The notes under the pieces: model-generated | What the model saw: the letters and a program-made list of their open reading frames with translations, nothing else | Database searches by the model: none | Told to the model about the DNA's origin: nothing | NCBI GenBank assembly: GCA_964373805.1 | Contig: CAYJWF010000003.1 | Span: 23,001 to 87,000, forward strand | Origin: an uncultured Planctomycetia bacterium | GTDB lineage: Bacteria > Omnitrophota > Gorgyraeia > 1-14-0-20-64-10 | Direction of reading: 5' to 3' | Length of the DNA stretch: 64,000 nt | Part shown: positions 1 through 64,000 of the stretch, piece after piece | How positions within the stretch are numbered: position 1 is the first letter of the stretch | Layout: the number at the start of each line of letters is the position of its first letter | Made by a program: the position numbers and the translations under genes

Positions 1-116
1 GTCAAGGCGAGGTTAACCTCTTTTACCGCCTCGATCCAGCGGGTGGGTTGGCCTAAGGTCCAGCGGCGTAAGGGAAACCGTTTGCTTAAATCGTTGGTCT
101 CTAAAATCGGTTCCAT
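1..116 (-). CDS. ABC transporter ATP-binding protein, OppF/DppF-type, N-terminal fragment truncated by window edge
   Basis: Hand translation of minus strand from ATG at 116: MEPILETNDLSKRFPLRRW...AVKEVNLAL, a typical OppF/DppF N-terminus. Not in ORF track because it runs off the window. Overlaps the stop of the upstream ATPase by ~16 nt. Confidence 0.6.
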   Translation of the reverse strand, partial: MEPILETNDLSKRFPLRRWTLGQPTRWIEAVKEVNLAL

Positions 117-934
117 GGAAGATTCTGTTTACCCTGGCCGACCTTGGGAATTGCTTTAAGAAGCGCCTGGGTATAAGGATGGCTGGGATTTCGGTAAAGC
201 TTGGACGTCTCGGCTGTCTCTACGATGCGGCCGGCCCGCATCACGGCCAGCCGATCCGAGAAGGGGGCCACCGCCATGAGGTCGTGGGTGATCAAAAGGA
301 TCGCCATCCCTAAGGAATTTCTCAGCTGCTTTAAGAGGGACAAGATCTCCGATTGGGTGGTTACATCCAGGGCCGTGGTCGGCTCATCGGCGATCAAGAG
401 GGCCGGTCGGCCGCTCAAGGCCATCGCGATCAGGACCCTCTGACGCATTCCCCCGGAGAGCTGATGCGGATACTGCCGCAGGCGTTCTTCTGGTAAAGGG
501 ATTTGAACTTGTTTAAGAAGTGCAACCGCTTTGCGCGAAGCGGCCTTCGTTGAGACCGGCTCGTAAAGCCGAATGCTTTCGCTCAGTTGTTCCCCGATGC
601 TCATCACGGGGTTTAAAGCGGCAAACGGATCCTGAAAGACGTAGGCGATTCCCCTGCCGCGGATCGCTCGAAGCTGCCTTTCCGAGAGAGAAGTCAGTTT
701 CTGCTGTTGAAAGAGGATTTGGCCGCGAACGATCCGAGCGAGAGGAGGCAGCAGCCGGCCGATGGAAAGGGCGAGCATCGTCTTTCCGCATCCGGACTCC
801 CCCACTAAGCAGAGGATCTCCTTCGGGCCCATTTCGAGGTCCACCCCATCGACCGCCCGGACAGGGGGTTCCAAGCGGGAGGAAGCGTCGATAAAGGTTT
901 GGAGATTCCGGATCGAGAGCAGAGGTGGGGCCAT
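101..934 (-). CDS. ABC transporter ATP-binding protein, OppD/DppD-type
   Basis: Walker A GESGCGKT, signature LSGGMRQRV, Walker B LLIADEPTTALD, H-loop ITHDL. ORF track gives 101..1120, but the first 62 aa are antisense-looking read-through. Internal ATG (MAPPLLSIRNL) at 934 makes an ATGA overlap with the upstream stop. Confidence 0.85.
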   Translation of the reverse strand: MAPPLLSIRNLQTFIDASSRLEPPVRAVDGVDLEMGPKEILCLVGESGCGKTMLALSIGRLLPPLARIVRGQILFQQQKLTSLSERQLRAIRGRGIAYVFQDPFAALNPVMSIGEQLSESIRLYEPVSTKAASRKAVALLKQVQIPLPEERLRQYPHQLSGGMRQRVLIAMALSGRPALLIADEPTTALDVTTQSEILSLLKQLRNSLGMAILLITHDLMAVAPFSDRLAVMRAGRIVETAETSKLYRNPSHPYTQALLKAIPKVGQGKQNLPWNRF

Positions 935-1650
935 CAAGAGGGAGAACGGAGGCGTCGGTTGAGACCATAGTAGCCGGAGCAGCGCAGCCACATGCCAAAG
1001 GAGGAGCTGGCCTTTTCGTGGATGCTGATTCGCCGCAAGGCCCATCGGTCGATGGGGAATCGCCGAGTCCCCCGATTGGTGGTGCAGGCGGCCCGGTAGC
1101 CGGCCTCTTTCGCCAGGCAAGCCACCTCGGCGGTAAAGCCGCCGCCGGGATAGCTTAAGGTGTCGACCGTTAACCCAAGGCTTCCTAAGATCTGCTTGGA
1201 CTTAAAAAGCTCCACCTGAGCATGGGTCAAGCTCAAGGAAGGCAGATAGGCGTGGTTAAGCGTGTGGCTACCGAAGGAGATCCCTTGGGTTGCCATCGTT
1301 CGGATCTGATCCTGGTTGAGAGAATTGGGTTTGCCGACGTTCTGGGCGATGAGGAAGATCGTCGCCGGGATTCGATAACGAATCAGAATGGGGCAGGCGT
1401 AGTCGAAGGTATCCTCCGTACCGTCATCAAAGGTGACCACGACCCCTTTGGGGTCGAGAGGCTTTTCCTTTTCGAGATGAAGGAGGAGATCCGACAGGGG
1501 AAGAGGCCGCCGTTTACGGGAGAGGATAAACATTTGTCGTTCGAAAGATTCCGGAGATAAGGTCGGGGTATCCGAAGACCTCTCCGGATGGATTCGGTGG
1601 TAAAGGAGGATCGGTGGATACCAGAGGGGATTCATCTTTTGGGGTCTCAA
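934..1650 (-). CDS. polysaccharide deacetylase, CE4/NodB-homology family
   Basis: ILLYHRI...VTFDDG...HTLNH motifs typical of NodB-type deacetylases. Stop overlaps the next start (ATGA). Confidence 0.75.
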   Translation of the reverse strand: MRPQKMNPLWYPPILLYHRIHPERSSDTPTLSPESFERQMFILSRKRRPLPLSDLLLHLEKEKPLDPKGVVVTFDDGTEDTFDYACPILIRYRIPATIFLIAQNVGKPNSLNQDQIRTMATQGISFGSHTLNHAYLPSLSLTHAQVELFKSKQILGSLGLTVDTLSYPGGGFTAEVACLAKEAGYRAACTTNRGTRRFPIDRWALRRISIHEKASSSFGMWLRCSGYYGLNRRLRSPS

Positions 1651-2462
1651 CCCGTTAGGGCCTTACGACCTGAAACGAGCAGGTAACGGCCGGTTCCCGG
1701 ACACCACGTTTGGGCCGCAAGGTCGGCCTTGAAGAGAAGATCCTCTCCCTCCGGATCGAGATGCTCCGGATTCACCACCCACCAGGAGAAGAAGCCAATG
1801 GGGGTAACGCTCAGCACCTCGACCTTTAACTCCCGATACCATTCCAGGAGCTGTTCCCTTTCCTGCCAGTTGTAATAGGAGTTTTCCAGCGTCCCTTCAC
1901 GGGCGCTGAGCAGGAGTTGGACCGATTTGAAATCTTTTCGTTGGAACGCCTCGGCCAGATAATAGCCGGTGGGACGGTGGGAGATAAAGCACAAACCTCC
2001 TGGACTGAGAACCCGGAGGAGTCCTTCCAACAGCTCCCGATGGTTGGGACGCAGGTACAACACCTCGCTGCAGATCACGGCGTCGTAAGAGTCGTTCGGT
2101 TGTCGCGGGAGCCATCGGGTTAAGTCGGCTCGGATCAGATGGACCGCAGCGCCAGCCTCTTGGGCATGCCGCCGGCAGCGGTGCAGGGCGAGCCCCGAGC
2201 TATCGACGCCGGTCACCTGGTGACCTGCCTGGGCCAGAGGGATCGCGAGCCTGCCGGTTTGGCAGCCGGCATCTAAGATCTTCCAAGGAACCTGTGGAAC
2301 CTGCTCCCGCAGGATCTGGTTCATCCGATTAAGATACAACCGGGCGAAGTACCGTTCTCCGGGATTCTCCCACATGTCGTAGTAGGTTGGCTCATCCCGT
2401 AAGATGGCCCGACGGATTTTTCGGGCCATCTTTGAGAAGGGGTCTCTCACGGGGTCCGCCAT
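1647..2462 (-). CDS. class I SAM-dependent methyltransferase
   Basis: C-terminal 271 aa of track ORF 1647..3173. Motif I ILDAGCQTGRLAI, acidic VDSS, motif II-like DAVICSEV. Start MADPV at 2462 preceded by GAGG Shine-Dalgarno. The upstream part of the track ORF is antisense to dppC. Confidence 0.7.
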   Translation of the reverse strand: MADPVRDPFSKMARKIRRAILRDEPTYYDMWENPGERYFARLYLNRMNQILREQVPQVPWKILDAGCQTGRLAIPLAQAGHQVTGVDSSGLALHRCRRHAQEAGAAVHLIRADLTRWLPRQPNDSYDAVICSEVLYLRPNHRELLEGLLRVLSPGGLCFISHRPTGYYLAEAFQRKDFKSVQLLLSAREGTLENSYYNWQEREQLLEWYRELKVEVLSVTPIGFFSWWVVNPEHLDPEGEDLLFKADLAAQTWCPGTGRYLLVSGRKALTG

Positions 2463-3262
2463 GCTCGCCTCAATCCCTCTGCGAGGAAGTGGCATCCCAA
2501 GACGGTGAAGAAGATCGCCGCTCCGGGAACGATCGTCAGCCACCAGGCAACGCCGAGGGTCGCCTTCCCTTCGGAAAGGATATTCCCCCAACTGGGGGTG
2601 GGAGGTTGGATCCCAATCCCTAAGAAACTTAAGCCGGATTCCAATAGGATGGCCGATCCGATCCCTAAAGGGATGCTGACGAGGATGGGAGCCATGGCGT
2701 TCGGCAAGAGGTGTCGAACGATGATCCGAAACCCCGAGGCCCCGATGGCTCGGGCGGCCTGGACGAAATCCCGTTCTTTTAAGGTCAAGATCTCCGCGCG
2801 AACGAGGCGGGCCAGGCCCATCCATCCGGTCAATCCGATGATCGCCATCAAATGAAAGACACCGGGCTCGAGAAAAGCGACGGCGGCTAGGATGAGGAAC
2901 AGAGTGGGAAAACAGAACAGGATGTCGACTACGCGCATGGCCAGCCAATCCACCCATCCTCCCTGGGTGCCGGCGATTGTTCCGACCGCGACCCCTATCC
3001 CGGTAGCCAGTCCCACGGCGAGGAATCCTATGCCTAAGGAGATGCGAGCCCCGTAGAGGATTCGGGCCAGTACGTCCCGACCCAATTGGTCGGTTCCGAA
3101 GGGATGCGTTCGGGAGGGAGCCGAGAGCGCCTCCTCCAGTCGGATCTCCTTGGGATCGGCGGGGCTGACCCAAGGGGCCAGCAAGGCTCCCGATAGAAAA
3201 CTGCCGAGAAGGATAAGACCGATCCAGCTCATGCCGTTCGGAGGGAAAACCGTCCGGGTCAT
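2447..3262 (-). CDS. ABC transporter permease, OppC/DppC-type
   Basis: C-terminal 271 aa of track ORF 2447..3835. Multiple TM segments and EAA-like loop (QAARAIGASGFRIIVRHLLPN). Start MTRTVFPP at 3262 in ATGA overlap with dppB stop. Confidence 0.85.
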   Translation of the reverse strand: MTRTVFPPNGMSWIGLILLGSFLSGALLAPWVSPADPKEIRLEEALSAPSRTHPFGTDQLGRDVLARILYGARISLGIGFLAVGLATGIGVAVGTIAGTQGGWVDWLAMRVVDILFCFPTLFLILAAVAFLEPGVFHLMAIIGLTGWMGLARLVRAEILTLKERDFVQAARAIGASGFRIIVRHLLPNAMAPILVSIPLGIGSAILLESGLSFLGIGIQPPTPSWGNILSEGKATLGVAWWLTIVPGAAIFFTVLGCHFLAEGLRRAWRTP

Positions 3263-4239
3263 GCGGTCTCCGCGGCGCGGATGCGGGGATCCGCGAAAGC
3301 GTAAGCGATATCGGCCAAGAGGTTCCCGAGAAGCGTTAAGGCAGCTCCCAAGGAGAGCAGCCCCATGATGACCGGATAGTCGCGGCTCATCACCGAGTCG
3401 AAGAAGAGCCGGCCCATTCCGGGAATCGCGAAGATCGATTCCAAAATGACCGATCCCCCCAACAGGCCCGGGATCGATAATCCGAGGAGCGTGATGAGAG
3501 GCAAAAGAGCATTCCGAAAGGCGTGCCGGTACAAAACAGCTCCCGGCGGCAAACCCTTTGCCCTGGCGGTGCGAATGTAATCCTGACGGAGAACCTCCAC
3601 CATTTGAGAGCGGACGTACCGGGAGTAACCGGCCAGCTCCCCGAAGGCGGCGATTCCAACCGGCAGGATGAGATGCCTCCCTAAATCGAGCCCCCGGTTC
3701 ATGGGACCCCATCGATCGGCTCCCAGGGAAAATAGGCCGGAGACTGGAAGCCACCCTAATCGGACACTCAGTCCATCCAGACACAGGAGGGCGACCCAAT
3801 AGGTGGGCAGCGCGAATCCAACGAAGGTCACCCACGTGACCGCGTGGTCAAAGACCGATCCTTCCCTGGCGGCGCTTGAGACGCCTAAGGGAATGGCGAT
3901 CCCAAGAACGAGAACGAGGGATAAGAGATTGATCGAGAGAGTGACCGGGATGCGCTCGAGGATCTTCTCGGCCACCGGCCGAGCGTCTCGAAAGGAAAGC
4001 CCGAAATCCCCTTTCAAGAGTCGACCCACCCAGGCCAGATACTGTTCGGGTAGCGGCCGGTCGAGGCCGTAGAGGGCGATCAACTGTTCCTTCGCTTGGA
4101 AAGAGACCTTCACGTTAAGATCGCTGATCACGTCGGTCGGTTTCCCGGGAGCCAGGTGCATCACGGCGAAGCTGATCAGCGTGATCCCCAGGAAGATCGG
4201 GATGAGGGACAACCCGCGTCGGATGAGAAACCGGACCAT
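3259..4239 (-). CDS. ABC transporter permease, OppB/DppB-type
   Basis: MVRFLIRRGLSLIPIFLGITLISF N-terminus, 6 TM helices, conserved YIRTARAKGL loop. Confidence 0.85.
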   Translation of the reverse strand: MVRFLIRRGLSLIPIFLGITLISFAVMHLAPGKPTDVISDLNVKVSFQAKEQLIALYGLDRPLPEQYLAWVGRLLKGDFGLSFRDARPVAEKILERIPVTLSINLLSLVLVLGIAIPLGVSSAAREGSVFDHAVTWVTFVGFALPTYWVALLCLDGLSVRLGWLPVSGLFSLGADRWGPMNRGLDLGRHLILPVGIAAFGELAGYSRYVRSQMVEVLRQDYIRTARAKGLPPGAVLYRHAFRNALLPLITLLGLSIPGLLGGSVILESIFAIPGMGRLFFDSVMSRDYPVIMGLLSLGAALTLLGNLLADIAYAFADPRIRAAETA

Positions 4240-5859
4240 CTATTCCTCCAATCGGTACCGCTGAAGATGGGGGGGGACGTACCAGTGGATCAGGTTCTGT
4301 CCGATCCCCAAGGGGGTCACCTCCACCTCTTGAAAACGTCGGTGGATCGCGGGTAAGCCATCGGGAACGTACAGGAAGCATACCGGCTGTTCATCGTAGA
4401 GCAACCGATGGAACGCGCGATAAATTTCCGCTCGCCGCTTCAGATCGAAGGTCAATCGCCCCTCGATGAGGAGTTGGTCGGCCTTGGGGTGAGAGAAACC
4501 TAGGAAGTTAAACTCACCGGGCTTTACCTTAGAAGAGTGCCAGAGGTCGTAGGGGTCCGGTTCCCGGGAGAGGGCCCAACCCAAGAGGATCGCTTCGAAG
4601 CGCCGCTTGTCGATGAACTCATGGAGGAGCGCCGACCATTCCAAGATTCGAATCTTGACGCGAATGCCCACGGAGCTTAAGCGACGCTGAATGATCTGAG
4701 CGGTTAATTCTCGGGAGAGATTCCCTTGATTGGTGAGAAGGGTGAATTCGAAGGGAGCGCCATCCCGATCCAGAATTCCGTCCCCATCGGTGTCGCGCCA
4801 TCCGGCTTGGGCGAGAAGGGTGCGAGCCTTCTCCGGATCGTAAGGAGCCGGATGGACGTCCGGGTTGTGCGCCCACGATTCCTCTGGGAAGGGGCCGGTG
4901 GACACCTTCCCTAACCCCAAGAGGACGCCTCGGATGATCTCGGATTTATCGATGGCCAGGTTGATTGCCTGGCGGACTCGTTTGTTCTGAAATTTTGGAT
5001 CCTTCAGGTTATACCCCAAGTAGGTGTATCCAAGGCTGGGATACTGAAATTTATGGAAATGCCGCGAGAATCGTTTCGTGTCCGTCATCCGGCTAAACTG
5101 TAACGGGGTCAAGCCGGCCGAATCGATCCCCTGAACTCCAAGCTCTAGGAAGATCGTGGCCTGATCCGGGACGATCCGAGTGACGGTGCCGTCCAGGTAA
5201 GGGCGCCCTTCAAAGTAGTCGGGGTTCGCCGTGAGTTCGATGCGATCTGCCCGAATCCAACGGTAAAACCGAAAGGGGCCGGTCCCTACCGGTCTTTCCC
5301 GGAATGGGGTTCGGGTTAACTCCTCTCCTTGCAGCAGATGCTTCGGGAGGATTCCCATTCCCCAGGAGCTTAAGGCTGGGGCAAACGGCTCCCGGTATCG
5401 AATCCGAATCGTATGGGGATCGACCACCTTAACCCAAGCCACCCGTTCAAAGTCCCCTCGGTAGGGGGTGGGAACCGAGGGGTCGATGAGCCGCTCGTAG
5501 GTAAAGGCGACGTCTTGAGCCGTGAAAGGGCGTCCATCGTGCCAGAGGACTCCTTCCTTAAGATGGAAAAGGATCTCTAACCCTTTCTCCCGGATCTCCC
5601 AGCTTTCGGCCAAGTCGCCCACTAAGGTTAAGTCTCGGTCGTACTTGACCAGGCCGTTAAAGATCAGTCCGCAGACCTCGGCCGAGGCGCTGTCGGAGGC
5701 AAGAATCGGAATCAAAGTGGAAGGTTCTCCCAAGCTGGCGGTGACGAGGGTATCCCCACGCGTGGGAACAAGGGTTTCGTCGGAAGTGTGGGCCAGCCGG
5801 GGCGAGGCTAAGGAAAATTGTGCGAGAAGAACCGCGGTAAAGAGATTCCGCTTATTCAC
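4240..5859 (-). CDS. ABC transporter substrate-binding protein, family 5 (peptide/nickel/oligosaccharide type)
   Basis: 539 aa with N-terminal signal peptide (MNKRNLFTAVLLAQFSLASP). Length and composition typical of DppA/OppA-family SBPs. Immediately followed by the permease genes. Confidence 0.8.
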   Translation of the reverse strand: MNKRNLFTAVLLAQFSLASPRLAHTSDETLVPTRGDTLVTASLGEPSTLIPILASDSASAEVCGLIFNGLVKYDRDLTLVGDLAESWEIREKGLEILFHLKEGVLWHDGRPFTAQDVAFTYERLIDPSVPTPYRGDFERVAWVKVVDPHTIRIRYREPFAPALSSWGMGILPKHLLQGEELTRTPFRERPVGTGPFRFYRWIRADRIELTANPDYFEGRPYLDGTVTRIVPDQATIFLELGVQGIDSAGLTPLQFSRMTDTKRFSRHFHKFQYPSLGYTYLGYNLKDPKFQNKRVRQAINLAIDKSEIIRGVLLGLGKVSTGPFPEESWAHNPDVHPAPYDPEKARTLLAQAGWRDTDGDGILDRDGAPFEFTLLTNQGNLSRELTAQIIQRRLSSVGIRVKIRILEWSALLHEFIDKRRFEAILLGWALSREPDPYDLWHSSKVKPGEFNFLGFSHPKADQLLIEGRLTFDLKRRAEIYRAFHRLLYDEQPVCFLYVPDGLPAIHRRFQEVEVTPLGIGQNLIHWYVPPHLQRYRLEE

Positions 5860-6163
5860 TCACGGGCGGCTTTTCTTCTGGGGCCGGTGGAACGACCGCT
5901 TTGGCCGGTACTTTCTCCAGGAGGGAGCGCCCCCGTTGAACGGAGAGGAAAGCCAAAGTAAACGAGGTCACCATAAAGATCGCGGCAAAGGCGGTGGTCG
6001 CCCGTGTCAGATACGCCGCGGCTCGGGTTCCAAAGATCGATTGCGCGGCTCCCCCTCCAAAGGCGTCGGCAAAACCTCCTCCCCGACCGGCCTGAAGCAG
6101 GATTACGGCAATCAGGACCACGCAGGCGAGGATATGGATCAAGAGCACTAACCCGTACAGCAT
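5852..6163 (-). CDS. secG: preprotein translocase subunit SecG
   Basis: 103 aa with two TM helices flanking a Gly-rich loop (LLQAGRGGGFADAFGGGAAQSIFG), the SecG signature. Confidence 0.8.
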   Translation of the reverse strand: MLYGLVLLIHILACVVLIAVILLQAGRGGGFADAFGGGAAQSIFGTRAAAYLTRATTAFAAIFMVTSFTLAFLSVQRGRSLLEKVPAKAVVPPAPEEKPPVSE

Positions 6164-6945
6164 GGGGATCCTTTCGCTCGTAAAGTGGATTCCACGATAG
6201 AGAGGAAGGCCTTTGGGTCTAAACTCGCTCCTCCGACTAAAGCGCCATCCACATTGGGTTTGTTCAAGATTTCACTCGCATTTTCCGGCTTGACCGATCC
6301 GCCGTACAGAATCCGAACCGCGTCGGTTTCGGTCCCACCAAACCGTTTGGTGAGCCACGATCGAATCTGCCCGTGGACTTCCTCGGCTTGGATCCCGGTG
6401 GCGTTGGCACCGGTTCCAATGGCCCAAACCGGTTCGTAGGCGATCACGACCTGACGATTTAACCGAGAGCCTTCCACCCCGTTTAAATCGGCCTCAAGCT
6501 GAGATTGAACCACCTCCCAGGTTCGTTTGCTTTTCCGTTCCGGGAGCGTCTCCCCCACGCAGAGAATGGCCCTCAAGCCTTCTTTTATAATAGTTAAAAT
6601 CTTTTTATTAATAACAATATCCGTTTCTCCCAGCGCATGGCGGCGTTCCGAATGTCCCACGATGGAAAAACGGCATCCCACCTCCTTCAGCATGGGGGCG
6701 GAGATCTCCCCGGTGAAGGCCCCCTGCAACTCCCAATGGAGGTTTTGCGCCCCCAAGGCGATGGGAGAGGCCTTTACGATCTCGGCCACCGTTGACAAGG
6801 CGGTAAAGGGAGGGCACAGAACCACCTCCACATCGGGCGATGGCGGCAGGCCTTTTAAGATCCTCTTGGCCAGCGCCGCCGCTTGGGTTAAGGTCCCGTT
6901 CATCTTCCAATTCCCCACAACCAAGGGAATTCGGTCCTTAGTCAT
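6148..6945 (-). CDS. tpiA: triosephosphate isomerase
   Basis: VGNWKMNG N-terminal motif, [26 protein letters not shown]. These are all TIM hallmarks. Confidence 0.92.
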
Positions 6946-8141
6946 AGGTCATTCTTCCGTAGGGCCGCTACCCCGGGTAAGATTTTCCCTTCCAGATATT
7001 CCAGGCTTGCCCCGCCGCCTGTGGAGACGTGGGTCATCCTGTGGGCTAACCCAAATTTTACCACTGCCGCGGCGGTATCTCCTCCCCCTACCACGGAGAT
7101 TGCCCCGGAGTTGGCCACGGCTTGGGCAATGGCCCGAGTTCCATGAGAGAACGGCTCCACCTCACAGACCCCCACTGGTCCGTTCCAGAGAATCGTCCGG
7201 GCCTTTGGGATAAGCCCGGTATAAGCGGCCACCGTTTTGGGACCGATGTCGACCCCTTCCCATCCCTCGGGGACGCCCGGCCTTTCCGTGGTTCGCGTGG
7301 GGGCATCTGGGGCGATCGATTTCGCCACGACGTGATCCAAGGGGAGTTTAAGATCGATCCCTTTTTGACGCGCTTTGTCGAGGAGCTCTCGGGCCACCGG
7401 CATCCGATCCTTCTCTACCGGAGAGCGGCCCACACCGATCCCCTGGGCGGCGAAGAAGGTGTACTGCATCCCGCCGCCAATCAGGATTCCATCCACCTGA
7501 TCGATCAAGCGGTCTATGAGCGGAATCTTATCGGAGACCTTCGCCCCTCCTAAGATCAACCAGTAGGGCCGCTCGGGATTTAACAGCACCTGGTCGAGCG
7601 CTTTAAGCTCCTTCTCCAGTAGGAATCCGGCCGCGGAGGGCAGAAGCTGGGCAACCCCCACCGTCGAGGCATGGGCCCGGTGGGCCGTTCCAAAGGCATC
7701 GTTCACGTAGAGGTCCCCTAACCGGGCCAAGGCTTGAGCGAAGGCGGGGGCGTTGGCCTCCTCTTCCGGATGGAATCGGAGATTCTCCAGAAGCAGCGCC
7801 CTCCCCGGTTTTAGGGCCGCGCCCTGGGCCTCGACCTCGGGGCCGATGCAATCGGCAGCCATCTCCACCGGTTGGCCCAGGAGACGCTGCAGGGATTCGC
7901 CCACCGGCCGCAGGGAGTATTCTCGAACCATTTTTCCATCGGGCCTCCCCAAATGGCTCATCAAGATGACCTTGGCTTGGGTTTCTAAGGCGTATCGAAT
8001 GGTCGGCAAGGCCGCTTCGATTCGGGTCGTGTCGGCGACCCGGCCGTCTGTAAGAGGGACGTTGAAGTCGACCCGGATCAGCACCCGACGCTGGTGGAGC
8101 TCTACGTCTCGGATCGTTCGCAAGGCCGTCGCGGTGGGCAT
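6942..8141 (-). CDS. pgk: phosphoglycerate kinase
   Basis: [12 protein letters not shown]-terminal motif, GGGDT...GGGASLE C-terminus. Track ORF extends to 8222 but would overlap gap. ATG at 8141 ([12 protein letters not shown]) gives a ~399 aa canonical PGK. Confidence 0.9.
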
Positions 8142-8149
8142 GAAAAGGT

Positions 8150-9175
<1,026 letters not shown>

Positions 9176-9188
9176 CTAAGAAAACTCC

Positions 9189-9217
9189 ATATTACCCCTT
9201 TCCAACAGTGGGATCAA
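9189..9217 (-). promoter_or_regulatory. candidate sigma70-type promoter for gap-pgk-tpiA-secG (and downstream dpp genes)
   Basis: Minus-strand reading of the 80-bp gap between fmt stop and gap start: TTGATC, 17-nt spacer, TAATAT. Then ~25-nt leader with AGAGGAGAA Shine-Dalgarno before the gap ATG. Confidence 0.45.
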
Positions 9218-9237
9218 GATAGGTGTTGCGAATCGGA

Positions 9238-10185
9238 TTAGGGGTGACCGGTGAGGACGGTTCCAACGGGAAGCGGGTGGCCGAGGAGGAAATCGGCGGC
9301 CTTAAGGACCTTTCCACCGGCCGGCTGAAGGCGGTTGATGCGCAGTTGCCCTTGGGCCGTCTGAACCCAGAGGCCGGCTTTGGGATCGGCCAAGACCACC
9401 GTGCCGTAAGGAACGTGCGGGTCGTGGCGACCCGGATCAGGCGTGGTGGCGATCAGCTTCAGGGATCTTCCATTCACCCAGGTCTGTGCCCCTGGCCAAG
9501 GTTGGACGGCCCGAATCCGGCGGTGGATCTCGAGGCAGCTCGACTTCCAATCGATGATCCCATCCCCTTTTTTCAGAACCGGGGCGTAGGTGGCCTCCTC
9601 TTCTTTCTGTGAGACGATCGGTGGCGACCCTAAGCCGATGAGGTCCAGACCTTTTAACATCAGGAGGCTCCCCAACTCGGCCAGTTTTTGGGAGAGGGTC
9701 ATGGCGGTATCTTCAGGGTCGATCGGATGCTTGGCCTGTAAGAGGATCGGCCCATGGTCCAGCATCTCGTCCAGTTGGAAAATCGTGATACCGGTCTCGG
9801 ACTCGCCAAGGAGGATGGCCCAAGGGATCGGGGCAGCTCCCCGGAATTTGGGCAGCAAGGAGGGGTGAAGGTTGTAGGCTCCTCGGGGAAAGAGCTGCAA
9901 CAGGGCCAACGGGAGGAGACGTCCGTAGGCCACTACCACGGCGACTTCCGGCTTGAGGCGTTGGATCTCTTTAAGGAAAGGGCTCGCCCTTAGGCTGTCA
10001 GGTTCCAGGACCGGCAGCTTGGCCGCTTGGGCCGCCAGCTTGACGGCCGAGGGGGACGGTCTCCTTCCCCGCCCTTGAGGGCGATCCGGTTGGGTCACCA
10101 CGGCCAACACCGAATGAGGGCTTTCGATCAGCCGCTGAAGAGCAGGAACGGCGAACTCAGGGGTCCCGAAAAAGAGTAGTTGCAT
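9238..10185 (-). CDS. fmt: methionyl-tRNA formyltransferase
   Basis: MQLLFFGTPEFAVPAL N-terminus, HPSLLPKFRGAAPI (SLLP motif), C-terminal domain. Track ORF 9238..10431 has an antisense-like N-extension. ATG at 10185 overlaps the def stop (TAATG). Confidence 0.85.
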   Translation of the reverse strand: MQLLFFGTPEFAVPALQRLIESPHSVLAVVTQPDRPQGRGRRPSPSAVKLAAQAAKLPVLEPDSLRASPFLKEIQRLKPEVAVVVAYGRLLPLALLQLFPRGAYNLHPSLLPKFRGAAPIPWAILLGESETGITIFQLDEMLDHGPILLQAKHPIDPEDTAMTLSQKLAELGSLLMLKGLDLIGLGSPPIVSQKEEEATYAPVLKKGDGIIDWKSSCLEIHRRIRAVQPWPGAQTWVNGRSLKLIATTPDPGRHDPHVPYGTVVLADPKAGLWVQTAQGQLRINRLQPAGGKVLKAADFLLGHPLPVGTVLTGHP

Positions 10186-10697
10186 TACACGGTAACCCGG
10201 CTTAAGGCCTTGGAGAGTTGGTGGTACGTTTGAAGCAGACGTCTCCTCGACCAGAACCCAAGTCGATCGATGAACAGATGTCCTTGAAGGTGGTCCACCT
10301 CGTGCTGCAGGATCTTGGCCAGCAGTCCATCCGCTTGAAGCGTGACCGGCCTCGCCTCTCGATCTAAACCCTTCGCGGTGAGCCGGACCGAGCGGGTAAC
10401 AGAGGAAGAAATGCCGGGCAAGGAGAGGCATCCTTCGGCAGAGGTGCCCCGGCCGCGGCGATCCGTTAAAACGGCGTTCAAGAGGACCAGCTCTTTTCCC
10501 GGTTGCCCGTCGGGACTGGCGACGAGGATGTTCCAGGGAGAGCCGACTTGGTTCGCCGCCAGTCCCACCCCTTGGGCAGCGTGCATGGTTTCGATCATGG
10601 CGTCGATCAGACGGTGGATCTCTTGCGTGACCTCCGTGACGGTAACGGCCTTTCGATGCAGCAGCGGATGAGGCTCTTTCAGGATTGGTCGAATCAC
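10185..10697 (-). CDS. def: peptide deformylase
   Basis: GVGLAANQVG, EGCLSLPG and HEVDHLQG are the three PDF motifs. Canonical def-fmt order. Confidence 0.92.
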   Translation of the reverse strand: MIRPILKEPHPLLHRKAVTVTEVTQEIHRLIDAMIETMHAAQGVGLAANQVGSPWNILVASPDGQPGKELVLLNAVLTDRRGRGTSAEGCLSLPGISSSVTRSVRLTAKGLDREARPVTLQADGLLAKILQHEVDHLQGHLFIDRLGFWSRRRLLQTYHQLSKALSRVTV

Positions 10698-10711
10698 GTT
10701 ATCGACTCACC

Positions 10712-12715
10712 TTAAAGGGGATCCACGTCGATGGTGAGGAGACAACCCTTTGGAGTAGGACAGGCCCGAAGGGCGGCCGATAACTCCTCATCCCATGATT
10801 TCTCGGATGGCCCTTTGAGGTGGATCTGCCAGCGGTAATGCCGACGCAATCGATAGGGAGTGGCAGGAGCCGGCCCCAACACCTCCACCTCAGGAGGAAG
10901 GTGGCTCCTAAAGAGCTCGGCACCTTTAAGAGCGTGGGAATGGGCCTTCTTCTCATTCATGGAGCGAACGGTCCATTGTACCAAACGGGTGAAGGGAGGC
11001 AGGCGCAATTGGCGTCGGATATTGATCTCCTGACGGTAGAAGGCGTCGTAGTCGTGGGTTTGGGCGGCCTGAATCGCGTAATGGTGCGGGGTGAAGGTCT
11101 GCACAATCACCCGGCCGGGAAGCGCCCCTCGTCCCGCCCGGCCAGCGACTTGAGTGAGGAGGTTAAAGGTTCGTTCGGCCGAGCGGAAAGCGGGCAGGTT
11201 GAGGGCGGTATCGGCCGAGATGACGCCCACCAAGGTGACTTTTGGAAAATCCAATCCCTTGGCCACCATCTGCGTGCCAACCAACAGATCGATTTTGTGC
11301 TCTTGGAAATCCTTGAGGATTCGTCCGTGGGATCCTCGGGTCTTGGTCGAATCGGTATCCATGCGGGCGATCGCCGCCTCCGGAAACCGTCGGGCCAATT
11401 CGCTTTCTACCCGTTCCGTCCCGGTTCCTTGGAACCGGACGTATTGCGAGCGGCAATGGGGACAGACGTCGGGCGCCGCGAGGGTGGCTTCGCAGTAGTG
11501 ACAAACCAAGAGGCGGCGCACCAGGTGGTAGGTCAAGGCCACCCGACAGGATTTGCACCGAAGGACCTCGCCGCAGCTTCGGCACTGAACGAAGGTAGAG
11601 AAGCCGCGGCGGTTTAAGAACAGAATCGCCTGTTGGCGGGCCCCCAAGGTTTCGGCCAAGGCATCCTCCAAAGCTCTCGAAAAGATTTTCCCTTGGTGTT
11701 TCAAAGAGAATTCCTCCCGCAGGTCGATCACCTCTACCTTGGGCAGAGGCACCGCTTCGATCCGCTGCCGAAGGGCAAGAAGTTTGAACCGCCTTTTCAT
11801 GGCGTGGTAAGTCGTTTCCATCGCGGGGGTGGCACTTCCTAATACAACGGGAGCTTGATTCTGTTGGGCTCGGTGGATCGCTACCTCCCGGGCATGGTAG
11901 CGGGGGGCGTCCTCCTGTTTATAGGAAGGCTCATGTTCCTCATCCACGACCACGAGGCCCAGGTCCCGAACCGGCGCGAAGACGGCCGATCGGGCTCCCA
12001 CCACGATCCGGGCAACTCCTCGCCGGATTCGCCACCATTCCCGCAGCCTCTGGCTTTCCAACAGACCGCTGTGGAGGACGGCGACCCGCTGGGACCCAAA
12101 TCGACCTTGAAAGCGCTCGATGGCCTGGGGCGTCAAGGAGATTTCGGGAACCAGAACGATGCTGGTTCGACCTTGGGCGAGCACCTCTTGGATCGCCTGC
12201 AGGTAAACCTCGGTTTTTCCGCTTCCGGTGATTCCGTGAAGAAGAAAGACTTGATGGCGGCGGTCCCCCATGGCGCGGACGATCGTTTTCAAGGCTTGTT
12301 CCTGTTCCGAGTTCAACTTTAACGGTTCCGTGGGTGGGAAGGAAGGGACCGGTTCCTCCTCTCGACCCTTCATCGTATGGAGACCTCTGCGCAGAGGTCT
12401 CGGCAGCGCCGTCTGAAGCGCTTCGCCCCAACCGGTTTGATAGGTGGAGGCGACCCAACGGGTCAGTTCCAGAAGCTCTGGGTCCAGGACCGGTTCCTCA
12501 TCCAGAATCTCGTCGATCGCCTTGAGGTGAGGAACCTCCGGACGATTGGGGAACCCGACGATCATCCCTAAGAGTCGTCGGTCGCGAAAAGGGACCCACA
12601 CCCGTTGGCCGATGGCGACCTTGCGCTTGAACGGTTGGGGGACCCGATAATGAAAGGTGGTCCGAATGGCGAGCGGCACGGCTACCTCTACGTACGCCTT
12701 CCCATGAAGGGTCAT
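10712..12715 (-). CDS. priA: primosomal protein N' (replication restart helicase PriA)
   Basis: Walker A GITGSGKTEVYL, DEEH box (VVVDEEHEPSYKQ), Cys-rich zinc-binding insert (CRSCGEVLRCKSCRV...CHYCE...CPHCRS), helicase C domain. Internal ATG (MTLHGKAYVEV) at 12715 in ATGA-type overlap with the upstream stop. Track ORF 10712..12964 is over-extended. Confidence 0.85.
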   Translation of the reverse strand: MTLHGKAYVEVAVPLAIRTTFHYRVPQPFKRKVAIGQRVWVPFRDRRLLGMIVGFPNRPEVPHLKAIDEILDEEPVLDPELLELTRWVASTYQTGWGEALQTALPRPLRRGLHTMKGREEEPVPSFPPTEPLKLNSEQEQALKTIVRAMGDRRHQVFLLHGITGSGKTEVYLQAIQEVLAQGRTSIVLVPEISLTPQAIERFQGRFGSQRVAVLHSGLLESQRLREWWRIRRGVARIVVGARSAVFAPVRDLGLVVVDEEHEPSYKQEDAPRYHAREVAIHRAQQNQAPVVLGSATPAMETTYHAMKRRFKLLALRQRIEAVPLPKVEVIDLREEFSLKHQGKIFSRALEDALAETLGARQQAILFLNRRGFSTFVQCRSCGEVLRCKSCRVALTYHLVRRLLVCHYCEATLAAPDVCPHCRSQYVRFQGTGTERVESELARRFPEAAIARMDTDSTKTRGSHGRILKDFQEHKIDLLVGTQMVAKGLDFPKVTLVGVISADTALNLPAFRSAERTFNLLTQVAGRAGRGALPGRVIVQTFTPHHYAIQAAQTHDYDAFYRQEINIRRQLRLPPFTRLVQWTVRSMNEKKAHSHALKGAELFRSHLPPEVEVLGPAPATPYRLRRHYRWQIHLKGPSEKSWDEELSAALRACPTPKGCLLTIDVDPL

Positions 12716-13395
12716 CACTTCTTGAGCTGTTCTAAGACCTTCTTCAAGTCGGCCCAGGCGGTCGGTTTGGCGGCAGGGTTTCGAAGAAGATAGGCCGGAT
12801 GAAAGGTCACCACGACCGGAATCCCCTGCCAGTGGTGTGTCTGTTCCCGGAGTTGATGCAAAGGGGCCTGGGATTCCAGCAGGGCCGTGGCGGCGGTCCT
12901 GCCTAAGGCGCAGATCACCTTCGGTCGGATGACCCTGAGTTGGGCCATCCAGAAGGGACGGCAAGCCAACATCTCATCCGGTTCTGGAGGACGATTCTGG
13001 GGGGGACGACACTTCACGACGTTCGTGATGTAGACTTCGGGTCTGCTTAGCCCCATGGCCTGAATCATCTTCGTGAGCAGCTCTCCCGCCGCGCCGACAA
13101 AGGGTCTGCCTTGGAGGTCTTCCTCTCGGCCGGGCCCTTCCCCCACGAAGACGAGGGACGCTTCCAGAGAGCCTTCTCCAAAGACCACCTTTTTTCTATC
13201 TTGGCTCAAGCGGCAGGCCCGGCAGCCCAGGGCTCGTTGCCGTACCGGCTCGAGGATCGATGTTTTTGAACCTTGGGGAGGAGAGCTTTTTCTGAGAAAG
13301 AGGGTGGTTACCCCAGATTCCTGGGTCCTTTTTAAGAAGGCTTTTGCCCCTCGCACAATCTCTCGGGCCTCGTCAAAGGATTGGTTGGGCATCAA
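12715..13395 (-). CDS. uracil-DNA glycosylase, family 4 (Fe-S type)
   Basis: Motifs FVGEGPGREED and the HPAYLLRN region, plus conserved Cys (GCRACRL...C). Typical of thermophile-type UDG family 4. Confidence 0.75.
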   Translation of the reverse strand: MMPNQSFDEAREIVRGAKAFLKRTQESGVTTLFLRKSSPPQGSKTSILEPVRQRALGCRACRLSQDRKKVVFGEGSLEASLVFVGEGPGREEDLQGRPFVGAAGELLTKMIQAMGLSRPEVYITNVVKCRPPQNRPPEPDEMLACRPFWMAQLRVIRPKVICALGRTAATALLESQAPLHQLREQTHHWQGIPVVVTFHPAYLLRNPAAKPTAWADLKKVLEQLKK

Positions 13396-14516
13396 AAGGG
13401 GCTAGACTCCATGGCCCAGCGAGCGATCTCAAACGCTGCCTCCGGGAGGCGCACTTCGGCTGCCCGTCGCCGCATCCTTTCCAGTGGTTCACCGTTCTCA
13501 TAGAGGTTTTCTACCAGGTGCGGGATCTCTTTCAGCTGATGAACCGCCTGAGCCGTTCCCAGGCTCGTGAGGACGCGCAGGTTGCGAGTCTCCTGCCCTG
13601 GAATGGCCGGAATCAGAATGAGCGGAAGTCCCTTCGTCATCGCTTCCGCACAGGTCAATCCCCCGGGTTTCGTGATCATGAGATCCGAGGCGTCCATGAG
13701 TTCGTCCACGTTGTCGACAAACCCGCAGACCTTTAAGGGATGGGGAACCGTAGGCTTTAGATTCTCCAAGGTTCGAAGGAGAGCTCCATTTTTCCCAGCG
13801 ACCACCACGATCTGGATTGGTTTTTGGACGCGCTGTAAAACCTGCACCAGAGAGACGACCGGTCCCAGCCCTTCCCCACCGGATCCGATGAGCAGGGTAA
13901 ACCGTTCGGGCTCAAGTCCCAATCGGTTCTTAAGATTGTTTCGGTCGTTCTTTCCCTTAAACTTGGGGTCCACCGGGATCCCGGTGACCCGAATTCGATC
14001 GGAAGGGATGCCCCGAGTCAGGAGCTCCTCCTTCGTCTGAGGGGATCCCACCGCGTAACCGTCCACCCCTGGAGAGATCCAGAGGATGTGTGGGAGGTAA
14101 TCGGTAATGACGGTGATCAACCGGGACAAGAGGCGACGCGTCCGTTTCAGATGCGCCGCTACCTCCATGGGGAAAAAGTGACTTCCAATCACGACATCCG
14201 GCTTGAGGGCAAGGAGGAAAGATTCCAGATCTCTTCCATGGCAGGCGTTGCTGAATCGATGGAGGGCCTGAACCGGCCCCATGAGAGGGCGTGCGTCCGT
14301 TAGGTAGTACAGGCCTCCCCAAAGAATGGGGGCCCGTTGAACAAGGTTGAGGTACCCTTGGGTGAAGCACCATCGGTACCAACGGTCGGCCTGGTCTAAG
14401 GCGTTTAGAAAGAAGAGCTCGGCTTCCGGCTCCAAGTGATGGAAAGCTACCGCCAAGGCTTGAGCGGCTTTCTCATGGCCGGATCCCGCCGGGACGTGGG
14501 TGATCACGATTCTCAT
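13392..14516 (-). CDS. GT28 glycosyltransferase, MGDG-synthase/UgtP-like (diacylglycerol glycosyltransferase)
   Basis: N-terminal MGDG_synth-like region (MRIVITHVPAGSGHEKAAQAL) plus C-terminal GT28 region (VVAGKNG...ITKPGGLTCAEA). Confidence 0.7.
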   Translation of the reverse strand: MRIVITHVPAGSGHEKAAQALAVAFHHLEPEAELFFLNALDQADRWYRWCFTQGYLNLVQRAPILWGGLYYLTDARPLMGPVQALHRFSNACHGRDLESFLLALKPDVVIGSHFFPMEVAAHLKRTRRLLSRLITVITDYLPHILWISPGVDGYAVGSPQTKEELLTRGIPSDRIRVTGIPVDPKFKGKNDRNNLKNRLGLEPERFTLLIGSGGEGLGPVVSLVQVLQRVQKPIQIVVVAGKNGALLRTLENLKPTVPHPLKVCGFVDNVDELMDASDLMITKPGGLTCAEAMTKGLPLILIPAIPGQETRNLRVLTSLGTAQAVHQLKEIPHLVENLYENGEPLERMRRRAAEVRLPEAAFEIARWAMESSPF

Positions 14517-15067
14517 GGGTGCCCCAGGATGTACCGGACCGCGCGGTCGAGGTCTTTGACCACCCGGTGGGGGCGAACAGACATGAATCGAGTTGAGGCG
14601 TGGGTTTGTTTTCCCGACAGGACTAGAATCGCCCGACAGCCGGCCTTCAAGCCCATCGCGATATCGGCCTCAGCGTCCCCCACCACGAACGATCGCTTGA
14701 GGTTGATCCCAAAGCGCTGGGCCGCTTTTTTAAGCAGCCCTGTTTTGGGTTTCCGACAGGAACATCCGGCGTCCGGGCGGTGGAGACAGTAGAAGACCGC
14801 GCGGATCTTTCCTCCGGCGGACTCGACTCTTTGGAGCATCCTCTGGGTAATATCGTTCAATTGATTTCGCGTGAGGATGCCACGCCCCACCGCCGACTGA
14901 TTGGAGACGACGATCACCTTCTTGCCGTGGGCCTTGAGCCTCTGAAGGGCCTCGAGGACGCCTGGAAGGAACCGGAACTGTTTCCAGTCCGTTACAAACC
15001 GAGTGGTTGGCGATGCATTGATGACCCCGTCCCGGTCTAGGAAGACCGCTCCCCTTTGGCTTCTCAT
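14513..15067 (-). CDS. gmhB: D-glycero-D-manno-heptose 1,7-bisphosphate phosphatase (HAD family)
   Basis: FLDRDGVIN motif I, VVSNQS motif II, Zn-binding Cys cluster (CLHRPDAGCSCRKP), GDAEAD motif. Confidence 0.8.
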   Translation of the reverse strand: MRSQRGAVFLDRDGVINASPTTRFVTDWKQFRFLPGVLEALQRLKAHGKKVIVVSNQSAVGRGILTRNQLNDITQRMLQRVESAGGKIRAVFYCLHRPDAGCSCRKPKTGLLKKAAQRFGINLKRSFVVGDAEADIAMGLKAGCRAILVLSGKQTHASTRFMSVRPHRVVKDLDRAVRYILGHP

Positions 15068-16035
15068 TCGGGATGAAAGGATCGGATTTTTGTTCTCCAG
15101 TAGTTCAAGAGATCTTCAACTGTTTTTCGCAGTGGGATCTGTGTCTTCCAACCGGTCTTCTCATAGAATTTCGTGCAGTCCCCTCGCAATACCGGGACGT
15201 CGCTCGGACGGAGTCTGCTTTCATCCACCTGGATGGAGATCGGTTTATCCGTCATTTCCAAAAGGGTCTCAAGGACTTGGCGAACGGAGACATCGGTTCC
15301 GGAACAGAGGTTATAAACCTCCCCCGGCTCCCCCTGTTCCAGGGCCAGCCAGTAGCCACGGACGATATCGCGGACATCGCTGAAATCTCGCCGGGCCTGA
15401 AGGTTTCCAACGAGGATGACCGGTTCTTGCTGTCCTGCTTCAATCAGGGCAATCTGTTTTGCAAAGTTGGAGGTCGCAAAGACTTCCCCCCGCCGTGGAC
15501 CGGTGTGGTTAAAGGCACGCGTTCGGACGATCTGCATCCGGTAGCTCTGCGTGTATTGATATCCCAACAGATCCTGGGCCACCTTGGAGACTGCGTAGGG
15601 GCTTAAGGGGCGCAGAGGGTTTGTTTCCTTGACGGGGAGCTCGTTCTCCAAAACCAGGCCGTACTCTTCGGAGCTGCCCGCTATTTGAATGCGTGTGGGA
15701 AGTCCGCTTTCACGGATGGCCTCCAGGAGATTGATTTGTCCCACGGTATTGGTGCTCATCGTTTCCGAGGGGGCAGACCACGACATGGGGACAAAGGACT
15801 GGGCCGCCAGATGGAAGACACGGTCCGGCTTCACCGCGGCGATCACCTGACGAACCGAAGAGGCGTCCCGCAGGTCGCACTCGTACATCTTGATCTTGCC
15901 CTTCAGATGTTCGATGTTGTCGGTCTTGCTTCGCCAGCGCTGGGTCCCGAAAACCTCGATGGCGCCTTGTGCCAGGAGAAACTCTGTCAGGTGACTCCCC
16001 ACAAAACCGGTGATCCCTGTTATGAGGACGCGCAT
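15064..16035 (-). CDS. NAD-dependent epimerase/dehydratase, GDP-mannose 4,6-dehydratase / GDP-6-deoxyhexose reductase-like SDR
   Basis: ITGITGFVGSHL Rossmann motif, YAVSK catalytic motif, 323 aa. Confidence 0.7.
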   Translation of the reverse strand: MRVLITGITGFVGSHLTEFLLAQGAIEVFGTQRWRSKTDNIEHLKGKIKMYECDLRDASSVRQVIAAVKPDRVFHLAAQSFVPMSWSAPSETMSTNTVGQINLLEAIRESGLPTRIQIAGSSEEYGLVLENELPVKETNPLRPLSPYAVSKVAQDLLGYQYTQSYRMQIVRTRAFNHTGPRRGEVFATSNFAKQIALIEAGQQEPVILVGNLQARRDFSDVRDIVRGYWLALEQGEPGEVYNLCSGTDVSVRQVLETLLEMTDKPISIQVDESRLRPSDVPVLRGDCTKFYEKTGWKTQIPLRKTVEDLLNYWRTKIRSFHPE

Positions 16036-16803
16036 TTAAGACTCCTTATGGTGGATGAGTTCCCAAACCTTTGTCCATTTTATGAAATGGACAAAACTGA
16101 ACAGCCCGGAAAAAATCAGCCCATGCCTCCCTTCCAGAAACCCCAGCTTCTTGACGTACATCTTCCAGAAAAGCTTGGCTGGTTTAACCATGATTTGATA
16201 GCGTAGATCCTTCTCGCAGATGCCGCCTTGGCGCTCAAAGATCTCCAGGGCCTCCAGGGTCGTGTAGCGGTTCTGTCGATCACAGAACTGTTCCAGGGAA
16301 TGAAAGGGATGGTGTTCGATCGGGGCCTCTAAGACCCCGATGGTTCCATCAACGATGAGGTCATGATGGACCCGTCCCCGGTAGAAGGCCTTGCCCCTTC
16401 TAAAGAAATGGAGGGAGTAGTGGTACCACCCGCCATGGCGCATCCGGTGGCCCAGGAAGAAGTTTAACCGGCGAAACCGGTAAGCGGCGTGAGAAGAGCC
16501 GTTCTCCAGGATCCGGCCTGCGGCCTGCCGGAACGATTCCGTCACCCGGTCATCCGCATCCAATTGGAGGATCCAATCCTTTGTTGCATGGTCGTTGCCG
16601 ATGTTTCTCTCTTGGCCGAAGTCCCCTTCAAATCGGTGGGTGATGACCTTGGTCCCATAAGAACGACAAATATCCGGCGTACCGTCTGTGCTTTCTCCAT
16701 CCACCACAACGATCTCATCCACCCACCGGATCGTCTCCAGGCAATCCCGGATCTGGAGGGCCTCGTTTTTGGTTAGGATAACGGCGGTGACGGTTTGGCG
16801 CAT
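16036..16803 (-). CDS. GT2 family glycosyltransferase (LPS core-type, WaaE/KdtX-like)
   Basis: VILTKNEA...VVVDGESTDGT...QLDADDRV. These are DxD-containing GT-A motifs. Confidence 0.7.
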   Translation of the reverse strand: MRQTVTAVILTKNEALQIRDCLETIRWVDEIVVVDGESTDGTPDICRSYGTKVITHRFEGDFGQERNIGNDHATKDWILQLDADDRVTESFRQAAGRILENGSSHAAYRFRRLNFFLGHRMRHGGWYHYSLHFFRRGKAFYRGRVHHDLIVDGTIGVLEAPIEHHPFHSLEQFCDRQNRYTTLEALEIFERQGGICEKDLRYQIMVKPAKLFWKMYVKKLGFLEGRHGLIFSGLFSFVHFIKWTKVWELIHHKES

Positions 16804-17555
16804 GTTTGGCGGGCAAGCCAGTACTTCGAGAAGCTTAAGAATTGGTACATGCCGGCGAGAACGGCCATGATAAAACCCAACAGCCCCTCTTTGTAACCTT
16901 CTTTTCCTCTATAGACTCGAAAAAATCGGTCCACGGTTCGCCAAAGCCCCTTGCCTACCCCCATCGATCGGCCGTCCCTCAGCCATTTTTTAGCCTCCAG
17001 GGTGGTCTGTCGATTGAGTTTGGCGACGAAGTCCTCCAGATCCCGATAGGAGTAATGGAGGAGGTCGTTTTTTAGACAACCGGTGTCCCCATCGAGGAAG
17101 GCCCTCGGGTGGACCTCCACTTCTTCATACCGAAAGCGCCCCTTTCGAAACAACCTCAACTGTGGGCTTGGGTAGAACCCACCGTAGCGTAACCAGTGCC
17201 GACCCAGGAAGTTCCGTCGGGGAATCGTGTAGCCGTGGCAGACCGGCGAACCTTCTAAGAGACGGATCATCTCTTCTCGAAGTTCCGGGGTCACCCGTTC
17301 ATCGGCATCGAGGCTCAAGATCCACTCTTGGGATGCCAAGCCGTAGGCGAAGTTGCGGTGCCTGCCCTCCACATCCATCTTTCGCTGGATGACGCGATCG
17401 GTAAACCGCCTGGCAATCGCCACCGTACGATCCGTACTAAAGTCATCCAGGACGATCAGCTCCGCGGCCCATCGGACCGATTCAAGACAGTCGGCGAGGC
17501 GCCCCTCTTCATTCTGGGTGATGACGACTACAGAGAGTGGGACAGGGCTTGGCAT
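16773..17555 (-). CDS. GT2 family glycosyltransferase, paralog of the previous gene
   Basis: LSVVVITQNEE...LDDFSTDRT...SLDADERV, with the same architecture as 16036..16803. Start assigned to internal ATG (MPSPVPLSVVVIT). Track ORF extends to 17612. Confidence 0.65.
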   Translation of the reverse strand: MPSPVPLSVVVITQNEEGRLADCLESVRWAAELIVLDDFSTDRTVAIARRFTDRVIQRKMDVEGRHRNFAYGLASQEWILSLDADERVTPELREEMIRLLEGSPVCHGYTIPRRNFLGRHWLRYGGFYPSPQLRLFRKGRFRYEEVEVHPRAFLDGDTGCLKNDLLHYSYRDLEDFVAKLNRQTTLEAKKWLRDGRSMGVGKGLWRTVDRFFRVYRGKEGYKEGLLGFIMAVLAGMYQFLSFSKYWLARQTCAKPSPPLS

Positions 17556-18622
17556 CGCTTGAGAAGTTCTTCCTCGGAAGGGGTCTCCAGAAGTTGGGCC
17601 CGATAGAGCCATCGGAGCCGCCTCAACCAGCCGGACCAGGTGGCATCGTAGCTGACGACGAGGTCAAACGGCTTCTTCCGTTTCAAGAGCAGACGCACGG
17701 TCCCTTGGAGTCGCCATCGATTTCCTTGGGTTGGAAGGCGGCTCACCTGCGCATGGGTTAAGATCTCTGAGGACAAGTTCTCGGATGGGGTCAGTAGGGT
17801 GAGCCAATGGCCTTGACGGGTGCAGTCCAACAGAACCTTCTGCCAACCGGGCTCGGTGGCGGTCTCCGTCCGCAAGGGCCCTAAGAGGATTCGTAGCCGG
17901 CGACCCCACCTTTCTTCAAACCGCTGGCGGTTCTTTTCAAAGGCCTCTTCCCAACCCGCCAGCTCCCTGAAGCTTGCCTTCTCTTCGTGAAACACATAGG
18001 CCGCACAGGCCCGTACAGATCGCAGGCCCTTTGCTTGGACCCGTCGGGACAGGTCATCGTCATCAAAGTTGCCCATGCCGAATGATTCGTCCAAAAGGCC
18101 GATCCGATCAAACAGCCGGCGTCTCGCCAGCAGGCAGAACCCCAGCGCGGTGGACAGCTCGGTCCATTGTCCGGACTGGGATTGGAGGCTCTTGGCGTAC
18201 TCACCAGGGGTGAGCCGGCCGGGGGAAAAACCGAGGGAATTGCTGGTGGGATTGACCAGGCCAATGGAGGAATCGGCTTGGGCTACCCGCAGCATCTCGG
18301 TGAGCCATCCCGGGGTGACGACGGTGTCGTTGTTTAAAAGGCAGACCCAGGGAGACTGGGAGGCTCGAATCCCTTGGTTCGTCGCCTGGATAAAGCCAAG
18401 GTTGGTGGCGTTCCGGATCAGGGTAACCGGTAACCGATTTTGGGTTTGGAAATGTTCGAGATACTCCTCCGTGGGGGGAGAAGATCCGTTGTCGATCAGG
18501 ATAAGACGGACCGGTTCCGAGGTCGATTCCAGAATGCTGTCAAGACAACGCTGGGTGAGCGCGAGCTTGTTCCAGATGGGGATAACGATATCGCAGACCG
18601 TGGCAAAGGTGGTTTCACTCAT
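17528..18622 (-). CDS. GT2 family glycosyltransferase with ~120 aa C-terminal extension
   Basis: IVIPIWNK...ILIDNGS...LLNNDTVV...NFDDDD, a typical rhamnosyl/galactosyl-transferase-like GT-A N-terminal domain. Confidence 0.7.
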   Translation of the reverse strand: MSETTFATVCDIVIPIWNKLALTQRCLDSILESTSEPVRLILIDNGSSPPTEEYLEHFQTQNRLPVTLIRNATNLGFIQATNQGIRASQSPWVCLLNNDTVVTPGWLTEMLRVAQADSSIGLVNPTSNSLGFSPGRLTPGEYAKSLQSQSGQWTELSTALGFCLLARRRLFDRIGLLDESFGMGNFDDDDLSRRVQAKGLRSVRACAAYVFHEEKASFRELAGWEEAFEKNRQRFEERWGRRLRILLGPLRTETATEPGWQKVLLDCTRQGHWLTLLTPSENLSSEILTHAQVSRLPTQGNRWRLQGTVRLLLKRKKPFDLVVSYDATWSGWLRRLRWLYRAQLLETPSEEELLKRCQALSHSL

Positions 18623-19731
18623 CCTTGGGTGAGCCCTCGGATCTTAAGTTCCTGGGTCGCCTGCTCGACTCGATCTTCGGCAACCTCTGGTTGGCCCCAC
18701 TCCACCAGTTGACTTAAGCCGCTTTTTAAGGAGACGGCTGGGTGAAATCCTAGGGTGCTCAGCTTAGAGATGTCGGCCAGACAATGGCGAATATCTCCGG
18801 CTCTAAATTGTTGGGTGAGCTGTGGTCGAACGGAAACCCGGAAGAGCTCGATTAAATTCTCAGCCATTTCAAGAATCGTGGTGGGCTGACCGGTCCCCAC
18901 GTTGAAGACCCCGTAGTCCGCCCGGCGGTTTTCCATGGCGAGGAGATTCGCCTGAACGATGTCTGAGACGTGGATAAAATCGCGGGATTGCCGGCCGTCC
19001 TCGAAAATCAAGGGGGGATGCCCATTTTTGATTCGCGAAGAGAAGATGGCGCAGACCCCGGTGTAAGGATTGGAAAGGGACTGCCGAGGTCCGTAGACGT
19101 TAAAGTATCGTAAGGCCACCGTTGGAATCGAATAGCTTCTGCCTACGGTGAGGCAGAGCTCTTCCTGGTCTCGCTTGGAGATCGCGTAGACAGAGGTGGG
19201 GGAGAGCGGCTTTTCCTCCAAGGTAAGAGAAGGTTCCACCGGCTGACGGCACCGGGGGCAAGTTATCTCCCATTTTCGTTCTTTAAGCTGTAGCTCGGAC
19301 CGAAGAGAAGGGAAAACCGGTCCGCATCGACCACAGCGGTAGGCCCCCTCCCCGTAGAGGCTCATGGAGCTGGCCACCACCAACTTCTGAATGGGAAAAC
19401 GCTCCTGGACAATCGTTTCCAAGAGTACCGCCGTTCCCACGACGTTGTTGGAGGTGTACTTCTCGATCTGATACATGGACTGCCCTACCCCCACCGAGGC
19501 GGCTTCATGGAAGATGATCTCTCGCTCCTGTAGGGCCTGTCGTAGCAACCGCCGGTCTCGGACATCCCCCCAGAGATATTCCGCCTTGGCGTTAAGGTAC
19601 GCAGGCCTCTTTCCCCCGTGCACCTGCTCCTCGAGGTTATCCAGGACCCGGACCGAATGGCCCTGCTGCACCAAGGCATCGACCAGATGGGAGCCGATGA
19701 ACCCCGCCCCTCCGGTAACGAGGATTCTCAT
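18619..19731 (-). CDS. NAD-dependent epimerase/dehydratase with inserted Cys4 zinc-ribbon
   Basis: VTGGAGFIGSHLV and YAISK motifs. About 50-aa insertion YRCGRCGPVF...WEITCPRCRQPV between the Rossmann core and the catalytic Tyr. Confidence 0.7.
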   Translation of the reverse strand: MRILVTGGAGFIGSHLVDALVQQGHSVRVLDNLEEQVHGGKRPAYLNAKAEYLWGDVRDRRLLRQALQEREIIFHEAASVGVGQSMYQIEKYTSNNVVGTAVLLETIVQERFPIQKLVVASSMSLYGEGAYRCGRCGPVFPSLRSELQLKERKWEITCPRCRQPVEPSLTLEEKPLSPTSVYAISKRDQEELCLTVGRSYSIPTVALRYFNVYGPRQSLSNPYTGVCAIFSSRIKNGHPPLIFEDGRQSRDFIHVSDIVQANLLAMENRRADYGVFNVGTGQPTTILEMAENLIELFRVSVRPQLTQQFRAGDIRHCLADISKLSTLGFHPAVSLKSGLSQLVEWGQPEVAEDRVEQATQELKIRGLTQG

Positions 19732-20571
19732 CTAGGGGATGATATCAAGCCCATGATAGGGATGCCCTTGCATAACAGAGGGCAAATCATCCGGAGGTTG
19801 ATACAGGACCCGAGGAAACTTCGGAGGATCCACCGGGTGGATATTCGTCATCTGCCGGTGATTTGGCCACTTAAGCCATACCCTCTCGTACCAGCCGTTG
19901 AGAATCTCCTGGGCGTGCGGGAAGGTGGCCAGTTTTTCCCGCATCCTTCCCGAGGAACGGGCGTAGGAGAAGTGGTAGAAGGCCGCCTCTTCCGGTGGGA
20001 ATTCGTAGATTGGCCCCAGGCTGTTCAAGTCGTTGATTCCCTGGAATCGGAGCCGATGGGGAAATGGGACCTTTAAGAGGCGTCTTACCCGGGTGAGCTT
20101 GAAGATGCGACGCGGTCTCCAGGAAAGCCTCTGCGGGGGAATTCGGTACCGGAAGGATCGCCAAAGGGTGTGACATTTCACGATAAAGGTGCCAACCTGC
20201 GGCCGTTTCATGAGCATTTCACGGATTCGTTCCAAATGATCCGGACGGTACACCTCATCCCCGTCCACCAGAAAGTAGTAGTCCATTCCTTCCTCGAGAC
20301 AACGCCTCAGGCCGGCATCTCGGTGTTCCATCTGAGAGGGCCAGGACCCCTTGATGATCTCCAACTTGTCGGGGAACTGTTCCGCCAACTGGTCCACGAT
20401 CTCCTCGGTGCGGTCGGGAGGATAATCGTGGGCAGAGATCCGGCCGTAGGCCGTGTAGGGGCCATTCCCCAGGCAGAGGATGACCCGATCCGCCATCGGC
20501 AGGAGGGAACGGACCGAATAGGCAATGTATTCCTCTTCGTTATAGATGCAGTAGACCGCCGCGATCTTCAC
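19732..20571 (-). CDS. glycosyltransferase-like protein (distant GT2/GT-A)
   Basis: KIAAVYCIYNEEEYI...YFLVDGDEVY (DxD-like). Start set to GTG (VKIAAV) at 20571. Track ORF begins 20670 but overlaps the upstream gene by ~130 nt. Start uncertain. Confidence 0.5.
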   Translation of the reverse strand: MKIAAVYCIYNEEEYIAYSVRSLLPMADRVILCLGNGPYTAYGRISAHDYPPDRTEEIVDQLAEQFPDKLEIIKGSWPSQMEHRDAGLRRCLEEGMDYYFLVDGDEVYRPDHLERIREMLMKRPQVGTFIVKCHTLWRSFRYRIPPQRLSWRPRRIFKLTRVRRLLKVPFPHRLRFQGINDLNSLGPIYEFPPEEAAFYHFSYARSSGRMREKLATFPHAQEILNGWYERVWLKWPNHRQMTNIHPVDPPKFPRVLYQPPDDLPSVMQGHPYHGLDIIP

Positions 20572-21565
20572 TCTTTCTACCTGGGTTAGACAGATCCACG
20601 CTGGGGCGGGGCTTTCCACCGACGATCTCCTCCCGAATGAGAAACAGGGGCCGGCTCTTGACCTCCTCAAAGATCACGGCCACGTATTCGGAGAGGGCGG
20701 CCAAGACCAGGGATTGGACAAATCCCATCATCCCGATCAAGGCGGTGGTGGTGGCCCACCCGGGCACGGCCAAATGGGTGAAGAGGCGTATCCCGATGGC
20801 GGTTAAGCCGATTAAGAAAAGGATTCCCCCGCACAAGAGAGAGAGGAGGCTGGCGTATCGAAGGGGAGTCTTGGAAAAAGAAATGAGCGCGGTTCGGGCC
20901 AGTCGGAGAAGGCCTCGCGCCCCCACGCGGCTTCGACCGTGGGCCCGGGCCGGTCGGTCGTAGGTGACCACCGATTGGGTACCCCCTACCCAAGCCCTTA
21001 AGCCCGCAAAATAGCGGTCCTTTTCCGGCAGCCGATTCAGGACGTCCACCACCTTCCGGTCCATGAGACAAAAGGTCCCCGCCTGGGCAGGGATGGGGGT
21101 TTCGGTGATCTTCTGAAACAGCCAGTAAAAGAAGGAGGTCCCTGCTTTTTTTACCGGATGACCTTCCCTGCTGGTTCGAAGGCCGTAGACGACATCGGCC
21201 CCGGAGCGCCATTGCGCGTAGAACTTCGGGATCAACTCCGGCGGATCCTGGAGATCTCCATCCAGAACCACGACCCCCTCTGCCTGGGCTAATGCGACCC
21301 CGGCGCTCAGGGCCGCCATGTGTCCGAAGTTCCGAAAGAGACTGACGACCCGGAGTTCTGCAGTTTCTCGGCTGGCGGCCACGAGACGCTGTTGGGTTTC
21401 ATCGCTGCTTCCGTCGTTGACCACGATAAACTCGAAAGTGACCTTAAGCGAACGGCAGCTTTCCACCACCCGCCGGACCAACTCCGAGACGACCTCTTCT
21501 TCGTTGAAGACGGGGACGACCACCGAGAGAACAGGTCGAGGTGAATATTGCTCAATCGACATGAT
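20540..21565 (-). CDS. polyprenyl-phosphate glycosyltransferase (GT2, ArnC/GtrB/DPM1-like) with C-terminal TM helices
   Basis: LSVVVPVFNEEE...FIVVNDGSSD...VVVLDGDLQDPPE, then two C-terminal TM helices. Start assigned to internal ATG (MSIEQYSPRP) at 21565. Confidence 0.75.
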   Translation of the reverse strand: MMSIEQYSPRPVLSVVVPVFNEEEVVSELVRRVVESCRSLKVTFEFIVVNDGSSDETQQRLVAASRETAELRVVSLFRNFGHMAALSAGVALAQAEGVVVLDGDLQDPPELIPKFYAQWRSGADVVYGLRTSREGHPVKKAGTSFFYWLFQKITETPIPAQAGTFCLMDRKVVDVLNRLPEKDRYFAGLRAWVGGTQSVVTYDRPARAHGRSRVGARGLLRLARTALISFSKTPLRYASLLSLLCGGILFLIGLTAIGIRLFTHLAVPGWATTTALIGMMGFVQSLVLAALSEYVAVIFEEVKSRPLFLIREEIVGGKPRPSVDLSNPGRKSEDRGGLLHL

Positions 21566-22325
21566 CGGGCTTTCTTCGGGGGACGATCGTCCCGGATTCT
21601 CGGCGCAGGAGGGCGATGAGACTGACCCCCCTTCGAAATCCATCCGGCCGCTTTCCTTCCAGCGCGTCGATCAAGACCCTGGTTTCTGCTGAGAAGATTC
21701 GGGTGAGCAACCCGTTCAAAATTCGAGGAGGCGTTTTAAAGTCGGTACCGTCTTCTCCAAAGCTTGTTCCCTGCCATCGATTCACCGCGCGAATTCCCCG
21801 AATCAGAGGATAAAGCAAAGCGTTGTAGTAAGACAAGAGGGCGACCGTGATGGGCAATCCCTCCCAAAGTTGTTGGAGGCGTCTCTTATCGTAACGCCGA
21901 TGGTGGCCAAAGGCCACATCGTGTTGGCTCCAAAGTTTGGGATCCGCCGGTACCGTAAGGAGGACGTAACTCGCCGGCGGCATCTTCGAAAGCCACTCGG
22001 AGAAAAACCAAAAGTCGTCATCGATGTGCTCCAATACATCCATGAGGAGAAGAAAATCGGCCTGAGAGGCCGCGCCCCCTAAGTCCATCGGTTGAGATCC
22101 GAAGACAAACGTGACGTGCCGGAACCTTTCTCTGGCTAGCCCAATGGCTTCTTCCGAGGGGTCCATCCCGATGCATGCGTAGTCGTTCACCAAAGAGGCG
22201 ATGTTCCCCCCGGTTCCACAACCGATGTCGACCATGACCTTGTCCGTGGAAGGGGGAACCGTTCGGTGGATGAGCTCGGTGACGATTTTTCGCCGGCCGA
22301 GAAACCACCAATGGCGTTCCTCCAT
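21552..22325 (-). CDS. class I SAM-dependent methyltransferase
   Basis: HWWFLGRR N-terminal motif common in polysaccharide-cluster methyltransferases. VDIGCGTGGN motif I, acidic GMDPS, LLLMDVLEHI. Start at internal ATG (MEERHWWF). Track ORF extends to 22469. Confidence 0.7.
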   Translation of the reverse strand: MEERHWWFLGRRKIVTELIHRTVPPSTDKVMVDIGCGTGGNIASLVNDYACIGMDPSEEAIGLARERFRHVTFVFGSQPMDLGGAASQADFLLLMDVLEHIDDDFWFFSEWLSKMPPASYVLLTVPADPKLWSQHDVAFGHHRRYDKRRLQQLWEGLPITVALLSYYNALLYPLIRGIRAVNRWQGTSFGEDGTDFKTPPRILNGLLTRIFSAETRVLIDALEGKRPDGFRRGVSLIALLRRESGTIVPRRKPDHVD

Positions 22326-22353
22326 CTGAGCATGCAAAGCGAATTGAGGCGTT

Positions 22354-23835
22354 TCATCCGAACTCCACTTTCCGTTGGTAAACCAAAACGGGAAGAGCCT
22401 TCGGATCGGATCGAAACCGGTGATAGCCCGGATCGGGACGATTCTGCCAAGGGATGTCCGGTGCGTCAAGAAGAATGGGTCGGTAGCGCCTCTGGATCTC
22501 CTGATGGTAGGGGCTGTTGAAGAATTCCAGGGAGATCCGGTCTCGTCGAATGACGATCCAATCGGGGTAAGTCTCGCGCGTAAACTCTCCCAGCCGTCGC
22601 AGCGGCTCCACCTTGAGACCCGTATAGAAAATGATCGGCATCTCTTCGTAAGGGGTTTTCACGACCTCCCCCGGCTTAGCGTTGGCCTTGAAGAACTCCA
22701 CCACCCCATCGATGGGTCCCCGATAGGGATGGGTCAGTTCTCCCAAGAACTCGATGAGAAGAGAACGCACCGGGACCTCCGGATGGGAGAGTTGTTTCTT
22801 GACCACTGGAATCTGAGCCGCCAGGATCGAGGAACCGGAATATTGGAGGAGATAAACCCAAGGCAGAAGAAAGATGAGATACCGGAAGTGGCGTTGTTCG
22901 GGAATGAAGATGAGGAAGAGGAAGCCCACTCCCAGCAAGCACCCCACGAGGCTCCAAGCCTGGCGGATACGAACCTCGGAATCTCCAAAGAGAGCTCGAG
23001 GAGAAGTTTTGGTGAGGGCCAAGAGGAGAGTCCAGAAAACAATGGGAACCACGAAGCGGTTCACCTGACGAAAATAAAATTCCAGGTGATGTCGGATTTC
23101 CAGCCCCAAGAAGGCGCGGTGGTGTTGCCCGCTTTGAAGGTAGATCATCCAAGGTACGGTCAGGAAGCCGACCGCCACGAGTAGGGCTAGCCCCCGGTTC
23201 AGTTGGGACGCCAAGGGGCGACTTAAGGCAAAGTGGAGTCCCAGAGCAGCCAGGGTGGCCGCGAATACCCCGTGGTCGGTATGGAACAGGAGAGCCAACG
23301 CCGCCATCAGCTCCAGGCCGGCCCACCTTCTTTCCCGGAGGAACCGCCAGTAGGCCAACGCGCTCCACAAGGAAAAGAAGACTGTGGGGGCGTAATATCG
23401 GCATTGGCGCATATGGAGAAGGAACGGCACGGAGGTTACCAGAAAGAGGCTTACTCCTCGAGCCAAGGAGATGTTTTGAAAGAGCCTTTTTACAACCGCG
23501 TAACTTAAAAGTAAGGCCGCCAGACCAAAGAGGGCGAAGGGAAAACGGGCAGAGACGGTGCCTTCTCCAAACAAAGAGAAGGAGGCCGCCGCCAAAACCA
23601 TCGGCAACCAAGAATGGTAAGTCCAGGCGTACCCTTCCCTCACGGGTAAGGCGGGGTTCACGTAATTTGCACCGTCAAAGGCCTTGGGATATCCGAATTG
23701 GAGGGTATGGCGGCCTAAAAGAGCCGTCTCCGCTTCATCCTGCCAGAGTCGGCCGTTACCTAAGTTGGTTAAAAGGAAAAGAGAACCGATCACGAGTAAC
23801 CCCAGGGCCCAAGGATCCGACTTAAGAAATTTCAT
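22354..23835 (-). CDS. GT-C fold membrane glycosyltransferase, ArnT/PMT-like (GT39/GT83 family)
   Basis: 493 aa, ~11 predicted TM helices. N-terminal loop with DE motif (GRLWQDEAETAL) characteristic of polyprenyl-P-sugar dependent GT-C enzymes. Sits next to the ArnC-like gene. Confidence 0.65.
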   Translation of the reverse strand: MKFLKSDPWALGLLVIGSLFLLTNLGNGRLWQDEAETALLGRHTLQFGYPKAFDGANYVNPALPVREGYAWTYHSWLPMVLAAASFSLFGEGTVSARFPFALFGLAALLLSYAVVKRLFQNISLARGVSLFLVTSVPFLLHMRQCRYYAPTVFFSLWSALAYWRFLRERRWAGLELMAALALLFHTDHGVFAATLAALGLHFALSRPLASQLNRGLALLVAVGFLTVPWMIYLQSGQHHRAFLGLEIRHHLEFYFRQVNRFVVPIVFWTLLLALTKTSPRALFGDSEVRIRQAWSLVGCLLGVGFLFLIFIPEQRHFRYLIFLLPWVYLLQYSGSSILAAQIPVVKKQLSHPEVPVRSLLIEFLGELTHPYRGPIDGVVEFFKANAKPGEVVKTPYEEMPIIFYTGLKVEPLRRLGEFTRETYPDWIVIRRDRISLEFFNSPYHQEIQRRYRPILLDAPDIPWQNRPDPGYHRFRSDPKALPVLVYQRKVEFG

Positions 23836-24913
23836 CGGCCCTTTCCTTCCCGAAAAGTTGATCGATGGTTTCTAGGACCTCTGCCACGGTTAACCCCTTG
23901 AGACAAGCGTTGTCCCAAGGGCACGGGGGGAATCGGAATCCCTGATAGCAAGGTCGACAGGCGAGACCTTTGGCCACGGTGCGATGACCGTTTCCCTGGG
24001 GCCCGTAGACCGTGCCGTCCACGGGCCCAAAGATCGTTACAGTCTTCGTTCCCACCGATGCGGCCAGATGCATGGGACCGCTGTCGTTGCCGATGACCAG
24101 AGCGCATCGTTTGAGAAGTCCAGCCAGGAGCAGGAGGGAGGGAACCTGGACCGCGAGGATCGCCGCAGAAGGCGAGAGGGTATGGGCAATGGCTTGACAG
24201 AGGAAGGCCTCTTCGGAATCTCCCAGCAGTAGGATCCGAGCCCGGTAGCGTTTGGCCACATGGGCGGCCACCTGAGCGAAGCGCTCGGCCGGCCACTGCT
24301 TGAAAACCGCCTGTGGCCCCCAACTGGCTCCTCCTCCCGGGACGATGCCGACGATGGAATCGCGGTCGCCGACGTCTTGAGATTTTAGGTACTCGGCCGC
24401 TTCCTCCCGGACCGTTTCTGGAAGGTCAAACGAATGACGGATCGAAACCCGCGGCCGGATTCCAAGAGGCGTCAAAAGCTCCAGATAATGGTGGGCCACC
24501 GGTTGGTGGTGGAATCCGTTCAGGGGAAAGCGGTCGGTGAGAAATTTCCCCCGTCCGTGGAAGTCAAAACCTATCCTCTTGGGGATCCCGGCCAGCCGGC
24601 CGGCCAACCCGTACTGCCATCCGAGCGAAAGGTCCACCAACACGTCGAAGGGCTGCTGTCGGATCGTATCGATGAGTTTCCCCAAATAGCGTAATCCCTC
24701 TAAGAGAGATTCACGCCAAAAGGCCCGAAATGTATCCTTTTCAAAAACGTAAACGCGATCGACGAACGGCCAGCCTTCCACCAGCTCGCTGGTTCGTCGG
24801 TTACAGAGAAACCCCAGGAAACCGTGGGAATCAAAATCCCGTAAGGCGTGAAGGAGGGGCAGCGTGGCTAGGACATCTCCAATTCCGAAGGGATTCGCGA
24901 TCAGGATTCGCAT
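23822..24913 (-). CDS. GT9 family glycosyltransferase (LPS heptosyltransferase-like)
   Basis: MRILIANPFGIGDVLATLPLL N-terminus and C-terminal GNDSGPMHLAA motif. Confidence 0.8.
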   Translation of the reverse strand: MRILIANPFGIGDVLATLPLLHALRDFDSHGFLGFLCNRRTSELVEGWPFVDRVYVFEKDTFRAFWRESLLEGLRYLGKLIDTIRQQPFDVLVDLSLGWQYGLAGRLAGIPKRIGFDFHGRGKFLTDRFPLNGFHHQPVAHHYLELLTPLGIRPRVSIRHSFDLPETVREEAAEYLKSQDVGDRDSIVGIVPGGGASWGPQAVFKQWPAERFAQVAAHVAKRYRARILLLGDSEEAFLCQAIAHTLSPSAAILAVQVPSLLLLAGLLKRCALVIGNDSGPMHLAASVGTKTVTIFGPVDGTVYGPQGNGHRTVAKGLACRPCYQGFRFPPCPWDNACLKGLTVAEVLETIDQLFGKERADEIS

Positions 24914-24932
24914 AAACTTTCCGAATGGAGGG

Positions 24933-25922
24933 CTATGTTTTTCCGGCCAGGGCGACGATGTTGGGAGCCAAAGAGCCGATGGACCCCATTCGGAGCCACC
25001 GCTCAGGCTTCGCTAACCAGTAGAAGAGGGAACGCCCCAGATGCCGCTTCCAGTCCATAGTCCAAGGAGATGGATACTGGTAATACTGCCCGACGTACTG
25101 ATGCCAGACCGGTGTCTGGATCGGTTTTCCTATTGTTATTCGAACTATGGAAAAACCGGCTCGCTCCAGCATGCGGACTAATGTCTTATCGGTGTAATGG
25201 ACAACGTGTTCATAAGAATCCCAGATACCCTGGGTTGGCCTTTTTCCCATGAGCTCGAGGGCCCTTTGTTTATAGAGGTTCCAGCGGCCGTTCGGCACCT
25301 TAACATAGAGGATGCCATCGTCCGCCAAGAATCGGTGGACGTCCTTTAAGAAGGGTAATGGCTCACCGATGTGTTCAAGGACATCTGAGAGCGCGATGAC
25401 GTCGAATGCCCGTTGTTCACATTCGGGAAGCTCATGGAGGAAACAGTTGTAGACGGTAAGGCCAAAATGCTGGACGGCCAGCTTTGAGATGGAGGGTGAT
25501 GGCTCAACGCCAACAGCGCTCCAGCCTTCTCTCCTAACGTGTCGAAGGAGCATCCCCATGTTGCAACCAACATCTAGAAATCTGCCGGAGGGTTTATAGC
25601 GTTTAATGAGCTCTAGCTCTTCGATATAGTTGGGGTCTCGATGGTGAGCAGCTTTTTCCTCGAATATAAGACGGGCCTCGGCGTAATACAGGTCGGGATC
25701 TCCCCAGTAGATTTTCTCAGGCGCCTTGATTCTCGGACATGCATAGAGGAGCGAACACGACAGACATCTGGAAATACCAATAGAACCATGCTCGGTATAA
25801 ATTTGCTTCCGGCGCTCACTCCTACAGAAGGGACACGGGACGGTCACCACTTCCTCGGGTGAATAATGATCCTTCTGGGTTCCGCCCCTGACGTAAGCCT
25901 GGGATTCTTCAATGAGTGGCAT
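24933..25922 (-). CDS. SAM-dependent methyltransferase with N-terminal Cys4 zinc-ribbon
   Basis: CPFCRS...CLSCSLLY zinc ribbon, then LDVGCNMGMLL motif I and DVIALSDVLEHI. Confidence 0.7.
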   Translation of the reverse strand: MPLIEESQAYVRGGTQKDHYSPEEVVTVPCPFCRSERRKQIYTEHGSIGISRCLSCSLLYACPRIKAPEKIYWGDPDLYYAEARLIFEEKAAHHRDPNYIEELELIKRYKPSGRFLDVGCNMGMLLRHVRREGWSAVGVEPSPSISKLAVQHFGLTVYNCFLHELPECEQRAFDVIALSDVLEHIGEPLPFLKDVHRFLADDGILYVKVPNGRWNLYKQRALELMGKRPTQGIWDSYEHVVHYTDKTLVRMLERAGFSIVRITIGKPIQTPVWHQYVGQYYQYPSPWTMDWKRHLGRSLFYWLAKPERWLRMGSIGSLAPNIVALAGKT

Positions 25923-26915
25923 TCAGCCGGTCCTCCGATGGCCTTGGATGGATAGGCTCTCCTGGACGGCAGCAGTCACTTCTTCAGGCACGGGGGAAAG
26001 AAGAAGATGGTGCCCTTCCCCTAGAGGACGCCATCGGGCAAGCAAAGATCCATGGTTGCACGGAGCGACCACAACGGTTGGGGTTCCGACGGCTGCTGCA
26101 ACGTGAACCGGCCCACTATCGTTTGATACCAGTACGGCGCATTGTTTCAAAAGAGCCGGAAGAATCCCTAGCGGGACTCGGCCGACCAGGTTTATATAAC
26201 CGGTAGAAAACATGGGTTTCGCTTCATCCATGGAGTGGATGGATTCTGGTCCTCCTATGACGACGATGGTATGCCCGCTTTTCTGAAGCAGACGGGTGAC
26301 TTCTCCAAAGGATTCCAGCGGCCAGCTTTTTTGAGGGTTGCTTGTCCAGGGATGGATGGCAATGGGGTGATGGCCTAGGGCAATACCACAAGCATTCATG
26401 AGCTGTTGGGCTTGACTTTCTTTCTCTGGATCGGTGGGTAGGTGTAAGGTCGATGGGGATGCCGGGATTCCTAAGAGGCGAACCAGTTCGAGATTATAGT
26501 TTACCTCATGGTGGTTTCTGAACACCTTGGTATCTGGAATGGACAAGGTCAGTAGAACTCCTAGTTTTCGATGGTAGCCAATCCGGGTGGGAATGCCGGC
26601 GAGAAAAGCGGCAACGTGAAATAGTTTGGTGGGATTAAGTATAATGGCACTATCGAACCTTTCCTTTCGCAGACGCCTTGCAACTCGAAAAGCTCCAACC
26701 CAACCCTTCCCTTCCTCAGGGGAACACGTCAGGATTCGATCGACGTCCGGATGCCCTTCGATGAGCGGCTCCAGGCCTTGCTGAACCAAGAGGGTGATTT
26801 GAGCTTTGGGGAAAGCCTCACGAGCAGCATGGACGGCCGGCAGACTCAAGAGCAATTCCCCCATCCGATCTGTCCGTACGAGCAGGATTCGTGATAGCGT
26901 TCGAGGTTCTTTCAT
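25923..26915 (-). CDS. GT9 family glycosyltransferase (LPS heptosyltransferase-like)
   Basis: ILLVRTDRMGELLLSLPAV N-terminus and SNDSGPVHVAAA motif. Confidence 0.8.
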   Translation of the reverse strand: MKEPRTLSRILLVRTDRMGELLLSLPAVHAAREAFPKAQITLLVQQGLEPLIEGHPDVDRILTCSPEEGKGWVGAFRVARRLRKERFDSAIILNPTKLFHVAAFLAGIPTRIGYHRKLGVLLTLSIPDTKVFRNHHEVNYNLELVRLLGIPASPSTLHLPTDPEKESQAQQLMNACGIALGHHPIAIHPWTSNPQKSWPLESFGEVTRLLQKSGHTIVVIGGPESIHSMDEAKPMFSTGYINLVGRVPLGILPALLKQCAVLVSNDSGPVHVAAAVGTPTVVVAPCNHGSLLARWRPLGEGHHLLLSPVPEEVTAAVQESLSIQGHRRTG

Positions 26916-26930
26916 GGAGTCCGCATGTTT

Positions 26931-28190
26931 TCACTCCTCCCTTATCTCTTCGGAACGTAAGATCTGAAGGCTCAAGCCAACCGCTAAGCCGGAGAGAACC
27001 CAGAAGAGCGTTGCTTGTCTTAAGGCGTAAAGGTTGGTATCAAAGATAGACTGGACCAGAAATGCGGCTATTCCCGCAACGAGCCCCAGGAGAAATAATC
27101 TCAAGTCCGGTGGAGCAGGTTTTCGAAGGGCCTTATTCCACACCATAAAAAGTGAACCCAAAAATAGGAGAAAACTTATTAAGCCGAGCAACCCCGTTTC
27201 TGCAGTAATCTGGAGAAGACAGTTATGGGCATAGGCAGGTCCGTTATTCGGAACATCGGCATAGTCGAGGTAATTTGCCATAAAGGTATTCAGTCCATGC
27301 CCAAGGAATGGCCTGTCCTGGATCATACGCCATCCCACTTTCCACATAACGTGCCTTTCTTGTAGACCGGCGTCTGAGAAAGCCAACATCTCGAAGAATT
27401 GGCCCTTTCTGAAGAATAAGACGGCTGAGCTCATGGCTAACGCAACACTGAGGCCGATTCCTACCATTCTTTTTCGTGAATAGATCAACAGAAGAGAAAG
27501 TCCAGCCCACAGACCAATCAGGGCTCCCCTCGAAAGAGTCCAGGCAAGGCATCCCAGAATAAGAAGCCCGCCTAGCCACCCGCTAATCCGAGTCTGTTTG
27601 GGACGACTCAGCAGATGAGCAAGCATCACAAGACCCACGACCATCAGAAAGGTGGCGAGGTCATTCGGGTTCTCATAGGGTCCTACCATTCGAGAATAGA
27701 CCAGCGCTCTATCCCGGATCGGGTCGCGTCCGGCGACCTGCTGTATCACCGCGTAGATCCCAACTAACCAGGCAGCGCCGAGTAAGGCCCGAAGGCTACG
27801 AGGAGCTACTGTAGGGTGGTCGGCTATCTCCATCACAATGACAAAAAATAGAAGATACTCGGCTGTTTTTCGAACAAGAGCTTGGATGCTGAGGAAGGGA
27901 TAGGTGCTGTAAGATACCGACCAGATGCAGACGCCCAGATAGGCGAACAGAGTGAATAAGATGGCCTGATTCGGCACGGATTTTACTAGGAGGGGCTCTT
28001 TCCTCCCAGGCCAATGCCATCCGATTAACCATGACACGAGCAGGAGCGGAAAGAGGATCTCGATCCCTGCCTTGGAGAACGGTATAACCCATAGAAGGCT
28101 GTAGAGAAGCCCACGAGCTATCCTTTGCATCCGGGGGGGTAAACCGTAGTTATTAACTTTCCCTCTGGGATCTAAATTCTCCCTGCGCAA
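26931..28190 (-). CDS. O-antigen ligase family protein (WaaL/Wzy_C domain)
   Basis: ~10 TM helices. Conserved periplasmic loop AHNCLLQITAETGLLGL and the upstream SRGAL motif. Alternative start at internal ATG ~28130. Confidence 0.7.
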   Translation of the reverse strand: MRRENLDPRGKVNNYGLPPRMQRIARGLLYSLLWVIPFSKAGIEILFPLLLVSWLIGWHWPGRKEPLLVKSVPNQAILFTLFAYLGVCIWSVSYSTYPFLSIQALVRKTAEYLLFFVIVMEIADHPTVAPRSLRALLGAAWLVGIYAVIQQVAGRDPIRDRALVYSRMVGPYENPNDLATFLMVVGLVMLAHLLSRPKQTRISGWLGGLLILGCLAWTLSRGALIGLWAGLSLLLIYSRKRMVGIGLSVALAMSSAVLFFRKGQFFEMLAFSDAGLQERHVMWKVGWRMIQDRPFLGHGLNTFMANYLDYADVPNNGPAYAHNCLLQITAETGLLGLISFLLFLGSLFMVWNKALRKPAPPDLRLFLLGLVAGIAAFLVQSIFDTNLYALRQATLFWVLSGLAVGLSLQILRSEEIREE

Positions 28191-29961
28191 GAGTACCGAC
28201 CACCTTCCAACTCAGGCCGTTTTCCTCACAATAGCCCTGAATTTGTTGAACAAGATCTTCGGGTGGTTGGCGTATGGCGATGAGAACTTCCCGAACGCCG
28301 AATTCCTGTACGACCTTCCCTAACCCCTGACGAGATCCGATGATCCGAATCCCGTGTATGCTGTCTCCCTGCTTGGTGAGATCGTCATCCAAGAAGCCAA
28401 CCACCCGATACTTTCCTGAACCGGCTAACTTCAATTGTTGAAGCAGGAGTTCCCCGGTGTCACCGGCTCCGACAATAAGAACGGGAATACCCCCTTGAAT
28501 GGAAGAGGTGATCCATTCGTTTAAGAGCGGTTCTATGATTCTCGCCCCGCTGACCGCTACGAACAGGAGAAGGCCATCAATAACAAAAACAGCTCGGGAG
28601 TACCCCTCAAAGCGCCACAGGTACAGCACGACGAGGGCCGAAAAAACGGACCCAACGATAACCGCTCGAAGTATGTTGGTCAGATCGGGTAGGCTGATGT
28701 ATCGCCACACTCCTCGATAAAGCCCGCACGAGAAGAAGCAGATCATCTTTACGGCAATGATCCAGGGAAGGGATCTTAAGATGAGAATTTCCAGATCCGG
28801 AGTGAGGGTCGCTTCGAACCGCAGCGCATGGGCGATGACATAAGAGGCGCAGATCAGTGCAAAATCCACGCAGACTTCCACGAGTCGCCGTTTATGCATC
28901 AGCATCGTTTCGATAAAGGCAACGCGTGATCCCATTACGGACGAAGAAACCCGTGTGTAAACGCGGACCTTGGCGAAGTAAGCTCCGATGACGAAGAGAA
29001 GTCCCGTGGCCAATATGGAGATGCCCGTTAGGGCCATGGGCTTTTGTTTGGATAACAGAATACTTATCGCCCCGCAGGAGGCGGTAAAGGCATAGAGGGC
29101 GAAAACAACCTGACGGGGGGTCAACCCAAGAATTCCTAACCGGTGGGAGAGGTGATCTGTGCCTCCTTGGAATGGATGCCGACCATTGAGAAGTCTTTGG
29201 ATGGTCACAAAACAGGTGTCGAAGATCGGCACCGCCAGCAAAAAGGTAGGCAGGGCTAAGATTCCCGCCAGGCGTGCTGGCTGGTGCCAGGTGCCCATCA
29301 AGGCGAGCGTCCCCAGACCCAGCCCTAAAACCTGGCTGCCCGTATCTCCCATGAAGATCTTTGCTGGCGGAAGGTTGTATCGAAGAAATCCTAATGTCGC
29401 TCCGCCCAAACTCGCAGAGATAAGGGCAACCAACCACTGTTGGGTCTCAAGGGCATGCCAGGCACAAAAGCTTGCCGCAATGACGCCAATCCCACCGGAA
29501 AGTCCATCCATGTTGTCCATCAGGTTAAAGGCGTTCATGACAAGAACAAGCCATCCGATGGTCAACGGAATGGTAAGCCATGGGATCACGATGTCGGCTT
29601 GGATGCCTGAGACAACGACGAGACACCCTGAAAGAATCTGAACAATCAGTTTCGAATAAGGATGGAGCCTCCGGAGATCGTCTACAAGTCCAGCAAGCAA
29701 CATGAGCACCCCTCCGAGCATCAGGCCGATCATCCGGGGATCCTTGTGGATTGCCCATCCAACGGCTGCCAAAAAGCCCAAGGCGATTGGAAGGCCGCCG
29801 AGACGGGCAACGACTCGGCGACCCCATCGATCTTGAGAGGGACGAGAAACACATCCGATGGAGATGGCAACTGTCCGTACCAAAGGTGTCAGGAGGATGG
29901 AAAAGAGGTAGGCTCCACTGCCTATCAACAAGATCTGTAACAGCGATGCGGCCAGCGTCAT
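28153..29961 (-). CDS. polyprenyl-phosphate N-acetylhexosamine-1-phosphate transferase (GT4 MraY/WecA family) fused to a C-terminal TM + Rossmann (CoA-binding-like) module
   Basis: N-terminal ~350 aa carry the WecA/MraY motifs DDLRRL, NAFNLMDNMDGL and IFMGDTGS. C-terminal ~250 aa carry 4 TM helices then IPVLIVGAGDTGELLLQQLK...YRVVGFLDDD. That resembles the N-terminal domain of WbaP/CapD-type enzymes but lacks their catalytic domain. Confidence 0.7.
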   Translation of the reverse strand: MTLAASLLQILLIGSGAYLFSILLTPLVRTVAISIGCVSRPSQDRWGRRVVARLGGLPIALGFLAAVGWAIHKDPRMIGLMLGGVLMLLAGLVDDLRRLHPYSKLIVQILSGCLVVVSGIQADIVIPWLTIPLTIGWLVLVMNAFNLMDNMDGLSGGIGVIAASFCAWHALETQQWLVALISASLGGATLGFLRYNLPPAKIFMGDTGSQVLGLGLGTLALMGTWHQPARLAGILALPTFLLAVPIFDTCFVTIQRLLNGRHPFQGGTDHLSHRLGILGLTPRQVVFALYAFTASCGAISILLSKQKPMALTGISILATGLLFVIGAYFAKVRVYTRVSSSVMGSRVAFIETMLMHKRRLVEVCVDFALICASYVIAHALRFEATLTPDLEILILRSLPWIIAVKMICFFSCGLYRGVWRYISLPDLTNILRAVIVGSVFSALVVLYLWRFEGYSRAVFVIDGLLLFVAVSGARIIEPLLNEWITSSIQGGIPVLIVGAGDTGELLLQQLKLAGSGKYRVVGFLDDDLTKQGDSIHGIRIIGSRQGLGKVVQEFGVREVLIAIRQPPEDLVQQIQGYCEENGLSWKVVGTLAQGEFRSQRES

Positions 29962-31781
29962 GTACGCCGAAACAAATGGGTAATCCCGTGTACGGAGGAG
30001 TACAGGAATAGACCGAAGCCGATAACCCCAATAAAACGAAAAGGTTCCGCGGAAAATCGGCCGAAACGCCAGAGGGTTTTTTGACTTTCCAATGGATAAT
30101 AGACGACTAGGCCGTTTGTGAGAGTCCCCTGGCTATCCAGGGAAAAAGCGCGTCGGATTCGAAGGTAGGAATTTCCAAGCCCGTTGTTGTAAAGATCCGT
30201 CCGTTCCTGAGGGCTAAGGAGCCGCCTCCAGATGCTGACCTCATCAATGCAGCCGTTCATATAGCCCCCGCCCTCGTGGAAATTGGAGAAACGGCCAATC
30301 GTGAACTCGAAAGGGCTGTCGTAGCTGGTTGTCTCCGGTGGCATCGTGGCCGTATCGATGGAGCCATTGTTAACCTGTATGGAGAGGGTATTCGGATCTA
30401 TCCCACTTGTCTGGTACCAGGCCACGATATAGTACCAAGTTCCAGTAGCAGGAGCACTAGAGTTGTAAGAACCAGTGGCCCAGGAGTTTAAACCGTTGCC
30501 TACCGTAAACTCAAAGACGTCCTGGCTGGGGCTGTAGCGTAGTAGATACTCATTAGAATGGGTCTTACTCGAATCTCCTTTGCTGGCGAAAATCATCTCC
30601 TCCTTGCTCTCTAAATAAACCCAGGCTGCCACCGTAAAGTCGACGTCCCCCATGCTGAGCTTCGGATTGTCTGGAGTACTGAGATACTGTGCTTCAGTCC
30701 GAACAAACTTAGCCGTTTTGCCTACTTTACCATCCACTGAGGTGACGTTGTTATGGTTCACAAGTTGGGTTTCACCATCACCCGGGTGGCTGGCGTCCGA
30801 AAGATTGGGCAGTGTCAAGAGCTGTGCCTTCCACGGATTTTCCTGGAAGAACCTGGCCTTCCAGCCTCTGTCTTCTGCGGCAGCGACCCAGACAATTTGG
30901 GGGAAGGCTGTTAAGGTGCTGGGCCAACGCCAGCTTTCCTTTCCGGCGGAAGCGACGAGGATAACCTTCTGACGAGCGGCATAGGCCGTCGTTTCCACCA
31001 AGCTTTGGGAGGCCCACCAACCTCCAAAGCTTAAGTTGATCATTTGAACTCCCTGCTTGACGGCGTAGGTAATGGCTTCGCAGATGGCTGCGGTCGACAG
31101 CCACGGACCGGATCCCACCCGTAACGGTAAGAAGAACAATTCCGTTTCCTCTGTTCCGGTGAGGATGGAAGAGATGACCTCGCTTCCATGAGATTTAAAA
31201 GCCCCTTCCCCACGGGGATCGGGGTCCCGTCCGTAAAAATCGTAACCCTGGAAATCATCGATGTAGCCGTTCCCATCATTATCGGTCTGATCGACTGGGA
31301 TTTCGCCGGCATTCTTCAGCAGCCGATCCGATAAGATGGGCTGCGTCAGATCAAAACCAGAGTCAATCACGGCTATGGAAAATCCTTTGCCGGCCGCTTG
31401 TCCAGTGACGATCGCTGATCCTTTGGTATCCACGGTGTGAAAGAAGGCTGTTAACTTGTAGTTCGGCTCAGCGTATACGACGGCCGGATAGGTGCGAAGA
31501 TGTTCGAGAACCTTCGCCACGGGTATCGACTGATTGAAGCTAACCAAGTAGAGTCCCCAGGGAGCGATTTCGCGCTCAATGGAGATATGGACCTCCTCTG
31601 TAATCTTTTTAAGTTGGGATAAGGGCGTTTCCAGATCAAACCTGACTAAGGCCTGCCCCGGCAGAAAATCCGGAGAGGCTTCCTCAATCCTTGCCTCTGC
31701 CGGGCAATCCTTCGCGTTTAGGATTTCCATGCAAAGGCAGATTGCGACGAACCAGAATACCCTACGGCTGACCATACACAC
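29958..31781 (-). CDS. secreted subtilase-like (S8) protein with degenerate active site, LamG/ConA-like lectin domain and C-terminal hydrophobic anchor
   Basis: Signal peptide. S8 Asp (AVIDSGFD) and His (HGSEV) regions and INLSFGG are present. The oxyanion Asn position reads SAGK, and no GTSxA serine segment was found. Instead a LamG-like domain follows (DVDFTVAAWVYL...IDEVSIWRRLLSPQERTDLYNNG). C-terminus AEPFRFIGVIGFGLFL...RRT resembles a PEP-CTERM-type sorting signal. Confidence 0.6.
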   Translation of the reverse strand: MCMVSRRVFWFVAICLCMEILNAKDCPAEARIEEASPDFLPGQALVRFDLETPLSQLKKITEEVHISIEREIAPWGLYLVSFNQSIPVAKVLEHLRTYPAVVYAEPNYKLTAFFHTVDTKGSAIVTGQAAGKGFSIAVIDSGFDLTQPILSDRLLKNAGEIPVDQTDNDGNGYIDDFQGYDFYGRDPDPRGEGAFKSHGSEVISSILTGTEETELFFLPLRVGSGPWLSTAAICEAITYAVKQGVQMINLSFGGWWASQSLVETTAYAARQKVILVASAGKESWRWPSTLTAFPQIVWVAAAEDRGWKARFFQENPWKAQLLTLPNLSDASHPGDGETQLVNHNNVTSVDGKVGKTAKFVRTEAQYLSTPDNPKLSMGDVDFTVAAWVYLESKEEMIFASKGDSSKTHSNEYLLRYSPSQDVFEFTVGNGLNSWATGSYNSSAPATGTWYYIVAWYQTSGIDPNTLSIQVNNGSIDTATMPPETTSYDSPFEFTIGRFSNFHEGGGYMNGCIDEVSIWRRLLSPQERTDLYNNGLGNSYLRIRRAFSLDSQGTLTNGLVVYYPLESQKTLWRFGRFSAEPFRFIGVIGFGLFLYSSVHGITHLFRRT

Positions 31782-32772
31782 TGACGTGGATATCGGGTGT
31801 GATCCCGTTTATCTCCTTTCGGTAGTAGGCGATGACGTTCTCAAGGATATCGTTGAGTTTCATGGTGGGGGAAAAGCCGACAAAACGGTTTGCCTTCGTA
31901 ATATCAGGCACTCGCCTCACCATATCTTCGAATCCCTCTTCATAGGCTTTATCGTAGGGGATGTAGGAAATCTGAGACCGGCTTTCGGTCAAGTCGATGA
32001 CGTGTTTGGCCAGCTGCTCAATGGAAACCTCCTCTTGACTCCCGATGTTGAAGGCCTCTCCTGCCGCCTCGGGTAATTCCATCAGCCTTGCCATCGCGAG
32101 AACGGCATCCTTGACGTAGAGAAAACAACGAGACTGTTTCCCGTTTCCATAGATGGTCAAGGGATCTCCTCGTAGGGCCTGCTGGACGAAACGGGGGATC
32201 ACCATGCCGTAGGCTCCCGTTTGACGGGGACCTACCGTATTGAACAGTCGGACGATCACGGTAGGAATTCCCTTTTCCTTCCAATACGTGTAGGCAAGGA
32301 TTTCATCAACCGCCTTCGATGTGGAATAAGCCCACCGACTTTTCAAGGGAGAACCCAGTATCCGATCCTCATCCTCTTTGAGAGGTCCATTGGTGTTCTT
32401 GCCATAAATCTCTGAGGTAGAGGTGATGAGGACTCGTCTCCGATAGCGGTGGGCCATATCCAGGACAATCTCGCTGCCTCGAATGTTTGTCGTCAATGAT
32501 TCCAGCGGATGCTTGATGATCAGGTCCACTCCCACGGCCGCTGCCAAATGAAAAACAGCATCGGAGCGCTCCACAAATTTGTCCACGAGACGCTCATCCA
32601 GAATAGAGCCCACTACCAGCTGGAAGGAGGGATGTCCCTTGAGTGGGTTGCAGTTTTCGACGCGGCCCGTTGAGAGATTATCGAGAACTACCACCTGATG
32701 TCCTTGAGCGATGAGAACCTCGGCCAAATGAGATCCGATAAAACCAGCGCCACCTGTAATGAGTACTCGCAC
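31762..32772 (-). CDS. NAD-dependent epimerase/dehydratase (UDP-sugar epimerase / decarboxylase-like SDR)
   Basis: ITGGAGFIGSHL and YSTSK motifs, 336 aa. Confidence 0.75.
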   Translation of the reverse strand: MRVLITGGAGFIGSHLAEVLIAQGHQVVVLDNLSTGRVENCNPLKGHPSFQLVVGSILDERLVDKFVERSDAVFHLAAAVGVDLIIKHPLESLTTNIRGSEIVLDMAHRYRRRVLITSTSEIYGKNTNGPLKEDEDRILGSPLKSRWAYSTSKAVDEILAYTYWKEKGIPTVIVRLFNTVGPRQTGAYGMVIPRFVQQALRGDPLTIYGNGKQSRCFLYVKDAVLAMARLMELPEAAGEAFNIGSQEEVSIEQLAKHVIDLTESRSQISYIPYDKAYEEGFEDMVRRVPDITKANRFVGFSPTMKLNDILENVIAYYRKEINGITPDIHVSVYGQP

Positions 32773-33992
32773 TAACCTTTTCCTCCTAACTGCTCATACA
32801 GCGTTGAGATATCCTGTATGAGCCGCTCCTGGTTGAATTCCTTTAGGGCGTAGGAACGGGCCGCTTCCCCCAGCTTCCTTCGGAGGCCGGCATCTGCTGC
32901 AACCAACTTCAGCGCGGCGGCCATCCCTTGCGCATCTCCCGGGCGGATGAGTATCCCTCGATCGGTGACTTCGTATCCGCCGCTCGGAATATCCGCCGTG
33001 AGAACTCCTTTGCCCTCTAACAAGTCACGAACCCCTCCGACGTCCATTGCGACAACGACACGGCCAGCCGCCATGGCCTCAATAAGACAAACCGGTGTCC
33101 CCTCATTCTGTGAGGTGAGACAGACGACGTCCAGGCACTCGTACCAAGTACGGAGATCTTTCTGCCAACCGATGAACCGAACGACCCCTGCGAGATCTCG
33201 CCTTCTCACCTCTTCCTCCAATTTTTCTCTCAGAGGCCCATCGCCTACCACGAAAGCCTCTACGGCATGGAGAGGGATCTGCTTGACGAACTGTCCTACC
33301 GCTTCAAGGAAGAGGCTTGGGTTCTTAATAGCAACCAGTCTGCCTACCAGGCCGCATCGGAAGACGCAGGAGCCATTCCGGGATGGAATCTTGGCCAAGG
33401 CAGACAGATCAATCCCCAGAGAGATCACTTGGACCTGATCCTCTCGACCGATTCCTTTTTCTAGAAGTTCCTGACGTATGGCTGCACTCACTGCGATAAG
33501 GCGGTCCGTATAAAGCGACAACCACCGTTCGAGAAAGATAAAAGCCCTTGTCAGCCAGGGATGGAAATAGCCTTCGAGAACATGCCCATGGAACGTGTGG
33601 ATCAGCACCGCCTTTTTCCCCGATGTTCTCCCGTAACCGATCCGGTTATACAGAATCCCCGCCAGGCGGCCTAGGGTTCCTGATTTGGCCATGTGCGTAT
33701 GGAGGATATCGGGCCGTTCTTTCCATACAATCAAAACGATTTGAAGCAGAGCAACAGCATCCGCCCAAGGGCGGATCGAGCGGCGAAGGCTCTTGATTTG
33801 AATGAGCCGTGTTGGGTGGCCCTTGAACCGCTCACTTAAATCACCTTCTCTCGCATCGGATTCTCCAACCACTAGACACGTGGAGAATCTTTCCGAATCC
33901 AGTCCGGCCGACAAAACAGAAGCGTGAACAGCCGGACCCCCAATATTTAAGCGGGTTAAAACCCTGAGGATCTTTATCACGGCTTGGCACAT
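32772..33992 (-). CDS. GT4 family glycosyltransferase (GT-B)
   Basis: N-terminal Glyco_trans_4-like region (LNIGGPAVHASVL) and C-terminal E..E motif region (SQNEGTPVCLIEAMAAGRVVVA). Confidence 0.75.
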   Translation of the reverse strand: MCQAVIKILRVLTRLNIGGPAVHASVLSAGLDSERFSTCLVVGESDAREGDLSERFKGHPTRLIQIKSLRRSIRPWADAVALLQIVLIVWKERPDILHTHMAKSGTLGRLAGILYNRIGYGRTSGKKAVLIHTFHGHVLEGYFHPWLTRAFIFLERWLSLYTDRLIAVSAAIRQELLEKGIGREDQVQVISLGIDLSALAKIPSRNGSCVFRCGLVGRLVAIKNPSLFLEAVGQFVKQIPLHAVEAFVVGDGPLREKLEEEVRRRDLAGVVRFIGWQKDLRTWYECLDVVCLTSQNEGTPVCLIEAMAAGRVVVAMDVGGVRDLLEGKGVLTADIPSGGYEVTDRGILIRPGDAQGMAAALKLVAADAGLRRKLGEAARSYALKEFNQERLIQDISTLYEQLGGKG

Positions 33993-34044
33993 CCATCCGG
34001 AAAAACGATTATAGCACTAATCACGCAATCGACCAAGGTCTCCA
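33993..34044 (-). promoter_or_regulatory. candidate sigma70-type promoter inside the glycan locus
   Basis: 52-bp gap read on the minus strand: TTGGTC, 17-nt spacer, perfect TATAAT. The GT4 ATG lies ~15 nt downstream, giving a very short leader. Confidence 0.4.
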
Positions 34045-34767
34045 TTAGGATGAAGGTCTAAAGAGTCTTAAGATCTCCATCTTCAGCCGAGGCCAGGGTT
34101 TCTGCCGTTGTATCCGGGAAGGATTGACGCCCAACTCAGAGACGGTTTCAAAATAGCGCTCGTAGGCGATGCCGTTGATCTGAAGCCCTTTGGCAGCGGC
34201 TCGGATGAGCTGAGGATCTCTCTGAAGTTCTTCCCAATGGGCTAACTGACCCCGTTCGTTGGTAAAAAAAATCCCGTTGGCTACATCAAAAAGGATTACC
34301 TTTTCTTCCCCTACCTGAACGACTGCCACAATGATCTGGTGTGAGAGTCCTTTGGCCTTCAAGATGGTTGAGCCTGTAGGGAAGCCACCATAACTTGCGA
34401 GCAGTGCGAAAGCCTCGGTCCTTTGATCGGGCGCTCCATATCCCCGGATGAGGACGTTGAGGATGTGGTCGTCTACAATGGGGAAATTGCCCGGGATCGG
34501 GCGTACGTTCTTCACCGTCCAGAAGAAAAGCTTCTCCAGTCTCTCTTGATCCGTGGTCGCCCCCTGCGTGATCTCTTGTGCTAAACGTCGGGCCTGGAGG
34601 TCGCGACTTACGAAATGGATGGCCTTCTCATACAGGGGAATTTCCTTACTCGACCAAACGAAATCTATCCCTGAGCGCGTTGTCACGGGCCAGCTCAGGA
34701 TTAAAGTTCCTGTCACGACGACAAGCGTTGCACCAATTCCCCAGTGAACCGAGCTCAATTTTTTCAA
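34045..34767 (-). CDS. membrane-anchored transglutaminase-like protein with substituted catalytic Cys
   Basis: Track ORF 34045..34980 overlaps the upstream gene by 216 nt. An in-frame TTG at 34767 forms a TTGA overlap with the upstream stop and is preceded by AAGGG. It would give (M)KKLSSVHW plus a TM helix. The TGase-like core is GATTDQERLEKLFFWTVKNV...RGYGAPDQRTEAFALLASYGG (Gly where the Cys is expected)...SHQ...FDV. Confidence 0.45.
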   Translation of the reverse strand: MKKLSSVHWGIGATLVVVTGTLILSWPVTTRSGIDFVWSSKEIPLYEKAIHFVSRDLQARRLAQEITQGATTDQERLEKLFFWTVKNVRPIPGNFPIVDDHILNVLIRGYGAPDQRTEAFALLASYGGFPTGSTILKAKGLSHQIIVAVVQVGEEKVILFDVANGIFFTNERGQLAHWEELQRDPQLIRAAAKGLQINGIAYERYFETVSELGVNPSRIQRQKPWPRLKMEILRLFRPSS

Positions 34768-36041
34768 CGAAGTGCCCTTTTTTGTCTCATGAACCAAATT
34801 CCGGAAAGTCGACCTCTTATCCACCCTAGGCTTATGGCAGCGAACAAGAGCAGGACCGGTTCTACCAGCCACCGGTGACGGCCATCCACGTAGTAAAGGC
34901 TTTGATAGGCGGCGATCGAGGATGCGTAAGCCAGAAGAAGAAGTAACGGTGTGTTCCTCCACTGTCGGCGTAAACGCCAAAATCCCGCCAGGATCAGGGT
35001 TCCTACAACGCTATAGTACCACCGGTACCAGCGGGAATAGGGAGGAGGATATTTCAAGCCGGCTTGTGGGGCGAACCACCAAAAGGTCTTCAGCTTCTTC
35101 CCATAGAGGCGGAGGGTCGAAAGCGGGTGGTCTTGGATAAATCTCCAAGCCTCTTGTTGGAACAACCGACTTTGGCCACCCTCGTCCAACTGGGAGAGCT
35201 GGCGGTAAAATGCCGGCGAGGCCGTGCTCAATACCGTCCTACCATCGGGTAGGTGAGCGGATCCGGATGCAAGGGGGTTGTTTCCCTGCCAGAAAGATTG
35301 GCTGGCCGAGGTGATAACGATGGGAAAGCGGTGGAGACGCAAGGCATTGCGGATAAGCCACGGGGTTACCAGGACGCCGGTAGTAAATCCCATTAGCCCC
35401 AAGAGTGCCAGAGTTTTCTGAGGCCGATCTCGAAATTCCCAGTAAAACCATCCGGTGGCCAATAGCAGAAAAGGGATGATGGTTCCTCTGGACAGGAGGG
35501 CAAAGCCGCTTGCGAGTCCAACGTGAAGAGCCATGACGCCCGTAGGTTCTTGCCGGAAACGCAACCAGGCCCATAAGACCCAGAGAAAAGCAAAGTGATC
35601 CAACGTCAGGGTATGGAGAAGACTCGAATAAAAAATTAAGGGAGGATGAAACGCCACCAACCAAGCTCCCGCGTCTGCCGCGTTGGGATGGGCTGGGAAA
35701 ACGTGATTTCCAATGGCGCGCACCTGAAGACAGGCGGCGGCGCTGATCAGACACTGGAGGATCAGCAAGGCAACCTGATGATGATGGGTCAGGGCGTAGA
35801 CGGCGGCACAGAAGAGGGGATAGGCGGGCAATAAGAAGGCACGGTAAGGTACACCGAGATGCTCAATGACAAACCCCTGCCCGGCTAGGAGGTTATTGGC
35901 GATGATCTCCATTTCTAAGGGAGTTGGATTGAAAAAATGCCCCAGCTGCCAGCCGACGACTAGTCGAATCGCAAAAGCTGTCAGGAAAAGAACAACGGTC
36001 TGTGTAACGGTGGACTTCGCTTGAGCGGGGATTGGATTCAT
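34764..36041 (-). CDS. polytopic membrane protein, GT-C/ArnT-like glycosyltransferase or polysaccharide polymerase candidate
   Basis: 425 aa with ~10 TM helices. Aromatic/His-rich loops. Family is not identifiable by eye. Confidence 0.45.
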   Translation of the reverse strand: MNPIPAQAKSTVTQTVVLFLTAFAIRLVVGWQLGHFFNPTPLEMEIIANNLLAGQGFVIEHLGVPYRAFLLPAYPLFCAAVYALTHHHQVALLILQCLISAAACLQVRAIGNHVFPAHPNAADAGAWLVAFHPPLIFYSSLLHTLTLDHFAFLWVLWAWLRFRQEPTGVMALHVGLASGFALLSRGTIIPFLLLATGWFYWEFRDRPQKTLALLGLMGFTTGVLVTPWLIRNALRLHRFPIVITSASQSFWQGNNPLASGSAHLPDGRTVLSTASPAFYRQLSQLDEGGQSRLFQQEAWRFIQDHPLSTLRLYGKKLKTFWWFAPQAGLKYPPPYSRWYRWYYSVVGTLILAGFWRLRRQWRNTPLLLLLAYASSIAAYQSLYYVDGRHRWLVEPVLLLFAAISLGWIRGRLSGIWFMRQKRALR

Positions 36042-37084
36042 GGGTGTGCGGCACGCAAGAGGGAACGCATCCGATGAACGTAGGTATGTTCCTTTAAAAC
36101 TCTGGCCCTGCCCCGTTGCGCGATGCGCGCCCGCTCATCGGGGTGGCGAAGGTAATATTCCGCCAAATCCTTGGCTTCTTCAGGAGAATGGTAGGCGGCA
36201 ATCTCCTGCTGGGGTTCGAGCAGCTCCTCCATTCCGGGAACGGCATCCATCAGTTGGAAAGCTCCCGTTGCCAACACCTCGAAGGTACGCAGATTCAAGC
36301 CGGCCTCATGGGTTTGATCGGAATGGATGTTCAGGCAGATTTTCGCGGCGCTGTAAATTCTGGCTGCGACGGTATCGGGGATGAAGCGTGAACTGCGGAC
36401 AATCAACCGCTGTGCGGGAAGGAGCAATCTGCGTGCCTCACCGCTGGTCCAGCCCCGCCCCCAGATGCTCAGGTCGAGATCGCAGAGGGCCCGAGCCATC
36501 TCAGCGCGCTTGGGATAATACCACGCGACCAAGGCGACGTCACAAGCGTAGCGCTTCTTTTCCATTCGACTTAATACCTGAGGTCGGTAGATGTTTTCAT
36601 CGCTGGCACAGGGTAGAAACTGGACATTGGGAGCACCTTCTGCACGGAGTCTGGCCATGTACGATCGATCGAAGATGAAGAAGATATCGTAGAGGGGTAA
36701 AAGGTCCTTCACCGGTTTTCGGAACGGGTCGTCGAGCCACCAAGTCAATAAGGGGCATCGAGCCAGGGCCTTCATCGACTGAACGACGTTTACCGAGAGG
36801 GAATGTCCCCAGAGGACCAGGATAAGATTGGGTCGTATCTTCGCAACGGTTCGAAGGAGCCTTTGGTCTCGAGCTTCATGCCAGTGGGATCTCCAGCGGT
36901 CAAGCCACTCGGTCAGTCCCGGAAGGGTAGGGGCGAGGGATCGAGCCCTGCGAAGCGTGAACCTGTCTAACGACAAACTCGTGGAGTAAAAGACTGAAAC
37001 CGACTGCCCCAACCGCTCGAGTGCCCGCGTGGTGTAGGTCGCCCACGGCATAAACAACGATGGAGCGATAAGCAATATGCGCAT
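36038..37084 (-). CDS. glycosyltransferase, CgeB-like / GT-B (Glyco_trans_1_2-type C-terminus)
   Basis: C-terminal region ICLNIHSDQTHEAGLNLRTFEVLATGAFQLMD is typical of CgeB/spore-maturation-type GT-B proteins. Confidence 0.55.
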   Translation of the reverse strand: MRILLIAPSLFMPWATYTTRALERLGQSVSVFYSTSLSLDRFTLRRARSLAPTLPGLTEWLDRWRSHWHEARDQRLLRTVAKIRPNLILVLWGHSLSVNVVQSMKALARCPLLTWWLDDPFRKPVKDLLPLYDIFFIFDRSYMARLRAEGAPNVQFLPCASDENIYRPQVLSRMEKKRYACDVALVAWYYPKRAEMARALCDLDLSIWGRGWTSGEARRLLLPAQRLIVRSSRFIPDTVAARIYSAAKICLNIHSDQTHEAGLNLRTFEVLATGAFQLMDAVPGMEELLEPQQEIAAYHSPEEAKDLAEYYLRHPDERARIAQRGRARVLKEHTYVHRMRSLLRAAHP

Positions 37085-37093
37085 AAGGAGAAA

Positions 37094-39220
37094 CTATGAG
37101 GCCGCGCCGACTGAGGCGTGGCCGGGGGTTGAACCCTTTGGCATAAGCGGGTGGCCCCTACGAGGGAAAAGGTCAGAGGTTATTAGAAAATCGTATAACG
37201 TGCTACAGGGGTTAACCTCCGAGGAATAATAGAGACGTTCCAGCAGGTCTGGCCAGCGGTTCTTTCGTTCAAGGACCCCTCCCTCTTCCTGGATGCATTT
37301 CGATAGGGCCCAGCGCAGGCTTTCTGCATCCTGGAAAAAGAACACACCCTCTTCGATGTCCCACATGGGCGACTGATCGTAATGCCTAGCGGTGTCGTAG
37401 ACAATCGGCATACTGCCGAAGGCGATGGCTTCTATTCCCACCGAGGTCGTGCCCGTAATGGTGGCTCGCGATGCGCTCCATAGATTGGAAGACCACGACT
37501 CGACCATGCCGTAGCGATGGAATCCTTGCCTTGCTGCAATCGTCGCTGCCTCTCGACGGACCGGACAGAGGGGATGATCCTTGATGAGAAAAAACGTTTT
37601 CGGAAACGCCTTTCCGGCCTCGAAGGCAAGCCTCAGGATGGCCACTGAATCGGTGCGAAGAAAGGTTGTTGCGATCAACACCGGCAGGCATCCCTTTGGG
37701 AGGTCGATGTCCCACTGTTTTAGACCATCTTCGAACTGGTGGCCTTGCCTGGCCAGGTGCCGGGGATGTCCTAGGCGAACCGGTCCAGTGAGTACCACTC
37801 GCTTCGGGGCCAGCCGTTCCTGCAGAATGTTCAGCGTCGTCTTCCCATTGACAGCAATCAAATCAGGCAGTGGTGCTAATCGCGGATTCCGGTCACCACC
37901 ATTTTGACGAATCTGGCCCCGGGGAAATCGGTAACCCAGGTGATTCTGACCGGTCAGACCCGTCTGCAGGCCAATGACCGGAACGCTTGGCTGAGCAGAT
38001 TTTAACCCGGCCGTGAAGGCTCTTTCCGTTGGTTGATATTCGAACGGGATGGTCATACAGCCGATGTTTCCCAACCGCGCGGCTAACCGACGGATGGCCT
38101 CTGCCGCACATAAATTAAAGGGGATCTCGGGACTCTGAATATCGTGCTCTATTTCCCTCATCAGTAAAGGGCCGACTTCAATGCCCCTGAAGTGAGCCGT
38201 CCGTTTTCGGCCTCTACGCCAGGATTGATAGGACCGTCTGCAGCTGTTGCCAAAACAGAAGCGCAACAGCTCCAGAAAGGTTAATTGGGATTCGAGCAGA
38301 ATGATCCTGGACTTGGTCATCTGACGACGCATCTGCCTTGACAGGAAAAGGATTTTGCCGGCATGGGTCATGGTCGTCGCCGCAAATACGGGGGGGTATC
38401 CATGGTCTTCCAGAAACTTCGGCCACTCACCAAACGATCGGTTGTGCCACTGTCCTGGCTGACGGAATTCCCACATCGATGGAAACAGCGTACAAAACAA
38501 GGCCCAGGACCGGGCAGGCGGTGGGACCCCACCGGCAGAGCCCGGTGCACCTTGCTCTGGCCCGGTTGGGGCGACATCCCGAGCAACCACCTTGCCTATG
38601 CCGGTGAGTCGCAGAACAACCCATCGTAAACATTGTTGCAGGCCAAACCACCATCGCCTGAGCCATGGGAACTGGCTTAAGGATTGGCGCAGTGTTCGCC
38701 GTCGTTTAGCCCGAATCACCCCGTCCAGCCGCGCGTTATAACGCTGGGCAAGCTGACGAATCGCTGGCACAACTGCAAGATCATCGGTTAAGAGCGTTAC
38801 CCGCTTAGGTCGATGCTCAGCCAATACTTGATCGATGATCTGTAACCGGTAAAGAAGATGAATCAGGGGGGTACGCATCGGACTCATCTCAGAGATCGGC
38901 ATGAGCCACCAAACGCCAATTTGACCCCGCCAGGTCCAAAGATCCCAAAGGCCATTTTCCCTGACGAATCGGTCGAGAAAGGGAGGGTACTCTTGGCGTA
39001 TTCGCCGGCGTGCTTCTTGTGCATAAGGAGTGGGTGAGATCCATCGCGCTCTGTCTCCAATCTCTTGAGGGATACCGTCACCCGCTTCCAAGGACGAAAA
39101 TTCCAACCATTGGACGGTGCATCCGTCTCTTTGCAGGGCCTGGAGGGTACGAAGGCGACTTCGTTTCGACTGCGCTTGCTCTGTCAAGCCGATAAAGAGA
39201 ATTTCTTCCCCGATTTTCAT
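37094..39220 (-). CDS. hypothetical protein, paralog A of a three-member family (putative transferase)
   Basis: 708 aa, unrecognised family. Shares an N-terminal EILFIG motif and a central IPFEYQPTE...VPVIGLQTGLTGQNH block with 46633..48471 and 61727..63808. Confidence 0.5.
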   Translation of the reverse strand: MKIGEEILFIGLTEQAQSKRSRLRTLQALQRDGCTVQWLEFSSLEAGDGIPQEIGDRARWISPTPYAQEARRRIRQEYPPFLDRFVRENGLWDLWTWRGQIGVWWLMPISEMSPMRTPLIHLLYRLQIIDQVLAEHRPKRVTLLTDDLAVVPAIRQLAQRYNARLDGVIRAKRRRTLRQSLSQFPWLRRWWFGLQQCLRWVVLRLTGIGKVVARDVAPTGPEQGAPGSAGGVPPPARSWALFCTLFPSMWEFRQPGQWHNRSFGEWPKFLEDHGYPPVFAATTMTHAGKILFLSRQMRRQMTKSRIILLESQLTFLELLRFCFGNSCRRSYQSWRRGRKRTAHFRGIEVGPLLMREIEHDIQSPEIPFNLCAAEAIRRLAARLGNIGCMTIPFEYQPTERAFTAGLKSAQPSVPVIGLQTGLTGQNHLGYRFPRGQIRQNGGDRNPRLAPLPDLIAVNGKTTLNILQERLAPKRVVLTGPVRLGHPRHLARQGHQFEDGLKQWDIDLPKGCLPVLIATTFLRTDSVAILRLAFEAGKAFPKTFFLIKDHPLCPVRREAATIAARQGFHRYGMVESWSSNLWSASRATITGTTSVGIEAIAFGSMPIVYDTARHYDQSPMWDIEEGVFFFQDAESLRWALSKCIQEEGGVLERKNRWPDLLERLYYSSEVNPCSTLYDFLITSDLFPRRGHPLMPKGSTPGHASVGAAS

Positions 39221-40149
39221 TGTGGGTCTGACGAGGGAGGGGATGTCTGGGGGGAAAGGCTGTTCATCTGCTCATGTATTTCCTCCAGACAATCCAGCAA
39301 TCCTTGCCCCATATCCAGGTAATAGTGGCTGACCAGCTTCTTCGCGATTTGAGGCCGAAAGGTATACGGAGTGACGGTATAGTGCGGGCTTTTGCCTTCC
39401 CTCTGTTGCGCAGGGTCGATGGGGCGAAACTCCACAAGGACATCTGACCCGACGATCTCTCGGATCATCTCCAGCAGATCTCGAACACGCAACGGATGAT
39501 GACCGGTTAAAACCACGTGTTCGTTCCGAAACGCAGGTTCAAGAACTTGCACGCTGGCACGAGATACATCGGCAACGTGGACGTACTCTCGCAGCTCATC
39601 GCCGGTACCCTGGAGGACCATGCGTCGGTCTCTTAAGGCCTGGATTAAATACTGTCGCACCCCATTGTCACTATCGGCTCGTCTTCCATAGATAGATCCG
39701 TAACGCAGAATCGTGTAATCGAGGCCAAACCATCGTTGGTACTCTTCCACGTAGAGTTCACAAGCTTGCTTGCTTGCCCGATAAAATCCGCCCGAATGTC
39801 CAGAGACATAGATCGTGCTGGCAAAGATGTATCTTTTCAGAGACGCGCGACGCGCCTCTTCCAAAAGAATGGCATTGCCCAAGATATTGTTCCGGACCGT
39901 CTCAACGGGATGTTCCTGTGCCTGATCGAGATCGGCAAGGCCTGCAAAATTGTAGGCGACCTCTTGTTTCTCCAGGATTCGCCGGACGGCTGCAGCATCC
40001 AGGATATCCCCCTGGACAAACCTTTGTCCCTGCCTCAAATAGGGAGAAGGCCTTAGGTCATAGATCGTCACTTCATGGCCTGCCTCCAAGAGTGCATCCG
40101 CTACATGACTTCCGAGGAAGCCGGACCCGCCAAACACAACCGCTTTCAT
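39217..40149 (-). CDS. NAD-dependent epimerase/dehydratase (SDR)
   Basis: VFGGSGFLGSHV and YRASK motifs. Start at internal ATG (MKAVVFGG) at 40149 in ATGA overlap. Track ORF extends to 40302. Confidence 0.7.
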   Translation of the reverse strand: MKAVVFGGSGFLGSHVADALLEAGHEVTIYDLRPSPYLRQGQRFVQGDILDAAAVRRILEKQEVAYNFAGLADLDQAQEHPVETVRNNILGNAILLEEARRASLKRYIFASTIYVSGHSGGFYRASKQACELYVEEYQRWFGLDYTILRYGSIYGRRADSDNGVRQYLIQALRDRRMVLQGTGDELREYVHVADVSRASVQVLEPAFRNEHVVLTGHHPLRVRDLLEMIREIVGSDVLVEFRPIDPAQQREGKSPHYTVTPYTFRPQIAKKLVSHYYLDMGQGLLDCLEEIHEQMNSLSPQTSPPSSDPQ

Positions 40150-40937
40150 TGTTCTGCTGCCTTCACGACTTGTCCCGTGTTCTCCAAGGCTGGTTTGACT
40201 CCGTGGGCTTTTAACCAGAACTCCACCAATGGAATCTGCCATTCGTAGTCCACATCGAGGCCCCCCCATTGCCTGAGCGGCCAAATTTTCTGTCCCATCC
40301 ATCTTTGCGGGAGCAACCCGCTCTTTAGATTTTCGAGGCAGCGTGGCCTGACGACAGACACTCCCATGTCTGCAAAATAGACATCCCCTTGCGAATCCCT
40401 GTCACAGCTTAAAGTGGTCGGATCTCCCCAGGCCTCAAACGGTACGAATGGATGGAGCAAACCGTCGGAGCCTAGTCGGCGTGCTCGGGGTGGACTCCAC
40501 ATGTTATAGACCGACACCGATACCGCAGAATCAATCTCTGGGCGTTTTCTAAGGACATCCACTCCTTCATCAATTAATGCCGAGGTAACCGTCGGGGCGT
40601 TGCAGAACAATAACACCATCAGCTCCAGATGCTTCCCCTCAGCCATCAGCTCATTACGGATGATCTGGTAACCGTGGACAAAGGCCTCTTCGCCTAGAGC
40701 TTCTTGAGTAGCCAGATGAGGTGGTCGATCGAGGATTCGTGCGCCGTATTGAATCCCAATCGCCTTGATGAGGTCAGAATCCGTGGACACAAAAACGCGA
40801 TCTACGCTCCGGGCCCCTTGTGATGCCAGCAGAGGATAAACCATAAGGGGGCGGCCAAGGATGGGAGTGAGATTCTTTCCCGGAAACCCCCTGCTTCCTT
40901 CCCGGCCTATAAGGAGCGCACAGATCATAGCTCTCAT
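40146..40937 (-). CDS. acylneuraminate (nonulosonic acid) cytidylyltransferase family protein (CTP_transf_3)
   Basis: ICALLIGREGSRGFPGKNLTPILGRPLMVYPL matches the NeuA/PseF/KdsB N-terminal glycine-rich nucleotide-binding motif. ATGA overlap at 40937. Confidence 0.7.
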   Translation of the reverse strand: MRAMICALLIGREGSRGFPGKNLTPILGRPLMVYPLLASQGARSVDRVFVSTDSDLIKAIGIQYGARILDRPPHLATQEALGEEAFVHGYQIIRNELMAEGKHLELMVLLFCNAPTVTSALIDEGVDVLRKRPEIDSAVSVSVYNMWSPPRARRLGSDGLLHPFVPFEAWGDPTTLSCDRDSQGDVYFADMGVSVVRPRCLENLKSGLLPQRWMGQKIWPLRQWGGLDVDYEWQIPLVEFWLKAHGVKPALENTGQVVKAAEQ

Positions 40938-42955
40938 CCTTCTTCGGAAAGCGACCGCGCTAACCCGATCGAGAAAGCCTCCATCAAATCGGGAGGGCCA
41001 AGCGTGACTCGGATGCAGTTGGCCAAACAAGGGGAATCAAAAGGCCCTTTAACCAAATAGCCGTGATAACGGAGTCTTTCTACTAATTGCGATGGGTCAC
41101 AGCGGCCTGCAACGCGCAGCAGCATGAAGTTCGTGTGGGTGGGCAGAGGAATCAACCCTAAGGCCTGGGCCCGTTTCGCCAGCCATTGTCCACCTGCTTC
41201 GACTTGGGCGACATAGTCGTCCATGATCTGAGGCTGCTTGAGGAGTTGACCTAGGCACATAATGGCTATGCTGTTGATATCATGGACTGACCGTACCTTA
41301 GAAAGATGGCTCATGACTTCAGGGTGTCCAGCAGAAAAGCCGATCCGTAGGCCTGCCAGTCCGGCTGCCTTGGAGAAAGACCGGATCGCCACCAGATGAG
41401 GGAATCGTTTAATCCAGGGAAGTATCGTGGTACGAGAGAATGGATAGTAGGCTTCATCAACCACCAGCAAGGCTCCTACCGAGGCTGTCCGATCAGCTAA
41501 CTGAAGCAGAACATCTTCCCCTAAGAGAGTTGCCGTTGGCTGGTTCGGGTTAGCGATCATGACCAAACGGACTCCTTCTGACACGCTACGGACCAATTGC
41601 TCGCCGTCCAGTACAAGGCTTTCGTTAAAGGAGATCTTCCGAGCCTTTGCATGAAACATCTGTGCATAAACCTCGTACATCGCGTAACTGGGATCCAGCA
41701 TCACCACGGTATCCCCTGGCTGGACGTAGGCTTGATAAAGGGCCTTAATGGCGGCATCGGATCCTGCCGTTAAGAGAAGCTGCTCTTCTGGGATGCCAAG
41801 CCATGCGCTCAACTGTTGGTAAAGCCCATGGGTGACGGGGTAATGGGTAAGCAACCGACTATGAAAGGATTGGCGCAGGGCGGTCATGAACTGTTCGGGT
41901 AACGGCTGCTGTCGCTCATTTCGATTCAGCCGGATGAGATTCTCCTGGGCACTTGGCTCCGGAGTCCGGTACAGCCCACTTAATCCAGGTACCGGCAGTG
42001 GGAGGGTCTTGGGACTCTCCACCGGAACGGGACCGGTTTCTGAGAACTTTGTGGCAACAGAAAAGATGGTATCGCAAAGCCAACGGGTTTTCAGACATCG
42101 GGCATATTCTTGATCGAGTTTCCAGTCGAATAGGTGGCTGTACTTGCCTTTCCCTCCCGGCTGTCCGGTGAGGAGCCAATGGATGTGATTGGAAAGATCG
42201 TAACGTTGCTCGGGAAACATTTTAAAACGAAAACCGGCCTGTTCCAAAACCCTGGCTAGCGTCCTGTGCGAGTAGTTGAAATAATGGGCCTTCTGCCAAT
42301 AGAACCGGTCGAAACTTTCCAGTTGGTAGAATCGCACTAAGGCGTCGTCTACGTTGGGCACTTCCATCGCCAACAGTCCCCCAGGCTGAAGCATATCGCG
42401 GAATTTGGCCAAACTTCTAACCGGTCTCTGCAGATGCTCGATCACATAGTAGGCCAGGATGAGATCAAAGCGTTCTTTCGCCACCTCATAAAGATTCGAA
42501 ACCGTCCGGATTCCCCGCCGATTGGCGTAATCCGCATAAAGCTTACCAGGTTCCACGCCAGTAATCGATGCCACGTAAGGCTCGACGGCAGCCAGCAGGA
42601 AACCGGTTGAACTTCCAATCTCAAGGACTCGCATGCTTGAACGCAGGTACGGCTGCAAGTGAACCAAACGGCGTTTTGCCTCCGCTTGGTTTTTCTTGAA
42701 GTGCTCTTCGGGCTCTGTCTCGCCAGGTCCTCCCCTCTCCTTCATGTAGTGCGCAAATTCAGCGCTGTAGAACTGCTTCTCCTCCTCTTCCATCATGGTC
42801 GGATGAATGAAGACAATCTCACAGGCGCTGCATCGACAGACAAAGGACCCGGGCATTCCCCAGACGGTATCGGCGATGCGATAGCGTGTTCCCCCATCTT
42901 GACAGAGCGAACATGGGATATCGACCTTGGGAGCCGTGTTGCTCCAGTTGGGCAT
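40934..42955 (-). CDS. bifunctional fusion: Zn-ribbon SAM-dependent methyltransferase (N) + class I/II PLP-dependent aminotransferase (C)
   Basis: N-terminus has CSLCQDGG...CRCSACEI then LEIGSSTGFLLAA motif I and LILAYYVIEHL. C-terminal ~370 aa has VVDEAYYPF and the SFSKAAGLAGLRIGF PLP-Lys motif, as in histidinol-phosphate/aspartate aminotransferase-like enzymes. Confidence 0.7.
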   Translation of the reverse strand: MPNWSNTAPKVDIPCSLCQDGGTRYRIADTVWGMPGSFVCRCSACEIVFIHPTMMEEEEKQFYSAEFAHYMKERGGPGETEPEEHFKKNQAEAKRRLVHLQPYLRSSMRVLEIGSSTGFLLAAVEPYVASITGVEPGKLYADYANRRGIRTVSNLYEVAKERFDLILAYYVIEHLQRPVRSLAKFRDMLQPGGLLAMEVPNVDDALVRFYQLESFDRFYWQKAHYFNYSHRTLARVLEQAGFRFKMFPEQRYDLSNHIHWLLTGQPGGKGKYSHLFDWKLDQEYARCLKTRWLCDTIFSVATKFSETGPVPVESPKTLPLPVPGLSGLYRTPEPSAQENLIRLNRNERQQPLPEQFMTALRQSFHSRLLTHYPVTHGLYQQLSAWLGIPEEQLLLTAGSDAAIKALYQAYVQPGDTVVMLDPSYAMYEVYAQMFHAKARKISFNESLVLDGEQLVRSVSEGVRLVMIANPNQPTATLLGEDVLLQLADRTASVGALLVVDEAYYPFSRTTILPWIKRFPHLVAIRSFSKAAGLAGLRIGFSAGHPEVMSHLSKVRSVHDINSIAIMCLGQLLKQPQIMDDYVAQVEAGGQWLAKRAQALGLIPLPTHTNFMLLRVAGRCDPSQLVERLRYHGYLVKGPFDSPCLANCIRVTLGPPDLMEAFSIGLARSLSEEG

Positions 42956-42957
42956 CG

Positions 42958-44046
42958 TTAGGAACCCTTCCTCGCCGGCTCAAGCCGCGAGATAGGCGCC
43001 TGAGAGAGGAGCTCCTGAGGATTGATCGGCCTTTTTTGACTAGTACAGAGACGAGCCGCCTCCAGGACAGCCAAGGTTCGAAGATTGTCCCAGGCGGGAG
43101 AGATGAGGGGCTCTGCTTGGGTTATCGCCGCATAAAAATTTCGCAATAGGGCCAGGTCCGAAAGATCGTATTGACCATTCCGGTCTCGGATCCTGACCTC
43201 TGAGGTCAAATCCACCGGCTTCTCATCGCCAGACCGCGAGAGATGAAGCGGCGGCTCACTGTATTCGCTTTCGTTAAACAAGGTTCCCAGCTCTCCCTCC
43301 ACCTGGAGGCTCTCCAGAGGTAGATGGCCATTTCGAGAAGAGAGTGTGGCCACGTAGCTTATCCCTACCCCTGCCTCTGTCTCCATCCAGAGCTGCATGC
43401 TGGAAGGGTATCGATAGCGACTCCAGATTGGCCGAAACGCGTGACCCTCCACCTGAATAATCTCCTGACCGAGGATGTATCGAAACAGGTCGAAGTGATG
43501 GATGGACATAGAAAACAGCAAGGGATCCGGTTCTTCAAACAGGTATCCTGGTAGATGGGACAGCTCTCGGTTGCGCAGATACCGAAAGAAGATGTGGGAG
43601 ACCTGACCGATGGCCTCCTCCGCAATCGCTTTTCGCAGCGCCTGGCCTACCGATTTTACTCGCCAATTCTGAACCACACCCAACACCCGGTGGCTTCGTT
43701 CAGCCAGTTGAGCCAAGCGAGCGCCATCCGAGAGATTTGTCACGAACGGCTTCTCCACCAGAACGTGGCAATTGGCCCGCAACCCTGCTTCTACGGTCGC
43801 GCCATGAGCATCGTTGGTGTTGCAAACGATCAATACATCCGGCTGGGTCTTTCTTAATAGATCATCCAGGTCACCGTATCTCTCTTGAGAGGAGATCAGT
43901 TCCATGGCCTGAGCGCGATCCAGCTCTTTCGGGTTGATATCCTGCACGCCTACCAAAATGAAACTGTCCGTTTGGCGTAGATGCCGCTGCCAGGCCGTTC
44001 GACTTCGGTTTCCCGAACCGGAAATGGCGACTCGCAACTGGGTCAT
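42958..44046 (-). CDS. Gfo/Idh/MocA family NAD(P)-dependent oxidoreductase
   Basis: N-terminal Rossmann (VAISGSGN), conserved EKP motif (VLVEKPF), C-terminal alpha/beta domain. Typical of sugar-nucleotide 3-dehydrogenases. Confidence 0.7.
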   Translation of the reverse strand: MTQLRVAISGSGNRSRTAWQRHLRQTDSFILVGVQDINPKELDRAQAMELISSQERYGDLDDLLRKTQPDVLIVCNTNDAHGATVEAGLRANCHVLVEKPFVTNLSDGARLAQLAERSHRVLGVVQNWRVKSVGQALRKAIAEEAIGQVSHIFFRYLRNRELSHLPGYLFEEPDPLLFSMSIHHFDLFRYILGQEIIQVEGHAFRPIWSRYRYPSSMQLWMETEAGVGISYVATLSSRNGHLPLESLQVEGELGTLFNESEYSEPPLHLSRSGDEKPVDLTSEVRIRDRNGQYDLSDLALLRNFYAAITQAEPLISPAWDNLRTLAVLEAARLCTSQKRPINPQELLSQAPISRLEPARKGS

Positions 44047-44984
44047 AAAGCAAACTTCTGGTGTGTGCGGGCCCAGTTCACCATTCGGCAGATGCCATCC
44101 CGGAGAGGGACCCGCGGTTCCCAGCCCAACCCCTTCCGGATAGCTCGGATATCGGCGAAAATAACCTCCTGGTCTCCAGGCGTCGCCTCTATTTGTCTGA
44201 TCGGATAATCTTCATGGAGTCCCATGGCCATGAGCAGTTCGGCAATTAAGGCGCGAACCGAAGTCCGACAGCCGCCGGCCACGTTCAAGACGCCTTTTGC
44301 CGGTCCTTCAAGCGCCATCTCCCAGGCGGTGACGACATCCTCTACATAAACGAAATCACGTATTCGATCCAAGGAACCCTTCACGATCAAGGGTTCCTGT
44401 TTGAGCAGATAGGCCAGATAGATGCTGACCATCCCCTGCTTCTGATCTTCTAGGTTTTGGCCAGGGCCGTAGACGCTGAACATGCGCAAGGAACATGTTC
44501 GCAATCTTTGGGCGGTGACGACTCGCAGGATCTGTTCAGCGCTGTGTTTCGATGCGCCGTAGTAAGATATCGGTCTTGGGTGGGTCACCTCTGAAACAGG
44601 TTGATCGCCCACGAGCCCGTAAACGGCCATAGAGCTGGCGTGCAGGAACGTGGGGATACCCTGTTCGATGGACCAAAGGGCCAAAGAAAGTGTCGAGCGA
44701 GCATTGGCATCGAAGTCATCCAAGGGATCTTCAAAGGATTTTTCGCCAGAGGATTGGCCCGCCAGGTGACAGACAGCCTTGTAAGGCCCACGGGGTAGTT
44801 CATGGGTGGAATCGGGCCTTCTCAGATCAACCTTAAGAAACTCTGCTTCCGGTGGAACGTTCTCTTTCGAGCCCGTGGAAAGATTATCTACGATGGTGAC
44901 GGAGTAGCCTTTCAAGATCAGTCGCCGTGCCAGATGGGATCCAATAAACCCCGCCCCTCCCGTGACCAAAATACGTCCTCGCAT
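44043..44984 (-). CDS. NAD-dependent epimerase/dehydratase (SDR)
   Basis: VTGGAGFIGSHL and YGASK motifs. Start at internal ATG (MRGRILVTGG). Track ORF extends to 45056. Confidence 0.7.
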   Translation of the reverse strand: MRGRILVTGGAGFIGSHLARRLILKGYSVTIVDNLSTGSKENVPPEAEFLKVDLRRPDSTHELPRGPYKAVCHLAGQSSGEKSFEDPLDDFDANARSTLSLALWSIEQGIPTFLHASSMAVYGLVGDQPVSEVTHPRPISYYGASKHSAEQILRVVTAQRLRTCSLRMFSVYGPGQNLEDQKQGMVSIYLAYLLKQEPLIVKGSLDRIRDFVYVEDVVTAWEMALEGPAKGVLNVAGGCRTSVRALIAELLMAMGLHEDYPIRQIEATPGDQEVIFADIRAIRKGLGWEPRVPLRDGICRMVNWARTHQKFAL

Positions 44985-44997
44985 TATGGGGTTCCTT

Positions 44998-45873
44998 TCA
45001 CTCCATGTCCTTGATCGACAAGAGGTCCCCGACGGTTTTCCCTTTGGGGTACTCAACGTTATCCAGATGAACCTGAGCCAGGATATCGTTAGGCAAATCC
45101 ATTAGGGTATCCGTCTTGCCCGAAGGCGTATCTCCCTTGCCGAGATAAACCACACAGTAACAGACCGACTTTACGGGCAAAATGGCAGATTCAGGTGGCT
45201 TCCCATAGTAACCGATAGCGACCAGGGTGCGAGGTCTTGGTTCCAACCCGTTATGGAGGAATTCAAATATGGCCTGAGGGTTGCTCAAGACGTAAGGGAC
45301 GACGGTCTGGCCTTCATGGATCGGATCCGCTGTTGGAAACCGCTTCTTCAACACCATGTGCGATGTCGATAGTTCGTATTGATAGGGAACCGATACAAGA
45401 CGAGGCAGGTCAAGGACACAACCCTTGGCGGCTACACGGTATAGTTCCTGGACGATCCTTTGATAATTCGGGTTATGGTTCAGCACCCCTGTGCACACCG
45501 CCAGATCAAAGCTTCCATCCGGGAAGGGTAAATGGGAGCCATCGTTAACTTCAAACTGTACCGACGGATAAAAGGACCTGGCCTTCCGGATCATTTCGGG
45601 TGAGACATCAAGCCCCACATAGCGAATCCTCCGATTTAGAGTTTGGAGAAGGCTTAGGAATCCTCCTGCTGCGCAACCGAAATCCAGGATGCTGGCGCAG
45701 TTTTTAAGGGCCGGCATGAGGAGTGCGCGCTCTGAGTCGTAAAGGTCACCGACGTTTCGGCGCTCCTTCGCATAGTATTCGACGATATTCGATTGAGACC
45801 AGGCGGTGAAATTGTTCTCAGCCTGTGAAACGGGATTCATAGGCTTGTCATCCATTCCGGTGAAATAAAACAT
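44998..45873 (-). CDS. class I SAM-dependent methyltransferase
   Basis: LDFGCAAGGFL motif I, acidic GLDVS, LAVCTGVLNH. Strong AGGGAG Shine-Dalgarno 6 nt upstream of the start at 45873. Confidence 0.7.
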   Translation of the reverse strand: MFYFTGMDDKPMNPVSQAENNFTAWSQSNIVEYYAKERRNVGDLYDSERALLMPALKNCASILDFGCAAGGFLSLLQTLNRRIRYVGLDVSPEMIRKARSFYPSVQFEVNDGSHLPFPDGSFDLAVCTGVLNHNPNYQRIVQELYRVAAKGCVLDLPRLVSVPYQYELSTSHMVLKKRFPTADPIHEGQTVVPYVLSNPQAIFEFLHNGLEPRPRTLVAIGYYGKPPESAILPVKSVCYCVVYLGKGDTPSGKTDTLMDLPNDILAQVHLDNVEYPKGKTVGDLLSIKDME

Positions 45874-46675
45874 TGGAAGCTCCCTTAAATTGCGGATGAA
45901 GATGTCCGTACCGGTAAGGGTAGCAGGCTGCTTCTTTAAAACCCCGATCCGACAAGAAGGTTCGAACCAAAGAAGATTGAGGATGGGCCTCGTCCAATTC
46001 TACTAAAAGGCTCTTTACGCTCCGGAGGCTCCCTTCGGCGCCCTGAAGGATAATCAACTCGGTTCCATCCACATCCAGCTTTAGGTGAGTTGGGGCGGGC
46101 AGCTTAAATTGCTCAACGAGGGTATCCAGGTCAAACGTTAATACAGCCGCGCTCGCGGCAGGATGAAAATCCCTGCCCCGGTAATCCTTCGCCTCGCCCA
46201 AGGCATGCAGGGCGCCTCCCGGCGTCAGATTCGCGTAATGAAAAGTGTCCAAACCTGTGGTGTTGGCCAAGGCAACGGGCAATGGCGTTACCCATCGTTC
46301 GAATCCGTTTAACGTCAGATTCGAGAGTAAACGGGCAAAATTGAATGCACTCGGTTCAATCGCCACAACCCGGACGAGTTCCTTCCAGTAAGAAGCGGCC
46401 ACCAGCGTGTAGGTTCCCACGTTTGCGCCGATGTCGTAGAAGACATCCCCCTTTTCCATCTCGCGTTCAATCCAGGCGACCATCTCCGGTTCCTTGCGAC
46501 AGGCATGTAACCGAGTGTGGTATTCCACTTCCGAGGAAACCCCTAATCGGATGGCGTGTCGATCGTAATCGAGCAGCCCGATGACTTGTCCCGGAAGGCC
46601 CAGCCGAAAATGAAGCTTGGCAGAAACACGTCTTAGATACCTGGAGATCGCTTCCACCATCGGTTTCCTAGACAC
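45848..46675 (-). CDS. FkbM family methyltransferase
   Basis: FYDIGANVGTYT motif diagnostic of FkbM-type O-methyltransferases. Confidence 0.7.
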   Translation of the reverse strand: MSRKPMVEAISRYLRRVSAKLHFRLGLPGQVIGLLDYDRHAIRLGVSSEVEYHTRLHACRKEPEMVAWIEREMEKGDVFYDIGANVGTYTLVAASYWKELVRVVAIEPSAFNFARLLSNLTLNGFERWVTPLPVALANTTGLDTFHYANLTPGGALHALGEAKDYRGRDFHPAASAAVLTFDLDTLVEQFKLPAPTHLKLDVDGTELIILQGAEGSLRSVKSLLVELDEAHPQSSLVRTFLSDRGFKEAACYPYRYGHLHPQFKGASNVLFHRNG

Positions 46676-48471
46676 CCGTCGCTCTGCAGGGCTATTTCTT
46701 CTGTGAGCCTTTTCGTCCAGTCATCCAGCCAGTTTTTCTTTTCACGCGCGTAGCGATCCACAAAAATGCTTCGGGCCTGTTGGATCTCTTGGCCTCTCCA
46801 CCACAGCTCGGGGTCATGACAAATCGCCTTGACCTTGACCGCTGCCTCTTCAGGTGAATTCCACAGGATACCAGCGCGACGGAGTTCTTCGAAATAAGGA
46901 ACGGCTTCATCTCGTATCTCCCACCTCTGAGGATCCCAGAACATCACTGTCGGAACATTCGCTGCCAAGATTTCTAAAAGGGGAGTGGATAAATGGTCAA
47001 CGACAACGAGACGGCTTTTCCGAAGGCTCCGACAAAACGGAGTGCCATTGCCGTCCCAACGCAATTCGGGAAACTCTGTGGAGTACCACTCTCGGAGCTT
47101 GTGCCCAAAGTGATGCCGATGGGGCCGAAAAAGGATAAGCGCACGCAGCGGATTGGGAAGCGCTCTTAAAAAACGAAGTTGCCAATCAAAATATTCCTGG
47201 AGCTGTGTTCCTTGGGGCGAAGAGTAGAAGCGGTAGAGATATCGAGGATTGGTTGTGGCAACAAAAAGGACACCCCGCATCTTCTGAGGATCCCGATGGC
47301 CCAGCCGATTCGTCAAGGAAGAAATTTGGAGAGAAGGTACGTTCTGCAGGTGTCCCTTCTTCTGATCGGCCCATCCCCATACGAGAAAAGAGTCCGATAC
47401 ACAGCGCTCATGTTGTTCCATCGGGGCCGCACGGTAGATCCCGTATCCGCCTCCATGTTGAACAGCGACCAACCGGCGTCCTTTTAGCTGGGCCTCCGCG
47501 GCCAGGAATTTGAACGGTTCGTTAAAATACCAGCCGTTTCCCGATACAATTACAGACGGAATTCTAGGGTTTTTTCTAAGCAGCTCCTTATGGGCTTGAT
47601 GGAATCCTTCACAATAGAGGGTCGGGAAATTCTTTGGCAGGGAGTTCACAAAGACAGATTCGAACCCGTTGACTGTAGGAAGTGCGGCAAGCCCATTCCG
47701 GCGGTGGTCAAAGATCGGGTTCCACGTGGTCTGGGTCCATCCACCCCTTGGCTTTAAGGGCAGGGCTCGCAGGCCACTGCGCCAGGCCAGGGTCCATGCC
47801 GTGATGCTGGAAACAGCGAGGTCACAAAGAGCGACCTCACATCGGCGACTCAAGAGTCCTTGGGCAACGTCCTCTAGCTGGTCAAGGCTCCGCCGGACTG
47901 CAACCTTTACCCAACCGGATCCAGCGGCTCTCAGCGTGGGCTTTTTCTTCACGGCCCAGTCGGGTTGCAGCTTTTGAGCTGGAAAGAAAAGCCCCATGGC
48001 TTGGAACAATTGAGAAAAGATCTGAAGATTATACGGATCCTCCCGGATGGAATCGATGTACTCCGATGTGTCCTGGGGGACATGGAACGATTGAGGGTCC
48101 AAAACAATCGTCTGCCATTTTGGATATTTATCGTAGGCCTCTAGGAGATGCATGTACCTATCGTAGGCAGCGTGAAGATAGTGAAAGAGCCATGGCCCTA
48201 CGAGTATCCGCCAATACCGACGATTAAAGCTCACTTGATGAACCCCGTTCAAGTAATCGCTCAAGTCAACCAGCATACGCTCATAGCATTCCTCGAGATA
48301 GCGGGTCGCGTGGAGGTGCCGGCTTCGATCATCCCAAGGGCTTGGCATCACCCGATACCGAAGAGGGTTCCACTCCGAGCGCCTGTCGTATCGAAGACAC
48401 CAAGAACCCAGGAAGAGGATTTCTTGGTTCTTATCCCAGAATTGGCTCAGCGCGGTTGTTGCCAGAAACAT
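46633..48471 (-). CDS. hypothetical protein, paralog B of the three-member family (putative transferase, LIC12162-like?)
   Basis: 612 aa. N-terminal EILFLG and central PSVIVSGNGWYFNEPF...RLVAVQHGGGYG block align with 37094..39220 and 61727..63808. Confidence 0.5.
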   Translation of the reverse strand: MFLATTALSQFWDKNQEILFLGSWCLRYDRRSEWNPLRYRVMPSPWDDRSRHLHATRYLEECYERMLVDLSDYLNGVHQVSFNRRYWRILVGPWLFHYLHAAYDRYMHLLEAYDKYPKWQTIVLDPQSFHVPQDTSEYIDSIREDPYNLQIFSQLFQAMGLFFPAQKLQPDWAVKKKPTLRAAGSGWVKVAVRRSLDQLEDVAQGLLSRRCEVALCDLAVSSITAWTLAWRSGLRALPLKPRGGWTQTTWNPIFDHRRNGLAALPTVNGFESVFVNSLPKNFPTLYCEGFHQAHKELLRKNPRIPSVIVSGNGWYFNEPFKFLAAEAQLKGRRLVAVQHGGGYGIYRAAPMEQHERCVSDSFLVWGWADQKKGHLQNVPSLQISSLTNRLGHRDPQKMRGVLFVATTNPRYLYRFYSSPQGTQLQEYFDWQLRFLRALPNPLRALILFRPHRHHFGHKLREWYSTEFPELRWDGNGTPFCRSLRKSRLVVVDHLSTPLLEILAANVPTVMFWDPQRWEIRDEAVPYFEELRRAGILWNSPEEAAVKVKAICHDPELWWRGQEIQQARSIFVDRYAREKKNWLDDWTKRLTEEIALQSDGCLGNRWWKRSPGI

Positions 48472-50503
48472 CCACCCTCCTCCCGTACGTCATTCTCCTC
48501 GTCAACCGCTGGATTCCTCCCAGCCTTTGGATCAGTTTGACCATCCCGGAGAGTTGGGTTCCATAACGAGTAAGGGCATCCTGTCTTAAGAGGACTTGCT
48601 CCTCACTGAACGTAAAGCTTAGCCAAATTGGGTCAGCCCGATGGTACGATCCCAGCGACGCCGAGGGATCATCGGTCAGCCAGGCGGGCAGATCAAAGCT
48701 GAAGCTTTCGCTCAGTGCCTCTGGGTGCGCAGTCAGTTGAAAAGCTCCCTCCATGCGACACAGGGTAAAACGCTTTAACTCCTCGAGCTCTTGTGGTTGG
48801 ATATCCCGCAGCCTTTCCTCTAAGAATTTTTCCGAGATGGCAAAAACCGTGTCCAGCCACTCTCGTGCAGCCTGGGATAGCATCCACGTTTTGTGCTTGT
48901 AAAGAACATTGCCGCCCGCCTCACCGGTGAGAAGCTTTTGGTAATGCTCAGGGCTGGAGTAAAAAGCGATGAGCTCCTCCTCGGAATCCCAAAGCTCGTT
49001 GAGGGTTTCAGAGGTAAAGCTATCAAAAATGGTCTTAACGGCTGCAGGCAGATGGGTGGTTTCACGATAAATGGCTTCGATCCAATCCGAGATTAGCAAT
49101 CGATGGGAGCGAATATATTTCTTAAGCGCTTCACAGAGAGTGCCGTTGTAGCAAAGGTCAATCACAAAGAGGAGTTTTCGGGATTCCAGGTAATCTTCTA
49201 GTGAAAAGGCGTTGGTCGCTACGGCGACTTCCTCGGTGTCAAATACGCAACGTCCATTGTAAGTTCCAAAATCAAGTGGAACCACCCGGTATTTTCGGAT
49301 AAAGCCATATTCCCGGATATAGGCATCGTTATCTTTGTAAGGCGTTCCATGCAACATTTGCAGCGTGTGTACGACGATGGTACTCACCTGAGAATCCAGA
49401 AGGTTTCGGATGCCTCCCAGATGCGAGATCCAGGTCTCGCCAGGCAAAGGGACAATCAGTTCAGCCACCTGCGGCCGCCCCTGGGAATTGAGCTCCTCGG
49501 AGATCGCCCGATAATGATCCAGTCGGATGTTGGACCTTTCGATCTTCTTTAACACGGTACTGTCCATCGATTGAACCGCCATGTTGATGATCAGGGTATC
49601 TTTTAGAATTCTCGTCACATCGATAACACGCTGCTTGCTATTTTTTCCGGTCCAGGCGGTTACCGAAAGAGGCCACCCATACCTTTCCTGAAGCCGATGC
49701 ATAAGTTCAGCCGTTTTGTAGTCTCGGGGAATCATGCCGAAATTGTTATCCGCGAGTGTCAGGTGTCCGACGCCCGCCCGTGAAGCCCGTTGAGCGACGT
49801 ATTGCCATTCCTCTTGCACGTATTGGTCGCTGAAAAAATCCACCCGATTGAAATACGAATTTCCCGCGTTACAGAAATTACAGGTAAAGGGACAGCCTCG
49901 CGCCGTCTCAAGCAAAGGCGCCAACCGGCCATCGAAGAATCTATCCAGAAGGCCCGTTGCGTATGGAGAGGGAATGGAGTCAAGATCTTTGATTCTTTCG
50001 ATGGATGGGCCGGAAAAGAATTCGCCGCTCTCCTTCTGGATGAATTGGCACCCTGCGATCGGCTTGGCCAGTACCTCTGGGTATTCCAAGCAAGAGAGGC
50101 GCTTTTCAATAACATTGGAGAAAGCGATTTCAGCCTCATAAAACGTATGACAATCCAATTGCGGCCTTTTGAGAAGAAATTCTCTTTGCTTCGATGGATC
50201 GAATGGGTAATTGGTTCCTCCAAAAACGGTTAGGATTTTTGGGTCAATCGATTTCACGAGTTCTAAGAAATAATAGGAAAGGTTGCTGTTCCACGTATAA
50301 TTACTGCAGCCCAAAACATGAGGGGCCCTCCGATCGATGGCCTCTCTTAAGTCCTCAGGATATTTAAAGAAAGACACCTCGATCTCGTTTCCAAATTTTT
50401 TGATCGCATAGGAACCGATCAGACCGATATTCAGAGGAAAGGCTTCTGTCGCAATTCCAACCCCCATGTGGGTCAAATCGGCAAGATAAATTCTTAGCGG
50501 CAT
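48431..50503 (-). CDS. B12-binding domain-containing radical SAM protein (class B radical SAM)
   Basis: N-terminal cobalamin-binding-like Rossmann region. CPFTCNFCN = CxxxCxxC radical SAM cluster motif at ~aa 200. Large C-terminal domain, 690 aa. Confidence 0.7.
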   Translation of the reverse strand: MPLRIYLADLTHMGVGIATEAFPLNIGLIGSYAIKKFGNEIEVSFFKYPEDLREAIDRRAPHVLGCSNYTWNSNLSYYFLELVKSIDPKILTVFGGTNYPFDPSKQREFLLKRPQLDCHTFYEAEIAFSNVIEKRLSCLEYPEVLAKPIAGCQFIQKESGEFFSGPSIERIKDLDSIPSPYATGLLDRFFDGRLAPLLETARGCPFTCNFCNAGNSYFNRVDFFSDQYVQEEWQYVAQRASRAGVGHLTLADNNFGMIPRDYKTAELMHRLQERYGWPLSVTAWTGKNSKQRVIDVTRILKDTLIINMAVQSMDSTVLKKIERSNIRLDHYRAISEELNSQGRPQVAELIVPLPGETWISHLGGIRNLLDSQVSTIVVHTLQMLHGTPYKDNDAYIREYGFIRKYRVVPLDFGTYNGRCVFDTEEVAVATNAFSLEDYLESRKLLFVIDLCYNGTLCEALKKYIRSHRLLISDWIEAIYRETTHLPAAVKTIFDSFTSETLNELWDSEEELIAFYSSPEHYQKLLTGEAGGNVLYKHKTWMLSQAAREWLDTVFAISEKFLEERLRDIQPQELEELKRFTLCRMEGAFQLTAHPEALSESFSFDLPAWLTDDPSASLGSYHRADPIWLSFTFSEEQVLLRQDALTRYGTQLSGMVKLIQRLGGIQRLTRRMTYGRRVDVSGNNRAEPILG

Positions 50504-51462
50504 GATTCCTTCTCGAGGCAGACAAAGTGGTAACCGCCCAGCGCCTTACTTCTTCCATCCAATTCAACCAGTTCTTTGAGAAAGGGTCGAATCGTATCAA
50601 TCCAATCCGATTTGATGGACCGGCGATTGGCTTCGCTCATCTTTTCTACCATTCGAATCAGGACGGGAAATAGGGGGCGCAGGCCGATGTCCCATACCCT
50701 CAAGGTCAAAGGAGAAAGATAGGAATGGTGCGACACCATCTTAAACCTGAGGCTATGGGAGAGCCTTCCCAATTCAGATTGAGAAATGGTCCAGCGGATG
50801 GATTCGCTTCTTCCTCTGTTTAACAAATGGAGAATGGGTGAGCCCGACTCTCTCCAGTGGTAACTCATGCAGTATTCCTTGAGCTTGGGATCCGGTAAAC
50901 ACAGGAAGGCCCGGCCTCCCCACCGGAGGATCCGCCACACCTCCTTGAGCGATGCCTCAGCCGAATTGAGCCAGTACAACATATTGGAAAAAATCGTCTG
51001 AAAGGATTCCTCCTGGAAAGGAAGCCCATGGTTGGCGTTTGAGGCAGCCACCCAACGATAGAATCCCAACGCTTCTGCCTGGCGTAATAAATTCGGTTTG
51101 CCGTCCAAGGCCCCATCGAATGAGGCCTCCGGTTTTCTTACGATCCAAGCCGGTTCGAAGGGAGCTCGAAGGCAGTCATACACGTCCCCATGGGTCCAAA
51201 AGCCCTTTACATCGACGTTTCGATACCAATCAAACTCCGGTGAGAACGATCCTCCCGCTGTGATGAAACTGAAAATTCCGTTCCCACAACCGAGGTCAAG
51301 CGATGGAGAATCGAACCTCACCGATGCAATCACAGAGGAAGCAATGGCATCCCATAACGCCGATTCGGGTCGAAGCCAGTGTACATTCAGATGCTCCTCA
51401 AGAAAACAGAATGGCCCCGCTTGAGATCCCCGTAAAGCTGGACTAGAGATTTGCTGAGGCAT
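50494..51462 (-). CDS. class I SAM-dependent methyltransferase
   Basis: LDLGCGNGIF motif I. Start assigned to internal ATG (MPQQISSP). The first 54 aa of track ORF 50494..51624 look antisense-derived. Confidence 0.6.
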   Translation of the reverse strand: MPQQISSPALRGSQAGPFCFLEEHLNVHWLRPESALWDAIASSVIASVRFDSPSLDLGCGNGIFSFITAGGSFSPEFDWYRNVDVKGFWTHGDVYDCLRAPFEPAWIVRKPEASFDGALDGKPNLLRQAEALGFYRWVAASNANHGLPFQEESFQTIFSNMLYWLNSAEASLKEVWRILRWGGRAFLCLPDPKLKEYCMSYHWRESGSPILHLLNRGRSESIRWTISQSELGRLSHSLRFKMVSHHSYLSPLTLRVWDIGLRPLFPVLIRMVEKMSEANRRSIKSDWIDTIRPFLKELVELDGRSKALGGYHFVCLEKESCR

Positions 51463-52078
51463 AGGCCTGCCTGCGTTGGAGCACCTTCTCTGCCAGCCAG
51501 AAGTCGAATTCATCGTCAATCTCGAGGTTTTGTTCTCGATCAGTGAACATTCGCTCGATTCGTGTTCCATACCGATCCCCTTGTTGGATGAGACTCGCTC
51601 TAATGACGTACACGTTTCCATCATCGCAAAAGAGGCCGGGCAACTCTTGGCGCCTCAACGTATTCTTCCCATACTCAACAGATTTACAGAGAAAGCCGGT
51701 CGCAAGGGAGTCTGCCTTTGTTTCGAGAAACCTCTCGATGCAACGATCGATGAGACCCGGTTCCCGAATAGGGGAAGTCGCCTGAAGGAGGACCACTATC
51801 TCTGCTGGGATCTGGGTGAGTACCTGTTGGAGAACGCTTAAGGTTGTCGCTTCGTCGCTGGCTAGGTGGTGGGGTCGGTGAATGAACTCACCTGTCCATC
51901 GCCGTGTCACCTGAGCAATCTCAGGGTCTTCCGTAGAAACGACATGCCGATCGAGAAGTCGGGAGGCCTTACCGGCTTCGATCGTCCAGGCGATGAGCGG
52001 CTTACCGGCCAAGATCCGGATATTCTTCCGAGGGACCCCTTTGCTTCCTCCCCGTGCGGGGGTTATTCCCAAGATCAT
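51443..52078 (-). CDS. acylneuraminate/pseudaminate cytidylyltransferase (CMP-nonulosonic acid synthetase family)
   Basis: MILGITPARGGSKGVPRKNIRILAGKPLIAWTIE is the canonical NeuA/PseF/LegF N-terminal motif. 211 aa. Confidence 0.75.
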   Translation of the reverse strand: MILGITPARGGSKGVPRKNIRILAGKPLIAWTIEAGKASRLLDRHVVSTEDPEIAQVTRRWTGEFIHRPHHLASDEATTLSVLQQVLTQIPAEIVVLLQATSPIREPGLIDRCIERFLETKADSLATGFLCKSVEYGKNTLRRQELPGLFCDDGNVYVIRASLIQQGDRYGTRIERMFTDREQNLEIDDEFDFWLAEKVLQRRQAYASANL

Positions 52079-52106
52079 CTTATTTTCTCTAGGCTCCTCG
52101 CCCTCA

Positions 52107-52772
52107 CTAAGTCCATTGATCCCGAATAACCATAAAGGCCTCCGCAGCGGAAAACCCGATTTCCATTCCGCGTTTTTGGGAAAGTACCTCGATCCCCTTA
52201 GGAGATCGAGGATGTGGGAACTCCCTGCTCTCCCTTACATAGGCCTTCAGCGCTTCGATCTTGCGATCAAGGAAATGGCTGATATCGACATAGAAATTCG
52301 GCTGAAAGGCATACTCCTGAAACGGCGGCGCCTGTTCCGTAGAAGAAGCCACTTCATAACAGAGCAGTCGTGGTACCTTTGGCTGTGCAATCGCTCGGCA
52401 GGCGACAAGTGTTGCCTGGAAAACCGCCCGGTGGTCCTGGTTGGAATCGCCTCGATGGTGTGTGTACACGATCGAGGGTTTTACCTGCTGCAGGCAGTTC
52501 TCCAATGGGACGATGATATCCAAAAGTCTTTCATCCAATAATTCATCCCTTAGATCAAGGAATCGCACGTCTTGATAGCCCAATACCTTTGCCGCCCGCT
52601 CAGCGGCCTCTTTCTCCTCTTGGACAATGGGAGGATCGAATCGGTGGTTATAGGCCCGTTTACAAGCGATACAGACCGTCACCGAATCGCCTGCTGCCAC
52701 GTGTTTGGCAATGGTTCCCCCTACCCCAAGTATCTCGTCATCCATGTGAGCCGCAAGGATTAACACCCTCAT
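52107..52772 (-). CDS. PIG-L/LmbE family N-acetylglucosaminyl deacetylase
   Basis: AHMDDE motif, HRGDSNQDH and the second His motif region. 221 aa. Confidence 0.75.
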   Translation of the reverse strand: MRVLILAAHMDDEILGVGGTIAKHVAAGDSVTVCIACKRAYNHRFDPPIVQEEKEAAERAAKVLGYQDVRFLDLRDELLDERLLDIIVPLENCLQQVKPSIVYTHHRGDSNQDHRAVFQATLVACRAIAQPKVPRLLCYEVASSTEQAPPFQEYAFQPNFYVDISHFLDRKIEALKAYVRESREFPHPRSPKGIEVLSQKRGMEIGFSAAEAFMVIRDQWT

Positions 52773-53764
52773 TCCGTTGTCCTCGCAGCCAGCACAAGTT
52801 GATCTCGAATCAGGCCCATGATTCTTTCGGCCCCCCGACCATCCACCAAACTCTTACCTCGTAGGCTCATTCTCTGTCTAGCTTGGAAATCTGCGGCGAG
52901 TCGATCAACGGTCTGATGAATCTTGGCGTCATTAAGGTTCCCGCCAAAACCAAGATTCACCACAGTCCCCATGCCCTCTAGTCTAAGGGCCGTCTCCACC
53001 TCAAAAGGCTCCCCACAAATGGCGATGGCAGGTGTCCCTACACAAGCCAATTCAAACAAGGTGATCCCACCAGCCGAAATGGCCAGATCGGCCTCGTGCA
53101 TCAGCCTGGCCAAATTTGTCGCATCGTGAATGTGGGTCAGATCAAGAGTGGAAGCCGCCAGCGCTTCCTTTAGTTGGGATTGGTGCCGAAAGGCCGGTCC
53201 CGTAACAACCCACACATGGGGACGGTGGGCCATGCCTTCCAATGCGCGGACAACCTTGGGGGTAAAACCATAGGTGTCACTTCCTCCCTGGGTGATTAAC
53301 AGTTTCTGAACCTGCCGTCGACTCGGTTTCTCCCGGCAGTGGAGCTTTTGGAATTCTCTCCTAAGCGCCATGTAAGAGATCTCGGTTACAGCCCGAGGGG
53401 TATGGTACAAAATGTTGATTCGCAGATCTGCAAGCTGTGCGCCCTCCGCCGTATCTTCCATGGTGACGACCAGGCCAGCAAGGCTCTTAAGGGCGCGGAT
53501 GTATTCGGGGAAGTTATTCAACTTGTTAACCACCACGACGTCCGGACAAAAGGATCGAAGAAACTCCTGTTCTTCCGACAATGAATGGAATCCATGGAAA
53601 CGAAGGCCTTCTTTTTCCAGAATCTCCTGGGCCTGCGTATCCTCAGAGATCATAAACGCCGTTTCATCCGAACGCCTCAGGCACTCCTTGGCCAAGGCGA
53701 TACATCCCCAGAGATCTCCCAGCCCTTGGCGGTGATTGCCTTCTGTTCGAAAGACGATTCTCAT
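52769..53764 (-). CDS. PseG-like UDP-sugar hydrolase (MurG-like GT-B fold; pseudaminic-acid-biosynthesis-associated family)
   Basis: MRIVFRTEG...GDLWGC N-terminus, LLITQGGSDTYGFT and AISAGGITLFELACVGTPAIAI blocks resemble PseG. Assignment is from memory of the family, not a search. Confidence 0.5.
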   Translation of the reverse strand: MRIVFRTEGNHRQGLGDLWGCIALAKECLRRSDETAFMISEDTQAQEILEKEGLRFHGFHSLSEEQEFLRSFCPDVVVVNKLNNFPEYIRALKSLAGLVVTMEDTAEGAQLADLRINILYHTPRAVTEISYMALRREFQKLHCREKPSRRQVQKLLITQGGSDTYGFTPKVVRALEGMAHRPHVWVVTGPAFRHQSQLKEALAASTLDLTHIHDATNLARLMHEADLAISAGGITLFELACVGTPAIAICGEPFEVETALRLEGMGTVVNLGFGGNLNDAKIHQTVDRLAADFQARQRMSLRGKSLVDGRGAERIMGLIRDQLVLAARTTE

Positions 53765-53768
53765 GGGG

Positions 53769-54788
53769 TCATTCCAACTTTTCCCAGGTAATGACCTCGT
53801 CCTTCCGGATGGCTTGCTTGGCGAGTCGGCCGATAACGGTCCGATAAAGCGAAGGGGCTACGCCCGTTCCAGGGCGCTTCAAAATAATCTGGTCCTCAGA
53901 GATCGCTTCCCCTGCCTGAATGTCACTACGAGCGATGGCGCTCTTCCGAGTCTGCAGCCGCATATTCTCCTCAGTGGGGGCTGGACGTTTCACCTCATCT
54001 CCTAGGGCTTGTTCAAGCTCCCGAACGGCTAAGACCAACGCCTTCATTTCCGGTGGATCTGCAGAGAAAAAAGCGTCGGGTGAATCCAGGTGCTTATCGA
54101 GAGTAAAATGGCGCTCAATCACCGATGCTCCTAAAGCGACAGCACCCAGCGGAACACTCAGGGTCATCGTGTGATCTGAAAAGCCAATCGGCGCCTTGTA
54201 CGCCTTTTGCAGGGCACGAATGGCCTTGAGATTAACGAGGTGAAGATCCTTGACCGGATAGTTGGAAATGCAGTGGAGAATGGCCACCTGGTTGTTTCCC
54301 GTGTCGAGGATAGCTCGCACAGCCTCATCGACCTCCGCTAACGTAGCCATCCCCGTTGAGAGAATAATCGTTTTACCCTTCTGGGCGACATAGCGGATGA
54401 ACGGGAGATTGGTCAGATCGTCCGAACCGACCTTGTAAGCCGGCACCTCAAGTCGTTCAAGGAGGTCCACATCATCAAAATAGCTGGGGGTTGAAAAGAC
54501 CATGATCCCACGGTTTCGAGCGTGAGCAAAAAGTTCACCGTGCGCTTGTTCAGAAAGCTCATATCTCTGGAATTCTTCAAATTGATTCGTGCCACCGGCC
54601 TCTGCTGGAAAATCGACCATTCGAGAAGTAACCGTTTCTGCCCTAAACGTCTGGAACTTCACAGCATCTACGCCGCATTCCATAGCAGCGTCGATAGTGG
54701 CCTTGGCCTCTTCCAGTGTATTAAAGTTATATCCGATCTCAGCGATAATGAAGACCGGTTGGCCTGTGCCGATGAAACGATCCGCCAT
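53769..54788 (-). CDS. N-acetylneuraminate/pseudaminate/legionaminate synthase family (NeuB/PseI/LegI), full length with C-terminal SAF domain
   Basis: PVFIIAEIGYNFNT (IAEIGxNHxG-like), AVKFQTF, KVGSDDLTN, ILSTGMATL, GFSDHT, IERHFTLD, then a C-terminal SAF/antifreeze-like region. Start at internal ATG (MADRFIGTG) at 54788. Confidence 0.8.
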   Translation of the reverse strand: MADRFIGTGQPVFIIAEIGYNFNTLEEAKATIDAAMECGVDAVKFQTFRAETVTSRMVDFPAEAGGTNQFEEFQRYELSEQAHGELFAHARNRGIMVFSTPSYFDDVDLLERLEVPAYKVGSDDLTNLPFIRYVAQKGKTIILSTGMATLAEVDEAVRAILDTGNNQVAILHCISNYPVKDLHLVNLKAIRALQKAYKAPIGFSDHTMTLSVPLGAVALGASVIERHFTLDKHLDSPDAFFSADPPEMKALVLAVRELEQALGDEVKRPAPTEENMRLQTRKSAIARSDIQAGEAISEDQIILKRPGTGVAPSLYRTVIGRLAKQAIRKDEVITWEKLE

Positions 54789-54816
54789 CTTTACCTTCTG
54801 CTGGAGGGTGGAAGGA

Positions 54817-55536
54817 TTATTCAAGGATTTTCTCCAAAGTTTGCGCGCCGATTCCTTTCAAGATATCGCCACTCCTTGGACCATGGTTGAATAGAAGATC
54901 AATAGCAGACATACAAGGCAGAAACGTTTCATGGAGCTGCTGATAAATGGGATGGTGGAACGCCTGAATTTGAACCTCAACGCCCTCACTGCGGAACTTC
55001 TCTAGGTCAAGGTAGGCTTTCCCTGAAATACCGGACAGATACCTTGAAGCCCCAACCTTCTGACAAATCTCTAGGTTCAAATCTCCCTTTCGTGCTTGGA
55101 TTCCAAGTTCCGAAGAACGTTTCAAGGGTACGGAGATCGCAAAGGCCTCCAGCAGGTACCGGATGATGGTTTCGTTAAGGTCAACAAGCCATTTCCATTG
55201 GCAGTGATACAGCTTTTCAAAAAATTCGGCGTGCGCAGGAAAAAAGCAGGCCTTCCGGTAACAATCCATCAGAAGACGTAAGCAGGTCCTTCGCCAATGA
55301 GGACTCCCCGTATTATCAATCTCAACCTGATTAATGGATTGCAGGTGTCTTCCCTTAATCAAGATGGGAACCGTAAGCCAGCGGAATCCTTCAGAGGATC
55401 GGATTCTGTTCCGGTTTTGGAAATACTGTTTTCTGTACTGCACATGATCCAGAAGAACCAATAGATCCACCTGCCGGGCCTTATCGAAAAAACCAAGCCA
55501 CGGAAGGTGCTCGGGTTGGTGGATGGTTACCGTCAT
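54817..55536 (-). CDS. WbqC-like family protein
   Basis: MTVTIHQPEHLPWLGFFDKARQVDLLVLLDHVQY is the conserved WbqC N-terminus. Start at internal ATG. The upstream 101 aa of track ORF 54817..55839 are antisense-like. Confidence 0.65.
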   Translation of the reverse strand: MTVTIHQPEHLPWLGFFDKARQVDLLVLLDHVQYRKQYFQNRNRIRSSEGFRWLTVPILIKGRHLQSINQVEIDNTGSPHWRRTCLRLLMDCYRKACFFPAHAEFFEKLYHCQWKWLVDLNETIIRYLLEAFAISVPLKRSSELGIQARKGDLNLEICQKVGASRYLSGISGKAYLDLEKFRSEGVEVQIQAFHHPIYQQLHETFLPCMSAIDLLFNHGPRSGDILKGIGAQTLEKILE

Positions 55537-55564
55537 CTGGCCTGCCTTTTTACCTGCCCGGGGT

Positions 55565-56641
55565 TTACTTCCCCACTTCCTGTGGTCGTCCCACCAGATC
55601 GTCCAAGACGATGGTTCTGCTTCCGATCTTCCGGGGAACCTTGACGGTTGCTCGAGGAAGATAACACACCTGACAGGGCTCGAAGGTTTCAACGCCTTTA
55701 GATCTTCCGTGCACCTGCCGGATTTCCCGCATCGGTTTCCCGTTCCAAATCTCGTAGAGAGACTGAATTCGGGCGTCTCCAATGGGCTGACGGCCCAATT
55801 CATCGTTGATACACATAAACGCGCGGCCATCCGAGCCAATCACAAGGCGCTGAAAAGGCACGGGACAGACAAAATTCTTCACGTACTGAATCTCCGTATC
55901 CTGGTGAAGATAATCCAACAGGGTGTTGACGCTGATCTCATCGGCTATAGCCTCAAACGTACTCCAGTAGTCCTCGGGATTTTCTTGGATGGCAGGCCAG
56001 ATCCCTTGTATCCTGACGACCGGCTTAACGCTCTTGTTTCTTTTTTTGATTTCAGCGAATTTCCGAATTTTATCAACCATCGCAGGGAATTGCGCCGGTG
56101 CCCGGATTTTCTCATACGTCTGCCCTACCCCATCGAAGGAGATGGTGAGCCAATCCATCTGGAGATTGACCATCTCTTCAAACATCTCCGGGGTAAGCCT
56201 CAGGGCATTGGTGAGGGAATCCACCTCTTTGATCCCCCTCTGTTTTGCGTAACGAATGCAATCCATGAAACGGTGGTTCAGGGTCGGTTCCCCTCGCCAG
56301 CTTAGGCGGATGGAATAGACGTGGTGATCCGCCAGTTCATCTACGATCCTACAAAAGAGGGAATAGTCCAGATTCGTGTGTGGGACGGTTTTTCGAAAGG
56401 CCTCGGTAACGGTATAACACATTGGACATTTCATGTTGCAGGAGGAAGAAAGCTCCAAATCGACATGATCCGGATAGGAACCAGCCAGCCGAAGCCGAGG
56501 ATAAAGGTGCCATCGCACGCGGTTCCAGAAATATCGGACCCGGTGCCCTTTCCCTCGGTTCCAATGAAATTGGGCATGTCTCCAAAAGCCGCTAGCGCCG
56601 AGGTCTGATTTATTTATCTGCATATTTCTCTTGTCCGCCAT
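55565..56641 (-). CDS. radical SAM protein with C-terminal SPASM/twitch Cys-rich domain
   Basis: CNMKCPMC = CxxxCxxC, then C-terminal CPVPF...C...CQVCYL cysteines. Start ambiguous: ATG at 56641 or 56623. Track ORF starts 56704. Confidence 0.65.
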   Translation of the reverse strand: MADKRNMQINKSDLGASGFWRHAQFHWNRGKGHRVRYFWNRVRWHLYPRLRLAGSYPDHVDLELSSSCNMKCPMCYTVTEAFRKTVPHTNLDYSLFCRIVDELADHHVYSIRLSWRGEPTLNHRFMDCIRYAKQRGIKEVDSLTNALRLTPEMFEEMVNLQMDWLTISFDGVGQTYEKIRAPAQFPAMVDKIRKFAEIKKRNKSVKPVVRIQGIWPAIQENPEDYWSTFEAIADEISVNTLLDYLHQDTEIQYVKNFVCPVPFQRLVIGSDGRAFMCINDELGRQPIGDARIQSLYEIWNGKPMREIRQVHGRSKGVETFEPCQVCYLPRATVKVPRKIGSRTIVLDDLVGRPQEVGK

Positions 56642-57638
56642 GATAATACAGGGGCACACACCAGTGGTTCTTGGCCACCCAGTCGGTGTTTGGCAGTTCG
56701 ACATCGCGGTGGAATATCCGGTGACACGGCTGGTCGTATACCTTACCGGTAGATTCCTTCACCGGTTCAAAGACAATGTACTTGTAGTAACCGGAGCTCA
56801 TCCCCTCCGGAAACGTTAGCCGGGAAGGATAGACAGGATCCAGAACCCTCTGGGCAAACTCTCTCTTCCAATCTACGATCTCTGGCATTCGCTCGACTTG
56901 GAGGCAACCAAGGGCTGCTGTAAATTCACTGATTCTGTAGTTAAGCCCTTCGATGGAGTAGCTCGGTTTCCCGTAGTTTCGATAGGATCGGGCAAAGGCT
57001 GCCAGTGTCTCATGTCGGGTCACCAGCATTCCCCCCTCCCCTGTCGAAATGGTCTTTGTGGCGGTGAAGGAATAGATCCCCGCATCCCCCCACGTTCCAG
57101 GCCTGCGACCGTTCCACTGGGCGCCATGAGCGTGCGCGCAGTCCTCCAGTAAGAAGATCCCCTGCTTTAGGCAATAGGCAGCGATGGCCGCCACATCAAA
57201 GGCGATGTGACCTCCGATGTGAACAAGCCATGCGGCGGTTGGACGATGCGCCTTAGCCTTGCGGACAAAGTCTTCGTAAGACATGCAGAGGTCTCTTGGA
57301 TTGCAGTCGACAAATTCCACACGACCCCCCGCCTTAAGCGTAGAAAGAGGAGTGGCCATGAAGGTATTGGAGGGACACAACACCACCTGGTCTCGAACAT
57401 GGGCGTACTCCAGGGCCGCCATGGCAGCCCCAGCCCAGCTTCCCGTCGCCACCGAAGGCAACCCGTTCCATAAGGACCAGAGCTCCTCAAAGCGAGCCGT
57501 AAATGGTCCTTCCGTCCAGCGTTGGGATGTCAGAATGCGGTCCCACATTTCATGAAGACGGTTCCTGTCCCGTTGGTCAAATCCGATGGCGAAGGCCATC
57601 GTTTGTTCCGGACACATCTTAAGGTCGGAGGGCAGCAT
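56610..57638 (-). CDS. DegT/DnrJ/EryC1/StrS family PLP-dependent aminotransferase (sugar-nucleotide 4-aminotransferase, PseC/LegC-like)
   Basis: Fold-type I sugar aminotransferase layout. The FTATKTISTGEGG block is where DegT-family enzymes carry their PLP-binding lysine. ~340 aa. Alternative start ATG ~57617. Confidence 0.7.
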   Translation of the reverse strand: MLPSDLKMCPEQTMAFAIGFDQRDRNRLHEMWDRILTSQRWTEGPFTARFEELWSLWNGLPSVATGSWAGAAMAALEYAHVRDQVVLCPSNTFMATPLSTLKAGGRVEFVDCNPRDLCMSYEDFVRKAKAHRPTAAWLVHIGGHIAFDVAAIAAYCLKQGIFLLEDCAHAHGAQWNGRRPGTWGDAGIYSFTATKTISTGEGGMLVTRHETLAAFARSYRNYGKPSYSIEGLNYRISEFTAALGCLQVERMPEIVDWKREFAQRVLDPVYPSRLTFPEGMSSGYYKYIVFEPVKESTGKVYDQPCHRIFHRDVELPNTDWVAKNHWCVPLYYHGGQEKYADK

Positions 57639-58563
57639 CTGCCTTATTCCAAGTTTGGATCTGTTGTTCCTGACGGGAGCGATACCAATCGATATAACGC
57701 TCTAGTCCATCTCGGAAGGTGGTGGTGGCCTTCCAGCCCAACTCCTTCTCCGCCTTGGCGCTGTGGACACGCTTGCCCGGAAAATCCCCTGGTCGAGCGG
57801 AGGTGGCCAGAACCTGAACGTCTCCTAAGATCTCCTGAAGGGTCTGGACAATCTGTTTAATGCTGATACGATCACTTCCATCCAGGTTGTAGATCTGGTT
57901 GACTGCACCGGGTTTCAGGCTCAGCACAATGCCTTCCGCTAAGTCCTCCACGTAAACAAACTGGCGGAACTGCATGCCGTCCCCTGCAACCGTTAGCGGC
58001 TCTCCCTTCAAGGCCCTGCCGACGAAAATGGGGATGACTGCCCCATCGCGCGCTCGCGGACCATAAGGAATGCCAAAGCGAAGGATCGTGTATTCCAAGT
58101 TGTACAGTACGGAATAGGCACGGCAGTAGTATTCGGAGGCAATCTTGGTGGCCGTATAAAGGTGCGAAGGGGGTGGGATCGGCGTCTCCTCATTCACCTC
58201 CGCATCGGGGCAATCGCTGTAAACCCAGCTGGTACTTCCATAGAGGAGGCGCTTGACACGACAGCGTCGTGCAGCCTCTAGAACACAGAGGGTACCCCGT
58301 GTATTAACGGTTTCTGCGTAGGATGGATCTTCCATGACCTCCTTGACATCGGCGACTGCCGCGAGATGTATGACGGCGTGGATTCCCGCCATGGCAATCC
58401 GGAGAGCCTCAACGTCCAGGATGCTTCCGATGAAATGTTCCACCTCTGTATGAACCGTTGAACGATGATGGTCAAAGATCAGGGGTGTAATCCCGTGCGA
58501 CATCAAGCGATCCACCACATGGGAACCAATAAACCCCGCGCCACCTGTCACGAGAACTCTCAT
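57619..58563 (-). CDS. NAD-dependent epimerase/dehydratase (GalE-like SDR)
   Basis: VTGGAGFIGSHVV and YTATK motifs. Confidence 0.75.
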   Translation of the reverse strand: MRVLVTGGAGFIGSHVVDRLMSHGITPLIFDHHRSTVHTEVEHFIGSILDVEALRIAMAGIHAVIHLAAVADVKEVMEDPSYAETVNTRGTLCVLEAARRCRVKRLLYGSTSWVYSDCPDAEVNEETPIPPPSHLYTATKIASEYYCRAYSVLYNLEYTILRFGIPYGPRARDGAVIPIFVGRALKGEPLTVAGDGMQFRQFVYVEDLAEGIVLSLKPGAVNQIYNLDGSDRISIKQIVQTLQEILGDVQVLATSARPGDFPGKRVHSAKAEKELGWKATTTFRDGLERYIDWYRSRQEQQIQTWNKADAALRP

Positions 58564-59573
58564 GCGACCGTTCCTTTTTGGGCAGACGCCAGATGCCGTC
58601 GAAGAAGCTCCAAAGCGGTCTTCGCCGCTTTGGTCTGAGATTCCACGGTGGCCCCTGCCATATGCGGTGTGATGACGATCTGCCCCCGTTGATGGTAAGC
58701 CAAAAGAGGAGAGTTCTTCTGCTGATGGGTTACCTCCCCGGCTAACACATCCAATCCAACGCGCAGATCCGGTCGCTTGGAAAGAACATCGGCCAAGTCC
58801 TGTTCAAGGATGACCTCTCCACGGGATGTATTGACCAGACAAGCCCCCCATTTCAGTCTTTCGAGAAAGGAGTGGTTAATGAATCCTGTCGTTTCAGGGG
58901 TAAGTCGACAGCAAAGACAGATAACTTCCGATCGGCTAAAGAGTTCCTCCAGCGATTCGGTGGGATAGACATCGGAGGTGACGTACGGATCGAAGTAGGA
59001 TACTCGAGCCCCAAAGGCAATGCAGTAATGGGCCAACCGCTGACCGATTCGCCCAAGGCCGATGATTCCCACCCGTTTACCCTGCAATTCGTGGCCTCGA
59101 AGTCGCTCCTCTCGATCCCGCCATCGCCCAGCAGAAACTTCTTGGATTGCTACATCGAGGCGGCGAAGGGTGTTCAGAAGTAACAAAAACGTGAATTCCG
59201 AGCTGGCCGAGATCTGCACGAGAGCGGCTCGATCATCCAAGAGGCTGTAGACGGAAACCCCTCGCCGGGTACACGCCTCCAGATCGATGTGGTTACAGCC
59301 GGTGGAGGGGGTAACCAACACGGACAGAGAAGGATACAGGTCCAAGATCGCCTCATCGATGACAAACAGTTGTCCAGGGTTTACCACCCATGCCGTAAGG
59401 TCCTCCGCAGGACTCAGCTCTTGACGACGCCAGATCTCTTTAAAGATGGTTGGGATCAAGGACTGGTAGGCCTCCACGAGCTTTCCGAGGAATTCAAACG
59501 GCGCACTAAAGAGGCACCATCCGGTTTTTACACCTGCGAGAGCCGTTGGGGAAGATGGATGGGGTGTCCCCAT
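58560..59573 (-). CDS. D-isomer-specific 2-hydroxyacid dehydrogenase family protein (NAD-binding)
   Basis: GIIGLGRIGQRLA dinucleotide-binding motif, conserved R/E/H catalytic arrangement (TSRG...ITPHMAG). Confidence 0.7.
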   Translation of the reverse strand: MGTPHPSSPTALAGVKTGWCLFSAPFEFLGKLVEAYQSLIPTIFKEIWRRQELSPAEDLTAWVVNPGQLFVIDEAILDLYPSLSVLVTPSTGCNHIDLEACTRRGVSVYSLLDDRAALVQISASSEFTFLLLLNTLRRLDVAIQEVSAGRWRDREERLRGHELQGKRVGIIGLGRIGQRLAHYCIAFGARVSYFDPYVTSDVYPTESLEELFSRSEVICLCCRLTPETTGFINHSFLERLKWGACLVNTSRGEVILEQDLADVLSKRPDLRVGLDVLAGEVTHQQKNSPLLAYHQRGQIVITPHMAGATVESQTKAAKTALELLRRHLASAQKGTVA

Positions 59574-59574
59574 A

Positions 59575-60318
59575 TCAAAGATTCCTCGCTACCCCGGAGA
59601 GGTTGTTCAAGGTTGCCTCTGCCATCATGGACAACTCCGGTCCCAGAGTCGTCAAAAGACGAAACTCATCTGGTGTAGCGCTTAAGATGTGATCGCGGAT
59701 AACCTGGGAAGTCTTATTCAACGTAAAGTGCTTCTCGATGTAACGTGCACCCCGAGCTGCAGCCAACAAACAAGCGGCGATTCCATGGCAATGGTCGCTG
59801 TAGCCATAATAGCCATCCGATCCAAAAAGCGGGGGGAAATCCGTTAGGTCCGAAGGATAGGTCGGGTATTTCGACCGGCAGTAAATGTAATGCAGGCGAT
59901 GGGCATCGGGCTGCCCGAATGGGAAACCAGGCCTGTCCCACATACCAAGCGAAACGTAGGTCGGCTTGCCCTCCGATAAGATCCGCTCGCATAAGGCGGG
60001 GTTGTCAACCACCGTCCTTGAAGCGATCTTGTATCGCTGCAATCCAATGCCCTGGGCAAGGGCGAGCCCTTCCTCCGTTATGAGGGAAGCTAACATCTCA
60101 ATGCCGATGCCCTCACACCAGGCCTTTAGTTGCCTAGCTTGCTTCTCATCGATCTGATTGATTTCCCCTGGATTGCAACGCCATCCGAACTGGAACTTCG
60201 CCAGTTCAGCGCCGGCCATCCTTGCCTGCCGGATCAGCTCGTAGGCCAGATCGAAATTGCCATCGTGGTTTAATCCGATCTCAGCAACAAGAACCATCTG
60301 TTTATCTGCTAAGGCCAT
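59575..60318 (-). CDS. NeuB-family TIM-barrel protein lacking the C-terminal SAF domain (divergent nonulosonic/ulosonic acid synthase-like)
   Basis: VAEIGLNHDGN, AELAKFQ, YKIASR, YVSLGM, YSDHCHG and IEKHFTLNK match NeuB barrel motifs. The protein ends ~40 aa after the barrel, 247 aa. Confidence 0.6.
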   Translation of the reverse strand: MALADKQMVLVAEIGLNHDGNFDLAYELIRQARMAGAELAKFQFGWRCNPGEINQIDEKQARQLKAWCEGIGIEMLASLITEEGLALAQGIGLQRYKIASRTVVDNPALCERILSEGKPTYVSLGMWDRPGFPFGQPDAHRLHYIYCRSKYPTYPSDLTDFPPLFGSDGYYGYSDHCHGIAACLLAAARGARYIEKHFTLNKTSQVIRDHILSATPDEFRLLTTLGPELSMMAEATLNNLSGVARNL

Positions 60319-60336
60319 CTTATGTTCTTTCCTCCA

Positions 60337-61737
60337 TCACATCGCAGTAGACAGACTTACCGTTCTTTGTAAAAGGATCTGTTCGATAAGCCAAGCGTCA
60401 TAAGGCGTTTTAATTTGATAGCTCTCGTGCCCGGGCATAACCACATGCCCAACTTTTCGACCGAGGAGGTCTTTCGCGGTCAACACATCGCGCCAGCATG
60501 CCTTGATCGCTCCATTGTCCACATACAGTGCTTCCCGCTCGATTCGTATCTGATGGTGCATGGCTGGGTTTAAGGGTGTGAGTCCATGGATGCCATGGAC
60601 ATAATGAAGTTTATAATCCTCATAGACGCTCAGGACGCTGTCTGTGTTATACAGGATGAGCGTGTCAATCGCTTCCCGGATATGTTCTGCTCGACGAAGC
60701 GGAGTATGAACATTCAGCAGAACAAGAATATCCGAGTAGACCCCGTGTTCCTCTTCCAGGCGGCGCACAGCATCCTCGGCTATTTCGCTTTCCAGGATCC
60801 GATCCCCAGAAAGTTCCACTGGCCGGAGCATCGCTAGGACTTCGGGAAAACGCCGACAGTATTCAACTACTTGCGGATCATCGGTAGTCACCAGCATGAC
60901 CTCAAAACTGCCAGTTTGTTGGGCGGCCTCTATGGTGTAATCAATCAGCAGGCGATCTGCCAACTTCGTCAGGACGATGTTCGGTAGAGCTTTATACGTG
61001 TTTTTAGCGGTCACAATCGCCACGGCACGGGGTGTACCGTTCCCACCTCTTCGTTCCACTATATCTCGCTTGATCCGACCTCGTGCTTGCAGCAATCGTG
61101 ATTCATCTTTTGTGAGTGACTCATCATGTTGCCGGTAGAAGAACAGAGGTGTGTGGACATTCGCTACGCCATAACGGTGTAGTATCTTTAGCCACAACTC
61201 ATAACCATCCTGGCTGTTGTAACGTTCGTCATATCCACCCAAGCTCTTGAGCGCCCGTTTACGGATTAAGGTGCCTGCGCCGTGCGCAGGAAGATCCAAA
61301 AGTTGTGCCTCTTGCCCAATCCGTTTACGCTGCTCAAGCCCTAAATAGTTGCCACGTTCATCTACATAGATGTAGTTCGGATAGACTAACGCCACCTCCG
61401 GATAGCGATCAAGATAAGATCCCAGGACAAGGAGTGCATTCTCATCCAGGTAGTCATCGGCATCCAGCCGCATGATATAAAGGCCACGGGCAATGGCAAG
61501 GGCCTCATTCGCAGACACCTGAAGACCCCGCACTTGAGGATGGGTGATGACGGAGATCTTTGAAGGGTTACTTGCCCGATAGGAGGCGGCAATGGCCGAC
61601 GTTTGGTCCTGCGACCCATCATCAATGATGATCAGTTCCCAATCAGGCATTGTTTGTAACAGTACGCTTTCTATCGCCTGGGCGAGGAAGTGTCCATACC
61701 GGTGGCATGGAATGTAAACGGTAACTCTACATTCCAT
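60337..61737 (-). CDS. fusion protein: GT2 glycosyltransferase (N) + acylneuraminate cytidylyltransferase-like CTP_transf_3 domain (C)
   Basis: N-terminus has VYIPCHRYGHFL...IIIDDGSQD...RLDADDYL (GT-A DxD). C-terminus has AIVTAKNTYKALPNIVLTKLADRLLIDYTIEAA, a NeuA/KdsB-like glycine-poor variant. Confidence 0.6.
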   Translation of the reverse strand: MECRVTVYIPCHRYGHFLAQAIESVLLQTMPDWELIIIDDGSQDQTSAIAASYRASNPSKISVITHPQVRGLQVSANEALAIARGLYIMRLDADDYLDENALLVLGSYLDRYPEVALVYPNYIYVDERGNYLGLEQRKRIGQEAQLLDLPAHGAGTLIRKRALKSLGGYDERYNSQDGYELWLKILHRYGVANVHTPLFFYRQHDESLTKDESRLLQARGRIKRDIVERRGGNGTPRAVAIVTAKNTYKALPNIVLTKLADRLLIDYTIEAAQQTGSFEVMLVTTDDPQVVEYCRRFPEVLAMLRPVELSGDRILESEIAEDAVRRLEEEHGVYSDILVLLNVHTPLRRAEHIREAIDTLILYNTDSVLSVYEDYKLHYVHGIHGLTPLNPAMHHQIRIEREALYVDNGAIKACWRDVLTAKDLLGRKVGHVVMPGHESYQIKTPYDAWLIEQILLQRTVSLSTAM

Positions 61738-63808
61738 GCCACACCTTTTCGTTGATAATCGGCACGGCCACTTCTCTGGTCTCTATCTCAAGAGGAATCT
61801 GTTGTTTTCTAGGTTGATCAGGGTAAGAATCGCCGCGCTGCACCCTGACGACCAAGCCCCAAATCGCCTCACGGAAGCGCTGAATATTCTGGCCATCGGC
61901 GAAGTAAGTCTGCTCATGGGCAAAACGCTCCCATTCGCAATCCAGGATGGGATGACCATAGAGGGCTCCCTTCATGGCGCGTACGAATTGATCGGCCTTG
62001 GTTATGACGAAGTCGGCCCCGTAATCACCAAAGGTCACTTCCCCTAATCCCTCGGTATCAAACGAAAAACATTTTTTCCCAGCCGCTCCCGCTTCGATAA
62101 CCACGGAAGAGGCTGAATTGCCGACCACAACATCAGCGACTGCAATCCATTCATAGGTAGAGAGCTCAACCGAATCCCAGATAACACGAGGGTGAGTCAT
62201 CAGAGACCGCAGGGACGGTTCGCCACGGTACCTTTCCAAGCTTTTCCGGCTGCGGGGTCGAAGGACGACCCATAACTCTGGAATGGCCTCTAGGGCTTGG
62301 AGGATCCCACGGTACAACTCTGGAAAACGATCTGGGATTTGATATTCAACATCAGCCGGATGAGTGGGTAATGTGACCAAAACCACGGCACCATGGATTC
62401 CCCACCGACTCCGTATCTGGGTACGTAGTGATCCGAGACTTTCTGGTTTTAGAGCTTGTACCACATAATCCAACCGATGATTTCCAATGGGCATACATTC
62501 AACAGCATCCCAATGGTGGCCGAACGCCTTTCTAAATCTTTCGTTCCATACACACAAACGATTCATAAACAGATAGCGGATCTCTGGAAATACATGGGTC
62601 AGAGAATTTGCGGAATGGTGTACACCGACGGTGGCTCTGCCAAAATGGTTTGCAACGATGGTTCGCATCACGCTGTTGGGCTCATAATCAGCGCACTCAA
62701 CGCGAACAGAGTACTGTACACGGCGATTGAACAATAGCTCCTTCAGCAGTGCCGACAAGATGAAGCCTGATGCAAGAACGACGGCAGGTGGTTCCATCAA
62801 AAGCGCGACAGGATTTTGGATAAGTGCCTTTGCCAAACTTGCTGCTAGTCTGTAGATCTCAGACCGATGAGACTTGTCCGCACGAAGGGTGACCGCGTCA
62901 AACCATCGGATTCCCCGTTGTGACATCAAACGTTCTTGTTCGGCCCGTTCTTCTGCGGTAAGCCTCCATGAACTGTAATAGAAGGCTACTGTATGGCTGT
63001 TTAATTCCCCACCGAAAAATGACTCATTATCCCATTGCAGCCGCTTCTTATCGGACAACTTCCAAACCAGAGGAACGACGACCGGTACGTTTACAACCGG
63101 CTGGTCGGGAACACCCGGATGAAAAGATCGAAAGATATGGCGAATCAACACCGCTGGCCAGACAGCCCCATTCATAAAAAGTGCCGTTATCCTTCGCCGC
63201 CACACGCTCCATGGATTGAGCATCCGAATAGATCGAGGAAACTGGGCTCCCTTGAGCTCGAAGTGGCGACGAGTCTGCCAAGGATCGTCATCTTCTGGAA
63301 TCAGGGTAATGGCGCCTTCCTCCTTCAGGAGATATTCTGCAAACCGATAGAACTGAGTTGCGGCATGGATGTATGGTAGCAGAAGTCTGCTGTACATCCG
63401 GTCCACAGCGTCATTCGCCACAATCTTGTACAATACCTGATAACTTTTCATGCACCGGACACGCTGCATGGCCGCTTCGACATAGACGTCGCTGGCGTAA
63501 AGATTCAACTGTCCCAGTCGGTTACGTGTGGCACGATCGACCCTACTGACCTGACCGCCTGCCAACCGGCGGAGCAACCACCATGTCAGCCGGTTCACCC
63601 GTCCTTCGGGCCGCCTATCCTCAAGCGTATAAGGGTCGAATACCAGAACTTTCTTTGCCTGTCGGATCTCGCGCCATGAAGCAACTATTCGGGCCAGGCC
63701 GACCGATTGTAATAAGACAATATCTCGGCTTCTATTGCTTTCCGGCATATTCTTCCACGAAGCCTCGTTCCATAATCTTGTAACTTTCTTCCGCCTTCTG
63801 CGGTTCAC
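61727..63808 (-). CDS. hypothetical protein, paralog C of the three-member family (putative transferase)
   Basis: 693 aa. Central block VRVECADYEPNS...RATVGVHHSANSLTH aligns with the other two paralogs. Start uncertain: an internal ATG ~63748 reduces overlap with the next ORF. Confidence 0.5.
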   Translation of the reverse strand: MNRRRRKKVTRLWNEASWKNMPESNRSRDIVLLQSVGLARIVASWREIRQAKKVLVFDPYTLEDRRPEGRVNRLTWWLLRRLAGGQVSRVDRATRNRLGQLNLYASDVYVEAAMQRVRCMKSYQVLYKIVANDAVDRMYSRLLLPYIHAATQFYRFAEYLLKEEGAITLIPEDDDPWQTRRHFELKGAQFPRSIRMLNPWSVWRRRITALFMNGAVWPAVLIRHIFRSFHPGVPDQPVVNVPVVVPLVWKLSDKKRLQWDNESFFGGELNSHTVAFYYSSWRLTAEERAEQERLMSQRGIRWFDAVTLRADKSHRSEIYRLAASLAKALIQNPVALLMEPPAVVLASGFILSALLKELLFNRRVQYSVRVECADYEPNSVMRTIVANHFGRATVGVHHSANSLTHVFPEIRYLFMNRLCVWNERFRKAFGHHWDAVECMPIGNHRLDYVVQALKPESLGSLRTQIRSRWGIHGAVVLVTLPTHPADVEYQIPDRFPELYRGILQALEAIPELWVVLRPRSRKSLERYRGEPSLRSLMTHPRVIWDSVELSTYEWIAVADVVVGNSASSVVIEAGAAGKKCFSFDTEGLGEVTFGDYGADFVITKADQFVRAMKGALYGHPILDCEWERFAHEQTYFADGQNIQRFREAIWGLVVRVQRGDSYPDQPRKQQIPLEIETREVAVPIINEKVWHGM

Positions 63809-63989
63809 GGCTGGGTGTAAGGATGAAGTTGCTGTCTTCCGTTACTGGGAGCCGAACCGCATCAACACCAGGGTCGTCTCGATGGCGCATAACCGAGTCC
63901 CTTAGTGACCAGTTCCCCTTATCGTCCTGTTCCCAAATCGATGAGGACCGCTTTGCATCGACCCATTCCCAAAACTCCCGCTCATTCAT
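63732..63989 (-). CDS. possible small hypothetical protein (85 aa) at window edge
   Basis: Only ORF-track support. Acidic/Trp-rich sequence, not antisense to any gene. May extend beyond the window. Confidence 0.25.
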   Translation of the reverse strand: MNEREFWEWVDAKRSSSIWEQDDKGNWSLRDSVMRHRDDPGVDAVRLPVTEDSNFILTPSREPQKAEESYKIMERGFVEEYAGKQ

Positions 63990-64000
63990 GTCCAGCCAAG

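Follow-up and report, generated by a model that had tools for sequence, protein, structure and literature searches.

The rfb (O-antigen) locus of Leptospira interrogans is a very long and almost wholly co-directional array of glycan genes. The window analysed here, a stretch of 64,000 nucleotides taken whole, also carries a long co-directional glycan array, a likeness of layout between different phyla. L. interrogans is described as having several NulO synthases, aminotransferases and CMP-NulO synthetases in a paper that mentions neither radical SAM enzymes nor methyltransferases for the NulO cluster (PMC3438082). The LIC12162 (TIGR04331) and LIC13510 (TIGR04326) families also take their names from Leptospira and are represented in the window by g43 and, weakly, by g35, while an ArnC-like/GT-C pair and the g54–g57 cassette are additional to the Leptospira rfb content. 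The Pse/Leg pathways (PseB-C-H-G-I-F in Campylobacter; sps in Bacillus subtilis) have window homologues in an aminotransferase (g52), a PseG-type UDP-sugar hydrolase (g48), a NeuB-type synthase (g49) and a CMP-transferase (g46), and a CgeB-like glycosyltransferase lies near the nonulosonic genes as in the Bacillus spore-crust system. However, all window matches to Pse/Leg pathway models were below equivalog cutoffs, a PseH/LegH-type acetyltransferase is absent from the window, and its cassette adds conserved SPASM radical SAM, WbqC, PIG-L, B12 radical SAM and LIC12162 genes.

The enterobacterial waa region and the ArnC/ArnT system offer a further comparison, as GT9 heptosyltransferase-family genes adjoin a Wzy_C ligase in the window, a GmhB-like phosphatase is present, and a PMT_2-type GT-C protein has a GT2 with C-terminal transmembrane (TM) helices as its partner. 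Unlike these systems, the window lacks WaaA, ArnA/B/D and ArnE/F and places a methyltransferase inside the ArnC-like/GT-C pair; the ArnC model gave only 134.7 bits (cutoff 529), and no ArnT model was hit. A preprint describes another Omnitrophota lineage as carrying a hyper-variable O-antigen/polysaccharide cassette that includes a ligase and heptosyltransferase II. In this setting, our analysis suggests that the 50 kb from 13392 to the window end probably serves an uncultured Candidatus Omnitrophota bacterium as its main supercluster for envelope-glycan biosynthesis, laid out like an LPS core and O-antigen region. The locus type is an ordinary one, in which LPS-core-like genes are combined with a variable O-antigen-like region.

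An ORF scan of the window placed every long ORF between 13392 and 63748 on the minus strand, which applies to all features below. The locus consists of 45 back-to-back genes and the 3' end of a 46th (63735–64000), with a coding fraction of 98.3%, intergenic gaps of at most about 110 nt under conservative start choices and many 4-nt ATGA overlaps at gene junctions, in agreement with the original prediction of about 45 consecutive genes with hardly any intergenic space. Pfam and NCBIfam identified a glycan-enzyme domain in almost all genes, with assignments above Pfam gathering cutoffs for nearly all of them. Eleven GT-type genes were counted where at least 10 had been predicted: one GT28/MGDG-synthase-like, six GT2 (including the ArnC-like gene and a GT2-cytidylyltransferase fusion), two GT9, one GT4 and one CgeB-like, beside which stand one PseG-like GT28_C hydrolase and one LIC12162-family transferase. 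The predicted pair of radical SAM enzymes (both with the CX3CX2C motif), three cytidylyltransferase domains (all CTP_transf_3), two NeuB-family genes, domain fusions (three proteins), O-antigen ligase and WecA-like initiating transferase were recovered by domain matches. The claim of eight SDR epimerase/dehydratases was too high, as only six extended SDRs were found; of the two remaining NAD enzymes, one is a GFO/IDH/MocA protein and one a 2-hydroxyacid dehydrogenase. Of three claimed GT-C enzymes, one was above threshold (22354–23835), one sub-threshold (34764–36041) and no third was detected. The high methyltransferase density was borne out, but with six class-I/FkbM methyltransferases the predicted minimum of seven is reached only by counting the B12 radical SAM C-methyltransferase-like enzyme. 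The predicted combination of LPS-core-type (two GT9, GmhB-like, Wzy_C ligase), polyprenyl-phosphate-linked (WecA-type initiator, ArnC-like GT2, PMT_2 GT-C) and nonulosonic-acid genes in one co-directional locus was observed, and, as also predicted, no mobile-element gene was found in the window, nor any tRNA, Rfam family or repeat. None of the GT9, WecA, ArnC, GmhB, PseB/C/G/I/F or NeuB matches reached its NCBIfam equivalog cutoff.

The first gene, g13 (13392–14516), is a GT28/MGDG-synthase-like glycolipid glycosyltransferase (MGDG_synth 93.4 bits; Glyco_tran_28_C 43.7 bits), with 198 bits to the diglucosyl-DAG synthase model against a cutoff of 500. It is followed by g14 (14513–15067), a GmhB-like HAD-IIIA heptose-bisphosphate phosphatase. 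Its prediction as GmhB stood at the level of HAD-IIIA domain models (TIGR01662 112.8 bits, cutoff 44.6), but the equivalog was narrowly missed (NF006506 172.7 bits, cutoff 178). A GDP-mannose-4,6-dehydratase-like extended SDR (g15, 15064–16035; GDP_Man_Dehyd 294.5 bits; gmd model 204.7 bits, below cutoff 415) precedes three GT2 genes, g16 (16036–16803), g17 (16773–17555) and g18 (17528–18622), with Glycos_transf_2 scores of 67.9, 65.5 and 94.2 bits. Next are the extended SDR epimerase/dehydratase g19 (18619–19731; Epimerase 181.9 bits), with 66–70% identity in four related MAG loci (L003, L004, L008, L018), and the GT2 g20 (19732–20496; Glycos_transf_2 43.3 bits), with 57–69% identity in relatives. 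The ArnC/GtrB/PgfS-like polyprenyl-phosphate glycosyltransferase g21 (20540–21643; GT2 90.7 bits) has TM segments near residues 240 and 272 and scored highest against PgfS (190.8 bits), followed by ArnC, both below cutoff. The class-I SAM methyltransferase g22 (21552–22337; Methyltransf_23 48.7 bits) separates it from g23 (22354–23835), an ArnT/PMT-like GT-C membrane glycosyltransferase (PMT_2 33.1 bits, cutoff 26.1) whose homologues in relatives have 5–9 TM segments by a crude hydropathy count.

The GT9 heptosyltransferase-family proteins g24 (23822–24913; Glyco_transf_9 93.9 bits; heptosyltransferase II and III models about 101 bits, below cutoff) and g26 (25923–26915; 106 bits) enclose g25 (24933–25922), a zinc-ribbon and class-I methyltransferase protein (Methyltransf_23 90.5 bits) with no match at the equivalent position in 15 related loci. 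Adjacent to these is the Wzy_C-domain ligase g27 (26931–28190; Wzy_C 83.5 bits, cutoff 31.7), of WaaL type or O-oligosaccharyltransferase type, with about 10 TM segments. The initiating enzyme g28 (28153–29961) is a WecA/MraY-type polyprenyl-phosphate sugar-phosphate transferase (Glycos_transf_4 115.9 bits) fused to a WbaP-type 4TM and CoA_binding_3 (39.8 bits) module without the catalytic Bac_transf domain, where residues 365–592 match EPS_sugtrans positions 2–225; its closest relatives are from Omnitrophota MAGs (64–69% identity over the full length). The secreted S8 subtilase with a LamG domain, g29 (29958–31781; Peptidase_S8 49.5 bits, Laminin_G_3 73 bits), was found in only one of 15 relatives and is an inserted, non-glycan gene. 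The UDP-sugar dehydratase/decarboxylase-like extended SDR g30 (31762–32772; GDP_Man_Dehyd 197 bits) is the best-conserved gene of the proximal block (74–80% identity), and in most relatives its homologue immediately precedes that of g28; the GT4 glycosyltransferase g31 (32772–33992; Glyco_trans_1_4 98 bits, Glyco_transf_4 70.6 bits) completes this block.

The proximal block (about 15–34 kb), comprising the GT2 genes, ArnC-like/GT-C pair, two GT9 genes, Wzy_C ligase, WecA-fusion, SDR and GT4, was collinear, specifically over g18–g31, in 15 related Omnitrophota MAGs at 41–80% amino acid identity. The distal block (34–64 kb and beyond) was not found in the 10-kb flanks of these 15 loci, where the content upstream of g30/g31 differs between species. 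GC3 was 0.68 for genes 0–24 and about 0.58 from g25 onwards, a step at 24.9 kb, whereas synteny breaks off at about 34 kb. Distal cassettes also occur alone in unrelated contigs of other lineages, once with IS elements alongside, and the distal 30 kb is assembled from such cassettes. The original view of a core but lineage-specific locus holds for the proximal third only, as the distal 30 kb was not seen in the relatives' 10-kb flanks, has lower GC3 and contains cassettes shared with other lineages.

The distal block opens with a membrane-anchored protein, g32 (34045–34767), with 38–43% identity in L004 and L016 and no Pfam or NCBIfam match, and with g33 (34764–36041), a candidate second GT-C membrane protein present in four of 15 relatives (PMT_2 24.6 bits, below the 26.1 cutoff). 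The CgeB-like glycosyltransferase g34 (36038–37084; Glyco_trans_1_2 129.1 bits, DUF3880 23.7 bits) adjoins g35 (37094–39220), a 708-aa soluble TIGR04326-like protein (81.9 bits, below cutoff 250) for which only six homologues were found. The SDR g36 (39217–40149; Epimerase 139 bits) and the cytidylyltransferase g37 (40146–40937; CTP_transf_3 42.4 bits) recur as a pair at 72–73% identity in L003 and L014. They are followed by g38 (40934–42955), a zinc-ribbon/class-I methyltransferase fused to a HisC/CobD-like class I/II aminotransferase (Methyltransf_23 71.9 bits, Aminotran_1_2 132.5 bits; hisC 230.6 bits, below cutoff 276), and by domain matches at 42958–46660 to a GFO/IDH/MocA oxidoreductase (g39), an SDR (g40), a class-I methyltransferase (g41) and an FkbM methyltransferase (g42, 92.7 bits).

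Next comes g43 (46633–48471), a putative transferase of the LIC12162 family (TIGR04331/PF27859; 483.9 bits, cutoff 225) with more than 300 homologues. Domain matches at 48431–51462 identified a cobalamin-binding radical SAM protein of the KedN5-like C-methyltransferase family (g44; B12-binding 35.5 bits, Radical_SAM 39.3 bits, motif CPFTCNFC; KedN5 181 bits, below cutoff 700) and a methyltransferase (g45). The nonulosonic-acid core, also assigned by domain matches, occupies 51443–58563 and comprises a CMP-transferase (g46), PIG-L deacetylase (g47), PseG-like hydrolase (g48), NeuB and SAF domain synthase (g49), WbqC (g50), SPASM radical SAM (g51), DegT aminotransferase (g52) and SDR (g53). Among solved relatives, g49 is closest to a pseudaminic acid synthase (192.9 bits) and then to B. 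subtilis SpsE (179.9 bits), g53 is RmlB/GalE-like and not PseB-like (45.6 bits, cutoff 407), and no pathway gene reached the NCBIfam equivalog threshold for Pse, Leg or Neu. A ten-gene cassette (DegT, SDR, SPASM radical SAM, WbqC, NeuB, PseG-like, PIG-L, CMP-transferase, B12 radical SAM, LIC12162) was collinear in L092 at 43–77% identity, where the LIC12162 protein is source-labelled Nitrospira sp., and g43–g53 were also collinear in L088/L089 (49–75% identity in L088). This and the g54–g57 cassette, both for sialic-acid-like sugars, recur elsewhere and are not known to have been studied biochemically.

The proposed function draws on the observed domain content, gene order, conservation pattern, cassette recurrence and GT-B fold of g57, from which we infer the substrates, the reaction order and LPS as the product. 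The proximal block (g13/g15–g31) forms the lineage-conserved part, where g28 may start a glycan on undecaprenyl phosphate that cytoplasmic GT2 and GT4 enzymes would lengthen, and the two GT9 enzymes, supplied by the GmhB-like phosphatase, would build a heptose-type core. On the outer side of the inner membrane, g27 would join the lipid-linked glycan to its acceptor, while g21 may load a sugar onto polyprenyl phosphate for g23 to pass on in the periplasm, possibly to lipid A/core. The distal block (g32–g58 and beyond) is variable and would decorate the glycan in a strain-specific way. It contains three cassettes, each built around a cytidylyltransferase (g37, g46, the g56 C-terminus) that adjoins a large GT-B-type protein (g35, g43, g57); this adjacency suggests that the two may act as a pair. 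The middle cassette would make a Pse/Leg-like nonulosonic acid, tailored by the SPASM radical SAM enzyme, WbqC, PIG-L deacetylase, cobalamin radical SAM methyltransferase-like enzyme, several SAM methyltransferases and the amidotransferase that runs past the window end. The structure of such a glycan has plausibly not yet been described.

Alternatively, the 50 kb could represent several independent glycan operons, adjacent and co-oriented by chance: a glycolipid synthase, an LPS-core operon and at least one horizontally acquired capsule, EPS or appendage-glycosylation cassette. The division into blocks by conservation and composition, the stand-alone, once IS-flanked distal cassettes, the resemblance of g13 to diacylglycerol glycolipid synthases rather than LPS enzymes and the inserted protease at 29958–31781 all fit this explanation. 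We nevertheless consider it rather unlikely, as no intergenic gap is larger than about 110 nt, promoter-like sites in the 20 kb scanned (24001–44000) were not enriched over shuffles, terminator-like matches there were short stems inside coding sequence, and the window has a single initiating transferase, a single ligase and no capsule export genes (Wza/Wzc/KpsMT) or Maf-type flagellin transferases. Against the envelope-glycan supercluster reading itself stands the absence from the window of flippases, polymerases and exporters (Wzx, Wzy, Wzz, Wzm/Wzt and GtrA/ArnEF-type flippases) and of lipid A, Kdo and Lpt genes.

The locus or its ligase-dependent part could also serve general O-glycosylation of proteins or glycosylation of an S-layer, in which case a PglL/PilO-type g27 would place an undecaprenyl-PP-linked, nonulosonic-acid-capped glycan on proteins of the periplasm or surface, by analogy with Tannerella or Neisseria. 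The Wzy_C model takes in WaaL, protein O-oligosaccharyltransferases and some polymerases alike, and the best NCBIfam matches of g27 (an IctB-family model and a 'putative O-glycosylation ligase, exosortase A-associated' model) are not WaaL-specific, so that g27 itself could equally be a protein O-oligosaccharyltransferase. The best match of g21, PgfS, is from a protein-glycosylation system, nonulosonic-acid-capped protein glycans are known in Tannerella, and lipid A, Kdo (WaaA, KdsB) and Lpt genes are absent from the window. For the system as a whole, this explanation is unlikely given the classical LPS-core signature around g27 (two GT9 heptosyltransferase-family genes and one GmhB-like gene), and given that the ligase and heptosyltransferase II of the other Omnitrophota lineage were described as an LPS/O-antigen cassette.

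The second cassette comprises, by domain matches at 58560–61737, a D-2-hydroxyacid dehydrogenase (g54), a NeuB-like TIM barrel without SAF domain (g55) and a GT2 and CTP_transf_3 fusion (g56), followed by the 673-aa g57 (61727–63748). All four were collinear in L084 (g54–g56 at 64–67% identity), and the neighbourhood of g57, GT2-cytidylyltransferase and NeuB-family genes was also found in L085, L086 and L090. No Pfam or NCBIfam model matched g57, which belongs to an unnamed family and, in a high-confidence structure model, has a GT-B fold most like UDP-GlcNAc 2-epimerase/NeuC, TagF/TarL and the CMP-Kdo-binding domain of WaaA. Sequence identity to the TagF/TarL and NeuC types is about 10–13%, and g57 differs from them by a long helical insertion in its N-terminal half. 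A gene for a cytidylyl-activating enzyme adjoins g57. H378 is the only invariant histidine in the g57 family, and the C-terminal E552 is conserved; both lie in a stretch that lines up with the 'QHGGGYG' motif found in LIC12162 proteins. Profile comparison by hhalign linked the g57 family to the homologous C-terminal domain of g35 (95.9% probability, E 5e-9) and to g43 (77.7% probability), and the g35 and g43 families are remote homologues of the g57 family. Instead of a transferase, g57 could be an NDP-sugar hydrolase/2-epimerase. The locus was originally given as 13392–64000, but the last partial gene, g58 (63735–64000), encodes a WbuX-type N-acetyl-sugar amidotransferase (TIGR03573 242.2 bits, cutoff 203.2), and a contig 99.995% identical to the window (L083) reaches 788 nt further and shows the locus continuing past 64000.

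The locus is in kind a bacterial envelope-glycan supercluster, in which a block of LPS-core type (proximal, about 15-34 kb, to gene g31) is followed by a variable region of O-antigen type (distal, from g32 at 34 kb to 64 kb and beyond). Its closest analogues are the Leptospira rfb locus, itself long and co-directional, the enterobacterial waa/arn genes, and the pathways for pseudaminic (Pse) and legionaminic (Leg) acid. Multiple nonulosonic-acid genes have been described in Leptospira rfb (PMC3438082), and a 2026 preprint on another Omnitrophota lineage reported an O-antigen/polysaccharide cassette that is hyper-variable and includes a ligase and heptosyltransferase II. The locus is thus not categorically new, and what is notable in it is two recurrent uncharacterised cassettes and an unnamed GT-B family.

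Long open reading frames of the window lie almost exclusively on the minus strand. With gene starts set by minimal overlap and compared with the gene calls of identical public contigs, the interval 13392-63748 comprised 45 consecutive minus-strand genes, followed by the last 265 nt of another that crosses the window end; junctions were mostly 4-nt overlaps or gaps of less than 30 nt, and coding sequence takes up 98.3% of the interval. Positions 1-13395 hold housekeeping genes (secG, tpiA, pgk, gap, fmt, def, priA and uracil-DNA glycosylase). The window showed neither mobile nor RNA features: no tRNA or Rfam family was found, nor any repeat except Rossmann-motif coding sequence common to four SDR genes. 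In the 20 kb from 24001 to 44000, promoter-like sites were not enriched relative to shuffles, and the terminator-like matches (33 versus a shuffle mean of 19.5) were short stems inside coding sequence that were given no weight.

Scanning every locus gene with Pfam and NCBIfam bore out in substance the glycan-enzyme list of the original prediction. At least ten glycosyltransferases had been expected and 11 GT-type genes were found (one GT28-like, six GT2, two GT9, one GT4 and one CgeB-like), beyond which the locus encodes a PseG-like GT28_C protein and a LIC12162-family transferase. Likewise recovered were one Wzy_C ligase (of either WaaL or protein O-oligosaccharyltransferase type), one WecA/MraY-type initiator, two radical SAM enzymes, both with an intact CX3CX2C motif, three cytidylyltransferase domains (all CTP_transf_3), two NeuB-family genes and three domain fusions. 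Two counts were too high, as six extended SDRs were present rather than eight, and one GT-C membrane enzyme above threshold with one below rather than three. The figure of at least seven SAM methyltransferases stood for six conventional enzymes, a seventh being reached only by adding the B12 radical SAM enzyme. The locus also encodes a GmhB-like phosphatase, which passed HAD-IIIA domain models and scored 172.7 bits against NF006506 (cutoff 178) and 113.2 against TIGR00213 (cutoff 149.6).

In the proximal block, both GT9 genes carry a Glyco_transf_9 domain (g24, 93.9 bits; g26, 106 bits; cutoff 22), while their scores against the heptosyltransferase I/II/III equivalogs were at best 101-102 and 95 bits, below the cutoffs of 134.6-185. 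The ligase gene g27 encodes a polytopic Wzy_C protein (83.5 bits, cutoff 31.7; about 10 hydrophobic segments) whose NCBIfam matches are not WaaL-specific, and sequence models cannot split WaaL from PglL/PilO. The initiator g28 (28153-29961, minus strand) has a Glycos_transf_4 domain (115.9 bits) and the motif NAFNLMDNMDG of NxxNxxDGxDG type, and scored 95.8 bits against the WecA equivalog TIGR02380 (cutoff 326). It is a hybrid, with its WecA/MraY-type PNPT joined at the C-terminus to a 4-TM and CoA_binding_3 module such as WbaP-type phosphoglycosyl transferases typically have at their N-terminus, but g28 lacks the Bac_transf catalytic domain. MAGs labelled Gaiellales, Bdellovibrionales, Gemmatimonadetes and others share this fusion architecture at 31-36% identity (loci L017, L019 and L022). 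In comparison to the ArnC/ArnT system, the window has only the generic architecture of a GT2 with transmembrane segments and a PMT_2 GT-C enzyme: the ArnC equivalog scored 134.7 bits (cutoff 529), g23 had no NCBIfam match, and no ArnA/B/D/E/F partner was found in the window.

Comparison with related genomes separated the two blocks. The assemblies of sequencing runs ERR4904391 and ERR4904392 contain identical or near-identical sequence, as does a 98.6-kb NCBI contig. A search of one genome per species with g28 gave 15 full-length matches of 64-69% identity, all in Candidatus Omnitrophota MAGs, some of them deposited as 'uncultured Planctomycetia'. When all window proteins were compared with these 15 loci by tblastn, a collinear block common to the relatives was found at 41-80% amino-acid identity (g18-g24, g26, g27, g28, g30 and g31), with g15-g17 also present in some of them. 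Judged by this collinearity, the methyltransferase g25 and the protease g29 are insertions in the lineage of the window. The protease is a secreted S8 subtilase with a fervidolysin-like N-terminal prodomain and LamG (29958-31781, minus strand), situated between the WecA-fusion gene and SDR g30, and a homologue was found in only one of the 15 loci. Upstream of g30/g31 gene content differs by species; g33, g34, g36 and g37 recur in a few loci, and g35 and g38-g57 had no function-matched homologue in the 10-kb flanks of the 15 relatives, where only weak hits at paralogue level (24-34% identity) were obtained. The description of the locus as core but lineage-specific therefore suits the proximal block, collinear in the 15 MAGs, and fails for the distal one. 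A step in GC3, from 0.68 in genes 0-24 down to 0.58 in genes 25-57 (Mann-Whitney p = 2.5e-10), lies at about 24.9 kb, between 23822-24913 and 24933-25922, and not at the synteny boundary of about 34 kb, so that the conserved genes g26-g31 fall on the low-GC3 side.

The distal block does not end with the window. Contig L083, 99.995% identical to the window, reaches 788 nt further, and the next gene (63735-64000, minus strand, read on L083 at 1-1057) encodes a WbuX-type N-acetyl-sugar amidotransferase (TIGR03573, cutoff 203.2; the 351 C-terminal residues from L083 scored 242.2 bits). The glycan locus thus extends past the window end and exceeds 50 kb, and the predicted WbuX function fits a decoration of amidino type. 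No Wzx, Wzy, Wzz, Wzm/Wzt or GtrA/ArnEF-type protein was recognisable within the window, and no lipid A/Kdo gene was found in it, so the acceptor and the export route are not encoded there. A reading of the locus as one for capsule or EPS is unlikely, as Wza/Wzc/Kps genes are absent from the window.

The first of the two recurrent cassettes is centred on nonulosonic-acid genes. Gene g43 (46633-48471) matched the LIC12162 family (TIGR04331 / PF27859) at 483.9 bits (cutoff 225) over profile positions 1-585 of 585, and PF27859 is annotated for g43 and for its homologues, of which there are more than 300. The neighbourhoods of four g43 homologues carry the same genes, and g43-g53 thus exemplifies a cassette that is widespread and portable. 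In contig L092, whose LIC12162 protein is source-labelled Nitrospira sp., the order is DegT, SDR, SPASM radical SAM (352 aa), WbqC (239 aa), NeuB+SAF, a 331-aa PseG-like protein, PIG-L (221 aa), CTP_transf_3, B12 radical SAM and LIC12162, with 43-77% identity to g52/g53, g51-g46 and g43. Contig L093 additionally has homologues of g44 (45%) and g45 (53%). The cassette of L088/L089 (metagenomic; 49-75% identity) is flanked by IS genes, which suggests that it moves horizontally; several of these rve integrase genes stand directly after the cassette (L088, 12484-14634 and 18907-20123; L089, 12484-14298).

No cassette enzyme reached an equivalog cutoff of pseudaminic, legionaminic or neuraminic (Neu) type. 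For the canonical pseudaminic pathway the scores and cutoffs were 45.6/407 (PseB), 128.7/423 (PseC), 106.4/153.6 (PseG), 289.7/340 (PseI) and 99/205.7 (PseF), and the cassette contains neither a PseB-like dehydratase nor a PseH-type acetyltransferase (GNAT). Its hydrolase is of PseG type, not NeuC type. The synthase g49 belongs to the NeuB family (NeuB 281.8 and SAF 47.6 bits) and its nearest solved relatives in the PDB comparison were a pseudaminic acid synthase and B. subtilis SpsE. Assignment to a single nonulosonic-acid type was rejected, as TIGRFAM models favour the NeuB/LegI type and the PDB comparison the PseI type. The radical SAM enzyme g44 is of the cobalamin type (B12-binding 35.5 bits, cutoff 32.1; Radical_SAM 39.3, cutoff 29.5; C204-C208-C211) and scored 181 bits against the KedN5 subfamily (cutoff 700), with methyl transfer to carbon as its putative activity. 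From these assignments we infer that the cassette product is probably a Pse/Leg-like sugar whose N-acyl and methyl groups are placed in a non-canonical way.

The second cassette, g54-g57, is marked by g57 (61727-63748), a protein of 673 aa whose start is confirmed by an identical database entry (P0001). Neither Pfam, NCBIfam nor the PDB gave a sequence match to it; when 1.84 billion representatives were searched in full with HMMER, 359 relatives were found, mostly of 600-660 aa. An AF2 model from 6 sequences was poor (pLDDT 60.7) and was dropped for a 100-sequence run; g57 is predicted to have two Rossmann-like domains with structural likeness to solved GT-B enzymes. It may be a transferase/polymerase (TagF-like) or an NDP-sugar hydrolase/2-epimerase (NeuC-like). 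Two relatives (P0055 and P0017) are fusions, one with a B12-binding radical SAM N-terminal half and the other with an Epimerase_2/Glyphos_transf/polysialyltransferase-like GT-B region in that half. Locus L084 encodes a g57-like protein, a GT2+CTP_transf_3 fusion, a TylF methyltransferase, a SAF-less NeuB and a 2-hydroxyacid dehydrogenase, its proteins being 58-67% identical to g57-g54; in the window, g55 has the NeuB barrel (96.8 bits) without SAF. Loci L085, L086 and L090 combine the g57-like gene with CTP_transf_3, NeuB+SAF, LarA-like and GT2+CTP_transf_3 fusion genes, so that what stays constant beside the g57-like gene is the GT2-cytidylyltransferase fusion together with a NeuB-family enzyme. 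A metagenome scan with a narrow alignment gave one locus. The small membrane-anchored protein g32 (34045-34767, minus strand), without family assignment, recurs in two Omnitrophota loci, and in an unrelated contig (L090, 5121-5831) a homologue of 29% identity adjoins a cassette of g57 type.

In profile-profile comparison the C-terminal half of the g57 family matched that of g35 (probability 95.9%, E 5e-9) and, more weakly, the g57 family matched LIC12162 proteins (77.7%, E 2e-5), with the stretch HHSANS aligned to the QHGGGYG motif. A common family for g35, g43 and g57 was rejected, as the g57-family HMM misses g35 and g43 and single-sequence hhalign was insignificant; g35 scored 81.9 bits against TIGR04326 (LIC13510; cutoff 250). 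Support came from the profile-profile comparison only, and what is claimed is remote homology of the C-terminal domain rather than one family; we therefore read g35, g43 and g57 as three putative, remotely related GT-B enzymes. Each adjoins a cytidylyltransferase (g37, g46 and the C-terminus of g56, respectively).

It is possible, though rather doubtful, that the distal block carries an undescribed nonulosonic-acid branch combining C-methylation, LIC12162-type installers and the g57/g35 families. A ten-gene cassette conserved across phyla would then remodel a nine-carbon sugar of Pse/Leg type by a SPASM/twitch radical SAM enzyme and a cobalamin-dependent radical SAM methyltransferase acting in C-methylation, with WbqC and PIG-L standing in for the usual N-acetyltransferase step. 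LIC12162-type GT-B enzymes would install the products, and g57 and g35 would be two more unnamed sister families, acting as transferases/polymerases for CMP-/CDP-activated acidic sugars. The literature searched held no work joining radical SAM enzymes with nonulosonic acids and named LIC12162 in a single paper, and searches on WbqC and on LIC12162 gave nothing useful; the two cassettes therefore offer concrete starting points for new sugar-tailoring reactions and for the poorly known transferases of sialic-acid-like sugars. Both are compact enough to be cloned and expressed, one as a nonulosonic-acid pathway with two radical SAM enzymes and the other as a NeuB-like/GT2-cytidylyltransferase/GT-B set.

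More than 50 kb given to an envelope glycan indicates that this organism invests heavily in surface chemistry, and a conserved core-type block joined to a swappable distal one predicts antigenic variation at strain level, which bears on phage and host/prey interactions in groundwater communities. Omnitrophota are uncultured and, to our knowledge, no cell-surface structure has been determined for the phylum.

Two minor observations concern genes within and outside the locus. The methyltransferase domains of g38 (40934-42955, minus strand) and g25 (24933-25922, minus strand) are paralogues of 27% identity, and both proteins bear a zinc-ribbon-like motif of four cysteines near the N-terminus. Two genes at 934-3173 (minus strand), some 10 kb downstream of the locus and with housekeeping genes in between, may be further envelope-glycan genes: one encodes a polysaccharide deacetylase, and the other is an ORF of 508 aa whose C-terminal part is a class-I methyltransferase domain.

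Follow-up and report, generated by a model that had tools for sequence, protein, structure and literature searches.

A polytopic phosphoglycosyl transferase with a C-terminal four-helix and PF13727 Rossmann-like module in a glycan gene cluster

On the cytoplasmic side of the inner membrane, polytopic phosphoglycosyl transferases (PGTs) use a UDP-sugar as donor and place a sugar-1-phosphate of the HexNAc type on undecaprenyl phosphate (Und-P). Undecaprenyl phosphate is scarce, and PGTs assign it to one particular surface glycan; their regulation is therefore an open question. The topology of WecA, with 11 TM helices in an N-out/C-in arrangement, has been determined by experiment (PMC7439462). 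In WbaP, the accessory module, whose Rossmann domain (DUF) is cytoplasmic, has been tied experimentally to nucleotide sensing and/or oligomerisation (PMC10942596). According to the literature, the DUF of WbaP/EpsZ accounts for the majority of dimer contacts and binds UMP, UDP and UTP, with an IC50 of 4.1 µM for UMP, and regulation through DUF-mediated dimerisation has been reported (PMC12802240). The presence of the same module on unrelated dehydratases has been called 'puzzling', and polytopic transferases are listed as 'PGT only' in Table 1 of that study (PMC10942596). In the literature searched, no paper describing a fusion of a polytopic PGT with the 4-TM/PF13727 module was found. Such a protein, a 602-aa polytopic PGT continued by a 4-TM bundle and a PF13727 Rossmann-like domain, is encoded in the window analysed here (the whole 64-kb stretch of DNA).

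The fusion gene and the architecture of its product

The reading-frame check revealed an uninterrupted ORF of 602 codons with an ATG start on the minus strand, in agreement with the first-pass annotation, which had reported the ORF without its strand; the plus-strand translation of the same interval is ridden with stop codons.

28153..29961, minus strand: whole fusion gene, ATG at 29961, stop codon within the span, 602 aa

The gene is confirmed to be real and intact. That a frameshift, mis-assembly or read-through joined a wecA-like gene of the normal ~340 aa to a fragment of another gene is so improbable as to be practically negligible: the sole hint in its favour, a set of short single-domain 'PF13727-only' matches, comes from fragments on contigs of 1-3 kb, whereas hundreds of independent assemblies carry the same continuous ORF, with a length of 590-640 aa and identities of 31-94%, and full-length homologues reach down to 31% identity. 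In addition, an independent gene caller applied to the public contig returned an identical 602-aa product for 28153..29961, the linker is in frame, the topology is coherent, and relatives do not carry two separate genes at the position of the fusion. The frameshift between a ~350-aa wecA and a separate gene, named by the first-pass annotation as grounds for abandoning its reading, was searched for and none was found. Members of the family measure 590-640 aa, known polytopic PGTs ~340-400 aa.

Hydropathy and the AlphaFold model agree on 11 + 4 TM helices and, after them, a beta-alpha-beta domain (AF2 model of the full protein: 15 TM helices; pLDDT, 73.9; pTM, 0.71). With the N-out/C-in topology, K+R residues number 17 inside and 5 outside. 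The N-terminal part comprises the following features:

28969..29961, minus strand: MraY/WecA-type polyprenyl-phosphate HexNAc-1-P transferase domain, aa 1-331, 11 TM helices, N-out/C-in (PF00953, Foldseek, hydropathy, AF2)
29677..29682, minus strand: catalytic Asp pair D94-D95, cytoplasmic loop 2, invariant in 30 close relatives and conserved at at least 90% in 133 family representatives
29500..29535, minus strand: NxxNxxDxxDGL motif NAFNLMDNMDGL, aa 143-154, cytoplasmic loop 3 (motif and conservation check)
29335..29352, minus strand: MGDTGS, aa 204-209, cytoplasmic loop 4, aligned with FMGDTGS of MraY in PDB alignments
29140..29166, minus strand: GGTDHLSHR, aa 266-274, conserved His-containing cytoplasmic loop 5, with G266, G267, D269, H270, H273 and R274 at at least 90%

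The WecA/MraY-type transferase proposed for the N-terminus was recovered by HMMs, structure prediction and fold search alike. Pfam Glycos_transf_4 (PF00953) matches aa 78-223 (E-value, 2.3e-33; 115.9 bits against a cut-off of 27), and the N-terminal half superimposes on MraY 5jnq (Foldseek; TMt, 0.76; rmsd, 3.8 Å; 326 columns), with 19 further MraY/DPAGT1 chains matched by Foldseek at E < 1e-3. Among the catalytic motifs named beforehand, NAFNLMDNMDGL and MGDTGS are in place, while the literal 'DDxxD' is absent: the sequence reads VDDLRR, i.e., D94-D95 without a third Asp. The loop GGTDHLSHR we take, from established knowledge of WecA, to be the one by which WecA-type enzymes recognise the sugar nucleotide. 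In 133 cluster representatives, D94, D95, N143, N146, D149, D152, G153, G205, D206, S209, D269, H270 and H273 are conserved at at least 90%. The score against the NCBIfam WecA equivalog TIGR02380 (UDP-GlcNAc:Und-P GlcNAc-1-P transferase) is 95.8 bits with a cut-off of 326.05; thus, the fusion is not classified as a WecA ortholog.

The C-terminal part is organised as follows:

28891..28968, minus strand: basic cytoplasmic linker, aa 332-357, poorly conserved, low pLDDT, 5 K+R, ending in a conserved HKRR
28525..28890, minus strand: four-TM-helix bundle TM12-15, aa 358-479 (hydropathy, AF2, conservation), aligned to WbaP 8t53
28189..28524, minus strand: Rossmann-like domain, aa 480-591, PF13727 'CoA_binding_3' (DUF of large monoPGTs), five strands and three helices (DSSP)
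28453..28470, minus strand: GAGDTG glycine-rich loop (GxGxxG), aa 498-503, with G498, A499 and G503 at at least 90% in 133 representatives
28381..28395, minus strand: FLDDD, aa 523-527, acidic residues ending beta-2, D525 at at least 90%, D525/D526 invariant in A1, A2 and A4

The 11th TM helix exits to the cytoplasm and leads through the basic linker (aa 330-355 with pLDDT < 50) into the 4-TM bundle and a cytoplasmic Rossmann-like domain; given N-out/C-in and 11 + 4 helices, the latter is placed on the same side as in WbaP. The four additional helices noted after the transferase correspond to TM12-15. According to the family alignment, this bundle holds the conserved polar residues D366, P399, Y415, W419 and R474, and its loops carry the motifs GLYRGVWRY and LWRFEGYSR. 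The model of the isolated module has a TM part of low confidence (pLDDT 65). Foldseek aligns the 4-TM and Rossmann region with the 4-TMH and DUF of WbaP 8t53 over 245-254 columns (probability, 1.0).

The C-terminal module, for which HMM support had been called for, scores above the Pfam cut-off (CoA_binding_3/PF13727; aa 426-581; E-value, 6.1e-10; 39.8 against 25 bits), and in NCBIfam aa 365-592 align with positions 1-230 of the EPS_sugtrans/WcaJ/WbaP models (~450 positions long). The Rossmann-like domain matches 3nkl (Foldseek; TMt, 0.69-0.70; rmsd, 2.3-2.5 Å; 102 columns). The annotated glycine-rich segment, LIVGAGDTGELLLQQLK (aa 495-511) continuing to YRVVGFLDDD (aa 518-527), is present within this fold; in Rossmann folds, acidic residues at the end of beta-2 occupy the usual ribose-binding position. 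Pfam detected neither PF02397 (Bac_transf) nor PF02719 (Polysacc_synt_2) in the protein, which ends at aa 602. The beta-hairpin that follows the DUF in WbaP-type proteins is absent: in the AF2 model, only a disordered, unconserved tail of 11 residues comes after beta-5 (aa 584-587). The module order is swapped relative to WbaP/CapD proteins, as HMM matches, the predicted structure and the fold search all bear out.

The family, its module lineage and the gene neighbourhood

The same ~600-aa architecture was found in more than 130 representatives clustered at 50% identity and in 2561 90%-clusters, from Omnitrophota, Acidobacteriota, Nitrospirota, Chloroflexota, Actinomycetota and other phyla, and the fusion is present in 38 of the 80 species genomes with the best matches. 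By sequence comparison, the fusion architecture is a large, old family spread across many phyla rather than a one-off, which makes it less surprising than the first-pass annotation implied. The fusion is common in uncultured bacteria, and all the family members found here come from such organisms, which is a limit in practice. Most of these members are named 'hypothetical protein' in NCBI, and a few bear a 'glycosyl transferase' or GlcNAc-1-P transferase name. Over 133 representatives, mean identity is 0.36 in the catalytic part, 0.34 in the 4-TM bundle, 0.30 in the Rossmann-like domain, 0.18 in the linker (aa 332-348) and 0.03 in the tail, a pattern which indicates that the module is under selection.

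The module had been described as typical of the WbaP-type N-terminus. It is indeed the same 4-TM/PF13727 module, but the dehydratase lineage is nearer: the family profile matches 3nkl (PglF/CapD/WbpM-type N-terminal domain) with an E-value of 3.6e-16 and WbaP with 2.4e-8, and the nearest non-family relatives in genomes all combine the module with a dehydratase, none being of the WbaP type (39 of the best 80 genome loci in the module search are module plus SDR dehydratase). By these measures, the affinity of the module lies with the CapD/PglF/WbpM lineage more than with WbaP. Three-domain relatives of 936-1110 aa also exist, in which Glycos_transf_4 and PF13727 are continued by Polysacc_synt_2; examples are P0125, P0126 and P0127, with 41-44% identity to the fusion over the whole 600 aa, and P0269, with 31%. 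In the NJ tree of the module, branching is nearly star-like, which leaves unsettled whether the two-domain or the three-domain form is ancestral. Synteny of the SDR-wbpL-wbpM type is known in Pseudomonas (PMC6804347), and the family probably arose when neighbouring wbpL-like and wbpM-like genes fused. The ~600-aa form lacks the dehydratase catalytic domain, and a separate, tightly linked UXS-like SDR would supply the sugar-nucleotide chemistry. The surrounding genes include a conserved block:

31762..32772, minus strand: conserved partner, 336-aa extended SDR, closest to UDP-glucuronate decarboxylase (UXS), soluble, without the module
32772..33992, minus strand: upstream GT-B (Glycos_transf_1) glycosyltransferase of the same conserved block (Pfam, locus comparison)
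26931..28190, minus strand: downstream Wzy_C (O-antigen ligase/polymerase-like) membrane protein, 419 aa, with a 38-nt overlap with the 3' end of the transferase gene
23822..26915, minus strand: two GT9 (heptosyltransferase-like) genes around a methyltransferase, downstream part of the conserved block

An ortholog of the SDR gene adjoins the fusion gene in ~25 related loci across phyla (E-values, 1e-100 to 1e-174), and the Wzy_C gene lies immediately downstream of the fusion in most Omnitrophota loci. In the one three-domain context examined, a separate UXS-like SDR neighbour is missing. It is probable that the SDR makes or modifies the nucleotide-sugar donor. Searches of the 64-kb window with the GT4 and module HMMs built for this family revealed no second polytopic PGT, no CapD-type gene and no second module-bearing gene; Bac_transf was not among the 25 listed of the 63 Pfam families matched in the other 38 genes of the window.

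Possible roles of the module

Judging from its sequence, the fusion protein is most likely an active initiating transferase, which would start the surface glycan of the surrounding ~60-kb cluster. Against both equivalog models, WecA and MraY, its score falls well short of the curated cut-off, as would a protein that had lost catalysis and serves as a sensor or scaffold. Yet this is very improbable, as the MraY/WecA catalytic-loop residues (DD pair, NxxNxxDxxDGL, MGDxGS, His loop) are all kept and near-invariant family-wide, and no PGT besides the fusion was found in this very large glycan cluster. The explanation that we favour, and hold to be moderately probable as a whole, is an active polyPGT of the MraY/WecA/WbpL superfamily whose module serves in dimerisation and/or uridine-nucleotide sensing, a role that the tail module probably has by analogy with WbaP. 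The module would most probably build or stabilise a homodimer, as in WbaP, and bind a uridine nucleotide (UMP, UDP or UDP-sugar) at its GxGxxG/acidic site, so that initiation would be throttled by product or precursor levels and the shared undecaprenyl-phosphate pool protected. Several observations temper the analogy. MraY-type polyPGTs dimerise via the TM domain; therefore, an extra dimerisation module may be redundant. Nucleotide specificity is not readable from the sequence, and the fold neighbours of the Rossmann domain include NADH-sensing Rex and KTN. Since the hairpin with its domain-swapped dimer contact is absent here, the dimer mechanism of WbaP is not directly transferable; EpsZ, also without the hairpin, needs a partner protein (PMC12802240).

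The ~600-aa form might instead be a decayed WbpL-WbpM-type fusion which, having lost its dehydratase, keeps the 4-TM and Rossmann stub for insertion or stability without any regulation. The three-domain relatives do lie among the two-domain ones by similarity rank and in the tree, and the protein ends abruptly after beta-5 with its short disordered tail. Nevertheless, we regard this as quite improbable: the two-domain form is far commoner (~130 against 6 in the top 150 representatives, and 38 against 0 in the best genome loci), and the module is conserved at the level of phyla, at near catalytic-domain identity and with near-invariant ligand-site residues, whereas a functionless stub would be expected to decay or be deleted. 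A different possibility, likewise unlikely, is that the module senses no nucleotide and mediates hetero-oligomerisation with CapD/PglF-type dehydratases, the linked SDR, Wzy_C or a flippase, forming a membrane metabolon that passes a labile UDP-4-keto or other modified sugar straight to the transferase. This would fit the sharing of the module by enzymes that act consecutively (dehydratase, then PGT), which natural three-domain fusions unite on one chain, as well as the tight cross-phylum link to one SDR gene and the invariant polar residues D366 and R474, unusual for a plain anchor, in the TM bundle; moreover, the DUF is the main protein-protein interface in WbaP and is touched by a partner regulator in EpsZ. 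However, the window is devoid of any CapD-type or other module-bearing candidate, the linked SDR is a soluble protein lacking the module, and the strict GxGxxG and acidic motif point to a small-molecule ligand rather than a protein interface alone.

A broader, more tentative proposal, doubtful as yet, combines elements of both sensing and docking: the 4-TM/PF13727 unit may be a portable control and assembly module at the Und-P entry point of glycan synthesis, joined to three unrelated catalytic scaffolds and acting on the polyPGT as an allosteric uridine-nucleotide brake and/or docking site. To our knowledge, regulation of this kind has not been described for the MraY/WecA superfamily. On this view, the invariant partnership with the UXS-like SDR also hints at an unusual donor, e.g., a UDP-pentose, a UDP-XylNAc-type or a 4-keto sugar. 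More generally, the role of the module should be shared by the three enzyme classes, all with UDP-sugar/UMP chemistry at the membrane, and not tied to one catalytic fold.

Comparison with known systems

The finding places the module also on unrelated polytopic PGTs, in thousands of sequences from many phyla, which narrows its possible roles, and the name 'initiating transferase with an accessory module' can now be given to the members. Two-domain, three-domain and plain WecA-type enzymes offer a natural comparison set.

With WecA, WbpL and TagO, the catalytic domain shares the 11 TM helices (N-out/C-in), the DD pair, NxxNxxDxxDGL, MGDxGS, the loop-5 His and the MraY/DPAGT1 fold, as well as the presumed role of the enzyme that begins the membrane part of a Wzy-type surface-glycan pathway; these enzymes have ~340-400 aa, whereas the fusion has a further 270 aa (4 TM and Rossmann-like domain). 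WbaP (8t53; 4-TMH, DUF PF13727 and Bac_transf) has the same accessory module (Foldseek, ~250 columns), a cytoplasmic DUF, and performs the step presumed for the fusion (sugar-1-P to Und-P). Its catalytic domain, however, belongs to the unrelated monotopic superfamily, its module is N-terminal rather than C-terminal, a hairpin follows beta-5, and its module sequence is more distant than the dehydratase type. Rex, KTN/RCK and PglD_N show fold-level and weak sequence likeness to aa 490-590, including the glycine-rich loop, but are distant fold neighbours that lack the TM bundle and belong to other proteins with other ligands (NADH, or nucleotides in K+ transport).

The nearest relatives of the module are the UDP-HexNAc 4,6-dehydratases of the PglF/CapD/WbpM/FlaA1-EpsC-like type (COG1086), 3nkl being the best PDB match in both sequence and fold, and these enzymes have a functional and syntenic link to WbpL-type transferases. 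In them, the module precedes a catalytic Polysacc_synt_2 domain, whereas in the fusion this domain is absent and the module follows catalysis. The three-domain proteins have the same transferase-linker-module order as the fusion, but continue into a full CapD-type dehydratase.

Gene structure, domain architecture and fold

28153-29961, minus strand: fusion gene, a single unbroken ORF of 602 codons with an ATG start

The plus-strand reading of this interval contains stops throughout and was rejected; the gene lies on the minus strand. An identical gene is found on a public contig (run ERR4904390), where the gene call gives the same 602-aa product. At its start, the fusion gene overlaps the upstream gene's stop (ATGA), and its 3' end shares 38 nt with the next ORF.

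Pfam analysis revealed two domains that exceed their gathering scores, Glycos_transf_4 at aa 78-223 (E-value, 2.3e-33) and CoA_binding_3/PF13727 at aa 426-581 (E-value, 6.1e-10), the latter giving HMM support to the C-terminal module that the first-pass annotation had proposed. The motifs quoted in that annotation are present in the product, namely NAFNLMDNMDGL (aa 143-154), MGDTGS (204-209), and the Rossmann segment LIVGAGDTGELLLQQLK (495-511) with YRVVGFLDDD (518-527); of its DDxxD motif only the DD pair stands, the actual sequence being VDDLRR, with no third Asp. In NCBIfam, the N-terminal half is nearest to the WecA and MraY models, yet far under their equivalog cut-offs, and aa 365-592 align to the EPS_sugtrans, WcaJ and WbaP models over model positions 1-230, their N-terminal 4-TM + DUF part.

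The hydropathy plot shows 11 hydrophobic segments in aa 1-330 and four in aa 358-478, followed by a soluble end. A full-length AlphaFold2 model built from 30 family members (pLDDT 73.9; pTM 0.71) reproduces these 11 + 4 helices, and its Rossmann-like domain (aa 490-590) is composed of five strands and three helices, with an 11-residue disordered tail behind it. Foldseek searches against the PDB matched the N-terminal half to MraY (5jnq; target TM-score 0.76) and human DPAGT1, and the C-terminal half to 3nkl, a Rossmann-like domain from the N-terminus of a Vibrio WbpM-type protein (TM 0.69-0.70; rmsd 2.3-2.5 A), and to WbaP (8t53; 245-254 aligned columns). The model of the isolated module, with a pLDDT of 65, is below the full-length one and served for the fold search only. 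The pLDDT of the 4-TM bundle was ~80-90 in the full-length model (m28a78b7a66fc) versus ~55-65 in that of the module alone (m38e361e21b53), a drop that may reflect either packing on the transferase domain or the shallower alignment (14 vs 30 sequences).

For an N-out/C-in topology, the loops hold 17 Lys and Arg residues inside versus 5 outside, and the active site faces the cytoplasm. The 4-TM module of WbaP- and CapD-type proteins is N-in and normally begins in the cytoplasm; since the 11th helix of WecA-type proteins ends on this same side, the fusion is feasible. Both the 11 TM helices and the orientation agree with what experiments on E. coli WecA established (11 TM, periplasmic N-terminus, cytoplasmic C-terminus; PMC7439462).

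By profile, motifs and fold, the fusion protein belongs to the MraY/WecA superfamily; its profile score lies under the WecA equivalog cut-off, and on that basis it is no WecA ortholog. The PF13727 accessory module is confirmed by profile, 4-TM arrangement and fold. As the catalytic domains of WbaP-type phosphoglycosyl transferases (PGTs) and of CapD-type dehydratases are both absent, the protein is neither of these. A single chain carries an intact, conserved polytopic PGT domain followed by the 4-TMH + PF13727 module, and it is encoded within a surface-glycan cluster.

Gene neighbourhood

22354-23835, minus strand: PMT_2 membrane protein
29958-31781, minus strand: 607-aa S8 subtilase
31762-32772, minus strand: 336-aa SDR
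34045-34980, minus strand: 311-aa ORF
34764-36041, minus strand: PMT_2 membrane protein
37094-39220, minus strand: 708-aa ORF
~40000-63800, minus strand: continuation of the same-strand cluster

The window represents one long minus-strand glycan cluster, which contains GT1, GT2 and GT9 glycosyltransferases, two PMT_2 proteins, one Wzy_C, two NeuB, three CTP_transf_3 cytidylyltransferases, WbqC, a DegT aminotransferase, a formyltransferase, two radical-SAM proteins and methyltransferases. With our own HMMs, a single polytopic PGT and a single module-bearing protein were found within it. Throughout Omnitrophota, the related loci share the order GT1 - SDR (336 aa) - fusion gene - Wzy_C - GT9 - GT9, and the SDR and the transferase also remain paired in Nitrospira, Scalindua, Blastocatellales, Thermoanaerobaculia, Chloroflexota and Acidimicrobiales. 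No other neighbour of the fusion gene is as conserved across phyla as the 336-aa SDR (E-values, 1e-100 to 1e-174, for the upstream genes of related loci L001-L057). In a PDB sequence search it was closest to UDP-glucuronate decarboxylase (UXS; 4lk3; E-value, 3e-60), and NCBIfam gave sub-threshold matches only; UXS identity, as suggested by sequence, is a lead rather than an assignment. The pairing hints that the transferase may use a UXS-type product, or that the SDR may act on the lipid-linked sugar.

Between the SDR and the transferase lies the S8 subtilase gene, whose product has a Fervidolysin-type pro-domain and a LamG/ConA-like domain, and whose stop overlaps the transferase start. This gene is absent from the related loci (~25). 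Since the SDR there is directly or almost directly adjacent to the transferase, the subtilase gene appears to be an operon insertion specific to this lineage.

The PMT_2 proteins (ArnT/dolichyl-phosphate-mannose-type, GT-C) flank the conserved block, which would point to a transfer step in the periplasm that draws on a polyprenyl-linked donor of the same pathway. The NeuB, CTP_transf_3, WbqC, DegT, formyltransferase and radical-SAM genes are located in the ~40000-63800 part, a gene set that suggests synthesis of nonulosonic acid and other rare sugars. Housekeeping genes among those scanned were PGK, TIM, GAPDH, an ABC transporter and SBP. No Pfam matches at the thresholds used were found for the 708-aa and 311-aa ORFs; the latter is 213 aa long in the public gene call.

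Family size, spread and origin of the module

A word-indexed search returned more than 120 full-length (~600 aa) relatives with both Pfam domains (49-100% identity), the named hosts of which are Candidatus Omnitrophica MAGs. Among 1.84 billion 50%-identity representatives, searched exhaustively, 2955 matches lay below 1e-30; nearly all of the best 150 align in a single stretch, aa ~10-590, to proteins of 570-650 aa, with identity down to 31%. With a profile of non-Omnitrophota members, 2561 90%-identity clusters were obtained below 1e-30, and the best 120 are all of ~600 aa with both domains, many from soil Pyrinomonadaceae. When one genome of each GTDB species was scanned with patterns derived from five module sequences, 518 loci were confirmed, the best 80 of which include 38 of transferase + module, 39 of module + SDR dehydratase (CapD/PglF type, ~620-650 aa), and none of WbaP type.

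The fusion occurs in Omnitrophota, Nitrospinota, Nitrospirota, Scalindua, Thermodesulfobacteriota, one Pseudomonadota MAG, Abditibacteriaceae, several Acidobacteriota orders, Chloroflexota, Acidimicrobiales, Gaiellaceae, Rhodothermales and Elusimicrobiota. All carriers in the related-locus and profile searches are MAGs or metagenome contigs, with no cultured isolate seen; the sole isolate among the listed loci, Ampullimonas (L070), carries the dehydratase type. Family members are mostly labelled 'hypothetical protein' by NCBI and 'UDP-GlcNAc:undecaprenyl-phosphate GlcNAc-1-phosphate transferase' by JGI, and precomputed Pfam annotations show the architecture. The window gene is an ordinary member of a large uncharacterised family.

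With aa 331-602 as a query, same-family fragments and the N-termini of 'FlaA1/EpsC-like NDP-sugar epimerase' proteins (COG1086) were retrieved, and no Bac_transf proteins were among the best 120 matches. A profile of 21 diverse modules matched 3nkl (E-value, 3.6e-16), WbaP (2.4e-8) and Rex (6e-7). With no Bac_transf protein in the best 120 matches and no WbaP-type locus in the best 80, WbaP was rejected as the closest source of the module.

Six representatives reach 930-1110 aa. Four of them (P0125, P0126, P0127 and P0269; 936-1110 aa) combine Glycos_transf_4 and PF13727 with a full Polysacc_synt_2 dehydratase, and these three-domain proteins are in effect natural WbpL-WbpM-like fusions. P0126 occurs as one 955-aa gene on each of two independent contigs (L082:6001-8868 and L083:6001-8868); in this one context examined, a separate UXS-like SDR is absent beside it, and DegT, oxidoreductase/acetyltransferase and Wzy_C-TPR genes are nearby. 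The Pseudomonas genes wbpK (SDR), wbpL (transferase) and wbpM (membrane dehydratase) show synteny (PMC6804347). In an NJ tree of 326 modules, all CapD-type modules fall into one clade, while three-domain forms are scattered among two-domain ones, with internal branches too short to distinguish loss of the dehydratase domain from its gain. With moderate confidence, the family probably arose from fused adjacent wbpL-like and wbpM-like genes, the dehydratase being dropped later in most lineages.

The other two long representatives, P0172 and P0216 (~930 aa), run on for a further ~330 residues at the C-terminus. This part is not a dehydratase (it has no Pfam match in P0172 and only a weak TPR_12 in P0216) and would be another extension of the same scaffold. 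P0314, P0348 and P0349 (250-400 aa, on contigs of 50-240 kb) have only PF13727 on record and are possible stand-alone 4-TM + DUF proteins, if their genes are complete.

Proposed role of the module and comparison with known systems

It appears reasonably likely that the protein starts the glycan of the cluster and that its tail module modulates this start. The transferase would move a HexNAc-type sugar-1-phosphate onto Und-P, and the module would tune initiation by forming a dimer and/or sensing uridine nucleotides. This reading has weak points: the donor is left as 'HexNAc-type' because the score is under the WecA cut-off, the beta-hairpin of WbaP is absent from the AlphaFold2 model, and MraY-type enzymes dimerise already via their TM core.

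Conservation was calculated as mean identity to the window protein over 133 cluster representatives, and was 0.36 for the transferase domain, 0.34 for the 4-TM bundle, 0.30 for the Rossmann-like domain, 0.18 for the linker and 0.03 for the tail. A dead transferase domain is highly improbable; the residues conserved there in at least 90% of the representatives (D94, D95, N143, N146, D149, D152, G205, D206, S209, D269, H270 and H273) take in all catalytic-loop residues. It is rather doubtful that the module is a structurally retained relic. At the same level, D366, P399, Y415, W419, R474, G498, A499, G503, D525, G537 and G542 are conserved in it. In Rossmann folds, a glycine-rich loop and an acidic residue ending beta-2 form the classical nucleotide-ribose site, and the near-invariance of both across phylum-level distances argues for a putative ligand site kept in the module. 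Likewise, the conserved charged residues within the TM bundle argue that it may be more than an anchor. Alternatively, the module could be a docking site for partner enzymes that provides substrate channelling, a reading considered unlikely. That the fusion is an artefact is next to inconceivable; a frameshift or a split gene, raised as an alternative by the first-pass annotation, was rejected, being excluded by full-length conservation across the family.

Properties of this module are known from other proteins. In S. enterica WbaP, most dimer contacts come from the DUF; UMP, UDP and UTP stabilise the DUF on its own and UDP-Gal destabilises it, and the full-length enzyme is subject to inhibition by UMP, the apparent IC50 being 4.1 uM and the curve unusual (PMC10942596). 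In M. xanthus EpsZ, which has no beta-hairpin, a response regulator favours the active dimer via the DUF (PMC12802240).

In the freely accessible literature searched, no paper on a Glycos_transf_4 + PF13727 protein was found, an absence that is not proof. The fusion is not rare and is easily found in domain databases, and we only infer its mechanism. According to recent literature, polytopic PGTs are 'PGT only', and the module common to large monoPGTs and PglF-like dehydratases is treated as a puzzle (PMC10942596); the fusion represents a third, independent catalytic context for this module, in which its general role becomes testable.

What the first reader, a model, noticed from the sequence alone, without database searches (positions are those of the whole stretch)
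29958..31781. Secreted pseudo-subtilase fused to a LamG-like lectin domain with a PEP-CTERM-like tail, inside the glycan locus
The S8 Asp and His regions and the INLSFGG block are conserved. The oxyanion Asn position reads K, and the Ser-bearing GTSxA segment is absent. A ConA/LamG-like domain follows, then a C-terminal AEP plus hydrophobic stretch plus RRT. A catalytically dead protease scaffold joined to a carbohydrate-binding domain and a possible exosortase-type sorting signal suggests a surface-anchored glycan-binding protein rather than a protease. It could act as a chaperone or length-determinant for the polysaccharide made by the neighbouring genes.
Basis: seen in the sequence. Interest (0 to 1): 0.6.

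Follow-up and report, generated by a model that had tools for sequence, protein, structure and literature searches.

The report
Truncated dead subtilase fused to lectin
This gene encodes an exported, probably membrane-tethered protein made from the front two-thirds of a subtilisin-type protease (no catalytic serine) joined to a lectin-like LamG domain; it is a rare add-on to a widespread cell-surface-sugar gene cluster in a few uncultured PVC-group bacteria, and it is probably a sugar-binding helper, not a protease and not an exosortase-sorted surface protein.

Summary
The ORF (29958-31781, minus strand, 607 aa) is real and the sequence observations hold. It has a signal peptide, a fervidolysin-type prodomain and an S8 domain that keeps Asp140, His198 and the INLSFGG block. 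Lys281 sits at the oxyanion-Asn position. The Ser-bearing last ~80 residues of the catalytic domain are absent, not mutated: homology to intact relatives stops at about residue 326 and a Laminin_G_3 domain takes over. A linker and one C-terminal hydrophobic helix follow.

The PEP-CTERM reading fails. No sorting-signal HMM matches any family tail at E<=10, while a synthetic control scored 1.3e-8. The first Pro of PEP is absent in every member, the basic end is weak, one paralogue lacks the tail, and no exosortase lies in the window or in four related loci.

The family is tiny: four 50%-identity clusters among about 15 billion proteins. It always sits in an epimerase / WecA-like / Wzy_C / GT9 module. 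Closely related Omnitrophica-type modules lack it, so it is an accessory insertion. It evolves faster than its neighbours (dN/dS 0.60 versus 0.23).

Best reading: a non-catalytic, inner-membrane-anchored periplasmic glycan-binding accessory. The specific role is unproven. Interest is modest.

The parts
29958..31781 (-). Whole ORF, 607 aa (GTG start at 31781; alternative ATG at 31775). Truncated pseudo-subtilase fused to LamG.
31713..31781 (-). Sec-type signal peptide (M[C]MVSRRVFWFVAICLCMEILNA|KD). The public gene call starts at M18 and omits it.
   Evidence: A hydrophobic peak (KD19 1.64). An in-frame signal peptide is conserved in all four lineages. The public call is 590 aa.
31446..31685 (-). 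Fervidolysin/I9-type N-terminal prodomain (residues 33-112), expected to stay covalently attached because there is no catalytic Ser.
   Evidence: PF22148 at 32.9 bits against a cutoff of 21. AF2 pLDDT >90. The top Foldseek hits include unautoprocessed pro-subtilisin E, 3whi.
30804..31391 (-). S8 remnant (residues 131-326), corresponding to BPN' ~23-204. It includes the conserved DNDGNGYIDD loop and the INLSFGGWW block. The helix carrying Ser221 and the C-terminal helices are missing.
   Evidence: AF2 is confident only for 134-280, and 281-336 has pLDDT <50 in both runs.
31362..31364 (-). Asp140 codon (catalytic Asp equivalent), invariant in 10 of 10 aligned sequences
31188..31190 (-). His198 codon (catalytic His equivalent); Arg in paralogue P0002
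30939..30941 (-). Lys281 codon at the oxyanion-hole Asn position (K/K/Q/H/P across the family)
30177..30773 (-). Laminin_G_3 / ConA-like beta-sandwich (residues ~337-535)
   Evidence: PF13385 at 73 bits against a cutoff of 27.6. AF2 pLDDT 85-95. Foldseek matches PAPP-A LamG, TeNT/BoNT Hc-N, laminin LG5, agrin LG3, pentraxins and BACOVA_03559.
30039..30176 (-). Low-confidence linker (residues 536-581) with the conserved juxtamembrane motif LWRFGR..xPF
29961..30038 (-). C-terminal hydrophobic helix (582-603, invariant GxxG..LF.YSS..G) plus FRRT. Read as a membrane anchor, not as PEP-CTERM.
31762..32772 (-). Upstream NAD-dependent sugar epimerase/dehydratase. Its 3' end overlaps the target's start by 20 nt.
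28153..29961 (-). Downstream WecA/MraY-type (PF00953) initiating transferase fused to a WbaP-type N-terminal/CoA_binding_3 module. Its start overlaps the target's stop in an ATGA overlap.
26931..28190 (-). Wzy_C (O-antigen ligase/polymerase family) membrane protein
23822..26915 (-). Two GT9 (heptosyltransferase family) genes flanking a methyltransferase. They are part of the conserved module.
32772..33992 (-). GT1-fold (Glycos_transf_1) transferase, part of the conserved module

Best explanation
The gene encodes a non-catalytic, Sec-exported, bitopic inner-membrane protein whose bulk faces the periplasm. Its order is signal peptide, uncleaved prodomain, the first ~two-thirds of an S8 fold, a LamG beta-sandwich, a flexible linker, one C-terminal transmembrane helix and a 4-residue cytoplasmic end.

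It arose from a secreted S8 protease of the clade represented by P0200, P0204 and P0220, when the segment after the 'APG' strand (carrying Ser221, its helix and the C-terminal helices) was replaced by a LamG domain.

I propose that it works as a locus-specific accessory. The LamG domain binds the glycan, or its lipid-linked intermediate, that is made by the co-transcribed module at the periplasmic face. The pro-S8 remnant serves as a rigid scaffold or protein-contact module. The conserved GxxG-containing helix holds the protein in the membrane next to the WecA-like or Wzy_C enzymes.

Shown: domain architecture, loss of the catalytic apparatus, export signal, conserved operon context, accessory status and rapid evolution. 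Inferred: membrane topology, glycan binding and any partnership with Wzy_C or WecA.
For: Architecture and dead active site.

Structure: two AF2 runs with different alignments agree. The prodomain, S8 residues 134-280 and LamG are confident, while 281-336 is never confident. Foldseek matches pro-subtilisins for the N-terminal part and non-enzymatic LamG, pentraxin and toxin-Hc binding modules for the C-terminal part.

Topology: each tail-bearing member has exactly two hydrophobic peaks, an N-terminal signal peptide and a C-terminal helix. A signal peptide is conserved in 4 of 4 lineages.

Operon: there is a 4-nt ATGA overlap with the WecA-like start and a 20-nt overlap with the epimerase end. 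The same coupling is seen in L001.

Context: the gene is linked to GT1, epimerase, WecA-like, Wzy_C and GT9 in three diverged lineages (40-54% identity), including a rearranged order in L003 and two copies in L001.

Function retained: long-term ORF maintenance, and dN/dS below 1 (0.60, binomial p=0.04).

Tail: it is as conserved as the rest of the protein, with invariant GxxG and YSS. That fits specific helix packing.
Against: No direct evidence exists for glycan binding, and LamG_3 modules also bind proteins.

The module functions without this gene in close relatives.

It is the fastest-evolving gene of the module: 40-54% identity against 56-80% for neighbours, and dN/dS of 0.60 against 0.23 for the adjacent gene, Fisher p=0.0015. 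Constraint is therefore weak.

The juxtamembrane side preceding the helix carries more Arg (WRFGR..PFR) than the C-terminal end. This is not ideal for the positive-inside rule under the proposed topology.

Paralogue P0002 has no anchor at all.

A truncated S8 fold may not be stable, and AF2 does not model residues 281-336.
Confidence: 0.5

Rival explanations
1. The tail is an exosortase (PEP-CTERM-type) sorting signal. The protein is cleaved at AEP and displayed on the cell surface as a glycan-binding protein.
For: The tail has a tripartite look (short motif, hydrophobic stretch, RRT) at the extreme C-terminus of a signal-peptide protein in a polysaccharide locus. PEP-CTERM systems occur in PVC bacteria (PMC1569441). 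Neighbours give weak, sub-threshold matches to XrtA-associated families: TIGR03097 at 50 bits against a cutoff of 188, and TIGR03088 at 115 bits against 409.
Against: No NCBIfam sorting-signal model hits any of three family tails at E<=10, while a synthetic canonical tail hits TIGR02595 at 1.3e-8 and 17 other models. The first Pro of the PEP tripeptide is absent in every member, and only the second Pro is conserved. The hydrophobic stretch is ~22 aa instead of ~14 and contains YSS. The basic end is RRT, QNDRG or EGKQKGSSSL. No exosortase lies in the window or in the flanks of four related loci. A metagenome scan for the tail motif found it only on this family. Paralogue P0002 lacks the tail.
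Confidence: 0.06
2. An evolutionary relic. A protease gene crippled by a deletion or fusion persists in the operon with little or no function.
For: It is the fastest-diverging gene in the module. Its dN/dS of 0.60 is only marginally below neutrality (p=0.04) and significantly above its neighbour's. It is absent from close relatives whose module is otherwise intact. The family is extremely rare. The S8 fold is incomplete and partly unmodelled.
Against: An intact ~570-635-codon ORF is maintained in four lineages down to 40% identity. Residues are conserved throughout, including family-specific invariants (GWW, C234, the tail GxxG/YSS). Two copies are maintained in one genome. Translational coupling is preserved. 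The signal peptide is conserved. Neutral sequence would not stay open over that divergence.
Confidence: 0.12
3. A protein-binding role instead of a glycan-binding one. The frozen prodomain/S8 cleft or the LamG domain binds a periplasmic protein or peptide (for example a partner enzyme, pilus/adhesin or peptidoglycan stem), or the protein is itself an acceptor for Wzy_C-type O-glycosylation.
For: Known bacterial pseudo-subtilases act as ligand sensors or regulators, not on glycans (C. difficile CspC/CspA; PMC6636752 and PMC7200643). Asp140, His198 and the substrate-cleft block SFGG are retained in the anchored copies. Many LamG structural neighbours bind proteins (PAPP-A, neurotoxin Hc). The Wzy_C family includes O-oligosaccharyltransferases (weak TfpM and TIGR03097 hits).
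Against: No partner is identifiable. There are no Ser/Thr-rich acceptor tracts in the linkers. The conserved genomic association is with sugar-nucleotide and lipid-linked glycan enzymes only.
Confidence: 0.2
4. It is still an enzyme. Either the Asp-His pair works with an alternative nucleophile, or the ConA-like domain acts as a glycanase or lyase.
For: Asp140 and His198 are conserved in the three anchored lineages. The ConA-like fold superfamily includes GH and PL families.
Against: The whole Ser221 helix and the oxyanion Asn are missing, and His is Arg in P0002. The beta-sandwich matches Laminin_G_3 and lectin or pentraxin structures, and no GH or PL family or structure.
Confidence: 0.03

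Closest known systems
Clostridioides difficile CspC / CspA subtilisin-like pseudoproteases
   Same: They are bacterial S8-family members that have lost catalytic residues, keep the prodomain associated, and act non-catalytically (PMC7200643 and PMC6636752).
   Different: The Csp proteins keep the complete S8 fold with point substitutions, are soluble spore proteins and sense germinants. Here the last ~80 residues of the fold are deleted and replaced by LamG, the protein is exported and membrane-tethered, and it sits in a glycan operon.
Intact secreted S8 proteases with a fervidolysin-type prodomain (clade of P0200, P0204, P0213 and P0220; also fervidolysin 1r6v and deseasin MCP-01 3vv3)
   Same: They are collinear with the target and 37-43% identical over ~280 residues (prodomain plus S8 up to the APG strand). 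They share the motifs DNDxNGYxDD and LRVGPGPxLSxxAIxEAIxYA.
   Different: They retain AAGN and GTSF[AS]AP and the full catalytic domain. Their C-terminal extensions are Ala/Gln/Arg-rich coiled-coil-like tails, not LamG plus a TM helix.
PEP-CTERM / exosortase substrates (TIGR02595; Haft 2006)
   Same: An N-terminal signal peptide, a hydrophobic segment at the extreme C-terminus, and an association with polysaccharide loci.
   Different: The HMM fails, the PEP motif is not conserved, the hydrophobic stretch is longer and contains polar residues, the basic end is weak, no exosortase is nearby, and the tail is confined to one family.
Locus-encoded glycan-binding helpers of polysaccharide assembly (for example the outer-membrane lectin Wzi of E. 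coli group 1 capsules, PMC3791409; Wzz/PCP chain-length regulators)
   Same: Conceptual only: a non-catalytic protein encoded within a surface-glycan locus that acts on the product outside the cytoplasm.
   Different: There is no sequence or fold relationship. Wzi is an 18-stranded outer-membrane barrel, and Wzz has two TM helices and a coiled-coil periplasmic domain. There is no Pfam PCP/Wzz hit here. The functional analogy is untested.

Membership tests
Peptidase S8 (subtilase) | Significant match to the PF00082 family profile | tested here: met
   49.5 bits against a gathering score of 21.8, but covering only profile positions 1-155 of 288
Peptidase S8 (subtilase) | Catalytic Asp (DxG/DTG motif) | tested here: met
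   Asp140 in AVIDSGFD, invariant in 10 of 10 aligned sequences
Peptidase S8 (subtilase) | Catalytic His (HGT motif) | tested here: met
   His198 in KSHGSE; Arg in paralogue P0002
Peptidase S8 (subtilase) | Oxyanion-hole Asn (AAGN) | tested here: not met
   Lys281; the family shows K/K/Q/H/P
Peptidase S8 (subtilase) | Catalytic Ser in GTSxA at the N-terminus of the central helix | tested here: not met
   The segment is absent. Homology ends at ~residue 326 (BPN' ~200). No remnant exists in any frame.
Peptidase S8 (subtilase) | Complete alpha/beta subtilisin fold | tested here: not met
   AF2 run twice: confident only to ~280, residues 281-336 at pLDDT <50, and nothing equivalent to helix F or the C-terminal helices
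Laminin_G_3 / ConA-like lectin superfamily | Family profile match and beta-sandwich fold | tested here: met
   PF13385 at 73 bits against 27.6. AF2 pLDDT 85-95 and Foldseek hits to LG, pentraxin and Hc-N modules at E~1e-8.
Laminin_G_3 / ConA-like lectin superfamily | Carbohydrate (or other ligand) binding | not testable with these tools
   Needs glycan arrays or ITC on the purified ectodomain
PEP-CTERM / exosortase substrate | Match to TIGR02595 or a related sorting-signal HMM | tested here: not met
   Zero hits at E<=10 for three family tails. A synthetic canonical control scored 1.3e-8, 35 bits against a cutoff of 16.
PEP-CTERM / exosortase substrate | Near-invariant Pro-Glu-Pro motif | tested here: not met
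   AEP, TEP, VAP and LDP; only the last Pro is conserved. The definition is from PMC1569441.
PEP-CTERM / exosortase substrate | [quoted passage not shown] | tested here: not met
   A ~22-residue stretch with invariant YSS and Gly residues, ending in RRT, QNDRG or EGKQKGSSSL
PEP-CTERM / exosortase substrate | N-terminal signal peptide and motif at the extreme C-terminus | tested here: met
PEP-CTERM / exosortase substrate | Exosortase (EpsH/Xrt) in the genome and several unrelated carriers of the same tail | tested here: inconclusive
   No PF09721 or Xrt in the 64-kb window or in the fetched flanks of L001/L002, L003 and L082. A metagenome scan for the tail pattern found only this family. Whole genomes could not be searched, and the tail-profile protein search was uninformative.
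Subtilase prodomain (Fervidolysin_NPro-like / I9-type) | Profile match and beta-alpha-beta-beta-alpha-beta fold N-terminal to S8 | tested here: met
   PF22148 at 32.9 bits against 21. AF2 pLDDT >90 for residues 40-112.
Wzz / polysaccharide co-polymerase (chain-length determinant) | PF02706 Wzz domain with two TM helices flanking a coiled-coil periplasmic domain | tested here: not met
   No such Pfam hit. Only one C-terminal TM helix plus a cleavable signal peptide.

The most novel reading that the evidence does not exclude
The protein represents a previously unrecognised type of periplasmic co-factor for Wzy_C-family ligases/polymerases or for the WecA-like initiating enzyme. It would be a membrane-tethered lectin built on a truncated pro-subtilase scaffold. 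Through its conserved GxxG helix it would dock onto the glycan-assembly enzymes and capture or select the lipid-linked glycan, controlling product length, ligation specificity or hand-over. This would be a non-Wzz solution found in some uncultured PVC (Omnitrophota/Planctomycetota) bacteria. Its elevated dN/dS would then reflect co-evolution with a variable glycan.
Probability: 0.12. Interest if true: 0.6.

Novelty: new variant of a known kind. Interest (0 to 1): 0.35.

Why it matters
Pseudo-proteases are a recognised but sparsely populated category in bacteria. Among S8 members the documented examples are essentially the clostridial Csp proteins, which keep the whole fold. This family shows a more radical route: the catalytic third of the domain is deleted, the prodomain and the first two-thirds are kept, and a lectin-type module and a membrane anchor are added. 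The gene is then recruited into a surface-glycan operon.

If the glycan-binding accessory role is real, it would add a new component type to O-antigen and LPS-like assembly in poorly known PVC lineages. It would also give a natural test of how much of the subtilisin fold can stand alone.

The significance is limited by rarity (four 50%-identity clusters among ~15 billion proteins), by dispensability in close relatives, by weak selective constraint, and by the lack of any cultured host.

On the practical side, public gene calls mis-start three of the four family members and so hide their signal peptides. The 'PEP-CTERM-like' impression is a useful cautionary example of a tail that looks tripartite by eye but fails the models.

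Tried and rejected
1. PEP-CTERM or another known C-terminal sorting signal. Rejected on HMMs with a positive control, on motif non-conservation and on the absence of a nearby exosortase.

2. One-off deletion, pseudogene or assembly chimera. Rejected because the architecture recurs in four independent assemblies down to 40% identity.

3. The Ser segment hidden in another frame or elsewhere. Rejected by tblastn of intact relatives' C-terminal segments.

4. A decayed second copy in the 770-nt 'gap' upstream of GT1. Rejected. The gap holds a separate 240-aa ORF.

5. A frameshifted tail after paralogue P0002. Rejected, because there is a genuine stop and no tail in any frame.

6. Tail-profile search of the 5.8-billion protein database. 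It returned nothing, not even the family itself, so it is uninformative and I did not use it as evidence.

7. Promoter/terminator scan of 22-37.5 kb. All hits are intragenic and at about the shuffle expectation, so it is uninformative. The operon inference rests on gene overlaps.

8. The C-terminal helix substituting for the missing S8 helix F. I considered this and rejected it. AF2 leaves the helix isolated, and P0002 has the same truncated S8 without the helix.

9. Lipoprotein signal. No conserved lipobox across members.

10. Literature searches for a described LamG or pseudo-subtilase component of O-antigen systems found none.

Full report
**1. The observation**

The ORF lies at 29958..31781 on the minus strand and encodes 607 aa. 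Pfam finds three domains:
- Fervidolysin_NPro-like prodomain, residues 33-107, E=8.7e-8.
- Peptidase_S8, residues 131-283, E=4.7e-13. The match covers only profile positions 1-155 of 288.
- Laminin_G_3, residues 363-526, E=3.8e-20.

NCBIfam gives only sub-threshold partial S8 matches and no sorting-signal model. PDB sequence matches to subtilases all stop at query ~316-318, which corresponds to BPN' residue 194 and thermitase residue 200. That is upstream of the catalytic Ser.

In a 55-sequence alignment the canonical motif columns are each shared by 42-45 S8 proteins. The query family reads as follows:

| Position | Query family |
|---|---|
| Catalytic Asp | Asp140 |
| Catalytic His | His198 (Arg in paralogue P0002) |
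| Oxyanion Asn | Lys281 (K/K/Q/H/P across the family) |
| Catalytic Ser | nothing homologous |

The cleanest evidence is the alignment with the closest intact relatives, found by the profile search: P0200, P0204, P0213, P0220, P0259 and P0263. They are collinear with the target from the prodomain through '...KAxFSxYGxxVDFxAPG', which matches query '...KARFFQENPWKAQLLTLPN' at about residue 326. They then continue to 'GTSF[AS]AP...', whereas the target family enters the LamG domain. Locally they are 37-43% identical over ~280 residues. Their Ser-bearing C-terminal segments find nothing in any frame of the window. The loss is in fact larger than described: about 80 residues of the catalytic domain, including the buried Ser221 helix, have been replaced.

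**2. Structure**

Two AlphaFold2 runs used different alignments (55 and 16 sequences) and agree.
- The prodomain (40-112), the S8 N-terminal part (134-280) and LamG (340-535) are confident.
- Residues 281-336 are below pLDDT 50 in both runs. This is the last retained S8 segment, and it is conserved in sequence.
- The linker is disordered, and the C-terminus forms an isolated helix.

Foldseek against the PDB returns two groups of hits. For the N-terminal part it returns PvSUB1, unautoprocessed pro-subtilisin E, fervidolysin and Tk-SP. For the C-terminal part it returns the PAPP-A LamG module, tetanus and botulinum Hc-N, laminin LG5, agrin LG3, pentraxins and a Bacteroides putative carbohydrate-binding protein. 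All of the LamG neighbours are binding modules. None is a glycoside hydrolase or a lyase.

**3. Termini and topology**

Each tail-bearing member has exactly two hydrophobic peaks, one at each end. The public gene call for the window's protein starts at M18 (590 aa), which would remove the first peak. However, all four lineages have an in-frame upstream start that yields a classical signal peptide:
- window: M[C]MVSRRVFWFVAICLCMEILNA
- P0003: MNGSKGAGLFSALLCLLLASAGTAGA
- P0002: MLTQKRFLRIFGLLLLLGGLSWVWGWVG
- P0004: MKLPLFKTFFITGVLLGLGLFGC

The intact relatives also carry signal peptides. I therefore take the protein to be exported. There is no conserved lipobox.

**4. The C-terminal tail is not PEP-CTERM**

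[quoted passage not shown] It is present on multiple proteins per genome together with EpsH (PMC1569441). The evidence against membership is as follows.
- The family tails read (A/T)EP, VAP or LDP.
- The hydrophobic stretch is ~22 residues, with invariant GxxG..LF.YSS..G.
- The ends are RRT, QNDRG or EGKQKGSSSL.
- Three tails scanned against NCBIfam at E<=10 gave no hit.
- A synthetic canonical tail, used as a positive control, hit TIGR02595 at 1.3e-8 and 17 other sorting models.
- No exosortase, sortase or rhombosortase is encoded in the 64-kb window or in the fetched flanks of the related loci.
- A metagenome scan for the tail motif gave 352 raw pattern matches, but the only tblastn-confirmed one was another copy of this same family.
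- Paralogue P0002 ends at a genuine stop before the tail.

A profile search with the tail alone returned nothing, not even the family itself, so I discount it. The parsimonious reading is a stop-transfer membrane anchor. The tail is as well conserved as the rest of the protein and contains a small-xx-small motif, which suggests specific helix packing. One caveat is that the periplasmic-side flank (WRFGR..PFR) carries more Arg than the C-terminal end.

**5. Distribution and context**

In 5.8 billion clustered proteins only P0001-P0004 share the architecture. A full HMMER pass over 1.84 billion representatives, with the family profile, again finds only these full-length. All other hits are LamG-repeat proteins or ordinary S8 enzymes. 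Among 185,579 species-representative genomes only one MAG has it.

Taxonomy is unresolved. That MAG is labelled 'uncultured Planctomycetia'. However, the named close homologues of the adjacent gene (64-68% identity) are all 'Candidatus Omnitrophica'. The lineage is PVC-group, probably Omnitrophota.

The window is a ~50-kb glycan locus (13.4-64 kb), almost entirely on the minus strand. The target overlaps the upstream epimerase by 20 nt. It shares an ATGA stop/start overlap with the downstream WecA-type transferase.

Gene order around the target in the three lineages:

| Locus | Order | Neighbour identity to window |
|---|---|---|
| Window and MAG L001 | GT1, epimerase, target, WecA-like, Wzy_C, GT9, GT9 and a methyltransferase (the methyltransferase lies between the two GT9 genes in the window and after them in L001) | 56-80% |
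| MAG L001, second copy | tail-less P0002 upstream of GT1 | - |
| Contig L003 | single copy (P0004) in that upstream position; Wzy_C is fused to GT9 | 57-78% for the module genes compared |

In three somewhat more distant relatives of the module the epimerase is followed directly by the WecA-like gene. These have WecA-like identities of 67-73% and include a 697-kb Omnitrophica contig. Their module is otherwise intact and has no S8 or LamG gene. The target is therefore a lineage-restricted accessory insertion.

**6. Selection**

The target is the most diverged gene of the module: 47-54% and 40% identity, against 56-80% for neighbours. Against a 94%-identical environmental variant (L080/L081), its dN/dS is 0.60 (23 synonymous and 47 non-synonymous differences). 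The adjacent WecA-like gene in the same genome pair gives 0.23 (52 and 37). The difference is significant (Fisher p=0.0015). The target is only marginally below neutrality (binomial p=0.04). Values are similar across the S8 part, LamG and the tail. Long-term maintenance of the open frame, the signal peptide, the family-specific invariants and the translational coupling argues against a dead gene. Constraint is nevertheless weak, as expected for a non-enzymatic binding or accessory protein, or for one that tracks a variable ligand.

**7. Mechanism**

Shown:
- An exported protein with an uncleavable prodomain, a catalytically void and truncated S8 scaffold, a LamG binding module and a C-terminal hydrophobic helix.
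- Co-transcription with, and conserved linkage to, a lipid-linked glycan initiation, ligation and core-heptosylation module.

Inferred:
- The protein is anchored in the inner membrane facing the periplasm.
- It binds the glycan or its lipid-linked precursor through LamG.
- It acts as an optional helper of the Wzy_C or WecA-like machinery.

I put ~0.5 on this composite. The architecture part is near-certain, and the glycan-helper part is perhaps 0.35-0.4.

Rivals and their confidences:
- A protein-binding or acceptor role: 0.2.
- A functionless relic: 0.12.
- An exosortase-sorted surface lectin: 0.06.
- Residual catalysis: 0.03.

**8. Comparison with what is known**

The nearest known kind is the bacterial pseudo-subtilase, represented by C. 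difficile CspC and CspA. Those proteins keep the full fold and act in spores. The nearest sequence relatives are intact secreted S8 enzymes with coiled-coil-like tails. Functional analogies to Wzi or Wzz are conceptual only and fail membership. No described LamG or pseudo-subtilase component of O-antigen systems turned up.

**9. Verdict**

This is a real, small and previously undescribed family: a new variant of the pseudo-protease theme. Interest is modest at 0.35.

Noticed in passing
window 34045-34767 (-); L003 6056-6787: A ~240-aa ORF with an N-terminal TM segment, missed by simple ORF filtering, lies between PMT_2 and GT1. Its L003 orthologue (55% identity) sits immediately upstream of the pseudo-subtilase there. 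Both give weak, sub-threshold Transglut_core matches (14.8 and 17.6 bits against a gathering score of 23) over the same region. By my reading both lack the catalytic Cys (RGYG[AT][PA]DQRTEAFALLAS). This may be a second degenerate protease-fold protein in the same module.
   Followed up: partly
window 28153-29961 (-): The initiating transferase is an unusual hybrid. The N-terminal part is a WecA/MraY-type PNPT domain (PF00953). It is followed by the N-terminal membrane/CoA_binding_3 module typical of WbaP/WcaJ-type phosphoglycosyl transferases (TIGR03025 positions 2-225 of 445), without their catalytic C-terminal domain. The protein has more than 1,300 homologues at E<1e-50, and those given a name by their source are mostly labelled Candidatus Omnitrophica and annotated 'hypothetical'.
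   Followed up: partly
L003 12771-14984: In this relative the Wzy_C protein is fused to a GT9 (heptosyltransferase-family) domain in one 737-aa product. This suggests that the Wzy_C enzyme works with the core heptosyltransferases, in a WaaL-like role.
   Followed up: no
window 13400-64000: The ~50-kb glycan locus shows no Wzx flippase, no Wzz and no ABC exporter by Pfam. It does contain two PMT_2 (GT-C) enzymes, two NeuB-like genes, a B12-radical SAM and a rSAM-SPASM enzyme, many methyltransferases, and Leptospira-type O-antigen families (TIGR04331 LIC12162 at 46633-48471 with 484 bits; a weak TIGR04326 match at 37094-39220). Several ~600-750-nt 'gaps' in my ORF map (for example 16803-17528, 40302-40934 and 54824-55565) were not inspected and may hide genes.
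   Followed up: no
window 31730-31781; L001 9905-10001 and 5866-6061: Public gene calls start three of the four family members downstream of their signal peptides (window product called as 590 aa from M18; P0003 and P0002 are also truncated). The callers probably avoided overlap with the upstream gene. As deposited, these proteins would be mis-predicted as cytoplasmic.
   Followed up: yes
L004 / L001 against homologues of window 28153-29961: There is a taxonomic label conflict. The only species-representative genome with the family is labelled 'uncultured Planctomycetia bacterium', while the named close homologues of the neighbouring gene are all 'Candidatus Omnitrophica bacterium'. The lineage is PVC-group, but its phylum assignment is unresolved here.
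   Followed up: partly
P0200, P0204, P0213, P0220 (proteins): The closest intact S8 relatives carry ~200-residue Ala/Gln/Arg/Leu-rich, coiled-coil-like C-terminal extensions that end in a conserved 'PLPEGL.ASEVPE' motif. This is an uncommon architecture for secreted subtilases.
   Followed up: no
P0010 (alignment, Ser column): A Nitrospirae protein annotated 'S8 family serine peptidase' shows 'NYRYTANFNL' where its neighbours have GTS in the MAFFT column. It could be another Ser-less S8, or it could be a misalignment.
   Followed up: no
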